NCBI GenBank assembly: GCA_023213395.1
Contig: CM041465.1
Coordinates: 75,275,741 to 75,339,740, forward strand
Length of the DNA stretch: 64,000 bases
Origin: Cycas panzhihuaensis
Lineage: Eukaryota; Plantae; Cycadophyta
Reading direction: 5' to 3'
Shown: piece by piece, positions 1-64,000 of the stretch
Position numbering within the stretch: the stretch's first letter is position 1
How the letters are laid out: the number at the start of each line of letters is the position of its first letter
The notes under the pieces: model-generated
What the model was told of the DNA's origin: nothing
Database searches by the model: none
What the model saw: the letters and a program-made list of their open reading frames with translations, nothing else
Position numbers and translations under genes: made by a program

Positions 1-1160
1 AAAAGTGATACAAGGTCCTGATAAGATAGACCATATAAGGGCTAGAGTAAACTAGAAAATCTAAGGGTGGGACCATGGCTAAATAAATGGGGACCCTGAA
101 GTAAAGAGTGTTAGACAATATGACAACAATGTTTTAAAGGCCATAATTTTGATAAGTTGGCAGTGCAATTTCCTCCCAAATTTCCTCAGGGGGGATCTAA
201 GGGGGGTGGGAGCCCCCTTTAACTGGGAGATGTGGGGGGGAGCCAGAACCACCTTCGTAAAGAGGGGGTTTAGGGGTGGTAGCTACTAACCTAAAAAGTT
301 AGCACTAAAAGACATACTAAATTGTAAAGAGAATTGGGGTCATTCATTCAAAATACCCCAAATTTAATGGTCAAGATTGGTGCCTTATATGACTCTCTCA
401 TATAGCCTGATTTAGGGTGTTTTTTCATTATGTTGATGGTATTCAATATATTGGATATACTGTGAGGAGTTGGGCAACTGGTTGTTGATGTTGTGAGCAT
501 TTTATTGTGGATTATATACATTTCTCCATTCTTTAATAATAAAGATCGATACATTTTCTATGTGGATGTTTCTCTAGCACGCTGCTAAGGTTTTACCATG
601 TTATATCGGGTGTATATGTGATACTTTAGCTTCCTAATTCATTTACTATATTATCTCTGGTTTAAGAACTTGCATGTTATATTTTAGTTTTGATTCCTGT
701 AACTAGTTGTAAAATAGTTTAGATCTTGGTGACAGTTTTTGGTTATTGGGACCTAGTTTACTTAATAAAGAAGAGGCATTAAGATCCAAAATTTGAGTAG
801 AAGATGAAGGTATGTTAGGCTAAAAGGCTAGAGGTATAAACCAAGTAGAGTTCATAGGGTAGGAAGAGGAGGTTGTAGCCTCTTAAGGAGGTAAATAAGA
901 ATTCCCTACATGTGACAAGTGACCTAAACTAAGGCACTTAAGAAAAGGATTGCCAGGAGGTTAAATAATGATTTGTGAATGAGGAGGTTTTGGGTTTTTA
1001 AAACTCAAGCCCTAAAGAGGACTGAACTCCCCAAGAGGGAGTTACTTCAAGATAAAATGGGCTAGCTCTGATAGGTGGAACTGCCTAATACCATGATGAC
1101 TGGATGAAATATAAATATAAGAAATAGGAAAGGGAGGAGACTTAAGGGTTGTATAAGTTC

Positions 1161-1572
1161 TTAGATCAGTCTCTGTAAGACTATTAATCTCATGGAACTA
1201 AAGTAAAGAAATAGAGTCATACACTCTATGTTGTAGATGATGAATGCATGCAAAATGTATAATTACCTTTATTATGACCTAAGATAATTATAGGAATTAA
1301 TAATATTATTTATTTCAAGTTAGTCTCAAATATTATTAGGGTATAGGTATCTTATTAGAAGTTAGTTTAGATCAGTCTCTGTAAGACTATTAATCTCATG
1401 GAACTAAAGTAAAGAAATAGAGTCATACACTCTATGTTGTAGATACTAAATGCATGCAAAATGTATAATCACCTTTATTGTGACCTAAGATAATTATAGG
1501 AATTAATAAAATTATTTATTACAAGTTAGTCTCAAATATTATTAGGGTATAGGTATCTTATTAGAAGTCAGT
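1161..1572. repeat. Tandem direct duplication, 2 x 206 bp
   Basis: TTAGATCAGTCTCTGTAAGACTATTAATCTC...CTTATTAGAAGT occurs at 1161-1366 and again at 1367-1572, nearly identical. Confidence 0.9.
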
Positions 1573-2740
1573 TTTATTATTTGGAAGTTAGTTTTTTTAA
1601 GGATGGTTAAATATGACACCTATAAATAGAGAACTATTATTTACTTGTAAATCATCTTTTGTAATTTAATTCATTTGGGGTCTTTGGATCATTTGGCTCT
1701 TAGGAACTTCTATTCAACTTTTATTTCAATTTTCTTTTGTCTTTGTGGAAGTAGATCTAATTTAGGATTACTTCAAATGGTATTAGAGCCTCACCTTTTC
1801 TGTATCAAGGATTTGCATTCTTAGAGTATAAATGTAAGAATTTCAGAAAAGTAATTAAAACTTTGAGTCAAATAAGCCTATTCTACAAATTTTGAGTGGT
1901 GATGTCATAGGTTTTAGAGTGAAATTATAAAAATTTTAGGGAATTTAACTTTGACCTATTATTTATCACTATTTTTAGGGCTTAAAATCTATTGCTACAA
2001 CTTTAGACAACCATAAATTTAGCTATAAGTATTTGATTAAATTGAAATATTTTTTAAATATATGTGTATTATTATTTACTTTATATGGAAGTGGTTTTAT
2101 ATCCATTAGATATTAGAGAAAAAGGTTATCTATATTTTGGTAAGAAGTACTATTGTAGTCCCCAAAGGTATAATCATAACATTGCTTAAAAGTACCATGA
2201 ATTCATTCCACTACAAGGATTAAATTTTGATTTCATCTAAAGCATTAAAATTTTAATTTAAGAGTCCATATTCCAAACTATTAGAAAAATCATAATTGAG
2301 GTGGGAATTATAGAGTAATAGAAGAACTATAGAGCTTTGCTTAAGATACTAGAAGCCTGGGATAGTTAAATACCCAAAAAGAATGGACTCAAAATTTTGA
2401 TCTTTTAAGGTGGAAATTGAAAGGGACATGGAAATAATATATAAAAATTTGGACCATGCTCAAGAAAAGTTCAATATTAAGATAGCTAGATTGATAAAGT
2501 TGATAGAAGTAGGGCCTGCTTTCAAAGGCCTTAAAAGGGATGGCTATGTAGGGAACCCAATAATAACAACAAAAATGAAGAAGATCAAAAGGAAAATAAA
2601 AGATGTTATGATGATTGAAGAGATTATAATCTTTAAATACCAACTTACTCATAAGATGGTAGAACTAAAGCAAATGAATGGCTAACAAAAATAGACAATG
2701 CCATAGATGCACTATGTATTAGTGATGCCAAAGATTAAAT
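1435..2740 (+). mobile_element. Truncated LTR retrotransposon 5' end (LTR, PBS, leader)
   Basis: LTR-like end TTCA at 1775 is followed by PBS TGGTATTAGAGCC at 1778-1790. The leader at 1880-2280 resembles the leader of element E (28440-28830). The left boundary is approximate. Confidence 0.55.
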
Positions 2741-2741
2741 T

Positions 2742-5100
2742 TGTTAAGAAACACCTATATGCAAGAAGGTTGACATAATCTTTTACATAAAGTAGATATG
2801 AGTAGAATAAATACACATGGGACACTAGATTTGAGGTGGGAAACCCTCAGGTAAAAAAATACCAAAATGATATTATTTCATATTTTTGACAAATCTAGCA
2901 TTATTGTATATAGTTTGGAATTTAATCTATATTTATAGATCTCAAGTGCTATGATATAATTCATTATTACATTTATTGGCTCACATCCATAATACATCAA
3001 TATATTTAGTACATAATTAGGCCCACTTTATATTAGTTGGAAATGCATACATTAATATATTCCAACATCCCCTCTTAATGTAAATATGGGCTATCAAGGT
3101 TTATCCTTGGCAATCGATCCCCTCTCAAAGATAACCTCACCTAATATACACGAACATTGATGTAGTAATCTTTAGTTAGAGCTTAGAGAACATGTCTACA
3201 AGTCAATCTCTAGTTGAACAAACTTCAACCTGCATCTTTACTTATATGATCTTCTCTTATATATGACAATGTTATGCCTTATATATGTATGATTCTTTGG
3301 ATGTAACTCTAATAGTCCTTGCAACCATACAACTCTCTCTCTGCACCTAACACTTTATCCATGAAATTTAGCCATTTTCTTTTAATTAAACCAAGAGGTT
3401 GCGTCACTTAAGCCATGTGAATCTCCTCTTCAAGTCTCTATTAAGGAATGATGATATGACATGATGTGACTTCCAACTATCTGAAACTACTAAAGTAAGG
3501 ATCAAATAAACCAATAATATAAAGATTAGTATATATGTCTCATCATACTTGAATATTTCTTCCTACATGAAATCTCTTATGCAACAAGTTTTACTAACTT
3601 GCAAATCGACTATGTTCTTGAGGGTGGAAAGGGACCCAAATCCTATATATATCACTCTCCATCAATACAACTCTCCATTACAAATCTTCACTCACTAGAA
3701 TGTTGGTGTCTATCATGAGCTTTGACTGACATATTGATCCTCATTATTTGAATCATCCTGTAGGTCTTCAACCATCAATGAAACATGGGGTTGTAATCTA
3801 TGTCTCATCTCATAATGGCTCCTCATCATCAATCTTTCATTAGGTCCTGCTTCCATCTCAAACATAATGTTAGGTAAACAAACCCCCACACCTACTCAAT
3901 CATAGCTCAAAAAAAAGAAGTAATGAAGGATATAACTTATAATTAGATGACACTCAACACGATACGTCAATAACTCTTTAACTTGACATCTAGACTAATC
4001 ATAATGCACTTCCCCTTACAAATCACAAAGACACTCCAACTCTTGTAATCTTGTTACTATGATCTTTGTCTAAGATGTGTGAACTTCAATGCACCTCAAA
4101 TAATAAATAGAAGGCTTTTGACTTAGTCCAATATATAACACGAGGGGAATATGTCATGAACAACCTTAGGAGATGTCTCATTTTAAATTGTCTACTATAG
4201 TTTCTTCAAAAAATCTATGGGAGGTAAATAATAATATACACCAACCTCACCGTATGCATCATGATACTCACCTATAATGTAACCTTATGGAGTTCAGAGG
4301 ACAACTATTCTATACCATGATAAAGGCATAACTGATTTTTAAGGCATCTCATCATAGACCTTTCCATTTAAACTTTAATTTTTTATCAAACACTCTATCT
4401 CAATTCCACATCATACTTGTTCATATATGCACACATGTTGAACCAACATCAAATAGGCCACAAACCCTCATGCTAACATTAGTCCAACTAGCAAAGTATA
4501 ATATTCTACCATCACTGATAACCACTTATACAAATAGTAAATTTTGAACCTCTTGTCACCTCATACATATCTACTACAATAGATCTCAAATATAATTAAA
4601 TAAAACACATGATCACTTATAAAAAACCACACTAATACAACATATGTGTAATAATCTATGCTACATAACACAAAGTTTTCATCACTTGTAGCTAAGGTAT
4701 CTATATTAACTCTCCCTTCTTGACCCTCTTGTCAATTAGTGAACTCTACTACTTTGATGATGCTCACCTAAAACATGCCCTCTGTTGCCCTTTCTTGCCC
4801 TCAAACTTGCCCATTCTCACCTATTAACACCTAACTTACTCTCTCATGTAATTGCATATAAAAGAGAACCATGTGGCCAACATGCCTTACAATCTCTCTT
4901 ACGCAAAATGCTTGTAAGAGATTATGCAATCACTAATACAATGCCAACACTCACTTTTCCACTATTAAACCACCCAAAGACCCATCACCATACTTGATCC
5001 AAGATTCTTAAGGCTATTACCATCCACTTAATACATTTAATAAATCAAATACCTCAATATCAATCAGATCAAGAAAGTAAAATAGACTATAAAAAGAGTG
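2742..5100 (-). mobile_element. Degenerate Ty1/copia remnant (3' LTR, PPT, RNase H tail, integrase remnants)
   Basis: On the minus strand a PPT TTAAGAGGGGA (3068-3078) abuts TGTTGGA (3067). Near 3180-3235 the minus strand reads QVEVCSTRD*LVDMFSK, the ADIFTK motif. Outer boundaries are approximate. Confidence 0.6.
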
Positions 5101-5323
5101 TCCCAATGATAAATCAAAGCACTTCGAGATATCAAAATGAAATGGGCAATTGATATATTACATCAATATATAAAAAGGTGACTTTATCAAAAAGCTTTAA
5201 TAATTGATAAATTAATGTATTAAAATGATTATTACATTGGCAATTTAATGCATAAAAAGCAATGACAACAAACTCAATAAAATATTGATAGTTGCAGATA
5301 GTGAACATAGAGCGACTGATATA

Positions 5324-5457
<134 letters not shown>

Positions 5458-6544
5458 TATGTGTGTCTGTGTAATGTCATTTACTTTTATCAATGGATAA
5501 AATATCATAATTAGTAGTGACACAAATCTATATATACATAGATTGAATTAAACCTCATTGTGCATCATGCAAAAATACAGCCAGGTGACTTTATGAAAGA
5601 AAAGGGTGACAACTAGTGAAGTTATAGAATACATCAATAGGCAGGCTAATATCATTGCAGGTGACTATACATAGTATGTAGGTGACACTGTAATAATCAT
5701 GAATGAAATCAAATTAGATTAACATGCAACTATAAGCTTTAATAGGGGTGCAATATTATTCATTGGCGATATATACAATGTGACAACTATATAATATTAT
5801 GCATACTATCACAAGCAATGGTATTAAATGGCCAGAGATGAAATATCACTACATAAGCTTTAAATCAATTGGGTGACTCATACATTTATCATGTAGATAA
5901 TAATTTCAATACATTGAAAAAAATATATCATTTCTTAAGGCATTTACAATAATATTAATATATGTGAACATATCTTTATTTATTCTATCATATTGCTCAC
6001 AGGGGCTCTACACTCTCCCACTAGTCATTTCACGTCAACATGGGGTTGGCAAGCATCTATAACAAGGTGCACAACATCTCTCCTCATATGGGTGGCCTCA
6101 AACACCTCTAAAATTGATCAATAGACTTTAAAATCACCTCCTGGGATGTTTCACCAAAACCTCGCCTCTTGGTTTATTTTGTTAAAATATTCAATACAGA
6201 TCATTCAACATAATGAATATTAAAACAGGTATGATGAATATAATAAAAATATCATTAACTCATAATCAAAATGTCTATATCATAATGACTCAATAATAAT
6301 AACTTAATAATAATCTCGATCTTGACTTAATGTCCTTTACTCTGCCTCACTCACTTATTTATACACCACAAGTGAGGACATATATGATGACATGTGGTAC
6401 ATGTGGGACCATCAACCTCTAATATAACAAATAACATAACACATATTAATTGACCAATAACCTATAGACCACCTACTTGTATAAATATGTATTACAATCA
6501 TATTATAATAATTAACACTCTAAATTCTAACACCTCCCCTTAAT

Positions 6545-8150
6545 ACACATTTGGAGATTCCTTGAATTTATAATATCTTATTCTTAGAATTGTCTTAAAG
6601 ATAATGTCTTCAGTTTAATCTCCATCTCTATTTCTATAATGATGTCCTTGTAATAGTCCTCGAGAATAATGGTCCTTGAACTTGGCATTCTTCATGTTAG
6701 TGTGTAACATTGAATCCTTCATCATATAAAAGGTATAGTAGATCATAGTTGGTCCAACTTGAGCTTGATGTAGATCTTATAAGTAATCATGTAGATAATT
6801 ATAAAAAATATCTTGAAAATTAAGGTTTATATTTAGCATGTCTTTAATCATTATTTCAATCACAACCTATTTATCTTCATATTCAATATCAATTGAATTA
6901 AGATCTGAAGATAGTGAAGAGAAAATATAACTACATAAATAATTTGATAACTGAACTCTAAACCATGTAAAGAACAAATAGCATAAACAAGCTGAGCATG
7001 CAATAAAGAATACCAAGAGATTTAAGTCTAAGCATAGAACTTTTTATTAATTTGAGTAACAACTAAAGAATTACAAAGATGAATAAACCCAACTCTTCTC
7101 ATTGACTCATCAAAGACTAATCCTTCCCTTTTGCATATGTCGTTACGTAAGAATATATAGACACAACATTACAAGATATTGCCTTGTGATTTTACAATAT
7201 AATGGGCATAAACCATGGGTCAACAAAGACCCCTATAAGACACCAAAAAAACTTTTCTCAAGGGCTCTCGTCCCTGAACACCCACTTGGGGGAGCCATTG
7301 GCCCCCTATATCCCCCAGCTAGGGACCCTGCAACGGGCCCTTAGACCCCACAAAGGGGCTTAGGTGTAATGCCGATACCCATATAACACTTATAAAGTAT
7401 TTAACATATCTAATAGATAGGACATCAAAAGAAGAATCAACATCACTTAAAGCATTTAAAAATTAAGCATCAATATCTTGTATGAATTATTCCTTATATC
7501 CAACAATGAGCTCTTTATCTTTTGGAGCAGAGTCTTCATCAACTTATAAGAAATTTAAGTTTGAACCAATACTCAAATTGGGAACATCTAAAGAAACTTT
7601 GATTACTTGATCACAATCATCAATAATTAATTCTTCAATTTCAACATACTCAATAAACTCATCAACACATTCAATTACAATTTTTTTTATATTCATCAAT
7701 ATTTTCACCAATTCCTATAGTTTCTTTATCAATATCTTGACATACCTTTTCACTAGCATCAGTAGTACTTTTTTCATCCTTATTACTTGTATCATTAATA
7801 ATTTTGTTTGCTTTTTCAATAATCTCTTCTACCTCTTTAGGAGTCTTTTCATACCCATCCTTCAAAAGATTCTAAGCTTCTTTAGCAATACCAGCATTAT
7901 GAAATACAAAGATGAGAAAGTGGTGGGAAGAAGGAAGTTCATCTTCATTTAATGCAACAAGAATAACATCAATTATTATTCTATTATTCTTTTTAAAAAA
8001 AAAATCTACTTCTATAATAATTAAGGCATCATGTCCATCAGTGATAATTTTCTATAACCCTTTATACACAAATATACTTTCTATTTTGATTACCCCACAT
8101 CGATAATTTGTTCTTGTGTACTTAAGTAAGGGAAAAGGAGAGTCTATTAA
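6545..8150 (-). pseudogene. gag: Decayed copia-type gag of element A, interrupted by a solo LTR
   Basis: Minus strand reads ...VALNEDELPSSHHFLIFVFHNAGIAKEA*NLLKDGYEKTPKEVEEIIEK (includes ORF 7671-7865), homologous to element E gag (AFNEVDFPSEYHF...STAKEAWDFL). Confidence 0.7.
6915..7415 (-). mobile_element. Solo LTR of copia family B
   Basis: Matches both LTRs of element B (TGAAGAGAAAATATAAC...AACATATC(C/T)AA(C/T)A). Perfect TSD GATAG at 6910-6914 and 7416-7420. Confidence 0.92.
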
Positions 8151-11100
8151 GCAATAATCATTCCTTTTAGATACAAAAAAGATGACATCATCTAATTCCA
8201 TAATTGATCAAGAGTGCAAATAACTTGATCAAATCAGTAGTAACATACTTCAAACTATATACCAAAATAACTATCTCTGAAATATGGTTCATATGGTTTA
8301 GACAATTCATAAATCAAACTCCTGAATGTGGAAATATAAAGAAAAGCATACAATTACCTCCTTATAAAAAATAAATCGATATCGTTGAGAGATTATCCCC
8401 TTTAGTAGATTAGTAAGAGTTCAAGTTGAGATTGCATAAGATCAAAGGGCTTAATCACTAGGGGACCAATAGACTCCAAATCACATTCTAATTTTGTTAA
8501 CCTCAATTTGATTTTGCAAAAAGAATTAAATCCACTTTATTTAATCTCACATCTATAAAAATAAAAATAGATTTCAATCTACTTTAATTTACTTCATACT
8601 TTAGAGAAAATATTAACGTTAGTAAAAAATATTGCTCTTGCTTCATCTCTCTATATGTTAATCACTATTGGCAATGATTTAATCTGATCATGATTTCTTT
8701 GACAATTATTACAAACATGCCTACATTCTCTCCATGACAAATGACTTAATTCCTGTATGAAGGCATCTTCATCTATGGCAATAGGGCATCTACTTCGATA
8801 GACAAGCTAGGGTTTTAAAAAAAATAAACATTTTTTCTCTTAATTATAATGGTTACTATATATGCTCTACCAATGGGAGATCTCCTCTCTGTCATGCTTC
8901 CTGCACCTCTCAATGATGGCTTGCTCAATGTGTGAAATAATGGCAGCTACAAATTTCTTCACATAATGACTATAACCATATACTCTTTGTATCTTAAATA
9001 TAATGGCACTACATGTAGCCTTCCAATGAGTATCTTACTTTCAATAGGTCTAGCTACTATCAATAGATAGCATTTAGGCTTCTAGACTAGGATCCACTGC
9101 TCAAGGGACAATTTGCTTCTTCCTCAATAGTTTTGATGATGTCATAGAATGTTCTTAGGAATATTCTCACCTTGTATCCTATATTTATCTCCTACTTTAG
9201 CTAGCTCTTTCTTCTTAATCAATTTTAGCTTACCTCTGAGTGTCTCAGTTTTCTATGGTTGGGTTTCTTCATAACTGCATGCTCTCTGGCATCTTTCCTC
9301 CTAACCAATGAGCATCTCTTTTTCACAGCTTCAAGGTGCTGCCACATAAACTCTATGGATAACTCCAGTTGCTATATATTTATAGCTTCTTCTACATTCA
9401 TATAGGATCTAGGCATATCCTCCTTCGATGGATTCTTCACCATTCACTGTCTCCATTGATAGCTAGTGTGCCTAAATTCTTCATAGTAGATACCTCTAGC
9501 TAGGTGTCTCAATCTCTAATAAGTAGAGTCTTCTTATAATAGTTTTTACCTCTGACACTCACAGCTGCAATGATTATTCATGCAAGCAGCAATATTATGG
9601 ATAAAATCTCCTCTATAGAAAGATTTTATTGGATTGTATGTATATCTCCTCATATATGGAGGCCACCCAATAACTAGGGTTTGTCATCATTCCAAAAAGT
9701 AGCTCAAGTAAATACTTGAATCCTAGGACCTACGATAAATCTATAGCTAGGTGCATTTATTCTTTATATAGTTATTCTCTTCCAGAATTTTTATCAAAAA
9801 GTGAATGATATTAGGTAGTCTCTATTACAAATGGATTTTCTTCCTTTTTGGGTAGGTAATATCATGCAACAATAAGGGTTTCACTCATGGTAGAGTTTTC
9901 CCAAAGATTAAATTTTACATGAACTTGATAATTAACTTCAAATTTTACTAGTTAAAATCTCAATATTTTTTAACATAAATCTTAATAGATATTTACAATC
10001 ATAAAATGTTTATTGTACAAATAGAATTCAATGACCAATAAATTCATATTCATTCATATGTTATCACTTTTTAGTTTCACAAATTCACACTAACCAATTT
10101 CTTTATAGTGTAAATACTAACAAAACATAAGTGAATAATATTGCCCAGTAATAATTCTATCTTATATCAATCAAAGTCATAGCGTGGTACAACTTATAAT
10201 GATAGCCTTAGGGTTTCACCTTCTATAAGGAGAACCTTAACTTGGTAATCAACTCTATAAAGCCACCTTGACACACATCAATAAATTGGTAAACCTGCAA
10301 AATGTTAGGCTTGATAACTAACCTGCTATGATACCATGTTAAAATATTCAATAGAGATAATTTAATATAATGAACATTGAAACAAGCATGATGAACATAA
10401 TGAAAATATCATTAACTCATAATCAAAATGACTACATCATAATGACTCAACAATAATGGCTTAACAATAATGTCTATCTTGACTCGATGTTCTTTACTCT
10501 ACTTCACTCACTCATTTATACACCATCAATGAGAAAATATACGATGAGATATGGTACATGTGGAACCATCAACCTCTAACACAACTAATGACATAACACT
10601 TATTAATTGACCAATAACCTATAGACCACCTACTTACACAAATGTACATCACAATAATATTATAATACGTGACCCTCTAAAGTCTAACATTTTTTAGATT
10701 GTATGGGGATGCCATACTGAGGGACACTCTTGTAGAGTCAAATATGTTATTTAACAAGTATTTTGGAGTCAAATCCCCAAGTTTGTCCCTATTTTGACTA
10801 TACATCTCTATTTAGATCAACACACTTTCTAGAGTGCCCAACCTACTTTAAAGACCATAAAATTAAAATCTAATTATTGCATGAGTTTTTCAAGGTTATG
10901 GCAACCCTACGCATAAATTTTTAGAAAGATCTGAGGCTTCTATAATGATTTTTTTATTTCACAAAACCCTATGTTGGTTACCACCCTTCTATGAAGAAGA
11001 AACCATGAAAAATAATGTAATAAATTAGTATTTATAACTTTTAAAAGTGGCAAGAGTATGTTATTAATAAATCTAAAATGGGTTTACAATATTTTTTGAA

Positions 11101-12789
11101 ATCATAGTTAAGAAATTAAGTTTTCAACTAGTCAAAATCTATTTTCTACCATCATTGGTATACATAGGTCATGTGTCATTTTTTATTAAAGAAAATCAAT
11201 TTCTAAACTTTATAATTTAATTAAATTAAATTTATAGTTACAAGAAGTCCACTCAACTCCCTTTGTTCTTTTCAAAAGGTTATGCAAAGGCTTTACACAT
11301 GACTAGTGCCATGTTTATAAAAGGGGTTAATTCATTTTTAGAGAAAATTATGATTTTCTATGAGTTATTAGTAATGGTTTTATTATAACTTTTTCAACAG
11401 CCAGTGAAACTCAATTTTTTCTTCACCATCAGAAACTAGACTTAGACATAAACAAAATGAGTAGTTGCATGAATACTTTTGGATGAAATTTGATATATAT
11501 ATTGTAGTTCAAAGTTGATGAAGTTAATTTTCAATAGTTTTTTTAATATATGGCACATAGACTTTTGGGTGTTAAAAGTTAGTCACCTAGAGTTTGATTT
11601 TAGGGTGGGATGGGGAATGTTTTTTTGAGTTGTACATTTCTATATTGATAGATTTTTAAAATTTAAAATTTTAGCTTATAAAAACCTAATTTGTTGAAGA
11701 AAAATGTGAAAAATATTAAAAGATAGAGAGATTGAAAGATTAAATATTAGATAGTATGATATTGTTGAATGTTAATTGATGTTTGACCAACTTGTGAAGG
11801 TGTTTTATCTTATGATGAAGCCTATTTTTAGACCATCTATTGATATTGTTAATAGAATTGTTGATTGTCAAGTACCTAAATTAATGATGACGTTTGGATA
11901 TTTTGAAGGGTAAAGTCCTCTAGTTATGATGTTTAAAGGGCAAAGCTCCCTAGCATTTAGAGGATAATTCCTCATGTGTTTCCATCCAACATTGTTAAAA
12001 AAGCTATTATCTTTCAACTTGTATTGAAGAGGCTAAATGTTTGTACTATTATATTCTTAACTCATTTGTCTAACCAAGTAGTTTCACTTATTCCTAGACT
12101 GGTTAATAAATGTTGATTGAACTAGGTATCTAAAGTCTCTCCTAGCAAGTTGACACCTACAATGACTTGTTACCCATGTTGTTCAATAAATGGTGAAGTC
12201 TTTATATATATGTTAGCTAATTCATTAATGTGGATGTGTTTATTATGTAGTTTTTGAAGAAAAACTTTTTTTGATGGTGGTGATTGCTCATATATGGATG
12301 AGCATTATTTTAAGATTTGAAGTGTTTTTGGTGGTGACTTAAAGAAAAAGGAGGAGGAGGCAATAAATACTAGTGTTACTTCTTATGATGATTAATCATT
12401 ATAGGAGAGTGTTAAAAGTAATAATTAATATTTCATTGTAAAGATATATCAAGTGGTGTTGTATCCCCCTACTCTCTCTTATATGTCATTATTAAATTAT
12501 GAGCATTATTAAGTTGTGTGCATGTAGTCACCTATTCATGTAATATCCTATTGGTAAACTTGAAGGTTCTCTCACATTATTGGTTGGATATGAAATCAAT
12601 TGAACTTATAAATATATACATTTATATAATGCAATTCTTTGAAAGGTGATTATTCTTCCACCATATAATTGTGTCCTTATAATGTGCATGTTTCATCTTA
12701 TCTTGATTTCATATTGATTTTATTTTAACCCCATTAGATATCATTATATTATGAAAGTTAATCATCTATTATGTTGAATTTATTTCTAA

Positions 12790-13200
12790 TAACATAACAT
12801 CACTTTATTATAGGGTTAGTGTATTAATCTATTACAAAAACAGATGATCAACCACCTAACATATTCATCAAAGTATTGAGTAAAGCTAAGCTCTATAGAT
12901 TCATAGATAAACTTAGAGTCTCCCTAAACAACTATTAAGTGGGAGAGGATGTGTTAGGATAATGTCCATTCTCAAGCTAATACCCATTCTTGGTATTTTA
13001 GTTACATATGCTCCACACGTTGATGACATGTTGGCTTGGTGGTTGACTTTGAATTATGTGCCAATGCTTCTCATCATCCCACTTATTTATCAAATAGGGT
13101 CAATAACCTTGAGGTTCATTAACGCCACTCTTATATTTATAAATTTATCCTCTCCTTTATGGTTTTGTTATGTGGGTCAAATTGAGCCTTCACCAACAAA
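12790..13200 (+). mobile_element. Copia 3' remnant: RNase H tail, PPT and LTR start
   Basis: TDDQPPNIFIKVLSKAKLYRFIDKLRV at about 12840-12920 resembles TEDQLADIFTKALSK..F..FRDKLGV. It is followed by PPT AAGTGGGAGAGGATG and TGTTAGG at 12952. Confidence 0.65.
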
Positions 13201-13416
13201 TTTATTGGTTTCATATGAGATGCCTTACCGTATTTATTATTAATATGATGTGGTATATCTTCATTTATAGATCTCATTTCATTACCAATCTACTTGAAAC
13301 ATTGTTAGATGTCATCATCAATTGGTTCTTTGACATATAATATCTAATAACAATGTACCCATACCTTCTACAATGTCTTGATAACTTTGGTCACTATCAT
13401 TTCCATAGTGTCAAAT

Positions 13417-13418
<2 letters not shown>

Positions 13419-13480
<62 letters not shown>
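13419..13480. repeat. Compound microsatellite (AC)n(AT)n(AG)n
   Basis: Directly visible. Confidence 0.97.
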
Positions 13481-13481
<1 letters not shown>

Positions 13482-13499
13482 TTTTACAATATGATACCA

Positions 13500-15690
13500 T
13501 TTTATTTAAAATCTAAAAAGTTTCATATAACTATTTTTTAACATTGATCTAGTCAACCATTTGTCACTTCCTCTCTATATCTAGGTGCCAAGCATAAGAA
13601 ATTTTTCCCAATGTGGCTAGGAACAAAGGAGGCCAACATTCCATCAGAGTTATGTTGCTTGACCATAAATGCTCACAACATTGTGTATGTTTCACTAGAC
13701 TTATGTTACCTTCATATTTTTGTTGTAGGCCAAATCTTTACTGAACTGATTAAATTACCTCTGTGTATATTATCCACAAGCATCAAAATGCTAGCAGATG
13801 TTTCAAATAGTCCCCTTCAATGACTGTGTCTAATGTTACATAAGATCCATGTATGGATTCTTCTTTATGTAAAATTTCATATAAAACTAACCAAAAATTT
13901 ATAATGGATTAGTCATTCCATTATAGATAATAAGTCCAAATGGCACACTTTTCATCATTTTGATATAGTGATTTGGTTACTAGAATTGCTCTCATATGAA
14001 AACAAGATCGATACACCCCATACCTCTTCTCATGCCATACATGCAATGCATCCTTTGAATTTTCTACTTACAACACAATTAGATTATATTCCAAGCATCC
14101 TTTTCTAGCTTGGTTAACCAAATCATCTATTGTTACTTAGTAATAGTAGATGTCCTCATATTGGTCTTAAGCTACCTTATTTTTTGTAGAGCTAAAAGCA
14201 TAATTTTTTTTTCCACCCTTTCATCCAAAAGAATGATAACTACTCTATTTCCCTATCAAGATATCAGTCATTATTAGTCTAAATGAAAAAGTTCTCTTAT
14301 TTTTCATCCCCATGGTCTACTTAATAATAATTAGTATACAACCCTTTCACACAATTGAGATACAACTTCAAATTCTATCTCAACTATTATACAATAGCAA
14401 TTATGGTTAACCACCTTAATCTTTCCATAGGAGAAACCACATTTTGATTAAGGACTTTGATTATAATGGGAGTTTTTTTTCAAAGTTGGTCAACCAAGTT
14501 ATATCCAAGTTTGTTATGTCATGAGATTCATTTACAACCCAAAGCCAACTATTACATCTTATAGAAAAAAGTTTTATATTTATACATCAACTAATGGCTT
14601 AAAATCTTCTAGTTTTGATAATGTTCATATTGTCATTTGCTGCACCTTGTCGACATAAGTCACTTACTCCTCTTAATGTCCTCATTCCTTCTACTTGAAC
14701 AATTGCACTATCTGTATAATTATTAAAATGATTAATATGACAATTTCTAAATTTTATGAATATCTCTAACTTTATTATACAATCCTTTTAAAATTAGAAG
14801 TAATAAAGCTTATTTCTCATATTGGAATGAATGTTGTGCTTGAATCTCCTTTTAAGCATCCTTAAAATATGATTCATTGGTCTCTCAACCTAAATACTTC
14901 TTCATTTATCTTTGATATTTTCTTTGTACCATTCTTAGAATACATTTGGACTTACAATTGTTCCACCCTCCAGTTGTACATTATCTTATCACCTAATTCA
15001 TTTCTCATTGTCATGGGGACCTAGACTTACTTTTAGATCATTGTGATTATAGAGAAGCTCTAATTGCTTTCATATATTAAATGCATTTACCTTGCCTTTT
15101 ATCTTCTATAACATGACAAGACAATTTATTGTTTCATGTCTACTAAATCCACATAAGGTACAAACAATAAACCAAATTGATTCAAAGGGTAATTCCTTTG
15201 CAAATGATCCCAATTATCACACTTGTGACATTGGACACCTTTCATCCTTATAAGACTTAACATAGGTCCTTTCCTAGCTCTTTGTCACATTCTTTGCAAA
15301 ACTTTTAGATTAAAATTAAAATCATGAGTTATGTATTTTTGTGTTGAATATTTCATATTATTGACCAAATATCCTTAAACACATGTTAGATGTAATATTA
15401 TGAGAGTATTCTTCTATTGAAAGTCCAAATGCCTTATGAACGTAACAATACAGTCATTCTCTAGGTGAGATCAACTTTTATCGATATGTCCCTTATTGAT
15501 TTCCCTATGGAAGTTCAATGATTTAGTGATAAGCATTCCTTGCTATTGACATGGTGTTCAATGTAATATATTTAGATCCACCACTCTTGAACATACTCCA
15601 TAGGGGACAATCCTTTTTATAATGATTGCACATTTGACAATTAACACACCACACACTTTCTCTCTATGGTTGTTCTTTGATTAATACATT
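13500..15690 (-). mobile_element. Degenerate Ty3/gypsy internal region (gag zinc knuckles, protease, RT)
   Basis: Minus strand: CCHC knuckles VWCVNCQMCNHYKKDCP (~15600-15655) and CHKCDNWDH (~15200-15235). Retropepsin-like ...TWI*LG*PTLKKTPIIIKV...SRPW at ~14300-14560. RT motif VPFGL at ~13932-13946. Confidence 0.7.
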
Positions 15691-15702
15691 TAAGTTTTTG
15701 CA

Positions 15703-16140
15703 ATGCCTAAATTAATTAATTTACAACCTTTGGTGGAGTTTAAACAAATGAAATTCCATCCACTTATCCTTCTAGTTCCATTACAATGCCCGATGTGTCT
15801 TCAAAAGTTTAAGATTCCTCTATTGAATTCTAATCCTTATTATCGAGACAATTCTATTTACAAAATAGTCGACATTTTATTTCTCATCCAGTTAATGCAT
15901 GCCATGAACAAATAAGTCTTCAGTTTACAAAGCAATGCTAAGAGTGTTTCAATATATTATATATGTAAGTTCTTTAGTTCCATTAATGTTGTTTGTCTCA
16001 ATTTTTAATGTTTGGATGCTTTTAGAAATTACTTCTTGCCATAGTCCAAGCCTTTAATCAACTTTTGGTGTATCATTTACTTATACTATATTTGCACTTT
16101 ACCATGCAAAGTGGTCACAAATTTATTCCATTGTATCTTA
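15703..16140 (+). pseudogene. Gypsy RT-connection/RNase H fragment, opposite strand to the flanking gypsy remnant
   Basis: CPMCLQKFK...SIYYICKFFSS...KLLLAIVQAFNQLLVYHL...HFTMQSGHK resembles C..AF.KLK...PIAYAS...KELLAIV.A...WRHYL...FTV.TDHK. Confidence 0.55.
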
Positions 16141-17975
16141 TGATCAATTGATCCATGTCAAATCTACAACGATTTGCACATAAAAATGTGTTGATGTCCA
16201 TTAAGCATGCCATCATATTTTAGCAACTAAATCTTAACCACGTACTAGATCACAAATACTAGATTAACCATGTTGCTATTAATGTTTGCAATCTATTGTT
16301 TATTTTTTATTATTAATCTTAAGGGAGAAGAGTTTCGAAGAAGGTCAAATCATGAATTAAAAGTCTTAATCTATTCTTTCAACTTATCAAATGCATCTTC
16401 ATATAAATCAATTTCTTTCCACTCATCTTCTAGGAGGGGACAATAAACTACAATTTCTAAAAGTCTCACCTTCTCTCTTTATTCATGAGCTTATTCTCTA
16501 CATGATTCATTAACTAATAAGAGTCATCACCCATATTCTTATAGTCCATGATCCTAGTGATTTGCCCTTGCTACCCTTAATTCTTCAGATATCATATTAG
16601 CATTATCATTCCAACTTTCTAGCCATCCTTCCCAATCAACCTTTGAATTAAGTTGTAATCATCTTTATCACCATGACCAGTTTAATATTTCTTAATTTCT
16701 CACTTATAGCACTGATTTTGTTCAATAGTTAAATCAAATGTTGGATGTTTTAACTTACTTAAGCACAATCATGGAATTGCTTAATAATTAGTAACTTTCA
16801 ACCAAGCATTTGTTGAATACTAATGTTTACATTGGCTCATAACGTAAAGTTATGAACCTCTCTGCTATCATTGTATTTTAAGCATTTTTTATTTAAATAT
16901 GAGAATGGTGAGCCATTAGGGGTTACTTAATATTCCTCATGTCTTATCATTTAGAAGTAAATATTTATTTTAAGATTGTATTTATGTATTATTTATGCAT
17001 TAGATTGTGTATTATAATAGGAAAGGGAGTTTAATGAACAAGAGATGAGTTTAATTTCTTAAATATATCAATGTATGAACTTAATTTTAATAGTTTTTAC
17101 ATGGTACCAGAGCTAGTTAGGTGCAAATTATAGGTTTGGGTATAAGATTGCATAGGTCTAGGACCTATCTTGTGCAATTTACTACTTTTTGGAAGCAAAA
17201 TCAGGTTTTTTTTTTCATACATTTTATGATTTTTGATGTAGTGGTTAAGTCTTGTTTAGGCTTGAGTTATTCAAGTTTTAAATTGATTTATGTCTTTATT
17301 AGAGCTCAAACTCTAATTTTTGAGACTATGAATGATTTATAATTCTTGTTTTTTAATTATTATATTAGAAATCCATGTTGTGGGAATTATGCATAATAGT
17401 TTGCAACATGTTTTTTGTTTAGTTTCTACATTGATGGTCATTGTCATGATGTATAGGAACTACCCTTAAGGTATATTTTTAGACACAAATATCTAAGCAC
17501 TATCAAGCAAACAAAATAGTAAATATGTCAAAGGGTAAGCACTACAAAACAAGTCAAAGAAACTTATTTTAATTTGAAGGAAAAAATCTTCAATGGGTTG
17601 AAAATATCTATTTTCTTTCATCAATAGCTTCTAATTGAAGGAATATAATGTTTGCAAGACTATGCTCTGATACCAAATGATGGAAAATATAATAGCAGGA
17701 GAACATGATAGAACATATATCAAATAACCATAAACCAATATTGCATCAATGTATCACAATCACAATAGCATAAACACATGAAAGCCTTGTTGTTCAATCC
17801 ATTGTAGTAGAAATGAGCATTACAAATCTCCTCAAAGGTAGGCGGTGTCTAAAAACACTAGGGTTGTACACCCCATAATATAAATAGTTTTGGGGGAGGA
17901 GGGAAACTCCTCAACCCCTGAATTCAAATTAATAATAAAATAATATTCACTTAACTCAAATGAAACTAACACAAC

Positions 17976-18820
17976 TTACCTTGATATGTTGAGCATCACA
18001 TGTCTAAATTGAGGTGCACAAGCCTGGTAGGTAAGAGGGAGTGGAGTGATGACATTACACTCCAACATTCTCCCCCTTAATATCAGCACGAACACTTGTA
18101 TCTTTTCCTTGAACTTATGGGCGGTACTTGAAAAAACTTTAAAATTCTGATCTTGATCTTTATCAACTCTTCTCACCCTTATAGTCACATATGTCTCTTT
18201 ATCATAGAATGATGTAGAAAAACTATAAGTAGATGAAACTTGATGCAAATGTAGATGAATAACTATAATTTTGACTTTGTCAACTAAAACATTAAGAAGA
18301 CTTTGAACTTGAACTTTTGTAATCTTTATGGTTTGAATAATTGTCATATTATCAGGTTCATTCTTTGTCATATCATCACATTCATTCTTCGTTATGTCAT
18401 AAGATTCATCTTCATTCTTCCCCTCAAATGGAGGATCAAATCCTTGTGCAACAAGGCAGTCCTGCATTTGATCTAAATCATCATGGTTGTTGTCGTCATG
18501 ATCTATCTGTTCTGTTACCTGTCTCACATGCTCATCAAAAGTTTCATCAAATACATTGGGGGTATCTCCCCCATAAAGGAAATCAATAAATCCCAAATAG
18601 ACTTAGATGTTGTTAATTCAGAAACCAGTGAAAAAACATCATCAGTCATAGTGCAAAATAATAAACCTAAAACTTCATTATCTTTTCTATAATTTTCTTT
18701 AATGCTAAGGTCACATTCATGTTGTAAATACTTTAAAAGATCATATTCAATAAAGTAAGTTTGCATGGTGTCATACCATAGTGAAAAGTTATGGCCATCA
18801 AAATTGGGGAATTGTGCCAT
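17976..18820 (-). pseudogene. gag: C1 copia-type gag (DUF4219/Retrotran_gag_2-like) fused to a pol tail, frameshifted
   Basis: ORFs 18524-18820 (MAQFPNFDGHNFSLWYDTMQTYF...TTSKSIWDLL) and 17976-18596, which ends ...HKFKEKIQVFVLILRGRMLE across the PPT. Confidence 0.85.
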
Positions 18821-20351
18821 TTTGAAAGCAATGTAATCAATAAGAATATAATGATGCGTTTGGAAGCAAACTTAAAAAATCTTTTTCACTTATGCAAAAC
18901 TGAAATAAACTTTTGTGAATGAAATATAAAGATTTTTCAAAAATACCAATTTCTTAAATGAGTAAATATAAATCTTCAATGTAAGAAAAAAACTTTCCCT
19001 TTTTGTATAAAAATAACTTTTCTTTGAGAAGAATATATATTACCTTATGAACAATTTCTGGTTTGAAATAGCTTAAAATGCTTGTAGAAAGATCAAATAG
19101 AAACCTTGAGTTAAACAATGAGATATAAACTAGAATTTTCTTAAAAATTTTAAAAAAAGATAAGCTTATTAGGATGTACTTGTATGCTCAATTTTAACAG
19201 CTTGAAAACTATATTGAATAATGTCAGAATAACTTAAAATTCTACCAATATGTAGATTAATAAGGTGTGAATCTAATGAAACTAACAGTTTTGAAAACGG
19301 GTACCAATAAATCATGATTTGAATGATACAAAGGTATAGACCTCCTTATGGGGCCTAACAGGAGCAGGGTAGTCAAAAATTGCATAAAATTACTAATTAA
19401 CTTTTAGAAAATGTTGAAAAAAAGATCAAATATTGTTTATGAAATGTTCAACGTTCTTTCAATTGAAATTTTTGAAAATATATATTAAAAAAATGTGGAA
19501 AAATAGCAGATTTGAAGCAATAAGGTACCTCAACTTTGAATGATTTGAAAGATAGAAAAAATATATCAAAATATATTAAAAAAATATGCCAAAATGAAGA
19601 GAAATGAGTTAGCTTCCCAACGAAGCTGATGGAATTAAAATCTGATATAAAATAAAAAAATTATAGCGAAAATGGTAATAGGTGTCTTTATGTAAAATGT
19701 TAAGAAACATGCTAAAAACAACTAAATTCCTGATTTTTGCGATTAAAATACTAATGAAAATGAATTCAAAAAATTGAAGTAAGAAGTGGGTATAGAAGTC
19801 TGTAGAACATAGATCGCTATAGAGGAAATTCGGGTAGAAAGTAATTTACCAGTAATAAATTACAGCCAGTTCTAAAAATGATTTTGTTAAAAGTGTGAAA
19901 AATGCTAAAATTTTGAATGTCTGACGTTGAATTGGTCGAAATAGAGTCAAATCGACACCAAATTGGTTACATGACCAGTCAAAATTGGTGTACAAAAAAT
20001 TTCAGATCTATTGGAGGTAGTTTCCTCTGAAACCGATAAGCCAGTGATAAGTTATGGCAACAAAAATGCCAATAACTCTATGAAAAATAAAAAATTAAAA
20101 AAAATAAAAATGAAAAACATTTAAAACCTTTTTGTAAGTGGCTAGCAGTCACATGATGGTGAAATGGAACCGGGGGCTGAAAGTGAAAAGGGATTAAACC
20201 CTTTAAACCCTCAAATTTGAAAAAATATATAATTAAATTTATTTTTTTAAAACTTTATCTTAAATGTTAAAACTATGAAAAATAATGAAATGAAAATGCC
20301 ACCTCGCCGAATTTGCTCGAAATTCTGAGGTAGAGTCGGACTCAATCAATC

Positions 20352-20355
<4 letters not shown>

Positions 20356-20404
<49 letters not shown>

Positions 20405-20418
20405 GTTGTGTCAGGATC

Positions 20419-20461
<43 letters not shown>
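20356..20461. repeat. Two (TA)n tracts inside C1
   Basis: (TA)n at 20356-20400 and 20424-20461. Confidence 0.95.
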
Positions 20462-20465
<4 letters not shown>

Positions 20466-21174
20466 ACGCTGTTATTATTCTTTGAACACTGTTGTTAATG
20501 TGGCGTTATCGAATGCTTAATGTGCCATTATCGAACGCTGCTGCGGAAGATCAAAACGACGGCTATGGAAGAACAATGGAAGATCAACGCCGCTGTAACC
20601 AGAATTATTACAATAAGACCCCGCACTTTCGATTTCTATCGGAGACTCCACCAAGTTCATCGAATGAAAGCCGAGTCTGAGCACGCTACAGGCTGAAGCC
20701 GATTAATGAGATAATGATAACAATAAGGCAGGCCGAAGCAAATAAAAATGAATATTATTAAATATAAATCAGCATTAGGAATGTACAAGGCAACGCTGAG
20801 TCCGCGTGAGTAGTGCTAGCTAACGCAAACCAATATTAAAAGACGGAGTGATGAGAGGTACGGATGCACAGATAATGACCACCGAACAGAGGCAATATTA
20901 AAAAATAGAGACGTTTGGAATGGACAGGCACAACGCACAATGGACAGGCACAACGCACAAGGTAGAAGAGACGGATCACGAGCCTTAATGAAGACGGCGC
21001 AAAACGGCAAGCCTTAGCGCACCAAATAAAATGCAAACATTGAATAATAATGAGGCAGCGCCAATATATAAAAACCAGAAATGGCAAGGCTAGGAGACCA
21101 ACAGTAGGATTTTATTCTCGCTTTCCTCTAAAAACCCTGGGAAGCTGGGAGAGAGTTTAAGCGACTTCTGCAGG

Positions 21175-21405
21175 ATGGTTGGAGATGGAGAGTTAGAAAC
21201 AGCCCAAAATTTTATTCAAGACCTACAAATTGAAATGGCTTCTCTCAAAGAGAGAATTCAGGTGCTGGAGCTTGAGAATGCAAAACTCTCTACGAGTTTC
21301 AGCAAAAAACCACAAGATGTATGGAAAAGGATACAGCCACCCAAGTACTGCAGCATGGAGGGTTTGTACCACCTAGTGCATGGCAATCTTGTGAAACTAT
21401 GCTAA
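21175..21405 (+). pseudogene. Captured host-like coiled-coil ORF in the C1 cargo (tentatively the N-terminus of plant tRNA pseudouridine 38/39 synthase)
   Basis: ORF MVGDGELETAQNFIQDLQIEMASLKERIQVLELENAKLS is gene-like in composition and absent from C2 and C3. The match to the RVKELE.ENAKL motif is from memory only. Confidence 0.35.
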
Positions 21406-21617
21406 TGGAAAAGAAAATGGAAGCAGATATACTTGGGCCAAGTCAATGCAATCCTAGTTTTCCTTCAACATTTTATGCAGAGGATAATGATCATGTAATA
21501 ACTCAAGGCAGCTCTTTTGGAGGCACTCCAAAGCCAGGTTCACCAAGCAAATACAAGATGTCTGCTGGTAACAAAACTATAAATGTAACAAGCAACATGT
21601 AAGCAAGTGAAGCAAGG

Positions 21618-21686
21618 CAGAGTATTATCAAGAGCCTAAGCAATCTTCTCCAAATAATGCATACAAATTATATGCCACTTGTTTTG
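21618..21686 (+). pseudogene. Captured myosin XI C-terminal (DIL-region)-like fragment
   Basis: Translates to QSIIKSLSNLLQIMHTNYMPLVL, resembling plant myosin XI WQSI(I/V)KSL(N/S)..L..(L/M)K.N.VP(P/L)(F/V)L. Confidence 0.6.
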
Positions 21687-23449
21687 CAAGAGTTTCTAGA
21701 AGTGCTTTTGTGGTAATGTAATGATATATTTAATGAGAACCAGACGGTTATCCCAAGAAGATACCCTTGAATTTACAATTATTACAACAATGTTATGGCT
21801 TGGAAACATAAAATTTTCTGTGATGTTATTTGTGTTCAATCTATCCTTCAAATAATAATAGTAAAAGATACTTAGTGGAGCAATATACTCATATAATCGA
21901 GTCACAATATTAATAAATTTTTCAAATATTTTGAAGGGAATATATCATAAAAAACACTTATATATTTGTATTTGAAAAAATTTCAAAGGAATATATTGAG
22001 CAGATATATAAAATGTATGTAAATTTGAAAATGGAACAGAAGAACCTGGAATACGCAGCTGTAGTTGTCTTGATCTTGTGTATATCTTCTTCAAAAAACT
22101 GAATATGCCTCAAATATTGTAGATATGCAACTGCTATCTTTTGTAGATTGAAATATAGCTTGTAGCTGGAAAAACGCTTTTATGAATCTGCACAAATCTT
22201 GTGAAATAACACTGAATATGCTCGTTATATCATAAAAAACCCCAATAATAAGTGAATCTTTTAAAAAATATAATAAATCTGTTGAAAAACTTTTAGAAAA
22301 TATCACCAAATGATGGAAAATCACAGATCTGAAGTAAGACCCAATAGATCTGCAAAACTATTATGTAAATGTTGTAGATCTGGCCTTAGTATAGCAGATC
22401 TATAGCCAAAAATATCACAGATATGAATAAATATAACAGAAAATATTAAAATTTTGTTGAAATAAGCAGATTTATAGTAAAAAATAGCATATCTGAAGTA
22501 ACAAATTACGAATCTTTGAAGAAAACTCGATAACTTTTGTATGCAACTGATGCTCTTTTGCAAATATGCGAAAAATATCAAATAAGTAGACAAAAACTTG
22601 TAAACTGTCAAAATATATGATAAATATGTAGATCTGAAGAAAGAATAACTTAAATATGAGAATAAAACTTGAATGTATATAACTTGCTGCTAAAAATCCT
22701 ACGTAGATCTGCACAAATCTGAAATAGATCTGAGTAATATTTGTTGAACTAGAAATACAGCTCAATAATAATCAAAATCTACTGAAATAATATATAAAAC
22801 TTGCTAAAAATTTTCAGAAAATAAATATAGTTAATATATCTTGCTTGTAAAAAAAACTGTTGTAGAATACCAGTAGATCCTATTGCTCTTCTTCAAAACT
22901 TGACGGGCCGTGATCAGCTCGATACCAAATGAAAGAATATACTGTTTGCAGGACTATGCTCTGATACCAAATAATGGAAAATATAATAGCAGGAGAACAT
23001 GACAGAACATATATCAAATAACCATAAACCAATATTGCATCAATGTATTAATGTATCACAATCACAATAGTATAAACACATAAAAGCCTTGTTATTCAAT
23101 CCATTGTAGTAGAAATGAGCATTACAAATCTCCTCAAAGGTAGGCGGTGTCTAAAAACACCAGGGTTGTACACTCCACAATATAAATAGTTTTGGGGGAG
23201 GAGGGAAACTCCTCAACCCCTAAATTCAAATTAATAATAAAATAATATTCACTTAACTCAAATGAAACTAACTCAACTTACCTTGACATGTTGAGCATCA
23301 CGTCTAAATTGAGGTGCACAAGCCTGGTAGGTAAGAGGGAGTGAAGTGATGATATTACACTCCAACACTAATGATTTATAAATCACATTAAAAGTTAGCA
23401 TATAAGATATTGAATGATATACAAATTATGGATAAAGATCCCACTAATT

Positions 23450-24300
23450 TGCATGTAGGTTTTAATTTTCATTTTTATTATAATGAAGCTCATTTAATGA
23501 GCATGTAGTTATTATTTCAAAGAGAAAAAGCTTTAGAATATAACAAAAAATAGAGATGTTTTTGGAAGCAGGTCTAAAGTAGGTTAAAAACCTTAAATGG
23601 TAGTCCTTTACATGCAATAAAATTTGTAGTTTAAAGGGACAAAAATCCATGAATTAAATCACTATTGGATAGGGGAAAAGAAAGTGTTTTTGGTCTCTAT
23701 TTGAAGGTTTATCCAACTTCATTTGCAACTATTTTTCAACCGCATTTGGGGCACATCAAACCACCTTTTTAGAAGAAGAAAAATATAGTATAAATTTATG
23801 TTGAAAGATGCCAATAGATCCACTACATGCTTCCCTTCAAACAACAAATCAAATTTAAATATAAGCCATACTAACTCATGAAAAATCCTTTAGAAACATA
23901 GTGAAAAACATTGTTTGAAAGAGAAAGCTTAACATTTCATAGCATTGAAATGGAATTTTTTAGAAGGCTTTAAAAGTTGCCCAACATATTGTTGAACAAG
24001 CACAAAAATTAGAGACAAATTCTTTCAAAAGAATGGATTAAAACTCTACATTAGTTACATGCTATATGGATCAAAATCTATCACATATGGGGTGCCCAAA
24101 ACACAAAAAAATATGAGTAAATCAAAATGAAACAATGAAAAATCATGTTATTGTGATATACACATGTGAAAATCAATGAAATACAATGAACAGATAGCAT
24201 GAAAATAAAGCACAAATTTCCATTGACTTTATATGAGTTATTATATTCTTGTTAATGATGATCCTCGAATGAGGAGGAGAACACACTTCAAAATCAAGCA
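23450..24300 (+). pseudogene. Possible highly decayed Mutator-like transposase remnant inside F
   Basis: Weak motif echoes: KVYPTS...HLGHI and KEWIKTLH..AIWIKIYHIWGAQNT..MS..QNETMK. No terminal inverted repeats identified. Confidence 0.25.
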
Positions 24301-27300
24301 AAAGCATAAAATACATTAAAATTACCAAGATTTGTCTCTTAATGGCTTGGATGAGCTTGATAATGGCAAAAATCAATGCAACTAGATGAAAAACTATGAA
24401 ATTTTGTGAGTGGGCCCTTGACAAGACACTTAGGAGGTGAGTGATGAAGAGTGGGAAATGGGCATGTAGAAAACCCAATTTTTTCGTAAGGAAATAACAT
24501 GCAAGGACATGCATAACTTTTGGAATTATCATTTAGTGAGAAATTCAAACATAAACACTTAAAAATTTAGTGTGGTAAAATCATCGTTGTCATGTAACAA
24601 TAGAATATTTTAAGGAATATTCCAAAAAGATACTTAGGTTTATAAAATAGTTTTCATTTCATAAAGTCAAGTGACACTAAATTAATTTTTATAAATTTTG
24701 AAATCTAGAAAGAAGCCCCTCAACTTTTCAACCCCCGATCACATGGAGCCTAAGGTGCCAAGGCCATTTTTAAGCAATCTATAGGCCAAATTCAGCATGT
24801 GAATATACCACTGAGCTCTTTCTTTTAAAATTTATAGTCCTAAAATGGTCACATGCACTTTTTCGTTGTTTTTCTTTATGAAAATTTAAAATTAAATGTT
24901 TTTAAGTTAATTCTAACTAGTTGTGAGTAGACCAAGGAAATAAATACACTTATATTATCTACTTATATATAAACTAAAGTTTTGGACATCTTTTACATTT
25001 TATTTCTATGTTTTTTCAGTTTTTTTTAGTTGATTTTGTGTGTAATAAAGAAAAAAAGGCTAGTGGAAGAGGTATAATGGGTTCTATCACTAAAAATTTG
25101 ACTAGTTCTAAAAATTATGCTACTTAGAAACATCAAATGTTTAATTTTTTTCATTTAAATGATTTATAGAAGTATGTTGATAATTTTGTAAAAGGAAAAA
25201 CACTTGCAAATATTATTATTTTAAAAAGAAACTAAAAGATAAAGTTGACTTCAAACAAGCATATGAAACTAAGATGCGCATTGGTTATGGCTTTTTTAGC
25301 TTGTCAATTAGTGGAAACACTGTCATGAATATCAAATGTGCCACTACCCCAAAGGAGATATCAAACTCTTGACTACAGCATACAAAATGAGGTTGGATTT
25401 ATATTGAATTTGGTTCATTGAGTTTTGTGCATAGAGACATATGACTAATAGGCTAGATTAGTTTTGCCATAAGTGAGAAATGAATGAAAAAGTCAACATC
25501 AAAGATGACACTGATCTAGAGGTTATAAGAGGTGGAAAAAGTACTATTCGTCATGCCAAATGGTGAGAGACAATATTTAGAGAATGTTTTACATGTGCCT
25601 AATTTTAAGGTCAATCTTGTTTATGTAGGTGAAATTTAACAACAAAACATGTCAATAACATTCATTCAAGGATGGTGCATAATCTAAGATAAATAAAATA
25701 AGATTATAATTAAAAGACTTAGATACAATAATATGTACAAACTACTAGGACACTCTAAAGTATAAAGAGTGTTCCTTATTATAACTCCAAAACAAAAATT
25801 ATAGTATGAATGAATGGGTTAATTAAACTACTCTAGTATTCATTTGATACATAAATTAAAAAGTGTATATGGTCTTCCTTTGATTAATGCTAAACATTAC
25901 TTTTGTGAACCCTATATATTTAATAAACAACACAAAGAACCTTTTCTAAAAAAGAATGCATAGAAAGTTTAAGAAAAGTTTGGATTAGTTTACTCGGATA
26001 TTTTTGAACCAATACCAGTCATATTCCTTGGTGGAGTGTTATATTTCATCACTTTCATTGATGACTTTTTATGAAAAGTCTAGTTTTTTCCACTAAGGGA
26101 GAAATCACAAGCCTTCACCTATTTTAGGTAGTTCAAGGAATTGGTAGAGAATGAAAATAGATATAAAATTAAAATCTTGTGAATTGATAATGGAACTAAA
26201 TGCACTTTGAATAAATTCAATTAGTTTTGCAAAAACCATAAAATCAAGAGACAATTTGCTACTTCCTACATACCTCAATATAATAGAATTATTGAGCCAA
26301 ATTTATGATGAAAGGCAAGGATGTATCAAATCACCTATGAGTTGAAGTTATGAACATAATTGCATATTTAAAAAACAAAATCACTACAATGCTTATTAAG
26401 AACAAAATAACTGAGTAGACTTAGTAAGATAAGAAGGTGATTATTTCTCATTTGAGAGTTTTTTAGTGCATGGAATACATGTATATTGCAAAGGAAAAAT
26501 GAGAGAAGTTAGACAATGAAAAAACTACGTGCATCTTTCTGGGATAAGCTAAAAAATAATGCTTACAAAGGTTATGATTTTTTGACCAAAAAGGTATATA
26601 CAACATGTGATGTTATCTTTAATGAGGATGATAACACAGATGTGGATTTAATTAAAGTTAAGAAGAATATTAAAAAGCCATCTAAATGTAGCTCTTCAAG
26701 GGACATTAATGAACCTAAATTTGAATAGTTTGACATTGGTGAAGTAATAGAGTTATGATCCTTCCAATTTCTAGAATCTAAACCTAAGCAAAAATTAATG
26801 GCAAAGTTAAAACAAAAGCTAGAGAAACCTCCCATACCTTTGCCTTCATCTTTGAACAAAAAACTTCCTTAATGATGCTTAAAAACTATGGAGGATGCCA
26901 ATAAGTTATTACCTAAATCAATTAGAAAGTAGAAATAAAAAATACTACCTTCTAATTAAGTGAATCTTATTATAATAGCATGTGTGTTGAATGTTGATGA
27001 ATCTTCTATGATTAAAAAGATAGTTAAAGAGTAGAAGCGGAATGACATTATGGATACTGATATTCAAACTATTGGGAAGAACTACACATGAGATTTGGTT
27101 GAATTTATTGATGGAAAACATACAATCAGTCACAAATAGATCCATAGAACTAGGTATAAATTAGATGGATCTGTAACCAAATTCATAGCTACACTTGTAG
27201 TGAAAGTCTTCAAGCAGAAAAAATTGGTCAACTACTAAGAAACATTCACTCATGTAGCTAAGATGAATACTATTTACCTTATTATAGAAATGGCTACACA

Positions 27301-30063
27301 ATTTAATTAGTAGCTTCACTAAATAGAAGTGAAAAATGCATTTCTAAGTAGGAACTTAACAAAAGAAGTCTACATAGAATAGCCACCTAGCTTTATGTAA
27401 AAAGGTTAGGATCACTTAGTATGCTAAATCAAAAGAGCCTTGTATAATGTAAAATAAGTTCCAAGAGTTTGAGAGATATCTAATTGACTCAAATCTACAC
27501 ATCAAAGATTTATATGATAAAATAATGTTTATAATGTTATATATTAATGGCTTACTAATCAAAGGTAATCGTATCGATTTGATATCGGACCTAAAAATAT
27601 ATCTAATTCATTTCTTCAAGATGACAGATCTAGGAGTTCTACATCACTTCCTTGGAGTGGATGTATGATAATGACCTGGATATGTCTTTATCTCATAAGA
27701 AAAATACACTTGGAAAATTCTAAAGAAATTTAGAATAGTTGACTACAAGCTTGTACCTACTCCTATAGAGATAAGTTCCAAGTTAACAATTAAAGATGGT
27801 AGAGAAAATATTGCTACAACATTATACAAATATCTAATGGATAATCTAATATACTCGATTACTACCATGCCTGATATTTTATTTATAGTTAGAATGGTAT
27901 CTAGGTTTATGGAAATGCCAAAATAAAATCACTAGGAAGTTACAAAAGTGATCCTCAAATACTTGAAGGGGACTATATAATATGGACTTAAATTCATACA
28001 CAATGACAACTTCAAGTTAGAAGGATTCACAGAGTTTAATTAGGCCATATATATAGAAAATATTGTTGGAATATTAATGCACATTTATTTTGTCCCACAT
28101 ACAAATGGGTTCCACTCTCACCATCATGACTTGTATTATAAATACACAATATTGTATATCATATTGTATCATGTTATAATAATGTTTTGTTAATACAATG
28201 GAGGTACCTTAAGGGTATTGTTCGATCCTGGAGGTGCATTTGTTCTTTTTGTTCTATTTGCCAATATTTTATTACAGGTTCTATTTTCCAACATGATATC
28301 AGAGCACCCAAATTGAGAGAGGTATGTTGTTTGATATCAGAGTGGTGTTTTGGGAGGTGCCATCAAGGGTTGAAAGCATATTCGAAAGAATAAATGTTAA
28401 AATTTCTAAAAAGTAATGGCAAAATTGAGATGAAATAGCTCATTCTATAAAATTTGAGTGGTCACATTACAGATTTTGGGGTGAAAGTACAAAATTGTAG
28501 CAGAATTAATTTCAGTCTATTTTTTTTTCATCATCATATTTTTGGGATAGATCTGCAACCTCGACTTCAAAGAGCAATAACTTTTGCTACAAGTATCCAA
28601 ATGACCTCAAATATTTTTTATTCTATGCATTTTCTACTTTACTTTCTAATGGAAGTGGTTTGAAGTTCATTAGAGTTCAGAGTAAAATGTTATTAGTAGT
28701 TTATTAGAAGGTACTATTACAGTTCTTAAAAACCTTAATTGTGAAATTCTTAAAAGGGGTATAACTTTTAATCTAGATATCAGAATTCAATTTCATCTAA
28801 ACCATTGGAATCATATTTCAGAGACCATCATTTCCATCTATATTTTATGTATTTTTGAGCTATATTCTTTCTAAGAATAAGCTTTTCGAGAATTTAAGGG
28901 TTTCATATTGATATAGTGATGTGAATGAGGCAATGGTAATGAGGTTATATAAGTGTTTTACATTCTTAATTGGTGACAAAGTAGTGACATTTAGTATTAG
29001 CATAGTTCTATCTTACATGTGATTTACATAAGTTGGATAATGTTGTAATATGAGGTGACTATTTGAGGCTCTCTTGCTTATGTTGTGTATGGGATAGTAT
29101 TGTTGCAATGTGAAACAACATTAAGTCATGTTGATGTGACTATATTTGGCACTCTATTGGTGATTTGAGGTGCATGATGGTGATTATTTAATGGAAATTT
29201 GAGTGCTTTCTTACATATATTCATATGAGAGAGTTATTGTGATGATGATATAGTATGGTGATGAAGCGATAGTGCATGTATTTGCATGAATGAGTTGGAT
29301 GGCATATGGCAACTTAGTGCTTCTTAGAATGTGATTTACTTGAAGGAGAATTATGGGCATGATAAGACAAAATTGAGGACAAGGGAAATGGTGAATTAAG
29401 ATAATGAGGTGCTTGTTATATGTGAGGTTACTAGCATGTTTTAAGGATGAGATTAGGGATGTTTGATTATGTGTTTTAATTGATTGAATGGGAAAAGAAG
29501 GATGCCTTTTTTGTTGAAGTTACCTGAGTTGCAAGTGTAGTGGTATGAGTTACATTTTGGGTAATTAAGTGAAGTGTGTGTCTTGGCAATTTAATGGTGA
29601 CATGAGGTATGCACGATTTCTGTGAGATGTATGTGGCTTAGACACTGATTTGATGGTGAAGTAAGTGTTTCAGATATTTGTTGCATATGATTGTTTGGCG
29701 ATATAAGAAATGGACAAGGCGATGATGTGATGATAAAGTCAATGATGTGAGAGATATGAGATATTAGAAATTTTGAGAGTGATCAATAAGCAAGTTACCA
29801 ATGATAAGTGAGTTTGTTGATTAAAAAAATGGGCGTGGTATTAGAAAATGGCATTTACAATCATGGAGGAAAATGATGTGATTATGTATGTTCCTGAAAT
29901 AAATAAATATTACTTGAAGAATTCATTTCTTCCGATACCTAAGTGTAATGGAGAAGACTACTTCTTTTAGATGATTAAAATTAGATGTATTTTCATAGTT
30001 AGAGGTTTGTGGAAGCTTGTTATTGATGGATATGATATCCCTAAGGATGAAGAAGAAAAGTAA

Positions 30064-30702
30064 ATGCTTGAGAAGAAAGATATAAAGGCATTCATTATGA
30101 TTTGTGCTGCATTCAATGAGGTTGATTTTCCTTCTGAATACCATTTTGTTATTTCTATGATTCTATATGCAAGTACTGCTAAAGAAGCTTGGGATTTTTT
30201 AAGGGAAGTATTGGAACAAACTCTTGAAGAGACACAACGAATAATTGAAAAAGTAATTAAGGTCAGTTATGGTTATGGTATAGGTATAATGAATGAAGAA
30301 AATATCATCAACACTAATGAAATGATATGTCAAGATGAAGAATGTATAAGTACTAATGAAATTTCTACTAAATATAAAGAAACGATGGTTGAATGTATTG
30401 ATGAAACTACAACTATTGATGAAGACATTAAAAGTGATGAATCAATAAAGGTTTATTTAGATGACACTATTATTTCAAGAGAAATTGAATGTGAATCTGA
30501 TGATCCCATAAAAGATGAGTCTTGTATTGATTCAAGTATAAATGATGCTCCTACTTTGAGCATTGATTCAATTTCAAAGAGTATGCAAGTTGATCAAGAT
30601 TTTGCTTCAAAGGTTGAAGAAATCACTGTTGTACATGGTGATCAAGAACTTATACAAGATAATGATAACAAGCAAGTTGTATTTGAAGATGGTTACTTAT
30701 AG
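30064..30702 (+). pseudogene. gag: Element E gag-like ORF with an acidic tail
   Basis: 212-aa ORF containing KKDIKAFIMICAAFNE...ASTAKEAWDFL, a copia gag UBN2-like motif. Confidence 0.8.
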
Positions 30703-30792
30703 GATCTTCATCACAATCAGACTAGACCAACTGCAATGAAGAATCAGGATTTGCACTTGCTATAGCTACTACATCAACACCATCATCATAGG

Positions 30793-31003
30793 ATTGAAGA
30801 TAAAAATCAAGCTGAGAATATCATCTTACAAAGGCATGAGTATAGAATTGAAAACAAAAATCAAGTTGAAGACACCATTCTACAGCAAAGACATCACTAT
30901 TAAATTGAAGACGAAAATCAAGATTAAGACATCATTCTATATCAAAGACATCACTACAAGATTGAAGACAAAGATCGAGATGAAGACATCATTCTCAAGA
31001 CAT
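30793..31003 (+). repeat. About four degenerate 54-57-bp tandem units in frame with E gag
   Basis: ATTGAAGA(C/T)AAAAATCAAG.TGAAGACATCATTCT units start at 30793, 30847, 30904 and 30961. Confidence 0.8.
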
Positions 31004-32389
31004 TTCTAAGGATAAAGTGTTGTAAACACAAATAACCCAAATGTGAATTAAGGAGGAGTGTTAAAATATTAATGTATATTTGTTTTGTCCCACATGCAAG
31101 TGGGTTCCACTCTCACCATCATGACTTGTATTATAAATACACAATATTATGTATCATATTGTATCATGTTATAATAATATTTTGTTAATACAATGGAGAT
31201 ACCTTAAGGGTACCATTCGATCTTGGAGGTGCATTTGTTCTGTTTGTTCTATTTTCTAATATCTTATTGCAGGTTCTATTTTCCAATAAATATGAGGTCA
31301 ACTTCTAGATACTAGTTTAGTTTAGGATTAACAATTGTAATATGGAGCAATAAAAGGTAATTAAAAATTGCTTTATCCTCAATTAAAGCAGAGTATAAGG
31401 TTGTTTTTGTAGTAGCTAATAAAGCCCTTTGGTTATAATAGATTCTAAGGGATATGAATTATATCAATTAGAACCAATTACATTGTACTATGATAATCAA
31501 AGTACATTGAAGATTATAAAGAACCCTGTGTTTCCATGCTTACACTAAACACATTGAGGTGCACCATTATTTAATGAATTGACTCAAAGTAAAGTGATTG
31601 AGATGTTGTACATAGCAATAAAAGAAAAGTTGGCTGACAGCTTCACCATGCCATTAACATAAGATAAATTTCAAACTTTCATAGATGGTTTAGGTGTTCA
31701 AATAACTAAAGTAAATATTAAGGGAGAGTGTTGAATATTAATGTGTACATTGGCTCACAATATATAGTTGTAAGCCTCCTCCTTATCATTGTATTTTTAT
31801 TAATCTTTATTTAAATGTATGAATAGTGAGTCATTAGGGCTTACTCAATATTTCTCACATGTGTTATTAGTTAGAATGTAAATATTCCTTTTAATATTGT
31901 ATTTATACATTGGATTGTGCATTATAATAGGAAATGGAGTTTAGTGAGTATGAGATAAATTAATACATTTTTTTAAGAAATAATTTTTTTAAATATGTTA
32001 GGATCTATCCTTTTCATATATAATCCTAATTTTATTAAGTTTTATAGCATTTCCATGGGCAACATAGTCCACCACCAATGTGTTTATTTTATTATTTTGC
32101 CCACCATTATCCTATGCAGTTGTGCTCATTATCACACTACAAATAGTCAATGCTTACAAAAGGATTGGCTCTAGTCAAGAAGATTCCTATAACCTTGTGT
32201 TATATATAACATAATATTTCCAATCTAATTATTTAACCCTTTTACTTTATGGCAATTGGAATTTATACTCAGTAAAGTATCTACAACAACCAGTTATAAA
32301 AGTTAAGTCATATCCCTTGATAGTCTAACTCATGTCACTTTAAACAATATGAATTGCTCAACTTTATTTAATAGAACTCGACCTTGCAA

Positions 32390-32497
32390 CTGACCTTAAC
32401 AAGGAGTGTCATATAGGCTTTTACATTTTATGGTTACTCTCATATTTAGCAATTATTAAACTAGGATTTCTATTTCTATCTTTTTTTTCATGGATAT
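32390..32497 (-). pseudogene. Gypsy H RT N-terminal remnant, left of the G insertion
   Basis: Minus strand YP*KKKIEIEILV**LLNMRV...KSLYDTP resembles YP..QKDEIE.LV.EML..GVI..SKSPF.SP and continues the reading from 58545. Confidence 0.65.
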
Positions 32498-34790
32498 TAT
32501 TAAATGTTAATGTTTTATTTATAATGTTTTCTTAGGAGCCCTTAACTAGGATAACTTAACTAGGTTAGGTTATTCTTAAAAGCTATGTATCATGATGTTA
32601 TTTGGTCTCTTTTCATTGGGCTAATTTTAGTACTTATTATGTATAAATATGTGAGATCTTCTTACAATAATGTAATGCAATGAACTTATCTCTTGTTATT
32701 CATCATGAAGAGAAAATATAACTGCAAAAGCAATGTATTAATAAAATAAAAGTAATGTATTAACAGAACTCTAAACCATACAAAGAATAAATAACATAAA
32801 CCAAGCACATAACAAAGAACACCAAAAGATTCAGGTTTAAGCATAGACCTTTTATTAATCTAAGTAATAGCTAAAGAATTATAAAGATGAAAACCCCAAC
32901 TCTTCTCATTGACTCATCAAAGACTCATCTAATCCCTTACATGTGTTGGAGTTAATCATCATCACTCCACTCCCACATTTCCAACCAGGATTGTACACCT
33001 CATCAACTTCAATTTAGACATGTGATACTCAACATGTCGAGGTAAGTTAAGGTAAGTTTAACTTTAATTCAAGTTAGTTTCATTTGAGTTAAGTTAACAT
33101 TATTTTATTATTATTTTAAATTCAGGGTTTGAGGAGTTTCCCTCCTCCCCCAAATTATAAATATTGAGGGGTGTGCAACCCTAGTGTCTTAAGACACCAC
33201 CCTCATTTGTGAAATTTGTATTGCTCACTTTCAACAATGGATTGAAGATTCAAGCTTTCATGTTTATACTACTATTGTACAACATTGTATTGAAGATTTG
33301 TATTAGAATATTGATATTTTGATCTATTGATTATATGATATATATTCTGCCATGTTCTCCTACAATATATTTTTCCTACATTTGGTATGAGAGCAGGCAA
33401 TTGTTGATCTATGAAGTTTTTCGTAAAAGTAAGAAGATTTCAAGGTAGAGTTTCTCACAAGTAAATAATATCATTGATACTTATTTTCTGCAATTTTTGT
33501 CAGTAAATTTCTTCTATTTTTCATCAAGTTTTGATTATTATTGAGCTATTTTCTTGTATAACAAATATACTTTAGATTTTTTCAGATTTATGCAGATTTT
33601 TTGCTATATTTCCAGATCTACGAAGGAGATCAACGTATTTCAGCAGCAAGTTATTTGTATTCAAGATTTTTATCATATTTGATATTTTTTTTTTTCATAT
33701 CTACAGTTTTTTATCATATATTTGACAATTTTCAAGTTTATTTGTTTATTTTATCTAATATTTTTCATAGATCTTCAAAGGAGATCAGTTGTATGCAAGA
33801 TTCATATGGTTTTTCTTCAAGATCTATAATTTTCACTCCAGATCTACTATATTTCATTACAGATCTGCTACATATTCTACAGATCTACTCATCTTAATAA
33901 ATATTTGATAGTTATTTGGTTGATTTAGTTCAAATCTACAATATTTGTTCAATACTTTTTTAAATCTACTGGTTTTTACTTTAGATCTGCTTATTTCATG
34001 AAGTATTATAATATTTTCTGGTATAGTTATTTTAGATCTATAACATTTAGTTTAGATCTATTATATTTCTTTTCAGATCTATATTTTTTCATCACATATT
34101 TTGACTACATTTTCAAGTCTTTTTACAGATCTATAATCTTTAGAGCATATTCAATTTTTTGAAGAAGTATATACTACAAATCTGCTTACTAGAAGCTTTT
34201 GAAGCCTATTTTTTCATCTACAAATCAACTACATTACCAGATCTATAATTATTTGGGGCATATTCAGCCTTCTGAAGAACATATACAATAGATTTCACTG
34301 CTACAAGTCTACTATAGCAGCATTTTTCCAGGTTCTTTAGTTTCCTTTTCAGATCTAAACTCATATTTCTAATATATCTGCAATAGATTTGAAAATATTT
34401 CAAATACAAATACATGTGCATTTTGTTTATTTGATACATCTTCTTCAAGATATTTGAAAAATGTGTTCATGCTCCTCACATTGATATTTCATTTCTTATA
34501 TGTTTTGCATTACATATTTTTTGACATCTCATGCGCATAAGCATTTTTATTTGTGATTGAAAAGGAGTGCAAAAACTATCAATTATTTTCATTCTTTACA
34601 AAAAGAATACAACAAAATTCTTAAATTTTTTATTGGTATTTGATCTTGTAGGCCAAAGAAGGCATATTATTTCTGTACTCTGCTTTCTACATTGCCCTTT
34701 TTGTTGGCCACATCTACTGCTTTTCTATTACATTCCTGCATTTTTTGGGCACTACCTCCTGCCTTCAATCAAGAAGTATAAGCCATTATT

Positions 34791-34889
34791 AGGCTCATCA
34801 TAGCCTACCATTGATGGTGTAATAAATTTAGGATAGGCATATGAGAAGAGCTCATCATAAAGAGTCTTGTCACCTCTTTGCATCCTCAG
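34791..34889 (-). pseudogene. eIF3L: Captured fragment of eukaryotic translation initiation factor 3 subunit L
   Basis: The minus strand translates to LRMQRGDKTLYDELFSYAYPKFITPSMVGYDEP, matching the conserved eIF3L motif MLRMQ(K/R)GD..(V/I)Y(E/D)ELFSY(S/A)CPKF(L/I)(S/T)P. It is not in the supplied ORF track. Confidence 0.85.
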
Positions 34890-34972
34890 CTAATAAGTGC
34901 ATGCTTAGGTTTTTATAAAATACAAACAAAATACACATACTAATATGCCAACAGTTTTTCACAAGTCCTTTA

Positions 34973-35212
34973 TTATGCAAGGTTATTAGCACATGTTGTC
35001 CCATTTCCAGCCACATCATTAGTTGCATTAGCAACTTGCTTTACAAGACTTGCACCCACATTCTTTATTGTGTCTTTGAACTCAATATTTATTGCAATAG
35101 TGACACCATCTTTTGTGACCTTTGGAGAACCAAAGCTTTGTTCGATAACTACATTGTGATCCTTAGGTCCCATCATCACCTTCATTGCATCTGCAAGTTG
35201 TTCCACACCTTC
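34973..35212 (-). pseudogene. HSP60: Captured fragment of mitochondrial chaperonin 60
   Basis: [74 protein letters not shown] is plant mitochondrial CPN60 ([72 protein letters not shown]). No introns within it. Confidence 0.95.
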
Positions 35213-37329
35213 AACAGTATTAGATCACAATAGGTAGCAAACACTGGATCTGAAATTTTGGCAGCAACCATAGAGCAACACTCGTGCTAGTGATGCAACG
35301 TAAGTAGCTGCCCGCCTTTCACTGAAACATGTAGAGCGTTGAAGCTCTTTTCTGACTTACCCTTCTGACATATTCAAGAATCAGACAGACATAACTCTAA
35401 CATGTGCCATTCTCCCCCAGTGCCAGGGCCATTTCATTTTCTATTTCCTCTGTTTAAGCTCCCACCATGTGCCTTCCGTTCACAACTGTTTACATCATAT
35501 ATAATCATTTTTTTTAATCCTTTTTCATGGAAGATCTATTGCCCCCTCTCCTAGCATGGTGACTCGACTGATTTTCACCGTTTTCTTCGAGATTTCACGC
35601 ACTGCGTGGCTACCGATCCATTTTCTATTTTGTTTTTCATTTTTATCCAATGCTCTTTTAAATATATATGCATATATATTTCTCAAATTTGATAATAAAC
35701 CCCTTCTAAGTGTAAATCTACCTCCTATCAGTGGTTTAGATCAGTTGTTCTAATATGTTTCTGATATGTTTTAGCATTGTTCATCGTGCAAGCCGTACAT
35801 AGGCAACAGTATTCTATTTTTCCTAGGTTTTATTTTTTTATAAAGTTTAAAAATATTTAAACATATTTCATAACATTTGAAATCCACGTTTAAAAGAACC
35901 CTATCCCTCTAAACTCTTAGCCCCCAGTCTCATTTTACCTCTATATGACCTTAACTTATCACAAAAGGAGTTAACAAACTTTTCATAAACTTTTTTCATT
36001 TTATTTTTTTTAATTTTTCATTTTTACATAGGGTTATTGGCCTTTTTTTGCCATAACTCTTCACTGAGTCACTAGTTTCTGACGAAACCAGTTTCATTGG
36101 GCCATAAATGTTTCGTATATCAATTTTGATTGATCATATAACCAATTTGGTGCTGATTTGACCCTATTTCAGTCGATTTAAAGTCAATTAGTCTTTTTTT
36201 TAACATTTTTTAAACTTTTTACAAAATCACTTTTTGAACTGATTATATTTTATTACTAGGTGACTATTTTCTACTCGGATTTATTCTAAAGTGATCTACG
36301 TTCAACAAACTTCATTACCCATATTTTATTTTATTTTTTAGAATTCATTTTGACTACTATTTTAATCATCGAAAGTGGCATTTTAGTAGTTTTCAACACT
36401 TTTTAAACTATTTTTTACATAAAGGTACTAGTTACTATTTCTGCTATAACTTTTCTGTTTGACATCCAAATTCAGTTTCGTCAGTTTCATTGGGAAGTTA
36501 ACTCAATTTTCTTCGATCTGATATAGTTTTTTATACATTTTAACGTATTTTTACTTATTTTCAAATCACTCAAAGTAGAGGTACTTTATTGCTTTAAACT
36601 TGTCATATTTACGTTCTTTTATATATAATCTTTCAAATTGTTTCAATTGAAAGTATATTTAGCAATCTTATAAATGATATTTGATTATCTTATATCATTT
36701 TACAAGTATTTTATTGGCATTTTTATACAATTTTGAGCCCCATACTCATGTTGTACCTCAAAACGAGGCCTTTATATTTAGTCATTCAAAATTTGACTTC
36801 TAAGAATTTGTTTTCAAAACGGTCAATTCCATTGGATTCATATTTTATTTATCTTCATGTTGGTGGAGTTTCAACTTATTCTAACATCGTTTAGTATACT
36901 TTTGAAGCAACCAAACTTGAGTTTGTCCTATAAACCTTCTTTTAAAAGGTTTCTTTATATTCCTTATCTTTCAAAGTAAAATATACGTATATTTCAGTTT
37001 TTTTCAGCATTATATATTATCATCAAAGCTAAGGATTTATTACATTGATAATTTATATTTATTCATTTGAAGAAAATCAAAAGGTTAAGGATTATTCCTT
37101 TTATCATCAAAGTTATATTTCAGATTTGTATTATTAAAAAGATTTTTATTACATGCAAATTTACTTATATATCCATCATTTCCTTATTGTGCCTAGTTGA
37201 TTGACTTTCTAAAGGGCATTATATCTACTTCAAAAGGTTTATTTGAAATCATATATATTCATTGTATTTATTGACTTTATTTGATTTAGTAAAAGCATAC
37301 ATTTGATGTACTAAAGTTTCTTTGATAAA

Positions 37330-37935
37330 ATAACACAATTTTCTTTATTCAATGGGCATAAATTTTCATAATGGTATGGAACTATGCAAGATTATTTTAT
37401 TGAACATAATCTTATGAAATATTTACAATATGAATGTGATCTAAGTATTAAAGAAAATTTTAGAAAGGACAATGAAACATTGTGTCTATTATTTTGCACT
37501 ATGAATGATGATGTTTTTTCAAAGGTTTATGAATTAACAACTTCCAAATCAGTTTGGGATGTATTGTTTTCTATTTATGGGGGAGATACCCTCTATGTAT
37601 TTGATGATATTTTTGATGAGCATGTGAGACAGGTGACAGAACAGGTGAATCATAATGACAACACCCATGAAGATTCAGATCAAATACAGGACCAACTTGC
37701 TACACAAGTACCTGATCCTCTATTTGAGGGGGAGAATGAATCATATGACATGATAGAGAATGAATTTAATGACATGATAGCTACTCACAGCATAAAGACT
37801 ACAAAAGACAAAGTTATTGCTATACATACATGTCTGAATCAAGTTTCATTTGCACTAAATCTTTTACAATTTACTTTTAGCTTTTTTACATCACTCCATG
37901 AGACATATATTACAAGACGTTTGAAGCATGTTGAT
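37330..37935 (+). pseudogene. gag: C2 gag, interrupted by D; the tail resumes at 42347-42437
   Basis: ORF 37384-37941 is homologous to the C1 and C3 gag. After D it continues EDQIFKVFFKYKFHKFKENIQVFVMTLRGRMLE. Confidence 0.88.
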
Positions 37936-38637
37936 TGTTAGATTGTATAATATAAACTTATGTAATTTTATGTGTCACATGTCTAAATTAAAAATTAAGT
38001 TATTATAATGTTTTTATCTTAGATGTATTTAATTAAACTTGTGGAAGGTCGTTGAATATATGAAACTGCATTTCAACGAACCTCCTTGGTACTTAACCTC
38101 CTAAATTCACGGAGCAGTCGGTAGGAATCTAGGAGGGTCACATCTAATGATGCCTGAAGGCTGGTCTACTTCTTAGAGGTATTTTCTATGCATGTTTTAA
38201 ATTCTATATTTTAATTAATAAAATTATATAGCTTAGGAGGTGGTTTTTTATTCCCCGGAAGGGGTTTTTCCACCTGTCAACCTGTGTGTATATGTAGTGT
38301 CATTTATATTGTTTATATCTGTAATTTCTTAATTGTGTTCTTATTACTGTTTTATTGTGATCCTGTTAATGACACTGTCATATGCCTATTCTCCTACATG
38401 GTATCAGAGCACGTTATGCCCTTTTTTTCTTTGTCTGTTATTTGATTTTTTGCTTTTCTTCTTTTTTTTAAATTATTTTGGTCATCTGAACTATGTATTC
38501 AAAATCGAATGAAACCAAGTTTTTTTTTTTTTTTTTTTGAATACACCATTGAAGCTAAAAACTTTCACTAAATAATATTTTTTCTTAGAGACAAAATTGC
38601 CGTTTATACAAACAGCCTTTTATTTAAACTGTCATTA

Positions 38638-38893
38638 AGATAGACCATTTTACATACCAGTTCATAGAATTTTTACAAGATAGACTGTTTTATATACCAG
38701 TTCATAGAATTTTTACAAGACAGACCGTTTTACATACCAGTTCATAGAATTTTTACAAGACAGATCGTTTTTCATACCAGTCCAGAGAATTCTTACAAGA
38801 CAATTTTTTTATACCAGTTCGTAGAATTATACAAAACCGAAACCCTTGCCATTAAGGCAGAATTATACAAAACTAAAACCCTTACCATTAAGC
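38638..38893 (+). repeat. Tandem arrays in D: about 5 x 40 bp, then 2 x ~33-35 bp
   Basis: AGA(T/C)AGACCGTTTTACATACCAGTTCATAGAATTTTTACA at a 40-bp period from 38638, followed by AGAATTATACAAAAC..AAACCCTT.CCATTAAG twice. Confidence 0.9.
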
Positions 38894-39213
38894 AGAACCG
38901 TACAAAAAAAATTCCATCACTAAAAGCCTTCTTTCTTCATATTCTATTTTCTGTGATAGTAGAGGTGTAGGAAATCCCTGTACAATATAACCATGCAACA
39001 GCCCCATGCATGGCAGCACTACCATATTCAACATTTTCTTTTGGTAAGATTGTCATTCCTGCTAGAACACCAAAAACGGCTGGGAAATTTAACACATACA
39101 ACAAAATAAAACAAAAATAGGGAACAAAAACAAGTAGGGCTGCTAGTTTGCCACAAACCCCAAATATAAAAAAAAAAAAAATCAAAGTTAGGTGGAGAAA
39201 CCCTAGCCGCCAC

Positions 39214-39514
39214 AGACAATGGAGCCTGCACAGAGAGGTCAAGCCGCCAAAGCTTGAAAAGCCAGACAATGGAGCCTACATAGAGAGATCAAGCTGCCAA
39301 AGCTTGAAAAGCTAGACAATGGAGCCTGCACAGAGAGGTCAAGCCGCCAAAGCTTGAAAGCCTGAACCTTTGGAAGCACGCATAGAGGTCAAGATGCCAA
39401 AGCCTGCAAAACGAAGTGAAGCCGCGCCATCTCATAAAGCGAAGTGAAGCCGTGCCATCTCACAAAGCAAAGTGAAGCCGCACCATCTCACAAAGCAAAG
39501 TGAAGCCGCGCCAT
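39214..39514 (+). repeat. Tandem arrays in D: 3+ x 50 bp and about 4 x 28-29 bp
   Basis: AGACAATGGAGCCTGCACAGAGAGGTCAAGCCGCCAAAGCTTGAAAAGCC starts at 39214, 39264 and 39314. AAGTGAAGCCGCGCCATCTCA(C/T)AAAGC repeats about four times over 39410-39514. Confidence 0.92.
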
Positions 39515-39714
39515 AGTCGTACCTGCACAGCAAGAAGGAACGCCGCCTCGAAATCAATATGGAGAAACAGGTAGGGTTTCTAACATAACCCCCTCCTCCC
39601 GGATTTTAATTTTTTTTTTTTTTTTTTTTTTAGTTTGTTATAAAACAAAAGTTTGTCGGGTCCATCGATCCTCATTTTTTATTTTTTATTTTTTTTCTAA
39701 TATAATATGCCCCC

Positions 39715-41810
39715 CCCCAGAACAAAAATGGTCTAGAAAGAAACCATCTATTCAACACTTACGAATATTCGGTAGTATTGCCTGGGGATATATTCCTCAT
39801 GAAAAACATAAGAAGCTAGATAAAAAAAGTCAAAAATATATCTTCATTAGCTACAGCGAAGAAAGTAAAGCATACAGACTTTTAGATCCAGTCATGCATA
39901 ATATTTCTATTTTGCATGATGTCATATTTGATGAAGAATGATCTACTTAAACATCTACTTAAGTAGAAATCCCTGTTGAAGACTTATTAACCAACACTCA
40001 TTCGGTTGATGATTCTAAAAACCAAGTTGATTCAGACATCATAGATTCTTTATCAACCCAAGTCCAAAATTGAACCTTATTAGAACCAGCTGATATAGAT
40101 TCTTCTCTTCAACCTAGCACATTGAATCATCCAACAACCTCAGATTCAGTTATTTATAAGCAACCAACTTGGGAAACCAAAACGCTTGCTGACGCTAGAT
40201 CTAATGTAGGTAATCCTACTGATACTAGGCACACACGTACGTAAAAACTTCATGTAAATTTTGCTTTAGTAGTAAAAATAATGGAAAACAATGATCCAAA
40301 AATATATAAACAAGCCAGCAACAATCATGTCTGGTAAGATGCTATGCAAACCGAATTTGCTGCTCTAATTAAAAATTTTACCTGGGATCTTGTTCCTCTT
40401 CCACCCAGAAAAAATGTAGTTGACTGTAAATGGATTTATAGAACTAAATATAATTCAACAGGCGCAGTAGAAAAATATAAAGCTCGTCTTGTTGCCAAAG
40501 GAGTTTCCCAAATAGATGGCATTGACTATAATGAAACTTTTACACATGTTGCAAAAATGAACACAATCAAGACCATAATTGCTCTTGGAGCCAAATTTGG
40601 TTGGGAAATTCACCAAATGGATGTCAAGAGTGCCTTCTTGAATGGTGATCTCAAAGAAGAGATCTACATGTCACAACCACCTAGATTCATTGAAAATCCT
40701 AATTTAGTCTGTAAATTAAAAAAATCTATTTATAGTTTAAAACAAGCTCCTCGAGCTTGGTATACTAAAGTTGATGATTACTTAATACACATTGGATATA
40801 CTAGATGTATTAGTGATCCAAATCTCTATTTTAAACGTGAAGATGAAAATCTAAACATTCTAATTATTTATGTTGATGACATTATTATCACTGGATCATC
40901 AACACACAATATTTATCATCTCAAATCAACCTTAATGAACAAATTTGAAATGATAGATTTAGGACTATTACATTATTTTCTAGGTTTACAAATTTATCAA
41001 AATCAATCAAATATATCACTATCTCAACCCAAGTACATTCTTGATTTACTCCAAAGGTTTCACATGGATAATGTTGAACCTGTAACCAATCCTTTACAAT
41101 CAGGAGTTAAACTAACTACTGATTATTCAACTCCTTTATGTGATCCAACTCTTTATAGACAACTTATTCGTAATCTAATTTATCTTACATACACTCGCCC
41201 TGACATTTCTTATGCAGTTGCGTTATGTTCTAGATACATGCAACAACCATATGAATCTCATTGGAAAGCAGCTAAATGAATCTTACGCTATCTAAAAAAT
41301 ACCTTGTTTCATGGTTTAATTTATAACTTTTGTAATAAACCATTAACATTAACTGGCTATACTGACTATGATTGGGCAGGTGATTCAAATGATCGTAAAT
41401 CTACTTCTGGTTATGTTTTTTTTTATTGACTCCTCACCTATTACTTGGTTAAGTAAAAAAATGCAGGCACTGGCATTATCAACTACTGAAGCTGAATATC
41501 GAGCATTAGTCGAAGCTGGTAAAGAAGCACTTTAGCTAAAATCGTTACTCAATGAAATTGGTCTAACTATAAACTCTTCAATTGAAATTAAAGTTGATAA
41601 TCAAGGTGCAATTGCTATTGCTTCTAATCCTGTTTCACATTCTAGAACTAAACATATTGAATTACATCAACATTTTATACGTAATTTAGTTTCTGATAAT
41701 ATTATTTATTTGTCTTATTGTCCAACAGATTTCTGATTGTAATATACTTACAAAGTCACTAATCAAGTGAAGTATTTACATCTCGTAGATTTATTAGAGA
41801 TAAGAGAAGT
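39715..41810 (+). pseudogene. pol: Element D pol remnant: integrase C-terminus, reverse transcriptase (RVT_2), RNase H
   Basis: KWSRKKPSIQHLRIFG...KLDKKSQK...SKAYRL. ORF 40344-41279 has KYKARLVAKG, QMDVKSAFLNGDL and YVDD. Then DYDWAGDSNDRKSTSG and RTKHIE. Confidence 0.95.
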
Positions 41811-43129
41811 CTTCATCAAAGGGGGATCATCATGATGAAGATCTTCTTTTCTCTCCTGTACAAAAGTTTACATTAAAGGGGGATGTTAGATTATATAATA
41901 TAAACTTATGTAATTTTATGTGTCACATGTCTAAATTAAAAATTAAGTTATTATAATGTTTTTATCTTAGATGTATTTAATTAAACTTGTGGAAGGTCGT
42001 TGAATATGTGAAACTGTATTTCAACGAACCTCCTTCGTACTTAACCTCCTAAATTCACGGAGCAGTCGAGAATCTAGGAGGGTCATCTAATGATGCCTAA
42101 AGGCTGGTCTATTTCTTAGAGGTATTTTCTATGCATGTTTTAAATTCTATATTTTAATTAATAAAATTATATAGCTTAGGAGGTGGTTTTTTATTCCCTA
42201 GAAGTGGTTTTTCCACCTATCAATCTGTGTGTATGTGCAGTGTCGTTTATATTATTTATATATATAATTTCTTAACTGTGTTCTTGTTACTGTTTTATTG
42301 TGATCCTGTTAATGACACTATCATATGTCTATTCTCCTACATTGATGAAGATCAGATTTTTAAAGTTTTTTTCAAGTACAAATTCCATAAGTTTAAAGAA
42401 AATATTCAAGTGTTCGTGATGACATTAAGGGGGAGAATGTTGGAGTTAATCGCCATCACTCCACTCCCACCTTTCCAACTAGGATTGTACACCTCATCAA
42501 CTTCAATTTAGACATGTGATGCTCAACATGTCAAGGTAAGTTAAGGTAAGTTTAACTTTGATTCAAGTTAGTTTCATTTGAGTTAAGTTAACATTATTTT
42601 ATTATTATTTTGAATTCAGGAGTTGAGGAGTTTCCCTCCTCCCCTAAATTATAAATATTAAGGGGTGTGTAACCCTCATGTCTTAAGACACCACCCTCAT
42701 TTGAGAAATTTGTATTGCTCACTTTCAACAATGGATTGAAGATTCAAGCTCTCATATTTATGCTACTATTGTGCAACATTATATTAAAGATTTATATTAG
42801 AATATTGATATTTTGATCTATCGATTATATGATATATGTTTTGCCCCGTTCTCCTACAATATATTTTTCCTATAACATGTGTCATTACATAAGAATATAT
42901 TGACACATCTTTATAAGGTACCACTTTACAGTATTACAATATAATATGCATAAACCATGGGGTAAAAAATAACCCTATAAGAAACCAAAAAAAAAATTGG
43001 TATAACACCTATACCCATGTGACACTTACAAAGTGTTCAACATATCCTACAATCTCCCATTTGTTAAACATTTTATAAGAAACTTGTATACGCAATTACT
43101 TAATGCCAAAATTATAAACACTAATTCCC

Positions 43130-46100
43130 TTTCCACACCATATAAATTTTTTTGTGCTAATAATCTTGGTCAATGAGTCTGCAATATTCTCCTATATAGA
43201 AAACTTTTGCAAGTCCACCTTATGATCTTGAATTATTTCTCTCACAAAATGGAACTGTACATTAGTATGCTTTGATTGAGTATGAAAAGTAGGATTCTTC
43301 ACTAGGTAGATTGTACTTTGACTATCACAATATATCTTAAGAACATCCCACTTAAAGCCAACATCTATGCATAATCTCTACAACCAAATTGCTTCGTTAC
43401 ATGCATGAGCACCTTCCATATACTCTGCTTCTATGCTACAAAGTACCATAATTTATTGTCTTTTACTCATCTAGCTAATTGCGCTACCACAAAGGGTGAA
43501 AATATACGTACTTATAGATCTTTTGTTGTTAAGATCTCTAACCTAATCAGCATCAATAAATCCTCTCAAGTTCACTATTCTACTCTCCATGGCACCTCCT
43601 TGGTAGTAAATTCTATAGTTTGATATACCCCACAGATACCTGAAAATCCTTTTCATAGCCACCCAATGCTGCCTACCTGGGTTTGACATACACTTGCTAA
43701 CTACTCCCACTGCATGGGTAATATATAGTCGAGTATAAACCATCACATACATCAGGCTACCAACAACACTAGTATAAGGGATAAATGCCATGTCTTTAAT
43801 TTCTTGGTGAGTCTTGGGGCATTATTTAGCTAATAATTTTAAACCAATAGAAAGAGGAAGAGGATAATTAACTAATTTACTATCCCGTAACTTGAATTAT
43901 TGCAGTGTAGTATCAATGTACCATATTTGGCTAAACTAAATATTCTTATTTCTTTTTATCCCTTTTAATCCCAATATCCAAAATAAAATGTTTAGTACCA
44001 AGGCTATTCATCTCAGAATGAGATGCCAATTGGATTTTTACAAGTCAATTCATTTCATTATTATTACCAACTAAAAGTATATTATCAACATATAAAGCTA
44101 GAATAACAAAGTGATCACCAACCTATTTATAATAGATACAATGATCTAGTTTGTTATGCACAAAGCCATCTTCTAATATATGTGAATCAAACTTTTGATG
44201 CAACATCTCTAATGACTGTGTTAAGCCATATAATGACTTATTCAACCTGCACACAATATTCTCCTTCCCTATAACTTCAAAACCTTTAGGCTGTAATATA
44301 TAAATTCGTTCATTAAAGTCACCGTGAAGAAATGCAGTTTTTACATCAATTTGATTCACCTTAAGGTCATAAGTAGTTGCTATAGCCAACAAAAATTTAA
44401 TTGAATCTACCTTCATAATAGGAGAAAATACCTCACCAAAATCTATTCCCCTAATCTAGGAATAGCCCTTTGCTACCAAGCAGACCTTATACTTTTCCAC
44501 AATACCATCTACCTAGAACTTCTTCTTGAAGATCCATTTGTTATCAATAGGTTTTTTACCATCTGATAGATCCACCAAATCCCATATGTTATTTTTGTCT
44601 AAGGCCATCATTTCTTCTTCCATGGCCTTCATCTAGAATTGGCTCTCTTTTGATTTTAAAGCTTCTCGAATAATACCTAGGTCATCATCTGTAGCAAATA
44701 AAACAAAAGAGGAGCAATGAAAGTCTTTAGGAATATATCTGTCAGGTTATCTTCTCTTATGAGTTGATCTCCTCAAGATGTGGGGTTCTTAAGATTGAGC
44801 CACCTCTACAATTGGTCCTTCCTCTTTAGTTAACTCATATTCTAATTTAGAATCTTCATCCCTTACCTCAAATTATACCTTCTTAGAGTCTTCTTCCTTT
44901 GGTTCTTTATCCTACTTTAGATACTTAAACTCCTCTCTAAAGATAACAACATAGCTATACATAGCTTTTTGTATTTCAGAGTTATAAAGCTTGTACCCTT
45001 TAATACCATCATTATAACCAATGAAAATAATCTTTTGTGCTTTGAAATCAAGCTTAGTCTAAGAACGTACACAAAAGCTTCACAACCAAAAACTCTAAGA
45101 TGACCAAGAGATGGATTCTTATCAAACCATACTTCTTTAGGTATTTTGTATACTAAGGTAATTGTCAATGATCTATTTATCAGGTAGCTTGTAATCATCA
45201 CAACCTTAACCCAGAATTTCTTCTCTAAACCAATAACATTGAGCATACTCCTCAATCTCTCTAGAAAGGTCATATTCTCCTTTCAGTAACTCTGTTATGT
45301 TGTGGTATATAGGGAGTTATCTTCTATCTTGTTATCCCACACTACTTATAGAACTACTTAAACTCATTTGAGCAAAACTCACCTTTATTATTAGTCCTTA
45401 GTACCTTGATTTACATGTCACTCTGATTCTCAACCAAGGCCTTAAATTCTTTAAATTTACTAAAGACCTCAAATTGAGAAAGTACAACCATATCTTTCTC
45501 AAGAAATCATCTATGAATGTGACAAAGTATTTGGACCCACCTAATTAGGGTATATCAACAAGTCCAAAAACATTATTGTATACCAATTGTAGAATACTCT
45601 TTGCTCTCTTTGAGCTTGAAGGAAAATTGACTCGATTCTATTTACTATACATACAATGCTCACAAAAATCAAAATCAAATAAGCCATTAATTCTATAGAT
45701 GTCTTATGCCATACCTTTAGAGAATAAATCATAGAGGCCTTTCTCTCCAATATGGCCCAATCTTTGATGCCACAACATAGTTTTACTAGTAAATGATACT
45801 TGAGTCTCAACTACATTATTGCTACTTTTTATAATAGATATGCTACAATTGTCAGCATCCATCGTGTTTATATCAAACTTGTATAGTGTTCCAAATCAGA
45901 CCCCTCTTACTAATACTAATGCTCCTTAAACTATTCTGTAACTATCTTTATTGAAAATCACTTCTATTCCTACATCACCTAATTGACTAGTAGATAATAG
46001 ACTCATAATTAAACTAGGAATATGACTCATATCAGGGATAGTTTTAACCCTTCCATCCCCAAACCAAACCTTCACCTTTCTACAACCTATAATTTTATAT

Positions 46101-47061
46101 AGGTAATAATCACCAAGAAATACTTCATCTCCATTAATACTTTTGTATTCACAAAACCATTTCCTATGGGGAGTAATATGAAGTGAAGTCCTAAAGTTAA
46201 TTAACCAAGACTCAACATTTAGCAACTTACCTGAGGTTGCCAAATAAGCATTGCCATTGGCTCCATCGAAGGCTTTTGCTACCATGGAAGAAATAGCTTT
46301 AGGTAACTTTCCCTTGTCAACCTTAACTTAACATTGGCTCTTCATATAACCAGCCTTTCCACATCTCTAGCATACCAAGGGGTCTTTGCCTGGAGATTTA
46401 GATTTTCCTCTAGATTTTGATCATCTATTCTTAGGCCTTTTTTGTTCATAATCTAATATTTGACCTCTCACCATTAATCCTTCTTTAGAATGATCCTTAG
46501 AAGATTTTTAACTTATCTCTTCTAATAGCAGGGTGACAACAACATCATCAAATTTTAGGGTGGCAGCAGTCGTGTTACTAATCATCATCATAAGATTGTC
46601 TTAGGAATTAAGAAGTGAATATAATAAGGTAATACACTTGTCTTATTTAGACTTTAGTATCCCAATTAAAATAAGCTATCTCATTACGGTGTTAAATATA
46701 ATGAGATGGTCTACAAATGCATCTCTATCACTCACCTTGAGTGAATATAACTTTTTTTGAAGAAATAATTTATTAACTAGAGGCTTAGTCTAATATAGAG
46801 CCCCTAACGTTTTCCATAGATCTTTGGCCATAGACTCTATGGCAATATTAAATAACATCATATCTAAAAGGTATAACCTTATCGAACTAATTTCTTTCTG
46901 ATTAAGCTTCTTTTAGTTTTCATCATCCATATTCACAAGCTTTGTATCTATGATAATGATCCATCGATCCTTTTGACAAGGATATCTTCCATCTTTAGCT
47001 TCCACAACTTAAAGTTCTAGCCATTGAACTTTTCAATCTCCATCTTCATAATGCTTGCCAT
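43130..47061 (-). pseudogene. pol: Decayed gag-pol of element B
   Basis: ATG at 47061 gives MASIMKMEIEKFNG*NFKLWKLKMEDIL. Protease ORF 45926-46285, integrase ORF 44917-45273, RT ORFs 44123-44416 (DVKTAFLHGD) and 43543-43791 (PYTSVVGSLMY). Confidence 0.92.
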
Positions 47062-47735
47062 GATTTTTGCACTCAAGTTCTTCCACTCACTAAATAGCTT
47101 CCCACAAAACTAAAATCCTTAGCTCTAATACTAAATAAAGAGAAAATATAACTGCAAAAGTAATGTATTAGCATAACTCTAAACCATATAAAGAATAAAT
47201 AACATAAACAAATAGAGCACATAACAAATAACACTAAGAGATTTAGGTATAAGTATAGACCCTTTATTAATTTAAGCAATAGTTAAAGAATTACATAGAT
47301 CAAAACCCTAACTCTTCTCATCAACTCATCAAAGGCTCATCCAACCCCTTATATATGTTGTTATATAAGAATATTGATGGAAAAATATGGAGCCACAATG
47401 CTTTGATACCAAAATGAAGGAAAATATGCTTGTAAACTATGAGCCAAACTAAGCTCTGTACCAGTATTGCATCAAATACATCAGTGTATCACCATTACAA
47501 TAGCATAAAACCATGAGAGCCTTGATGTTCAATCCATTGTAGTAGAATGAGTATTCCAAATCTTCCTCAAAAGTAGGTGGTGTCTAAAGACACCGTGGTT
47601 GTACACCCTTAACATTTATAGTTTGGGGAGGAGGGAAACTCCTCAACCCCAATTCAAATTAATAATAAAATAATACTAACTTAACTCAAATGAAACTAAC
47701 TCAACTTACCTTAACTTACCTTGACATGTTGAGCA

Positions 47736-48505
47736 TCACATGTCTAAATTGAGGTGCACAATCCTGGTAGGTAAGAGGGAGTTGAGTGATGACATTACAC
47801 CCAACATTCTCCCCCTTAATGTCAGCACGAACACTTGTATCTTTTCCTTGAACTTGTGGAACTGGTACTTGAATAAAACTTTAAAATTCCAATCTTGATC
47901 TTTGTCGATGCTTCTCACCCTTATAGTCACATATATCTCTTTATTATAGAATGATGTAGGAAGACTATAGGTAGATGAAACTTGATGAAAAAGTAGATGA
48001 GTAGCTGTAATTTGGACTTGAACTTTTATACTCTTTATGCTTTGAACGGTTGTCATATCACCAGGTTCATTCTTCGTTTTGTCATAAGATTCGTCTTCAT
48101 GATGCTCCCCCTCAAATGGAGGATCAAATCCTTATGCAACAAGGTGGTCCTGCATTTGATCTGAATCTTCATTGGTATTGCCGTCATGATCTACCTGTTC
48201 TGTCACCTGTCTCACATGCTCATCAAAAGTTTCATCAAATACAGTGGGATATCTCCCCATAAATGGAAATCAATAAATCCCAAATGACTTAGATGTTGTT
48301 AATTCGTAAACTAGTGAAAAGACATCATCACCATAGTGCAAAATAATAAACCTAACACTTCATTATCTTTTCTAGAATTTTCTTTAAGGCTAAGGTCATA
48401 TTCATGTTGTAAATACTTCAAAAGATTACGTTCAATAAAGTAAATGTGCATAGTATCATACCATAGTGAATAGTTATAGCCATTGAAAATGGGGAATTGT
48501 GCCAT
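47736..48505 (-). pseudogene. gag: C3 gag plus pol tail, frameshifted
   Basis: ORFs 48311-48505 (MAQFPIFNGYNYSLWYDTM...) and 47736-48056 (...FHKFKEKIQVFVLTLRGRML). Confidence 0.85.
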
Positions 48506-49779
48506 TTTGAAAGTAATTTAATCAATAAGAAAATGATGATAAGATCAAGTAGAAATCTTGAATAAACAATGAGATAGAAACTAGAATTTTTTTTAAAATT
48601 TTGAACGAAGACAAGCTTGTTAGGATGTATATATATACTCAACTTTAACAGACTGAAAACTATATTGAATGAGGTCAAAATAGCTTAAAATTTTATCAAT
48701 ATGTAGATTGTTGAGATGTGAATCCAATAAAATAGACGGTTTTGAAAAAGGATACCAATAAGTCACATTTTGAATGATGCTAAGAAAAGGACCTCCTTGT
48801 GGAGCCTAACAGGAGCAAGGTAGGCAAAAATTGTATAAAAGTACTAATTAATCCTTAGAAAAGCTGAACAAATGATCAAATATTATTGATGAAGTAATTA
48901 ATATTCTGCCAATTGAAAATTTTGAAAGATTATATTAAACGGGTGTAAAAAAAGAGCAGATTTAGGCCAATAAAATGACTCAACTTTCGCTGATTTGAAA
49001 TATAAGCAAAATATGTCAAAATATATGAAAAAATATATCACAGAAGAGAAATGAGTCGACTTCCCAACGACGGAAATGAAATCGATAAAAATGCAAAAAT
49101 TATAGTGAAAAAAATGACAAGTATCTTTATGGAGAATGTTCAAGAAACAGTAAAACAACTAATTTTCTTATTTTAACGATTAAAATATTAGTGAAAATGA
49201 AGTCAAAAATAAAAGTAAAAGATGGGTATTGAGTCTATATGACGAGATCAGAATAGAAAAATTCGGATACAAAACAGTTTACCAACAATAAATAGCACTA
49301 GTTCTAAAACCGATTTTATTAAAATGCAAAAACGCTGAAATTTCGAAGTCCAATGTTAAAAGGGTGAAACGAGGTCAAATGGGCACCAAATTGGTCTTAT
49401 GACCAATGAAATTGATCTACGGAAAATTTCTGATCTGATGGCGCAGTTTTTCGTCAAACCGATGAGCCAGGGGGAAGTTATGGCTAAAAAAACGCCAATA
49501 ACACTATAAAAAAATAAAATTTTGAAAAATAAAAGGAAAACGTTAATTAAAAATGAAAAAAACTTTTAAAGGTGACTAATAGTCACGTGATAGCTTTATA
49601 GAGCTGGACGACAGCAGCTTAAACCTCTAAAAACTTGAGTACCCGAATTTGAAAAATATATAATTTTAATTTTAAACTTTATATTATTAAACTAATCAAT
49701 CAATAAATGGCATTGTCATTCAAACCATTTGAGTTGAACAACAAAGTTGTAAATTAATAATGAGTATAAGATGCACGCT

Positions 49780-50970
49780 TATTAAGAATATATACCGGCG
49801 TCTTAACCGAACCAATAAATTGCAAAGCCAGATATATACGTTGGTAGCCAAACCGAGCCGAATATATACCAGAAGATCTACGAATAGCGGATGGGCCGCG
49901 AATCGAAATGTATAGGCGGCAATGAATGAGGAGCGCACAGGCACGAGGGCAAAGCGCGCGTAATCGAGATCGACGCAGACTAAAGCCCAATAATACGTCT
50001 GAAACGGTACCGATGATGAGGAACCAACCCCGAGCTGGCGCGTAATCGATGAAGATGGAGTCTCGACGAGCAATAAGCACACAAATCAAGAACGCAACGT
50101 CAAACGGAACGCCTGCAGCGATGCCGTAATCGAGGAGACCGAGGCGAAGGGGCGACGCAGCCCGAGACGATGCGAGTTGAGGAGACCGAGGCGATTATAG
50201 GCAATGCACACGAGGCCGGCATTTAATCAAACACAGCCCCGCGAAAGGAGACGGTAAGATACAAATAAAATTCTAAAATAGCAAAGCCCGAGATGATAGA
50301 CGGGAAGAAGGGGCCGAACGGCGACGGGAGATCCGAGGATCGATGCGAAGGGGGCAAACACAGGCGAACGGGCACCCACACGCAGAGGCGACGGGAGAAC
50401 GCAGATCGAGGAGATGGAGCGTGAAGCCTAAGGACGGCTCCAACGCAATGATTAGAGACAGTAATACGGAGAACGGCAATCGTGACGAACCGAGGCAGAA
50501 CGCAGATCGAGGAGATGGAACGCGCCCAAGGACCTACGGCCCAACGCAACGATTAGAGACTAATGCAGCTGTGAGAACGGCAATCGAGAGGCAGACGGTA
50601 GCGGCCTGGGAGAATCGAGGCGGATGCAGATGCAACACACACGACAAGTCGAGTGAAGAAAAGAAACGCCAAATGTAGAGCGAACCACGTAACCACGTAT
50701 AAGGCGGGCAACAATAATAAAGATATAACAATGATTAATGGAATGGACGACGGATACAATAAAATAATGATAAATGCAATCGCAGATACAATACAATAAT
50801 GATAAATGCAATGATAGAAACACCACTATGTAGAGAGACGGAGTAGTTGCGTGCAAAGAGAGAGAGGCAATGGCAGAGTCACACAACAAAGATAGCGCCA
50901 AATAAAGCAGAAACGCTACAGGAAGGACGAATAAAACAATGACGAAAACGTCACTGTGTAGAGAGACAGA
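49780..50970. other. CpG-rich, purine-skewed tract with internal direct repeats inside C3
   Basis: Dense CG dinucleotides in a CpG-depleted window. A ~100-bp-period duplicate (GAACGCAGATCGAGGAGATGGA...CAACGCAA.GATTAGAGAC) at 50397 and 50498, and GAGGAGACCGAGGCGA twice. Confidence 0.85.
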
Positions 50971-53900
50971 GTATAGAGAAGCAACTAGATGGTAATAATC
51001 CAAAAAATGCAAAACTGTCTGAACAATTACAGGAAAGTAATGTAGTAGTTAGAAAGTTGCAAGAGCATTCTGCAGAGCTGCAGAGGCGTTTGATTGATTT
51101 TAAATAAGGAGTTAATCAATTTTCAGAGCAACATAGCCCCAAATCAATGCAGCTGGGGGATTAGTTGGTAGAGCAGTGGGCTATGTCCAGAGTGCTTGTA
51201 GACAACTGGAAAATGTCTTGAGTGCTCGTTGTACGGTTACAATATTTGTTCAATGAGTGTAGATTGAAAAAATGTATTGAAAGAATGAGGTGAACCAGGC
51301 ATGAGAGCTTGGAAAGGAGAGGCTGCAAGGCTTTGGATTCCTTTTTTTTTGTATACTTTGAAGTTAATAAGGAACAAAGAGGTTTTGATTTAAGCTTCTT
51401 GCATAAGGTGACGTAGAGTAGTCTGATTTTGGATGTTTGTCCTTTTAAAATTATGGCTCAACAATTGGGCCTAAACTTAAAACACACATATAACAAAGAG
51501 AATAATGAGGTTCTTGATGTGAGTATGGTTCTGCTACCAAATTACTTATCAGATTTCGATCGAGGTATGGATCTACACAATGTGAGTATCACTTGAGTGA
51601 AAAGGAATATTTTAACAAATGTTAAGAACGATTGCTCTTAAAAAAGATGTAGTTATGGAATGAAATCAAACGAATGGCAAGCTAAAGTAGGACTCTACTA
51701 GGTTTGGAGGATATAACCCAAGCTAGAAGTTGGAAATACTAATGAGTAACGGTAAAAAAATTATACTTCAACCAGATTTGTATAGGCCTTTCAACGTAAA
51801 TACTTCAAATAAACCAGATCCTTCTTTCCCCCTTTTAATATATTGACAAAAATTATATAAAAAAATATCTATAAATTTGTATTTGAAACAAACTTTCAAA
51901 TATGTTGCAGGTATATGAAGAAGGGATACAAAGATTTTACAGGAATCTTTTCAAATAATAATAGTAAAACAGCTTAATGGAGCAATATACTCATATAACA
52001 GAGCTTTTTCAAATGTATCTTGTAGTAGATATATTAGAAATATATATGCAAATCTGAAAAATGTAATCGAAAAACCTGGTAGTGTAGCTGATTTGCAGAC
52101 TTGTAGCAGGTTAACCCTTACATATAAGATCTTCAAACGTTCAAGTGTATTCTTCAACAAATAGATCTGCTGCATATACTTCTTCGAATGGTTGAAAATG
52201 CCTCAAAAGTTGCTGATATGCAATTGCTATCTTTTGTAGATTGAAATATAGCTTGTAGCTTAGAAAAAGCTTTTATGAATCTGCACAAATCTTGTGAAAT
52301 AACACTGAATATACTTGTTATACCATAAGAAATAACCAAATAATGAGTGAATCTATTGAAAAATATAATAAATTTGTTGAAAACTTGTAGAAAATATGAA
52401 AATATCGATCAAGTGAGACCCAGAGATCCGAAAATATTATGTAAATGTTGTAGATCCGCCTTAGTATAGCGGATCTATAGCAAAAATATCACGATATGAA
52501 CAAATATAACAGAAAATATTGAAAACTTGTTGAAATAAGCAGATTTATAGTAAAAAATAGCAGATATAAAGTAATAAATTGTAGATCTCTGAAAAAACTT
52601 GATAACTTTTATATGCAACTGATGCTCTTTTGCAAATCTGCAAAAAATATCAAATAAGTAGATAAAAAAACTTGTAAACTGTCAAAATATATGGTCAATC
52701 TGTAAATCTGAAGAGAAAATAACTTGAATATGAGAATAAAACTTGAATGTATATAGCTTGCTGCTGAAAAATCCTTTGTAGATCTGCACAAATCTGAAAA
52801 TATATCTCAGTAATATTTGTAGAACCAGAAATATAGCTCAATAATAATCAAAATCTGCTGAAATGATATATAAAACTTGCTAAAAATTTTTAGAAAACAA
52901 ATCTAGTTAATATATATTGCTTGTAAAAAAATCTGTTGTAAAGTGCCAGTAGATCTTAGTGCTCTTCTTCAAAGCTTCAGCAGGTCAGCAATCGCCTGCT
53001 CTGATACCAAATGATGGAAAAAATATGGAGCCACAATGCTTTGATACCAAAATGAAGGAAAATATGCTTGTAAACTATGAGCCAAACTAAGCTCTGCATC
53101 AAGATTGCATCAAATACATCGATTGTATCACCATTACAATAGCATAAAACTATGAGAGCCTTGATGTTCAATCCATTGTAGTAGAATGAGTATTCCAAAT
53201 CTTCCTCAAAGTAGGTGGTGCCTAAACACACCTTGGTTGTACACCCCTTAACATTTATAGTTTGGGGGAGGAGGGAAACTCCTCAACCCCTGAATTCAAA
53301 TTAATAATAAAATAATACTAACTTAACTCAAATGAAACTAACTCAACTTACCTTAACTTACCTTGACATGTTGAGCATCACATGTCTAAATTGAGGTGCA
53401 CAATCCTGGTAGGTAAGAGGGAGTTGAGTGATGACATTACACCCAACAAATATATAGATACTTTACAAAATACCATCTTATGGTTTTATAATACAATTGA
53501 CATAAAATATAGGTTGAAAAATACCCCCCTAAGACACCCCAAAATAAATATCAAGGGCTTCCACACCTGAACCCCTACTTGGAGGGCCACTAGTCCCTTA
53601 GACCCCCCAATTGGAGGCCTTACAATAGGCCCTCAAACCACATAAAGGGGCTCAAGTGTAACACCTATAGCCATGTAACATTTATAAAGTGTTCATCATA
53701 TCCAACACATCAAGTTTCTTACATGGTATCAGAGTAGCCCTGAAGGGAGCAATCTTTGGAGGCTTCAGTACATAGTACTTCAAGATTGTTTAAAAAAACT
53801 TTATAGATCAAAGGATACTAAAGGGACCATATAGTGGAGGCTTCAAGAAGTTGTTTTTGTAATGTATATATAGTCGTATGACCTAGTACAAAACTATATA

Positions 53901-54397
53901 AATGACTAAAAATTAAAGGTCTTAGATTAAGATAAAATTTTACTAGATTAGATGCCTCACATTAGGGATCATTTTTTCTCCAAAGGTTAGACCTCAAATT
54001 CAACTTCAAGAAGTGAAAAATCTTAAAAAATTAGACAGATAGGTTTAAGGCAAATTTGTTCATTTCTTCTTAAATCTTTAGAATTTTTCATCAAATCTAG
54101 TTCCATTCTCTCCCTTTTTATCAAAGTTTTCCATTAAGTATAGATTTACAGTATTTTAGTTCTAATTTTAGAAGTTATTTGTAGATATTTATTTAAAACC
54201 CTAACTATCATTTTTCTTTCTCAAGCTGTTTTCACCCTGTCCATATCTTTGTTTGTAAAACTAAGTATAAATTTATATAGGCATTGAAAAAATTCATTTT
54301 AGAGTACACTTTGATTTTTGTTGCCCCTATACTTTTCTATATGCCCCGTATAGTCATATAGATCTATATTATCCTATTGAATAGATTTTTTTGCACT

Positions 54398-57300
54398 ATG
54401 CTAAAAATGGCCTTAATATACTCCCTAATAACATTTGATAAACTAATAGGTTTAAGCTATACTTCCTAGAGGATCAAAATAAAAAGCATTTTGTCTCTCA
54501 AGAATGACTAAAAAATTGTTGAAGAAATAGAGGTTAATTCAAGAAATACTAATGTAGCCAAACTTGTTAGCTGGAAAGAAAGGGACAAACATGCATGACC
54601 CATATCAATGAGGCTTCTACAACTTCTAAAGCCTAGAAGATTCTAGCCTCCTTATATCAACAAAAAAATAAGGCCAAAATTATCTCTTTAAGAGAACAAT
54701 TATATCATTTATAGTTAAAAGAAGAAGAGTCAATATCAAACTTAATTACTAAAACTATTGAATTCAAATAAAGTATAGCCTCTACTGATGAACCTATTCA
54801 TAATATAAAACTATTTTGACTTATTCTTAATAAATTGAATAAATATTTTAACAATCTGGCTAAGATTCTCACTATAGGTGGATAGGCAAGGAGTATGTCA
54901 TTTGATACTTTATATAGGCATCTACTGCAACAAGAATAAGGAAATAAAAGATATAAAGAAGTAGGTTAGCTTAAAGAAGCCTTTGCCACTAGGCTAAGAA
55001 TCAAAGGTAGAGGAAAAATTAGAAGTTGTTCCAGAGGAAGAGTAAGATCTTTAGAAGGTAGAATTGAAGATTCCATAACCTATTATTATTGCAGTCTTCG
55101 AAGACATCTTTCTAATAATTGCTACGAAAGGATATATGATGTTGTTCAAAAAAGTAAAAAAGAGTTAAAAGGAATTATAGTAAGGAATACTGAATAGAAG
55201 AAGAAGAAAAATAAGAAACTACTTTCATCATAGCCTTGGTATCAAATATCTGATCCAACTAAGGCTGGTATATTAACTCTAGAGCTTCACATCACATGAC
55301 TTTAAGAAAAAATTGATTTGAATCCCTATGTCCTCATCTTCTCAGTGACTCAGTTGAACTTTGGGATGACTCTACTCTAAGCATCAAAAGAAAAGGAACA
55401 ATTGTAGTAAAAATCAAAGATTAAATAAAGAAAATAAGCAATGTTCTCCTTGTTCTAAGTTTGAATAAAAACCACTTATATGTATCTCAAATGACAAAAA
55501 AAAAATTGTTTTATCTTTGATGAACATAAATATTTTATTTATGATAAAAGGCAAAACAGCCTTGTGATTGTTGAGAGAATAGAGACTAATAAGCCTTATA
55601 AGTTAGTCTCTACATATGTGGTTCAATCTTTTTTAGTTTCTAGCATTAATAATAAACTTTAGCATTCTCAGTATGGACATATTACAAATGATAGGATAGA
55701 AATGTTTAAAAAAATTGATATGGTTGATGGGCTACTAAATATTTCTTTAAAACCAGACGTATGTAAAGGATGTATGTTAGGAAAGTGATATAGATCATAG
55801 TTTTAACAAAGCACTTAAAGAGCCTAAGAGAAACTAAAATTAGTCTATAGTGACTTAAGTGGACCTATTACTCTAAATTCTATCAAAAGAGCTAGGTAAT
55901 TTTTCACCTTTATAGATTATTTCAATAGAAAGACTTGAATTTACTTTATTGCAAATAAATTAGAAGCATTTAGCACATTCAAAGAATTCAGAGCTCTTAT
56001 TGAGACAAAGAGTGACTAAAAACTTAAAATACTTGGAACAGAGAGAGGAGGAGAGTATACTTTAAATGTTTTCTACAAATACTACAAAGCACATTGCATT
56101 CACAGGTAACTCACTACAGCATACACTCCTCAATTAAATAGAGTAGCTAAAAAAAATGAATCGATCAATAACAAAGATTGCCAAATGCATGTTAAAAGAA
56201 AAAGAGGTATGAAATACATATTAAGCTAAAGTAATTAATGGCCTTATGTATCTAATAAGTAGAAGCCCTATAAAAACTCTTAAGAGACTCACTTCTAAAG
56301 AGGCCTGGTTAGGAAGAAAGGCTAAGGTGAGTCATAACATTTGGCTCTACTGCACATGTTCATATTTCAAAATAAAAAAGATCAAAATTAGATGATAAGA
56401 GCATCAAGTATATCTTAGTTGGATATAATAACAAGTCCAAGGCCTATAGATGCATGTACCAAAAAACTAATAAGACCTACATTAGTAGGGATGTAACCTT
56501 TGATGAGATATCAGAGGAAAACAATTAGGAAAACTCTCTGAAAAGGAAAATAATTTAGAAGGAAGTTATTACTAATCAAAAAACATCTCTTCAGCAACCA
56601 ATAATATCTTAAGAGGAAGGTGTTCCAGTGATAATACCTTAAGAATTAGGTGAACAATAAAGGAAAAATATTCCATCAAGTAGAAGAATACTAGAATGGT
56701 ATCTTAAGATACTAGAAGACTCAAGGGGAGAAACTTTAGAGCATCAACTAAGGCTCCAAAATCTATAAGCTTTATCATTTACTACAGAGCCCCACAACTA
56801 TGAAAAAACCTATATAAACAAAGAATAGTAAGATGCATTAGAGAAAGACTTACTTACCATAAAACAAAATAACATAGGGGAAAGAGTCTCTCCTCTTAAA
56901 GGAAAACCTATAGTCAGTTGTCAATAGGTTTTCAAAGTCAAGGAAAAACTTAATGATAGTATTGAGAAATATAAAGCTCACCTTGTACCAAAAGGATATA
57001 CTTAGACTATAAGAATTAACTATGAAGAAACATTTACTCTACAAGAAAAAATGATATTAATTTGTATTGTTATAGCCTTGACAACATAGTATGATTGAGA
57101 AATCACACAAATTGATATTAAAAGTGCCTTCTTAAATGGGGATTTAGTAGAAGAAGTATACATGGAACAACCTCTAGGATTCACAAAAAGAGAAAAGAAG
57201 AATCTTGTATGTAGGTTAAATAGGGCTCTATATAGTTTAAAATAGCCACCACCATGTGCTTGGTATGAAAAATTAGACTCCCATCTTAGAGGAAATAAAT

Positions 57301-58315
57301 TTAGTCAATGTAAGTCTGATCCAAGATTGTACTTGGATAGTAGAGGAAATGGTCCAGTCACCATAATAATAGTATATGTTGATAATTTAATTGTGATAGG
57401 TAATGATCATGAAATGATCAAGTGGGTAAGATAGAAAATAGAGGACAAATTTAATATGATAGACATTAGTCCTCTCCACTATTATTTGGAAATTAAAATA
57501 AATCAAATAAAAGATGTCATATTTATTTCATAAATAAAATATGCTAAGAATCTTCTCAAAAGATTCAACATAAAAGAATTTAAACCATGTGTAACCCCTA
57601 TGGAGACAAGTTGTATCTTAACTATTAATGAAGAAAATAAGGAAGTAAATGAAACCCTTTATCCATAATTGGTTAGAACTCTCATTTACTTAATAACTAT
57701 TAAACTTGTAATTTTATTCTCTATTGGAATGATCTCTAAATATATGAGCAAACCTAAAATATCTCATTGAAATACAGTAAACCTCATTGAGATACATTAA
57801 GGGAAGTTTAGGCTATATTAAATTATGCTAGGGCTGATAAACCTAAGTTAATTGGATACTATGATTTGAACCTGACAAATGAACAACTAGAAAGGAAGTC
57901 CACATATGGATATTGTTTTAATCTAGGTTCAATCATTATTTCTTGGAGTAGTAAGAAATAGCCTACTATAGCTATGTCCTTTATAGAAGTTGAATACAAG
58001 GTAGCAATAAGTGCAAGATGCAAAAAAGTTTGGCTAAAATAACTACTTAAGGATTTAAACCATGAATGTACAGATCCTATTCCAATCCTAGATGATAATC
58101 AAAGTGTGATCCAAATAATAAGGAACCTTGTTTTTCATGTTAGAACAAAGCATATAGAAGTTAACCATCATGTTATTATAGAAAAGATGTAAAATATGGA
58201 AATAGATTTTCAATATTGCTACAATAAGGACCAATTGACAAATATCTTTACAAAGCTTTTAACAAAGGATAAATTTTAATTCTTTAGAGAGCATTTATGA
58301 GTTAGAGACAAAGGA
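54398..58315 (+). pseudogene. pol: Decayed gag-pol of element G
   Basis: Protease WYINSRASHHMT at ~55265, integrase LVYSDLSGP at ~55840, RT DIKSAFLNGDL at ~57115 and YVDN at ~57375, RNase H RTKHIEV at ~58142. Many stops. Confidence 0.9.
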
Positions 58316-58544
58316 TAAAATATTAAATGGGGATGTTAAGTTTTAATGTTTTATTTATAATGTTTTCTTAAGAACCCCTTAACTAGGTCCATTTAGGTTA
58401 TTCTTAGAATATGTGCATCATGACGTCATTTGGTCTCTTTTCATTGGGCCACTTTTTTTACACATTATGTATAAATATACGAGATCCTCTCACAATAATC
58501 TAATGTGAAGAACTTATCTCTTGTGGTTCATCAAGTTTCTTATA

Positions 58545-59746
58545 GTTATATTGTCATAGTTTTTTAATTACCAAAGATTAGTTTGGTAAGATCTCAATAT
58601 AGTGCTCTATGATTCTGTCTCGAGAAAGTGCTAGAGGTAGGTCCTAAAATATTTTTCTATAGTTTTATAATATTTTTTCCATTTATTGGTTTATTATCTC
58701 TCAAGGGTTCTCTATGCTAGTGGATTTTTGTATTGCTACCTCCATGAGCTATCTGACATACATGTCTTGTTTTTAATAAATTTTTCATTTTGCAAATGCC
58801 AATCACCTAGGAATCTAGTGCTTTCATTCAATTTAGTGTGTATTCAATCCTATTTTTATTAAACTACATGGATCCTTCTTCCAATTTAGTATCATAAGTT
58901 TCTAAGATTTTTAGCCATTGTACTCTTAGGATTACATCAACTCTACCTATGGGTAATAAACAAAAGTCTAAGCTTAAGGTATATTCACTCTCGCTTGGTT
59001 TTAGGTTTTGTATTTCTCTATCATATAATAGAACTTTATTTCCCTTGATTGACATATTAAAATCAAAGTTTTGTTCAATATACAATCCTAATCACTTATC
59101 TTTCTAATATATGAAGTTAAGGGTGCTTCTCAAATTGATTGAAACTATGATTTTATTTTCCTCTGAAAACCCTATCATTTTCAAGTTGTCAAGTCTTTAT
59201 AAATTGGACATGGTTGCTATTGAAATTTATGGTTGTTGAGATTCTACATGGATTGCTTAGGCTCCTAAGTTTCATCTTATGAGTTTAATTCTTCTATGTC
59301 ATGTGCTACTTTTATAGTGCACAATTTCTTGCATATCTTCTTACAAAGTTTTGGTTGGTTTGGTGTCCATTTTTCATCACATTCACAGGAAAGTTTATTT
59401 TCCCTTCCTTTTTACAGTTCTTGCCATTCCATAGAAGACTACTACTCTCCTAAGAGTATTGTGGTTGCTAATCTATAATTTTGTCTTAAGAAAGGGTATG
59501 AGTTGCTCATAATTACCATGTTCACCCCAATCCATATCCCCTATGAATGTTGCATAAGTGATGATGTGGCTAAAACTAACAAAGGTAACTAAGTATGGCA
59601 ATGTGATTAATAAATCAAACTTTGTGCTAAGAACACTGGATAGAGGTGTTGTGAGAGAAAATTTACTTAAGGAGCACAACATCTATGCATGCTACAAACA
59701 CTAGACAACTTTAAGAGGGAATTTGAGAATCAACTCTAATACCACA
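58545..59746 (-). mobile_element. Element H: degenerate Ty3/gypsy (PBS, gag end, protease, start of RT), the outermost host of G
   Basis: PBS TGGTATTAGAGT at 59733-59744 next to an LTR end at 59747. ENKLSCECDEKWTP at ~59350-59410, DFCLLPIGRVDVILRVQWL in ORF 58864-59085, and LPLALSRDRIIEHYIEILP at ~58580-58640. Confidence 0.75.
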
Positions 59747-62700
59747 TGTGATAGCCCTTGCCACTATTAGGAACCACAATCAGCTAATGCCCTTTGCACA
59801 TTACTTATCTTCTTGAATATTGATCATATTAACATTCACCATGACTAGTTGACTTCCCTATGGTATAATAAATGACGTATATAAAAAAACTTCCCATAAG
59901 TAAGCATAAAGAAAAAAATAATAATAATCCTTCTAATAAATAAGTTTGAACTTAACTTAAACTAATAGGATGAAAGACCATGAACTACATAGGATACAAA
60001 CAAATTAATTAAATATTTAATTTTATCTTTGTTTTCTGAAGTATATTTGCTCTCTTGGTAAAGAAATGGAGTTCTTGCAGTTTGCTAAGGGGATTAAATC
60101 TTATAGAGACACACCATGCCATGATGGCCTTAGCAGGTTGTACATTTGTAATTATTAATACCATGGTTGGATTGATTCAAAACGAAATTGTTTTTGTTTC
60201 AAATTTTGCCTTTGATATTAAAAACGAGGAGGTGAATATTCTCAAAGGGTTTAAAAGGTGAATCGAGATATATATTTAAATGAATGTTAATTAACTCTAA
60301 TGATCATGGTAAATAATCCTAACTCTTAATTTGGTATCTAGGAAGAATTACAATACTTAAGTCAAGGTCACATGCTAAGTAAATAGTTAGTAAGGAATTT
60401 GGAATGATTAGTTAATGGTACCCATTAACCCAAAATCTCAAAATGAATTAAATCTAGTTACCAACATTAAGTTCGAGTAAATTAAAAGTTGAATAACAAG
60501 GCTTAAAGTGTAATAAGATCTTACCAAAATAGAGTCTAAATAAACATTATTATTACCATTATTTTAAAAAGGGCATTTCTCTTAATCATAAATATGTATA
60601 AAGGTATCTATTTATCTTAAAAGTAACACATTATTAACCCCCTCTAAAACCCAGCAAAGCTCACCCCAAAAACAATTTTAATCCAACCCTTCACTTTAGT
60701 AGAGTTCACAAACTTAACTAAAGAAATTTAATCCCTAATTGCAATTATATAGTATAAAGTACATGAATTTAAAAACCACAAGTTCATAGCTCCTTTAGGA
60801 ATTTGGTTTCAAGAGAGATAACACATTAACTACAATGAATTACTAAATACAAATTTTGAGAGATTTAGCTCTTTTATCTCCCCCGATCTGGGTTTAATTT
60901 TTTCAAACAAAGTAACTTAAAGGGAGAGCAATTTAACTCCAAATCCCTATATAAACACTCATGGTGGAATTTAACTTGATACTCTGTTGTAGTTCTAGTT
61001 TATAATCTTAGTTATGCATTGAATAGTGACTCTCTACCATAAATAATATTTGAGGTACAGTTAGTGCTAATGTTTTGACATAATTTTAGAATTGGAATGG
61101 CTTGCATAACTCTCTGGCTTTGGTTTGGTTATATTAATACATGTTAAGAATTGCATAGAGATTTAAATATGCTATAAATATAAATGATTTTAATTTTGGA
61201 ATATATAATGAATTTTGTGCATTCCTCTATAACCATTTTTCTGGTGCCTTTTCACACTAAATAGACCATCATTTAAGATGACTCAAACTGAGAGTTAAAA
61301 CCAAGTTTTTCCATAATCTTATTAACCAGTATTTTCATTAATATGATAATCACCTTTCATAATTATTTTCAACACAGTTTATGGCATGTTTCATCTACAT
61401 TGATTATTATTGTTAAATTCATGCTACTTGAATGCCTTTGCTCAACCCTTTTTTGGTGTTGAATAACTTGCCTTTCATGAGCCTCATGGGGTTGGGTGGA
61501 TTGGTAAGATGTGGCACTTACTAAGGAGATACCTAGGTTTGAAACCCATGAGAGCAAGTCACTTCATAGGGAAGTAGTCTAACTAGTGTCTACTACTGCA
61601 AAGAAAGTAGTTCGACTAAAGTCTATTGAGTGTGTGTTAGTTGTATGATGGTGGTGTAAGCTCCAAGCGTGGCCAGTGCAAAGGCAGTATAAAAACATGG
61701 ATCCCAAGGGTCCCCCTTCCTGCTATATATTTATGAATTTATATAGTCTTTTCACAGTGATTTGAAGCACATTTCATTCATGATACATGTATATTTTCTC
61801 AATGACTAAAGGCATTCAATGCTTGAAAATCCCCCATCTAGGAAGTGTTGATTTTCCCTTTCATTAATGTAGTAATGCGACTCAAATGCTCTTAATTTCT
61901 GTTTAGGTTTGGGCTCATTAATGTTATAAAGAGTTTAATTATTTTTTGTTTTTAATATTATCTTGGTTAATATGTGAGCTTAATCCATAAGTGGATGTTA
62001 GGTAAATAATTGATAGACAACGTATAGCAGGTTCGAGTCCCCTCAAATCCATGTTTTTAAGTATATTTTATGGAGTTTTTTAATTTACTTTTTATTTTTG
62101 TTCATAACTTTGCTTTACATTTAGATGGCCATTTATTTAGGTCAAGATTTATTATTATTTCATACCTAGTTGAGTTTTAATTAATATTTGATTAATAAAC
62201 ATGGGTAATTTTGTATTTAAATTTTGATTTTTCAAAAGAGAAAGAAGGTTGTTTATGTTTGTCATATGATGAATGTCAATTAAATGATCTATGTCAAGAT
62301 GTAAAAGAAGCATTTAAACAATGATTTCTTATGTTTAATAATTCACATTTATATTGATTTTAAAGTATATGCTTTCATATGTTTACATAATGATTTGATA
62401 AATAAATGCTATAAATGAAAGTCATTTTTATGTGTTTAATTGTTGATATTTACCTTGTTGTTTGTATAATAAAAACAATGTTTAAACTATGATTTCACTC
62501 TTTCTCTTAATGCATTATACACAAACTAAGGGGTCAAAATTTATGTATTTTTATTAATAATAAATAGCCAATTATTTTTGTACAGCAGAGCTGGTAGGTC
62601 ATTCTAACCTCTACATATAGACAAAATATAGGCTTTCATGTCATCATCTTACATATAGGATAAGGAAAATTTTATCATAAATATTTCATTATTTTTTTAG

Positions 62701-62815
62701 AATAAAACAAAGCAAGAGGGGAGGGGTTTATTACATCAATATTTAGTTTATTTTATTTGTATTTAGAATACCAGAGTTAAAAGGAAAACATGGTTTCATT
62801 TAATCACATTTCCAT

Positions 62816-64000
62816 GTGAATGAACTAAAAGTTTAATGATCAAAATGGAATTAAACACAAAACTAAAGATTGATTTTAAATAGAATTGGTCTACCATCAA
62901 AACAATTTCCATTCATTAAGAATGGATCTCTATAATACAATGCATAAACCTATGCTCAAATAAATACACATGGAATCAGTAATAGTCCAAAATGGGACTC
63001 ATGACCATCCTGAAACATCATAAGACCATTTAGGACTTTTATAACTCCTATGAAATTTGTCATTAAACTTGATGATTCGCCATTACAAATTTGTCTCATA
63101 TGAATATTAATTCTAACACTTCCCCTTAATGTTCATATCATTTGCTTATATATGAATTTGTTACACTAGCCTACTAGGAAATCAACTGTATTAGGTCTCA
63201 TCCTTGATTTTTATTTTTCCTCTATTTTGAGCAAGTGAGCTTCTACAATGGTTTTTAGATACCATTTGAAAAAAAAATTAATAAGTAAAGCAACCTCAAG
63301 TTGTATTTCTAGCTATGATTCTTGAGCATCTTCATATTACTTCTCCTCAACTTCATCCTCCTTTGGCTTAACAACCTACTATCTCAATGAACTACATTTA
63401 GGTTATTTCTCGATTTGCTTCCTATTGTCTCACCAATTCTTTAAGGTGTCCAAATCTAAATCCTAATATATAACATGTTTATCAACCTCTTCAAAGATGA
63501 TATCATGATCTGTAACTTGTTTATCAATTTCTTCGAAGATGGCATCCCAAGTTATGTGAACCTTTTTTATTACTAGCTTGTATACTCAATACTTCTTTTT
63601 TTTTTCATTGTATCTTACAAGGATGCATTTGAAACTTTTATCATCAATATTTTTATATTTATATTTGGGAACATGTATATATGTCGTGCTTCTAAAAATT
63701 CTAAGATGGTGCATTATAGGTTTACATCTAGACCATGCTTCTTTAAGTGTTATATTCTATATAGATTTTGTAGCACTCATTTTAGTCAAGGACACTGCTA
63801 CAAAAATAATTTTAACCTAGAAAATATTTGAGAGATTTTTTAATTTCATCATTAACTTGCCTTTTTCAACCAATGTCCTATCCATCCTCTCAGCTACACC
63901 AATCTATTGTAAGGTGTATGATGTCATCAACTGCTTCTTTGTGCCATGGCCCTTATAGAACTCGACAAGAGTATTAGAGGTATATTCTAAAGGGATAGAT
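62816..64000 (-). mobile_element. Copia deletion derivative: integrase followed almost directly by PPT and 3' LTR; runs off the window
   Basis: PPT ATTAAGGGGAAG at 63119-63130 abuts TGTTAGAA (63118). Minus-strand integrase motifs KKQLMTSYTLQ*IGVAERMDRTL and HLRIFRSTTYIHVP...DDKSFKCIL. No RT lies between them and the PPT. The LTR left end is uncertain. Confidence 0.7.

Follow-up and report, generated by a model that had tools for sequence, protein, structure and literature searches.

The window analyzed here is a stretch of 64,000 nt from an AT-rich plant genome. It contains three related, defective copia-type elements with different DNA at one fixed internal position. C1 (17636-23367) and C3 (47375-53448) are on the minus strand and C2 (32944-42874) is on the plus strand. 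As the first-pass annotation had claimed, they are three independent insertions, each bounded by its own 5-bp TSD (CTAAT for C1, ACATG for C2 and AATAT for C3). The ends are of the TG...CA type, with the 3' end of C2 mutated to ...TATA. Within each element the LTRs are in direct orientation: 438 bp with 94.1% identity in C1 (3' LTR at 17636-18067, 5' LTR at 22930-23367), 435 bp with 93.6% identity in C2 (about 32944-33380 and 42438-42874), and 437 bp with 96.3% identity in C3 (3' LTR at 47375-47806, 5' LTR at 53012-53448). Next to the 5' LTR, after a gap of 2 nt, each element has a PBS of the TGGTATCAGAGC type, the complement of initiator tRNA-Met (in C1 this is TGGTATCGAGC, at 22916-22927 on the minus strand). 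The PPT AAGGGGGAGAA precedes the 3' LTR in all three, and in C1 it abuts the LTR (18068-18078, minus strand). The common layout described earlier also held up, and it reads LTR-PBS-scaffold I-slot-scaffold II-gag remnant-PPT-LTR. With the nested insert of C2 excluded, the elements are 5.7-6.1 kb long with internal regions of 4.9-5.2 kb, and the leader from PBS to gag is unusually long at about 4-5 kb.

Scaffold I of C1 runs from the PBS to the slot (21847-22915, minus strand) and is about 83% identical to that of C3 and about 70% to that of C2; scaffold I also contains tandem repeats of 20-22 bp. Scaffold II of C1 (18821-20262, minus strand) is conserved in C2 and C3. Overall the scaffolds align at 70-84%, and the three copies are 17-30% diverged in them. 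Judged by their sequences, C1, C2 and C3 appear to be one non-autonomous, Ty1/copia-derived family, and to represent three old sublineages and not siblings.

What is left of the gag attributed to these elements is only a decayed, putatively copia-like N-terminal remnant that is frameshifted in C1 and C3. In C1 (17976-18820, minus strand) it consists of two overlapping ORFs with a frameshift between them; the likeness to copia gag is limited to the N-terminal ~70 aa, and the remainder is an acidic tail that enters the LTR. The C2 remnant (37330-37935, plus strand) is truncated by a nested insertion and the C3 remnant (47812-48505, minus strand) is fragmented into short ORFs. The match to Pfam Retrotran_gag_2 covers positions 1-72 of 172 at 25.6 bits (E 9.5e-6), which is below the cut-off of 27 bits, and the C1 ORF had no homologs in a set of 5.8 billion proteins. 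Comparing C1 with C2 gave a weak sign of past constraint on the remnant. The claim that RT and integrase are missing is right for C1 and C3, where we found no RT, INT or RH, but not for C2, which has an INT piece, RT and RH inside a nested copia fragment (37936-42341, plus strand; TSD TTGAT; 464-bp LTRs at 94.2% identity) that is foreign to the family. C1-C3 have no RT or INT of their own and would need the proteins of another element in order to move.

The slots lie at 20263-21846 in C1 (1584 bp), about 34560-35842 in C2 (with a left edge that is uncertain within 34471-34560) and 49687-51949 in C3 (2263 bp). These redetermined positions are close to the earlier ones (about 20260-21845, 34470-35830 and 49720-51835), and the slot length ranges from 1.3 to 2.3 kb. 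The slots do differ completely, as had been noticed: none aligns with another slot or with the rest of the window, while the flanks are conserved. The slot is filled in each of the three copies. The right edges agree within about 10 bp in all three elements, and the left edge is base-identical between C1 and C3, with that of C2 no more than about 90 bp away. If one replacement separates C1 and C3, the exactness of their shared edges is trivial, and it is then C2 alone, with its fuzzy left edge, that attests to the recurrence of the edges. The slots contain small internal repeats, and GC and CpG are higher in the cargo than in the decayed scaffolds and LTRs, which fits a later entry into the lineage. 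The alignments indicate that one internal segment has been wholly replaced at the same position among the three family members.

The best-defined cargo is in C2, where fragments of HSP60 (E 5e-26) and eIF3L (E 9e-7) were confirmed, both antisense to the element. The HSP60/CPN60 piece (34976-35215, minus strand) is mitochondrial and covers residues 46-125 of a plant precursor. More than 60 genomic ORFs in the protein database have HSP60 homology that starts at residue 62-63 of the reference and stops at residue 117, limits that define a conserved exon. The C2 piece runs gap-free across both conserved intron positions (62/63 and 117/118), so it is a copy of spliced mRNA. The eIF3L piece (34791-34889, minus strand), about 85 nt from the HSP60 piece, covers residues 399-431 of 564. 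Its flanks, ...TTATTAG and GTAGTG, may represent splice sites. Intron loss was found for HSP60 only; the eIF3L piece and the C1 piece described below both have possible splice-site remnants.

For C1, an ORF labeled "coiled-coil" turned out to be a real host-gene piece, but together with an ORF labeled "unidentified" it forms a single gene fragment, a homolog of Ginkgo Gb_19669 (P0001; tblastn E 8e-31). The fragment (21175-21599, plus strand) is antisense to C1 and has the start codon and codons 1-141, with a frameshift near 21304. It begins at an ATG downstream of a TATA-like CCAATATATAAAAA and its homology stops at GTAAGC (21599-21604), so it resembles a promoter, exon 1 and intron in unspliced genomic DNA more than it does mRNA. 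The myosin XI-like content assigned to this slot had no support in Pfam, PDB or Atlas. The edge of this slot also has an (AT)n palindrome of 107 bp (20355-20461), beside a purine-rich module.

In C3 we found no host gene in the 2263 bp of the slot. The DNA described there as coding-like gave neither hits nor a period-3 signal; a T-poor strand without stop codons explains its long ORFs on both strands, which are a compositional artefact. The expectation that slots would match host genes was borne out in C1 and C2 but not in C3. What all three slots do have is a CpG-rich, purine-skewed, non-coding module of like composition in the same place and orientation, adjoining scaffold II. It occupies about half of each slot, and a large part of the slot is not gene-like. 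The modules of C1 (20470-21090, plus strand; CpG o/e 1.22) and C3 (49760-50940, plus strand; T 9-16%, CpG o/e 1.45) are purine-rich and T-poor, and in that of C2 (35346-35842, minus strand; CpG o/e 0.62) it is the antisense strand, relative to the element, that is rich in purines. We saw no trace of common descent among the three modules, with alignment scores equal to those of shuffled controls.

These results change how the slot should be described. The identified pieces (HSP60, eIF3L and the Gb_19669 homolog) are all on the strand opposite to their element, in agreement with the consistent antisense orientation reported at first, and none has the same orientation as the element, as a Bs1-like transduction would. 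However, they come from only two elements, and chance alone would give this outcome 25-50% of the time. The description as a multi-gene mosaic fits C2 but not C1, with one identified gene, or C3, with none. With lengths of 100-425 nt the captured pieces are short, and stops and frameshifts show their decay. The terms "hypervariable" and "reloaded" are not supported, because with three old sublineages at this level of scaffold divergence two replacement events are sufficient. Each sublineage may carry its own single fixed cargo. All of this comes from three copies of the family within one 64,000-nt window.

The account that we prefer, and to which we give a probability of roughly 55%, is that of a Ty1/copia-derived non-autonomous family whose slot has been refilled by template switching and whose cargo is passive. 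The family would have retained LTRs, PBS, PPT and a decayed gag N-terminus, and would be mobilized by the proteins of another element. Its long leader would include one dispensable segment, the slot, and the content of the slot would have been exchanged at least twice as the three sublineages diverged. We infer that reverse transcriptase brought in the new content by jumping onto other nucleic acids in the virus-like particle and returning afterwards, and that the slot edges stayed fixed because the flanking cis-acting scaffolds had to stay. The usual minus-strand switch gives a sense insert and the HSP60 piece is antisense, so one of two other routes would be needed. One is a switch during plus-strand synthesis with host mRNA as the template. 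In the other, host cDNA would have been inserted in one direction or the other, with later loss of the sense copies because their splice or poly(A) signals harm the element RNA. The cargo would most likely be a passive passenger. That half of each slot is a non-coding module is not predicted by template switching.

A stronger version, which goes back to the first-pass annotation, is a dedicated "Pack-LTR" capture system, in which the slot would be refilled with mosaics of host transcripts in most replication cycles, always antisense, and readout from the LTR promoter would make antisense RNA or siRNA against housekeeping genes. A fixed slot with three different contents, the antisense orientation of three of three identified pieces and the spliced origin of HSP60 all speak for such a system, and the orientation would be a distinct feature since genes transduced by retrotransposons are usually sense according to a review (PMC7264820). 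We consider it unlikely, because, with scaffolds 17-30% diverged, it is enough to assume two or more replacements spread over a long period, no gene could be recognized in C3 and a single one, not a mosaic, in C1, the orientation is based on two elements, and the pieces are short and broken by stops and frameshifts.

Another explanation that we find unlikely works at the DNA level: a fragile site, such as an AT-rich palindrome, would suffer repeated breaks that are mended by copying or ligating stray DNA or cDNA, whether in a master copy or at each locus after insertion. The 107-bp palindrome at the C1 slot edge would suit this, but C2 and C3 have no such palindrome. Likewise, the C1 cargo resembles contiguous genomic DNA (TATA-like box, exon 1, GTAAGC), but the spliced HSP60 piece must have had RNA or cDNA as its donor. 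Mosaic filler at repaired breaks is known in plants and has been cited as a route of capture (PMC13477047). Break repair usually chews back variably, however, and here the edges coincide and none of the three copies is empty.

It is quite improbable, in our view, that the slot is instead chiefly non-coding DNA that belongs to the element and turns over fast, with the few host pieces incidental. Hypervariable, tandem-repeat-prone untranslated regions are documented in LTR elements such as Ogre/Retand (PMC7004042, PMC11963269), and the small internal repeats of the slots, the 20-22 bp tandem repeats in scaffold I and the module in the same place and orientation in all three copies are in line with this. 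Against it, the modules have no common descent while their flanks are 70-84% alike, a CpG o/e above 1 speaks for a recent arrival from unmethylated sequence and not for a long stay in a methylated element, and host-gene pieces are undeniable in two of the three slots. Finally, nested gene-carrying transposons (Pack-MULE, Helitron or CACTA) that landed at the same spot are very improbable and largely refuted: elements of this kind are known to pick up the 5' ends of genes, and nesting is frequent, with C2 itself hosting a copia, but the slots have no terminal inverted repeats of at least 12 nt, no flanking direct duplications or TSDs and no 5'-TC...CTRR-3' Helitron ends, their ends share no sequence with one another, and three unrelated elements at one position would be a strange coincidence.

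Among known systems, maize Bs1 is a useful comparison. Its captured pieces are fused in frame with gag, and it has very few copies and one cargo. The pieces described here are decayed, antisense and unfused, and the content at this one position differs between family members. Bs1 carries transduced pieces of three host genes and can be recopied as a "pseudo-retrotransposon"; like C1-C3 it is a small, non-autonomous LTR element without pol and with host-gene pieces in its internal region, and Bs1 keeps gag sequence and its pieces, from several genes, are intron-less (PMC7264820, PMC5131818, PMC13317346). The template-switch model and multi-gene chimeras within LTR elements are established, and double template switches can give two-parent gene chimeras and a product able to retrotranspose again (PMC5131818). 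LTR-mediated retroposition (Tan et al. 2016; Ty1 in yeast) similarly puts a retrocopy of a spliced mRNA between parts of an LTR element (PMC5131818). However, in the model of Tan et al. a first-strand switch between co-packaged RNAs gives a sense retrocopy, and the switch points scatter and coding regions are replaced, whereas the cargo identified here has the opposite orientation and the position in the leader is fixed.

TR-GAG elements and LARDs resemble C1-C3 in having LTRs, PBS and PPT, no pol and dependence on an autonomous partner (PMC4350172, PMC13477061). We rejected a TR-GAG identity, since TR-GAGs are under 4 kb with a single intact gag ORF, and C1-C3 are 5.7-6.1 kb with a frameshifted or fragmented, N-terminal-only gag that follows a 4-5 kb leader and adjoins the 3' LTR. 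C1 and C3 do qualify as LARDs, with a long internal region (4.9-5.2 kb) and no coding for replication proteins, although host cargo is not part of that definition. Pack-MULEs, Pack-CACTAs and Helitrons also combine constant ends with variable host-gene fragments, often gene 5' ends, but they are DNA transposons that take genomic DNA with introns, and C1-C3 are LTR retroelements with at least one spliced fragment and a slot that has no transposon termini.

Gene capture by LTR elements is already known, but in the literature we surveyed we found no description of a fixed slot with antisense spliced cargo. Such capture, as usually described, is in sense orientation, occurs at scattered positions and is uncommon among the members of a family. 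A 2026 Platycladus study of 23 plants, including Welwitschia mirabilis, reported that TEs in gymnosperms have captured gene fragments on a large scale (PMC13477047). In that study Copia and Gypsy elements carry short host exon fragments with a preference for first and second exons, and only about 14% of host TEs hold at least two fragments (PMC13477047). The present cargo is similar in this respect: the C1 piece begins with the start codon, and the HSP60 piece comes from a 5'-proximal part of the coding sequence. The text of the study contains neither "orientation" nor "antisense" and describes no fixed slot (PMC13477047).

It is possible, though we are doubtful, that copia-derived elements in the source genome routinely load pieces of spliced host mRNA antisense into one leader site by an undescribed route (for example, a plus-strand switch onto packaged mRNA), forming a large "Pack-LTR" population with fast turnover that is able to make antisense RNA against housekeeping genes. 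If a fixed slot with antisense spliced copies were general in the genome, it would point to an undescribed step of reverse transcription, with host mRNA as the plus-strand template, or to strong selection on orientation. There would then be thousands of natural antisense constructs against essential genes, in which any effect on silencing would be measurable, and such capture could account for part of the TE-borne exon fragments reported in gymnosperms.

Three copies of one LTR family, family C, are present in the window: C1 (17636-23367, minus strand), C2 (32944-42874, plus strand) and C3 (47375-53448, minus strand). The first-pass annotation took them to be independent insertions bounded by target site duplications (TSDs), and this is borne out by perfect 5-bp duplications (CTAAT for C1, ACATG for C2, AATAT for C3) and by LTR pairs of 438 bp at 94.1% identity (C1), 435 bp at 93.6% (C2) and 437 bp at 96.3% (C3). 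Each element starts with TGTTGG, has a primer site of the TGGTATCAGAGC type two bases past the 5' LTR, and carries AAGGGGGAGAA directly adjoining the 3' LTR. Because of these features, and because its gag weakly resembles the copia gag N-terminus (below the Pfam cut-off), the family appears to belong to Ty1/copia.

The family had been described as gag-only, without reverse transcriptase (RT) or integrase. We found no RT, integrase or RNase H in C1 or C3. C2 does have them, but they are confined to a separate, truncated copia fragment nested in its gag tail (37936-42341; TSD TTGAT, 464-bp LTRs 94.2% identical), which has an integrase piece, RT and RNase H. Gag sequence is indeed present, but only as a remnant of ~70 N-terminal residues followed by an acidic tail that extends into the LTR; in C1 a frameshift interrupts this remnant, and in C3 it is broken into fragments. 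Past constraint is hinted at by codon-position differences, for the C1 and C2 pair only and in the N-terminal part only. Since the gag is a remnant and not full, family C is strictly speaking not a TR-GAG, and LARD is a better fit. Searching a large protein set with the C1 gag ORF gave no relatives, and no copy beyond these three turned up when the elements were compared with the window by BLAST.

In pairwise BLAST the copies share two conserved blocks, of which scaffold I follows the primer site and scaffold II precedes gag, with identities of ~83% between C1 and C3 and ~70-80% between either of these and C2. The stretch between them, which we call the slot, has no similarity at all among the three copies, as had been claimed. 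From the pairwise comparisons, the slot covers 20263-21846 in C1, 49687-51949 in C3 and ~34560-35842 in C2, where the left edge lies within 34471-34560 and is blurred by divergence. The left break in C1 and C3 comes after an identical base (...TATTATTATTTGAA), and on the right all three copies become similar again at ...AAAGTTT(T)AAAA, to within a few bases. We saw neither inverted repeats nor flanking duplications around the slots, nor ends of the Helitron type, and the slot ends are not similar to each other. We therefore rejected a nested DNA transposon, having found no TIRs, TSDs or Helitron ends, and the possibility that the slots are nested Helitrons or Pack-MULEs falls with it. This is a non-autonomous copia-type family with one replaceable leader segment that has no transposon termini.

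The exact agreement of the C1 and C3 edges is a trivial outcome of one replacement, so it is only the third copy that speaks for recurrence of the position. The copies are old sublineages and not siblings, with scaffolds that are 17-30% diverged and LTRs that are ~85% alike between copies, and the three slot contents need no more than two replacement events spread over a long time. One rival explanation is a fragile site that was repaired with filler DNA. The C1 slot has a 107-bp (AT)n palindromic microsatellite close to scaffold II (20355-20461) which is a possible fragile site; it is absent from C2 and C3. Another rival is that the slot is a part of the element itself with a fast turnover.

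Host-gene pieces lie inside the slots, antisense to the elements, and one of them is of mRNA origin. In C2, the minus strand has an open frame of 83 aa that is similar to mitochondrial HSP60 (Pfam E 9e-11; PDB E 5e-26), and 33 codons lying ~85 nt further downstream on this strand correspond to eIF3L residues 399-431 (Pfam Paf67 E 7e-6; PDB E 9e-7). Both are antisense to C2, just as the first reading had it. By eye we had suspected an HSP60 transit peptide and 5' UTR as well, and these were rejected when tblastn with the plant N-terminal HSP60 returned residues 46-125 only. A search with the HSP60 piece brought up >100 short ORFs from genomic contigs of eukaryotes. The homology begins at residue 62-63 (plant reference) in ~70 of these genomic ORFs, though the ORFs reach further upstream, and stops at residue 117 (...AGDG) in ~65, though the ORFs continue. 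These shared limits point to a conserved exon of HSP60 residues 63-117 with introns on both sides. The C2 copy runs through residues 46-125 in a single ungapped frame (tblastn), across both intron positions, and so joins parts of three exons. If the donor has these widely conserved intron positions, we conclude that the piece was copied from spliced mRNA. The splice status of the eIF3L piece, which is flanked by ...TTATTAG and GTAGTG, is ambiguous. In the search with the HSP60 piece, a 120-aa "hypothetical protein" from a Cryptomeria japonica chromosome (P0006) also crosses the conserved AGDG intron position and has unusual substitutions. It may represent a retro-copied piece of HSP60 in a second gymnosperm.

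The C1 cargo has a single identified gene. A 108-aa frame matches the 217-aa Ginkgo protein Gb_19669 (E 3e-15, full-library phmmer), and this Ginkgo protein is the best outside match of any cargo. With tblastn the match begins at the start codon and extends through codon 141, interrupted by one frameshift (E 8e-31); it is on the plus strand and thus antisense to C1. This corrects the multi-gene mosaic that had been proposed for C1 to one gene, of which the "coiled-coil" and "unidentified" ORFs are both parts. Homology ends exactly at GTAAGC, and a TATA-like CCAATATATAAAAA lies ~100 nt upstream of the ATG. The piece would suit unspliced genomic DNA with promoter, exon 1 and intron, a reading that we regard as ambiguous. 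A bacterial promoter scan was set aside as irrelevant in a plant. The stretch at 21603-21852, in which QSIIKSLSNLLQIM... may bear some likeness to the myosin XI tail, has no Pfam match, none in PDB even at E 10, and no usable Atlas match, and the myosin XI-like assignment has no support in these three. This stretch may be an intron, because it comes directly after GTAAGC.

The coding-like DNA reported for the C3 slot did not hold up. There was no match in Pfam, PDB, a protein search with its 133-aa ORF, or Rfam (E up to 0.1). This slot lacks the three-base periodicity that marks the HSP60 piece (z 10), a copia RT (z 13) and the Gb_19669 piece (z 3.6). Across the whole window, periodicity picks only TE proteins, gag remnants and the HSP60 piece. 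Long ORFs occur on both strands of the C3 slot because one strand has only 9-16% T, a composition which leaves stop codons on neither strand.

In each of the three slots a purine-rich, CpG-rich module of 0.5-1.2 kb adjoins scaffold II. On the strand antisense to the element the modules are purine-rich and T-poor, and their GC of 36-50% is higher than that of the surroundings. They are non-coding by periodicity and have a few small internal repeats. CpG observed/expected is 1.22 in C1, 0.62 in C2 and 1.45 in C3, compared with 0.30 over the whole window and 0.07-0.15 in the LTRs. Since methylated CpG decays in this genome, the undepleted CpG suggests that the modules arrived recently from unmethylated sequence. 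We rejected homology among the three modules, since in local alignment they score the same as shuffled controls. Elsewhere in the 64 kb, the one T-poor stretch is the leader of the nested copia in C2 (39051-39600), which is T-poor on its own sense strand and has tandem repeats of 28-100 bp. On its sense strand the whole family leader, scaffolds and slot together (18821-22929 in C1, 33379-37329 in C2, 48506-53011 in C3), is rich in T and poor in A, with 39-46% purines, the opposite of the A-rich RNA that is usual in retroelements. Speculatively, it would fit a build-up from antisense copies of purine-rich host RNAs.

We infer that the slot content entered by template switching during reverse transcription, the model already established for Bs1 and for LTR-mediated retrocopies (PMC5131818, PMC7264820). 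What would fix the edges is that the scaffolds have to be kept, presumably for packaging, dimerisation or other functions in cis. The established model predicts that cargo is in sense, and reviews report that transduced genes usually are (PMC7264820), so a piece that is both spliced and antisense needs another route. Either the growing plus strand could have copied a packaged host mRNA, or host cDNA could have been joined in either orientation with sense inserts lost later. All of the identified pieces are antisense, as claimed, but a consistent bias is not established, since with two informative elements the chance of this outcome is 25-50%. That the slot samples the transcriptome holds for one fragment only, the spliced HSP60 piece. 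The regulatory "Pack-LTR" system of the first-pass annotation is a further rival, and we give a genome-wide antisense mRNA-capturing LTR system roughly one chance in four. The original observation is partly confirmed and its interpretation partly supported.

Capture of gene fragments by LTR elements has long been known, from Bs1, rice, sorghum and maize (PMC13317346, PMC3726574). According to a 2026 study, gymnosperm genomes, Welwitschia mirabilis included, each hold ~400,000 exon fragments carried by TEs, with first and second exons favored (PMC13477047). The C1 and HSP60 pieces, with their 5' position, agree with this preference. Neither this study nor a 2026 review of plant gene capture has the word "antisense" or a fixed slot. 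What is new is thus that the position is fixed, that its content is replaced as a whole from one family member to another, and that the cargo is spliced and antisense.

The window is AT-rich (GC ~30%) and made up almost wholly of nested LTR elements; Rfam and ARAGORN found no RNA genes in its 64 kb. The GC equals the 29% reported for W. mirabilis, which has ~10,600 non-autonomous LTR elements in its genome (PMC8275611), and together with the Ginkgo match it would suit a gymnosperm host. With the insertions removed, the flanks of C2 (31800-32943 and 42875-43900) align with those of C3 (46300-47374 and 53449-54600) as a ~325-bp direct repeat at 79% identity. The two copies of this repeat are the LTRs of an older copia, which has integrase and RT ORFs at 43651-46285 (minus strand). 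An earlier claim put the two insertions ~20 bp apart in these LTRs; we measured ~23 bp, and this spacing suggests that the family has a target preference. Two small LTR elements have the same layout as family C with gag last, one at 28064-31286 (gag-like ORF 30064-30702, plus strand) and one at ~6180-10636 (gag-like ORF 7680-7967, minus strand), each ORF adjoining the 3' LTR. By eye, their internal ORF pieces have no gene-like content. Near the window start, at 1161-1572, a 206-bp unit is present in two tandem copies at 96% identity.
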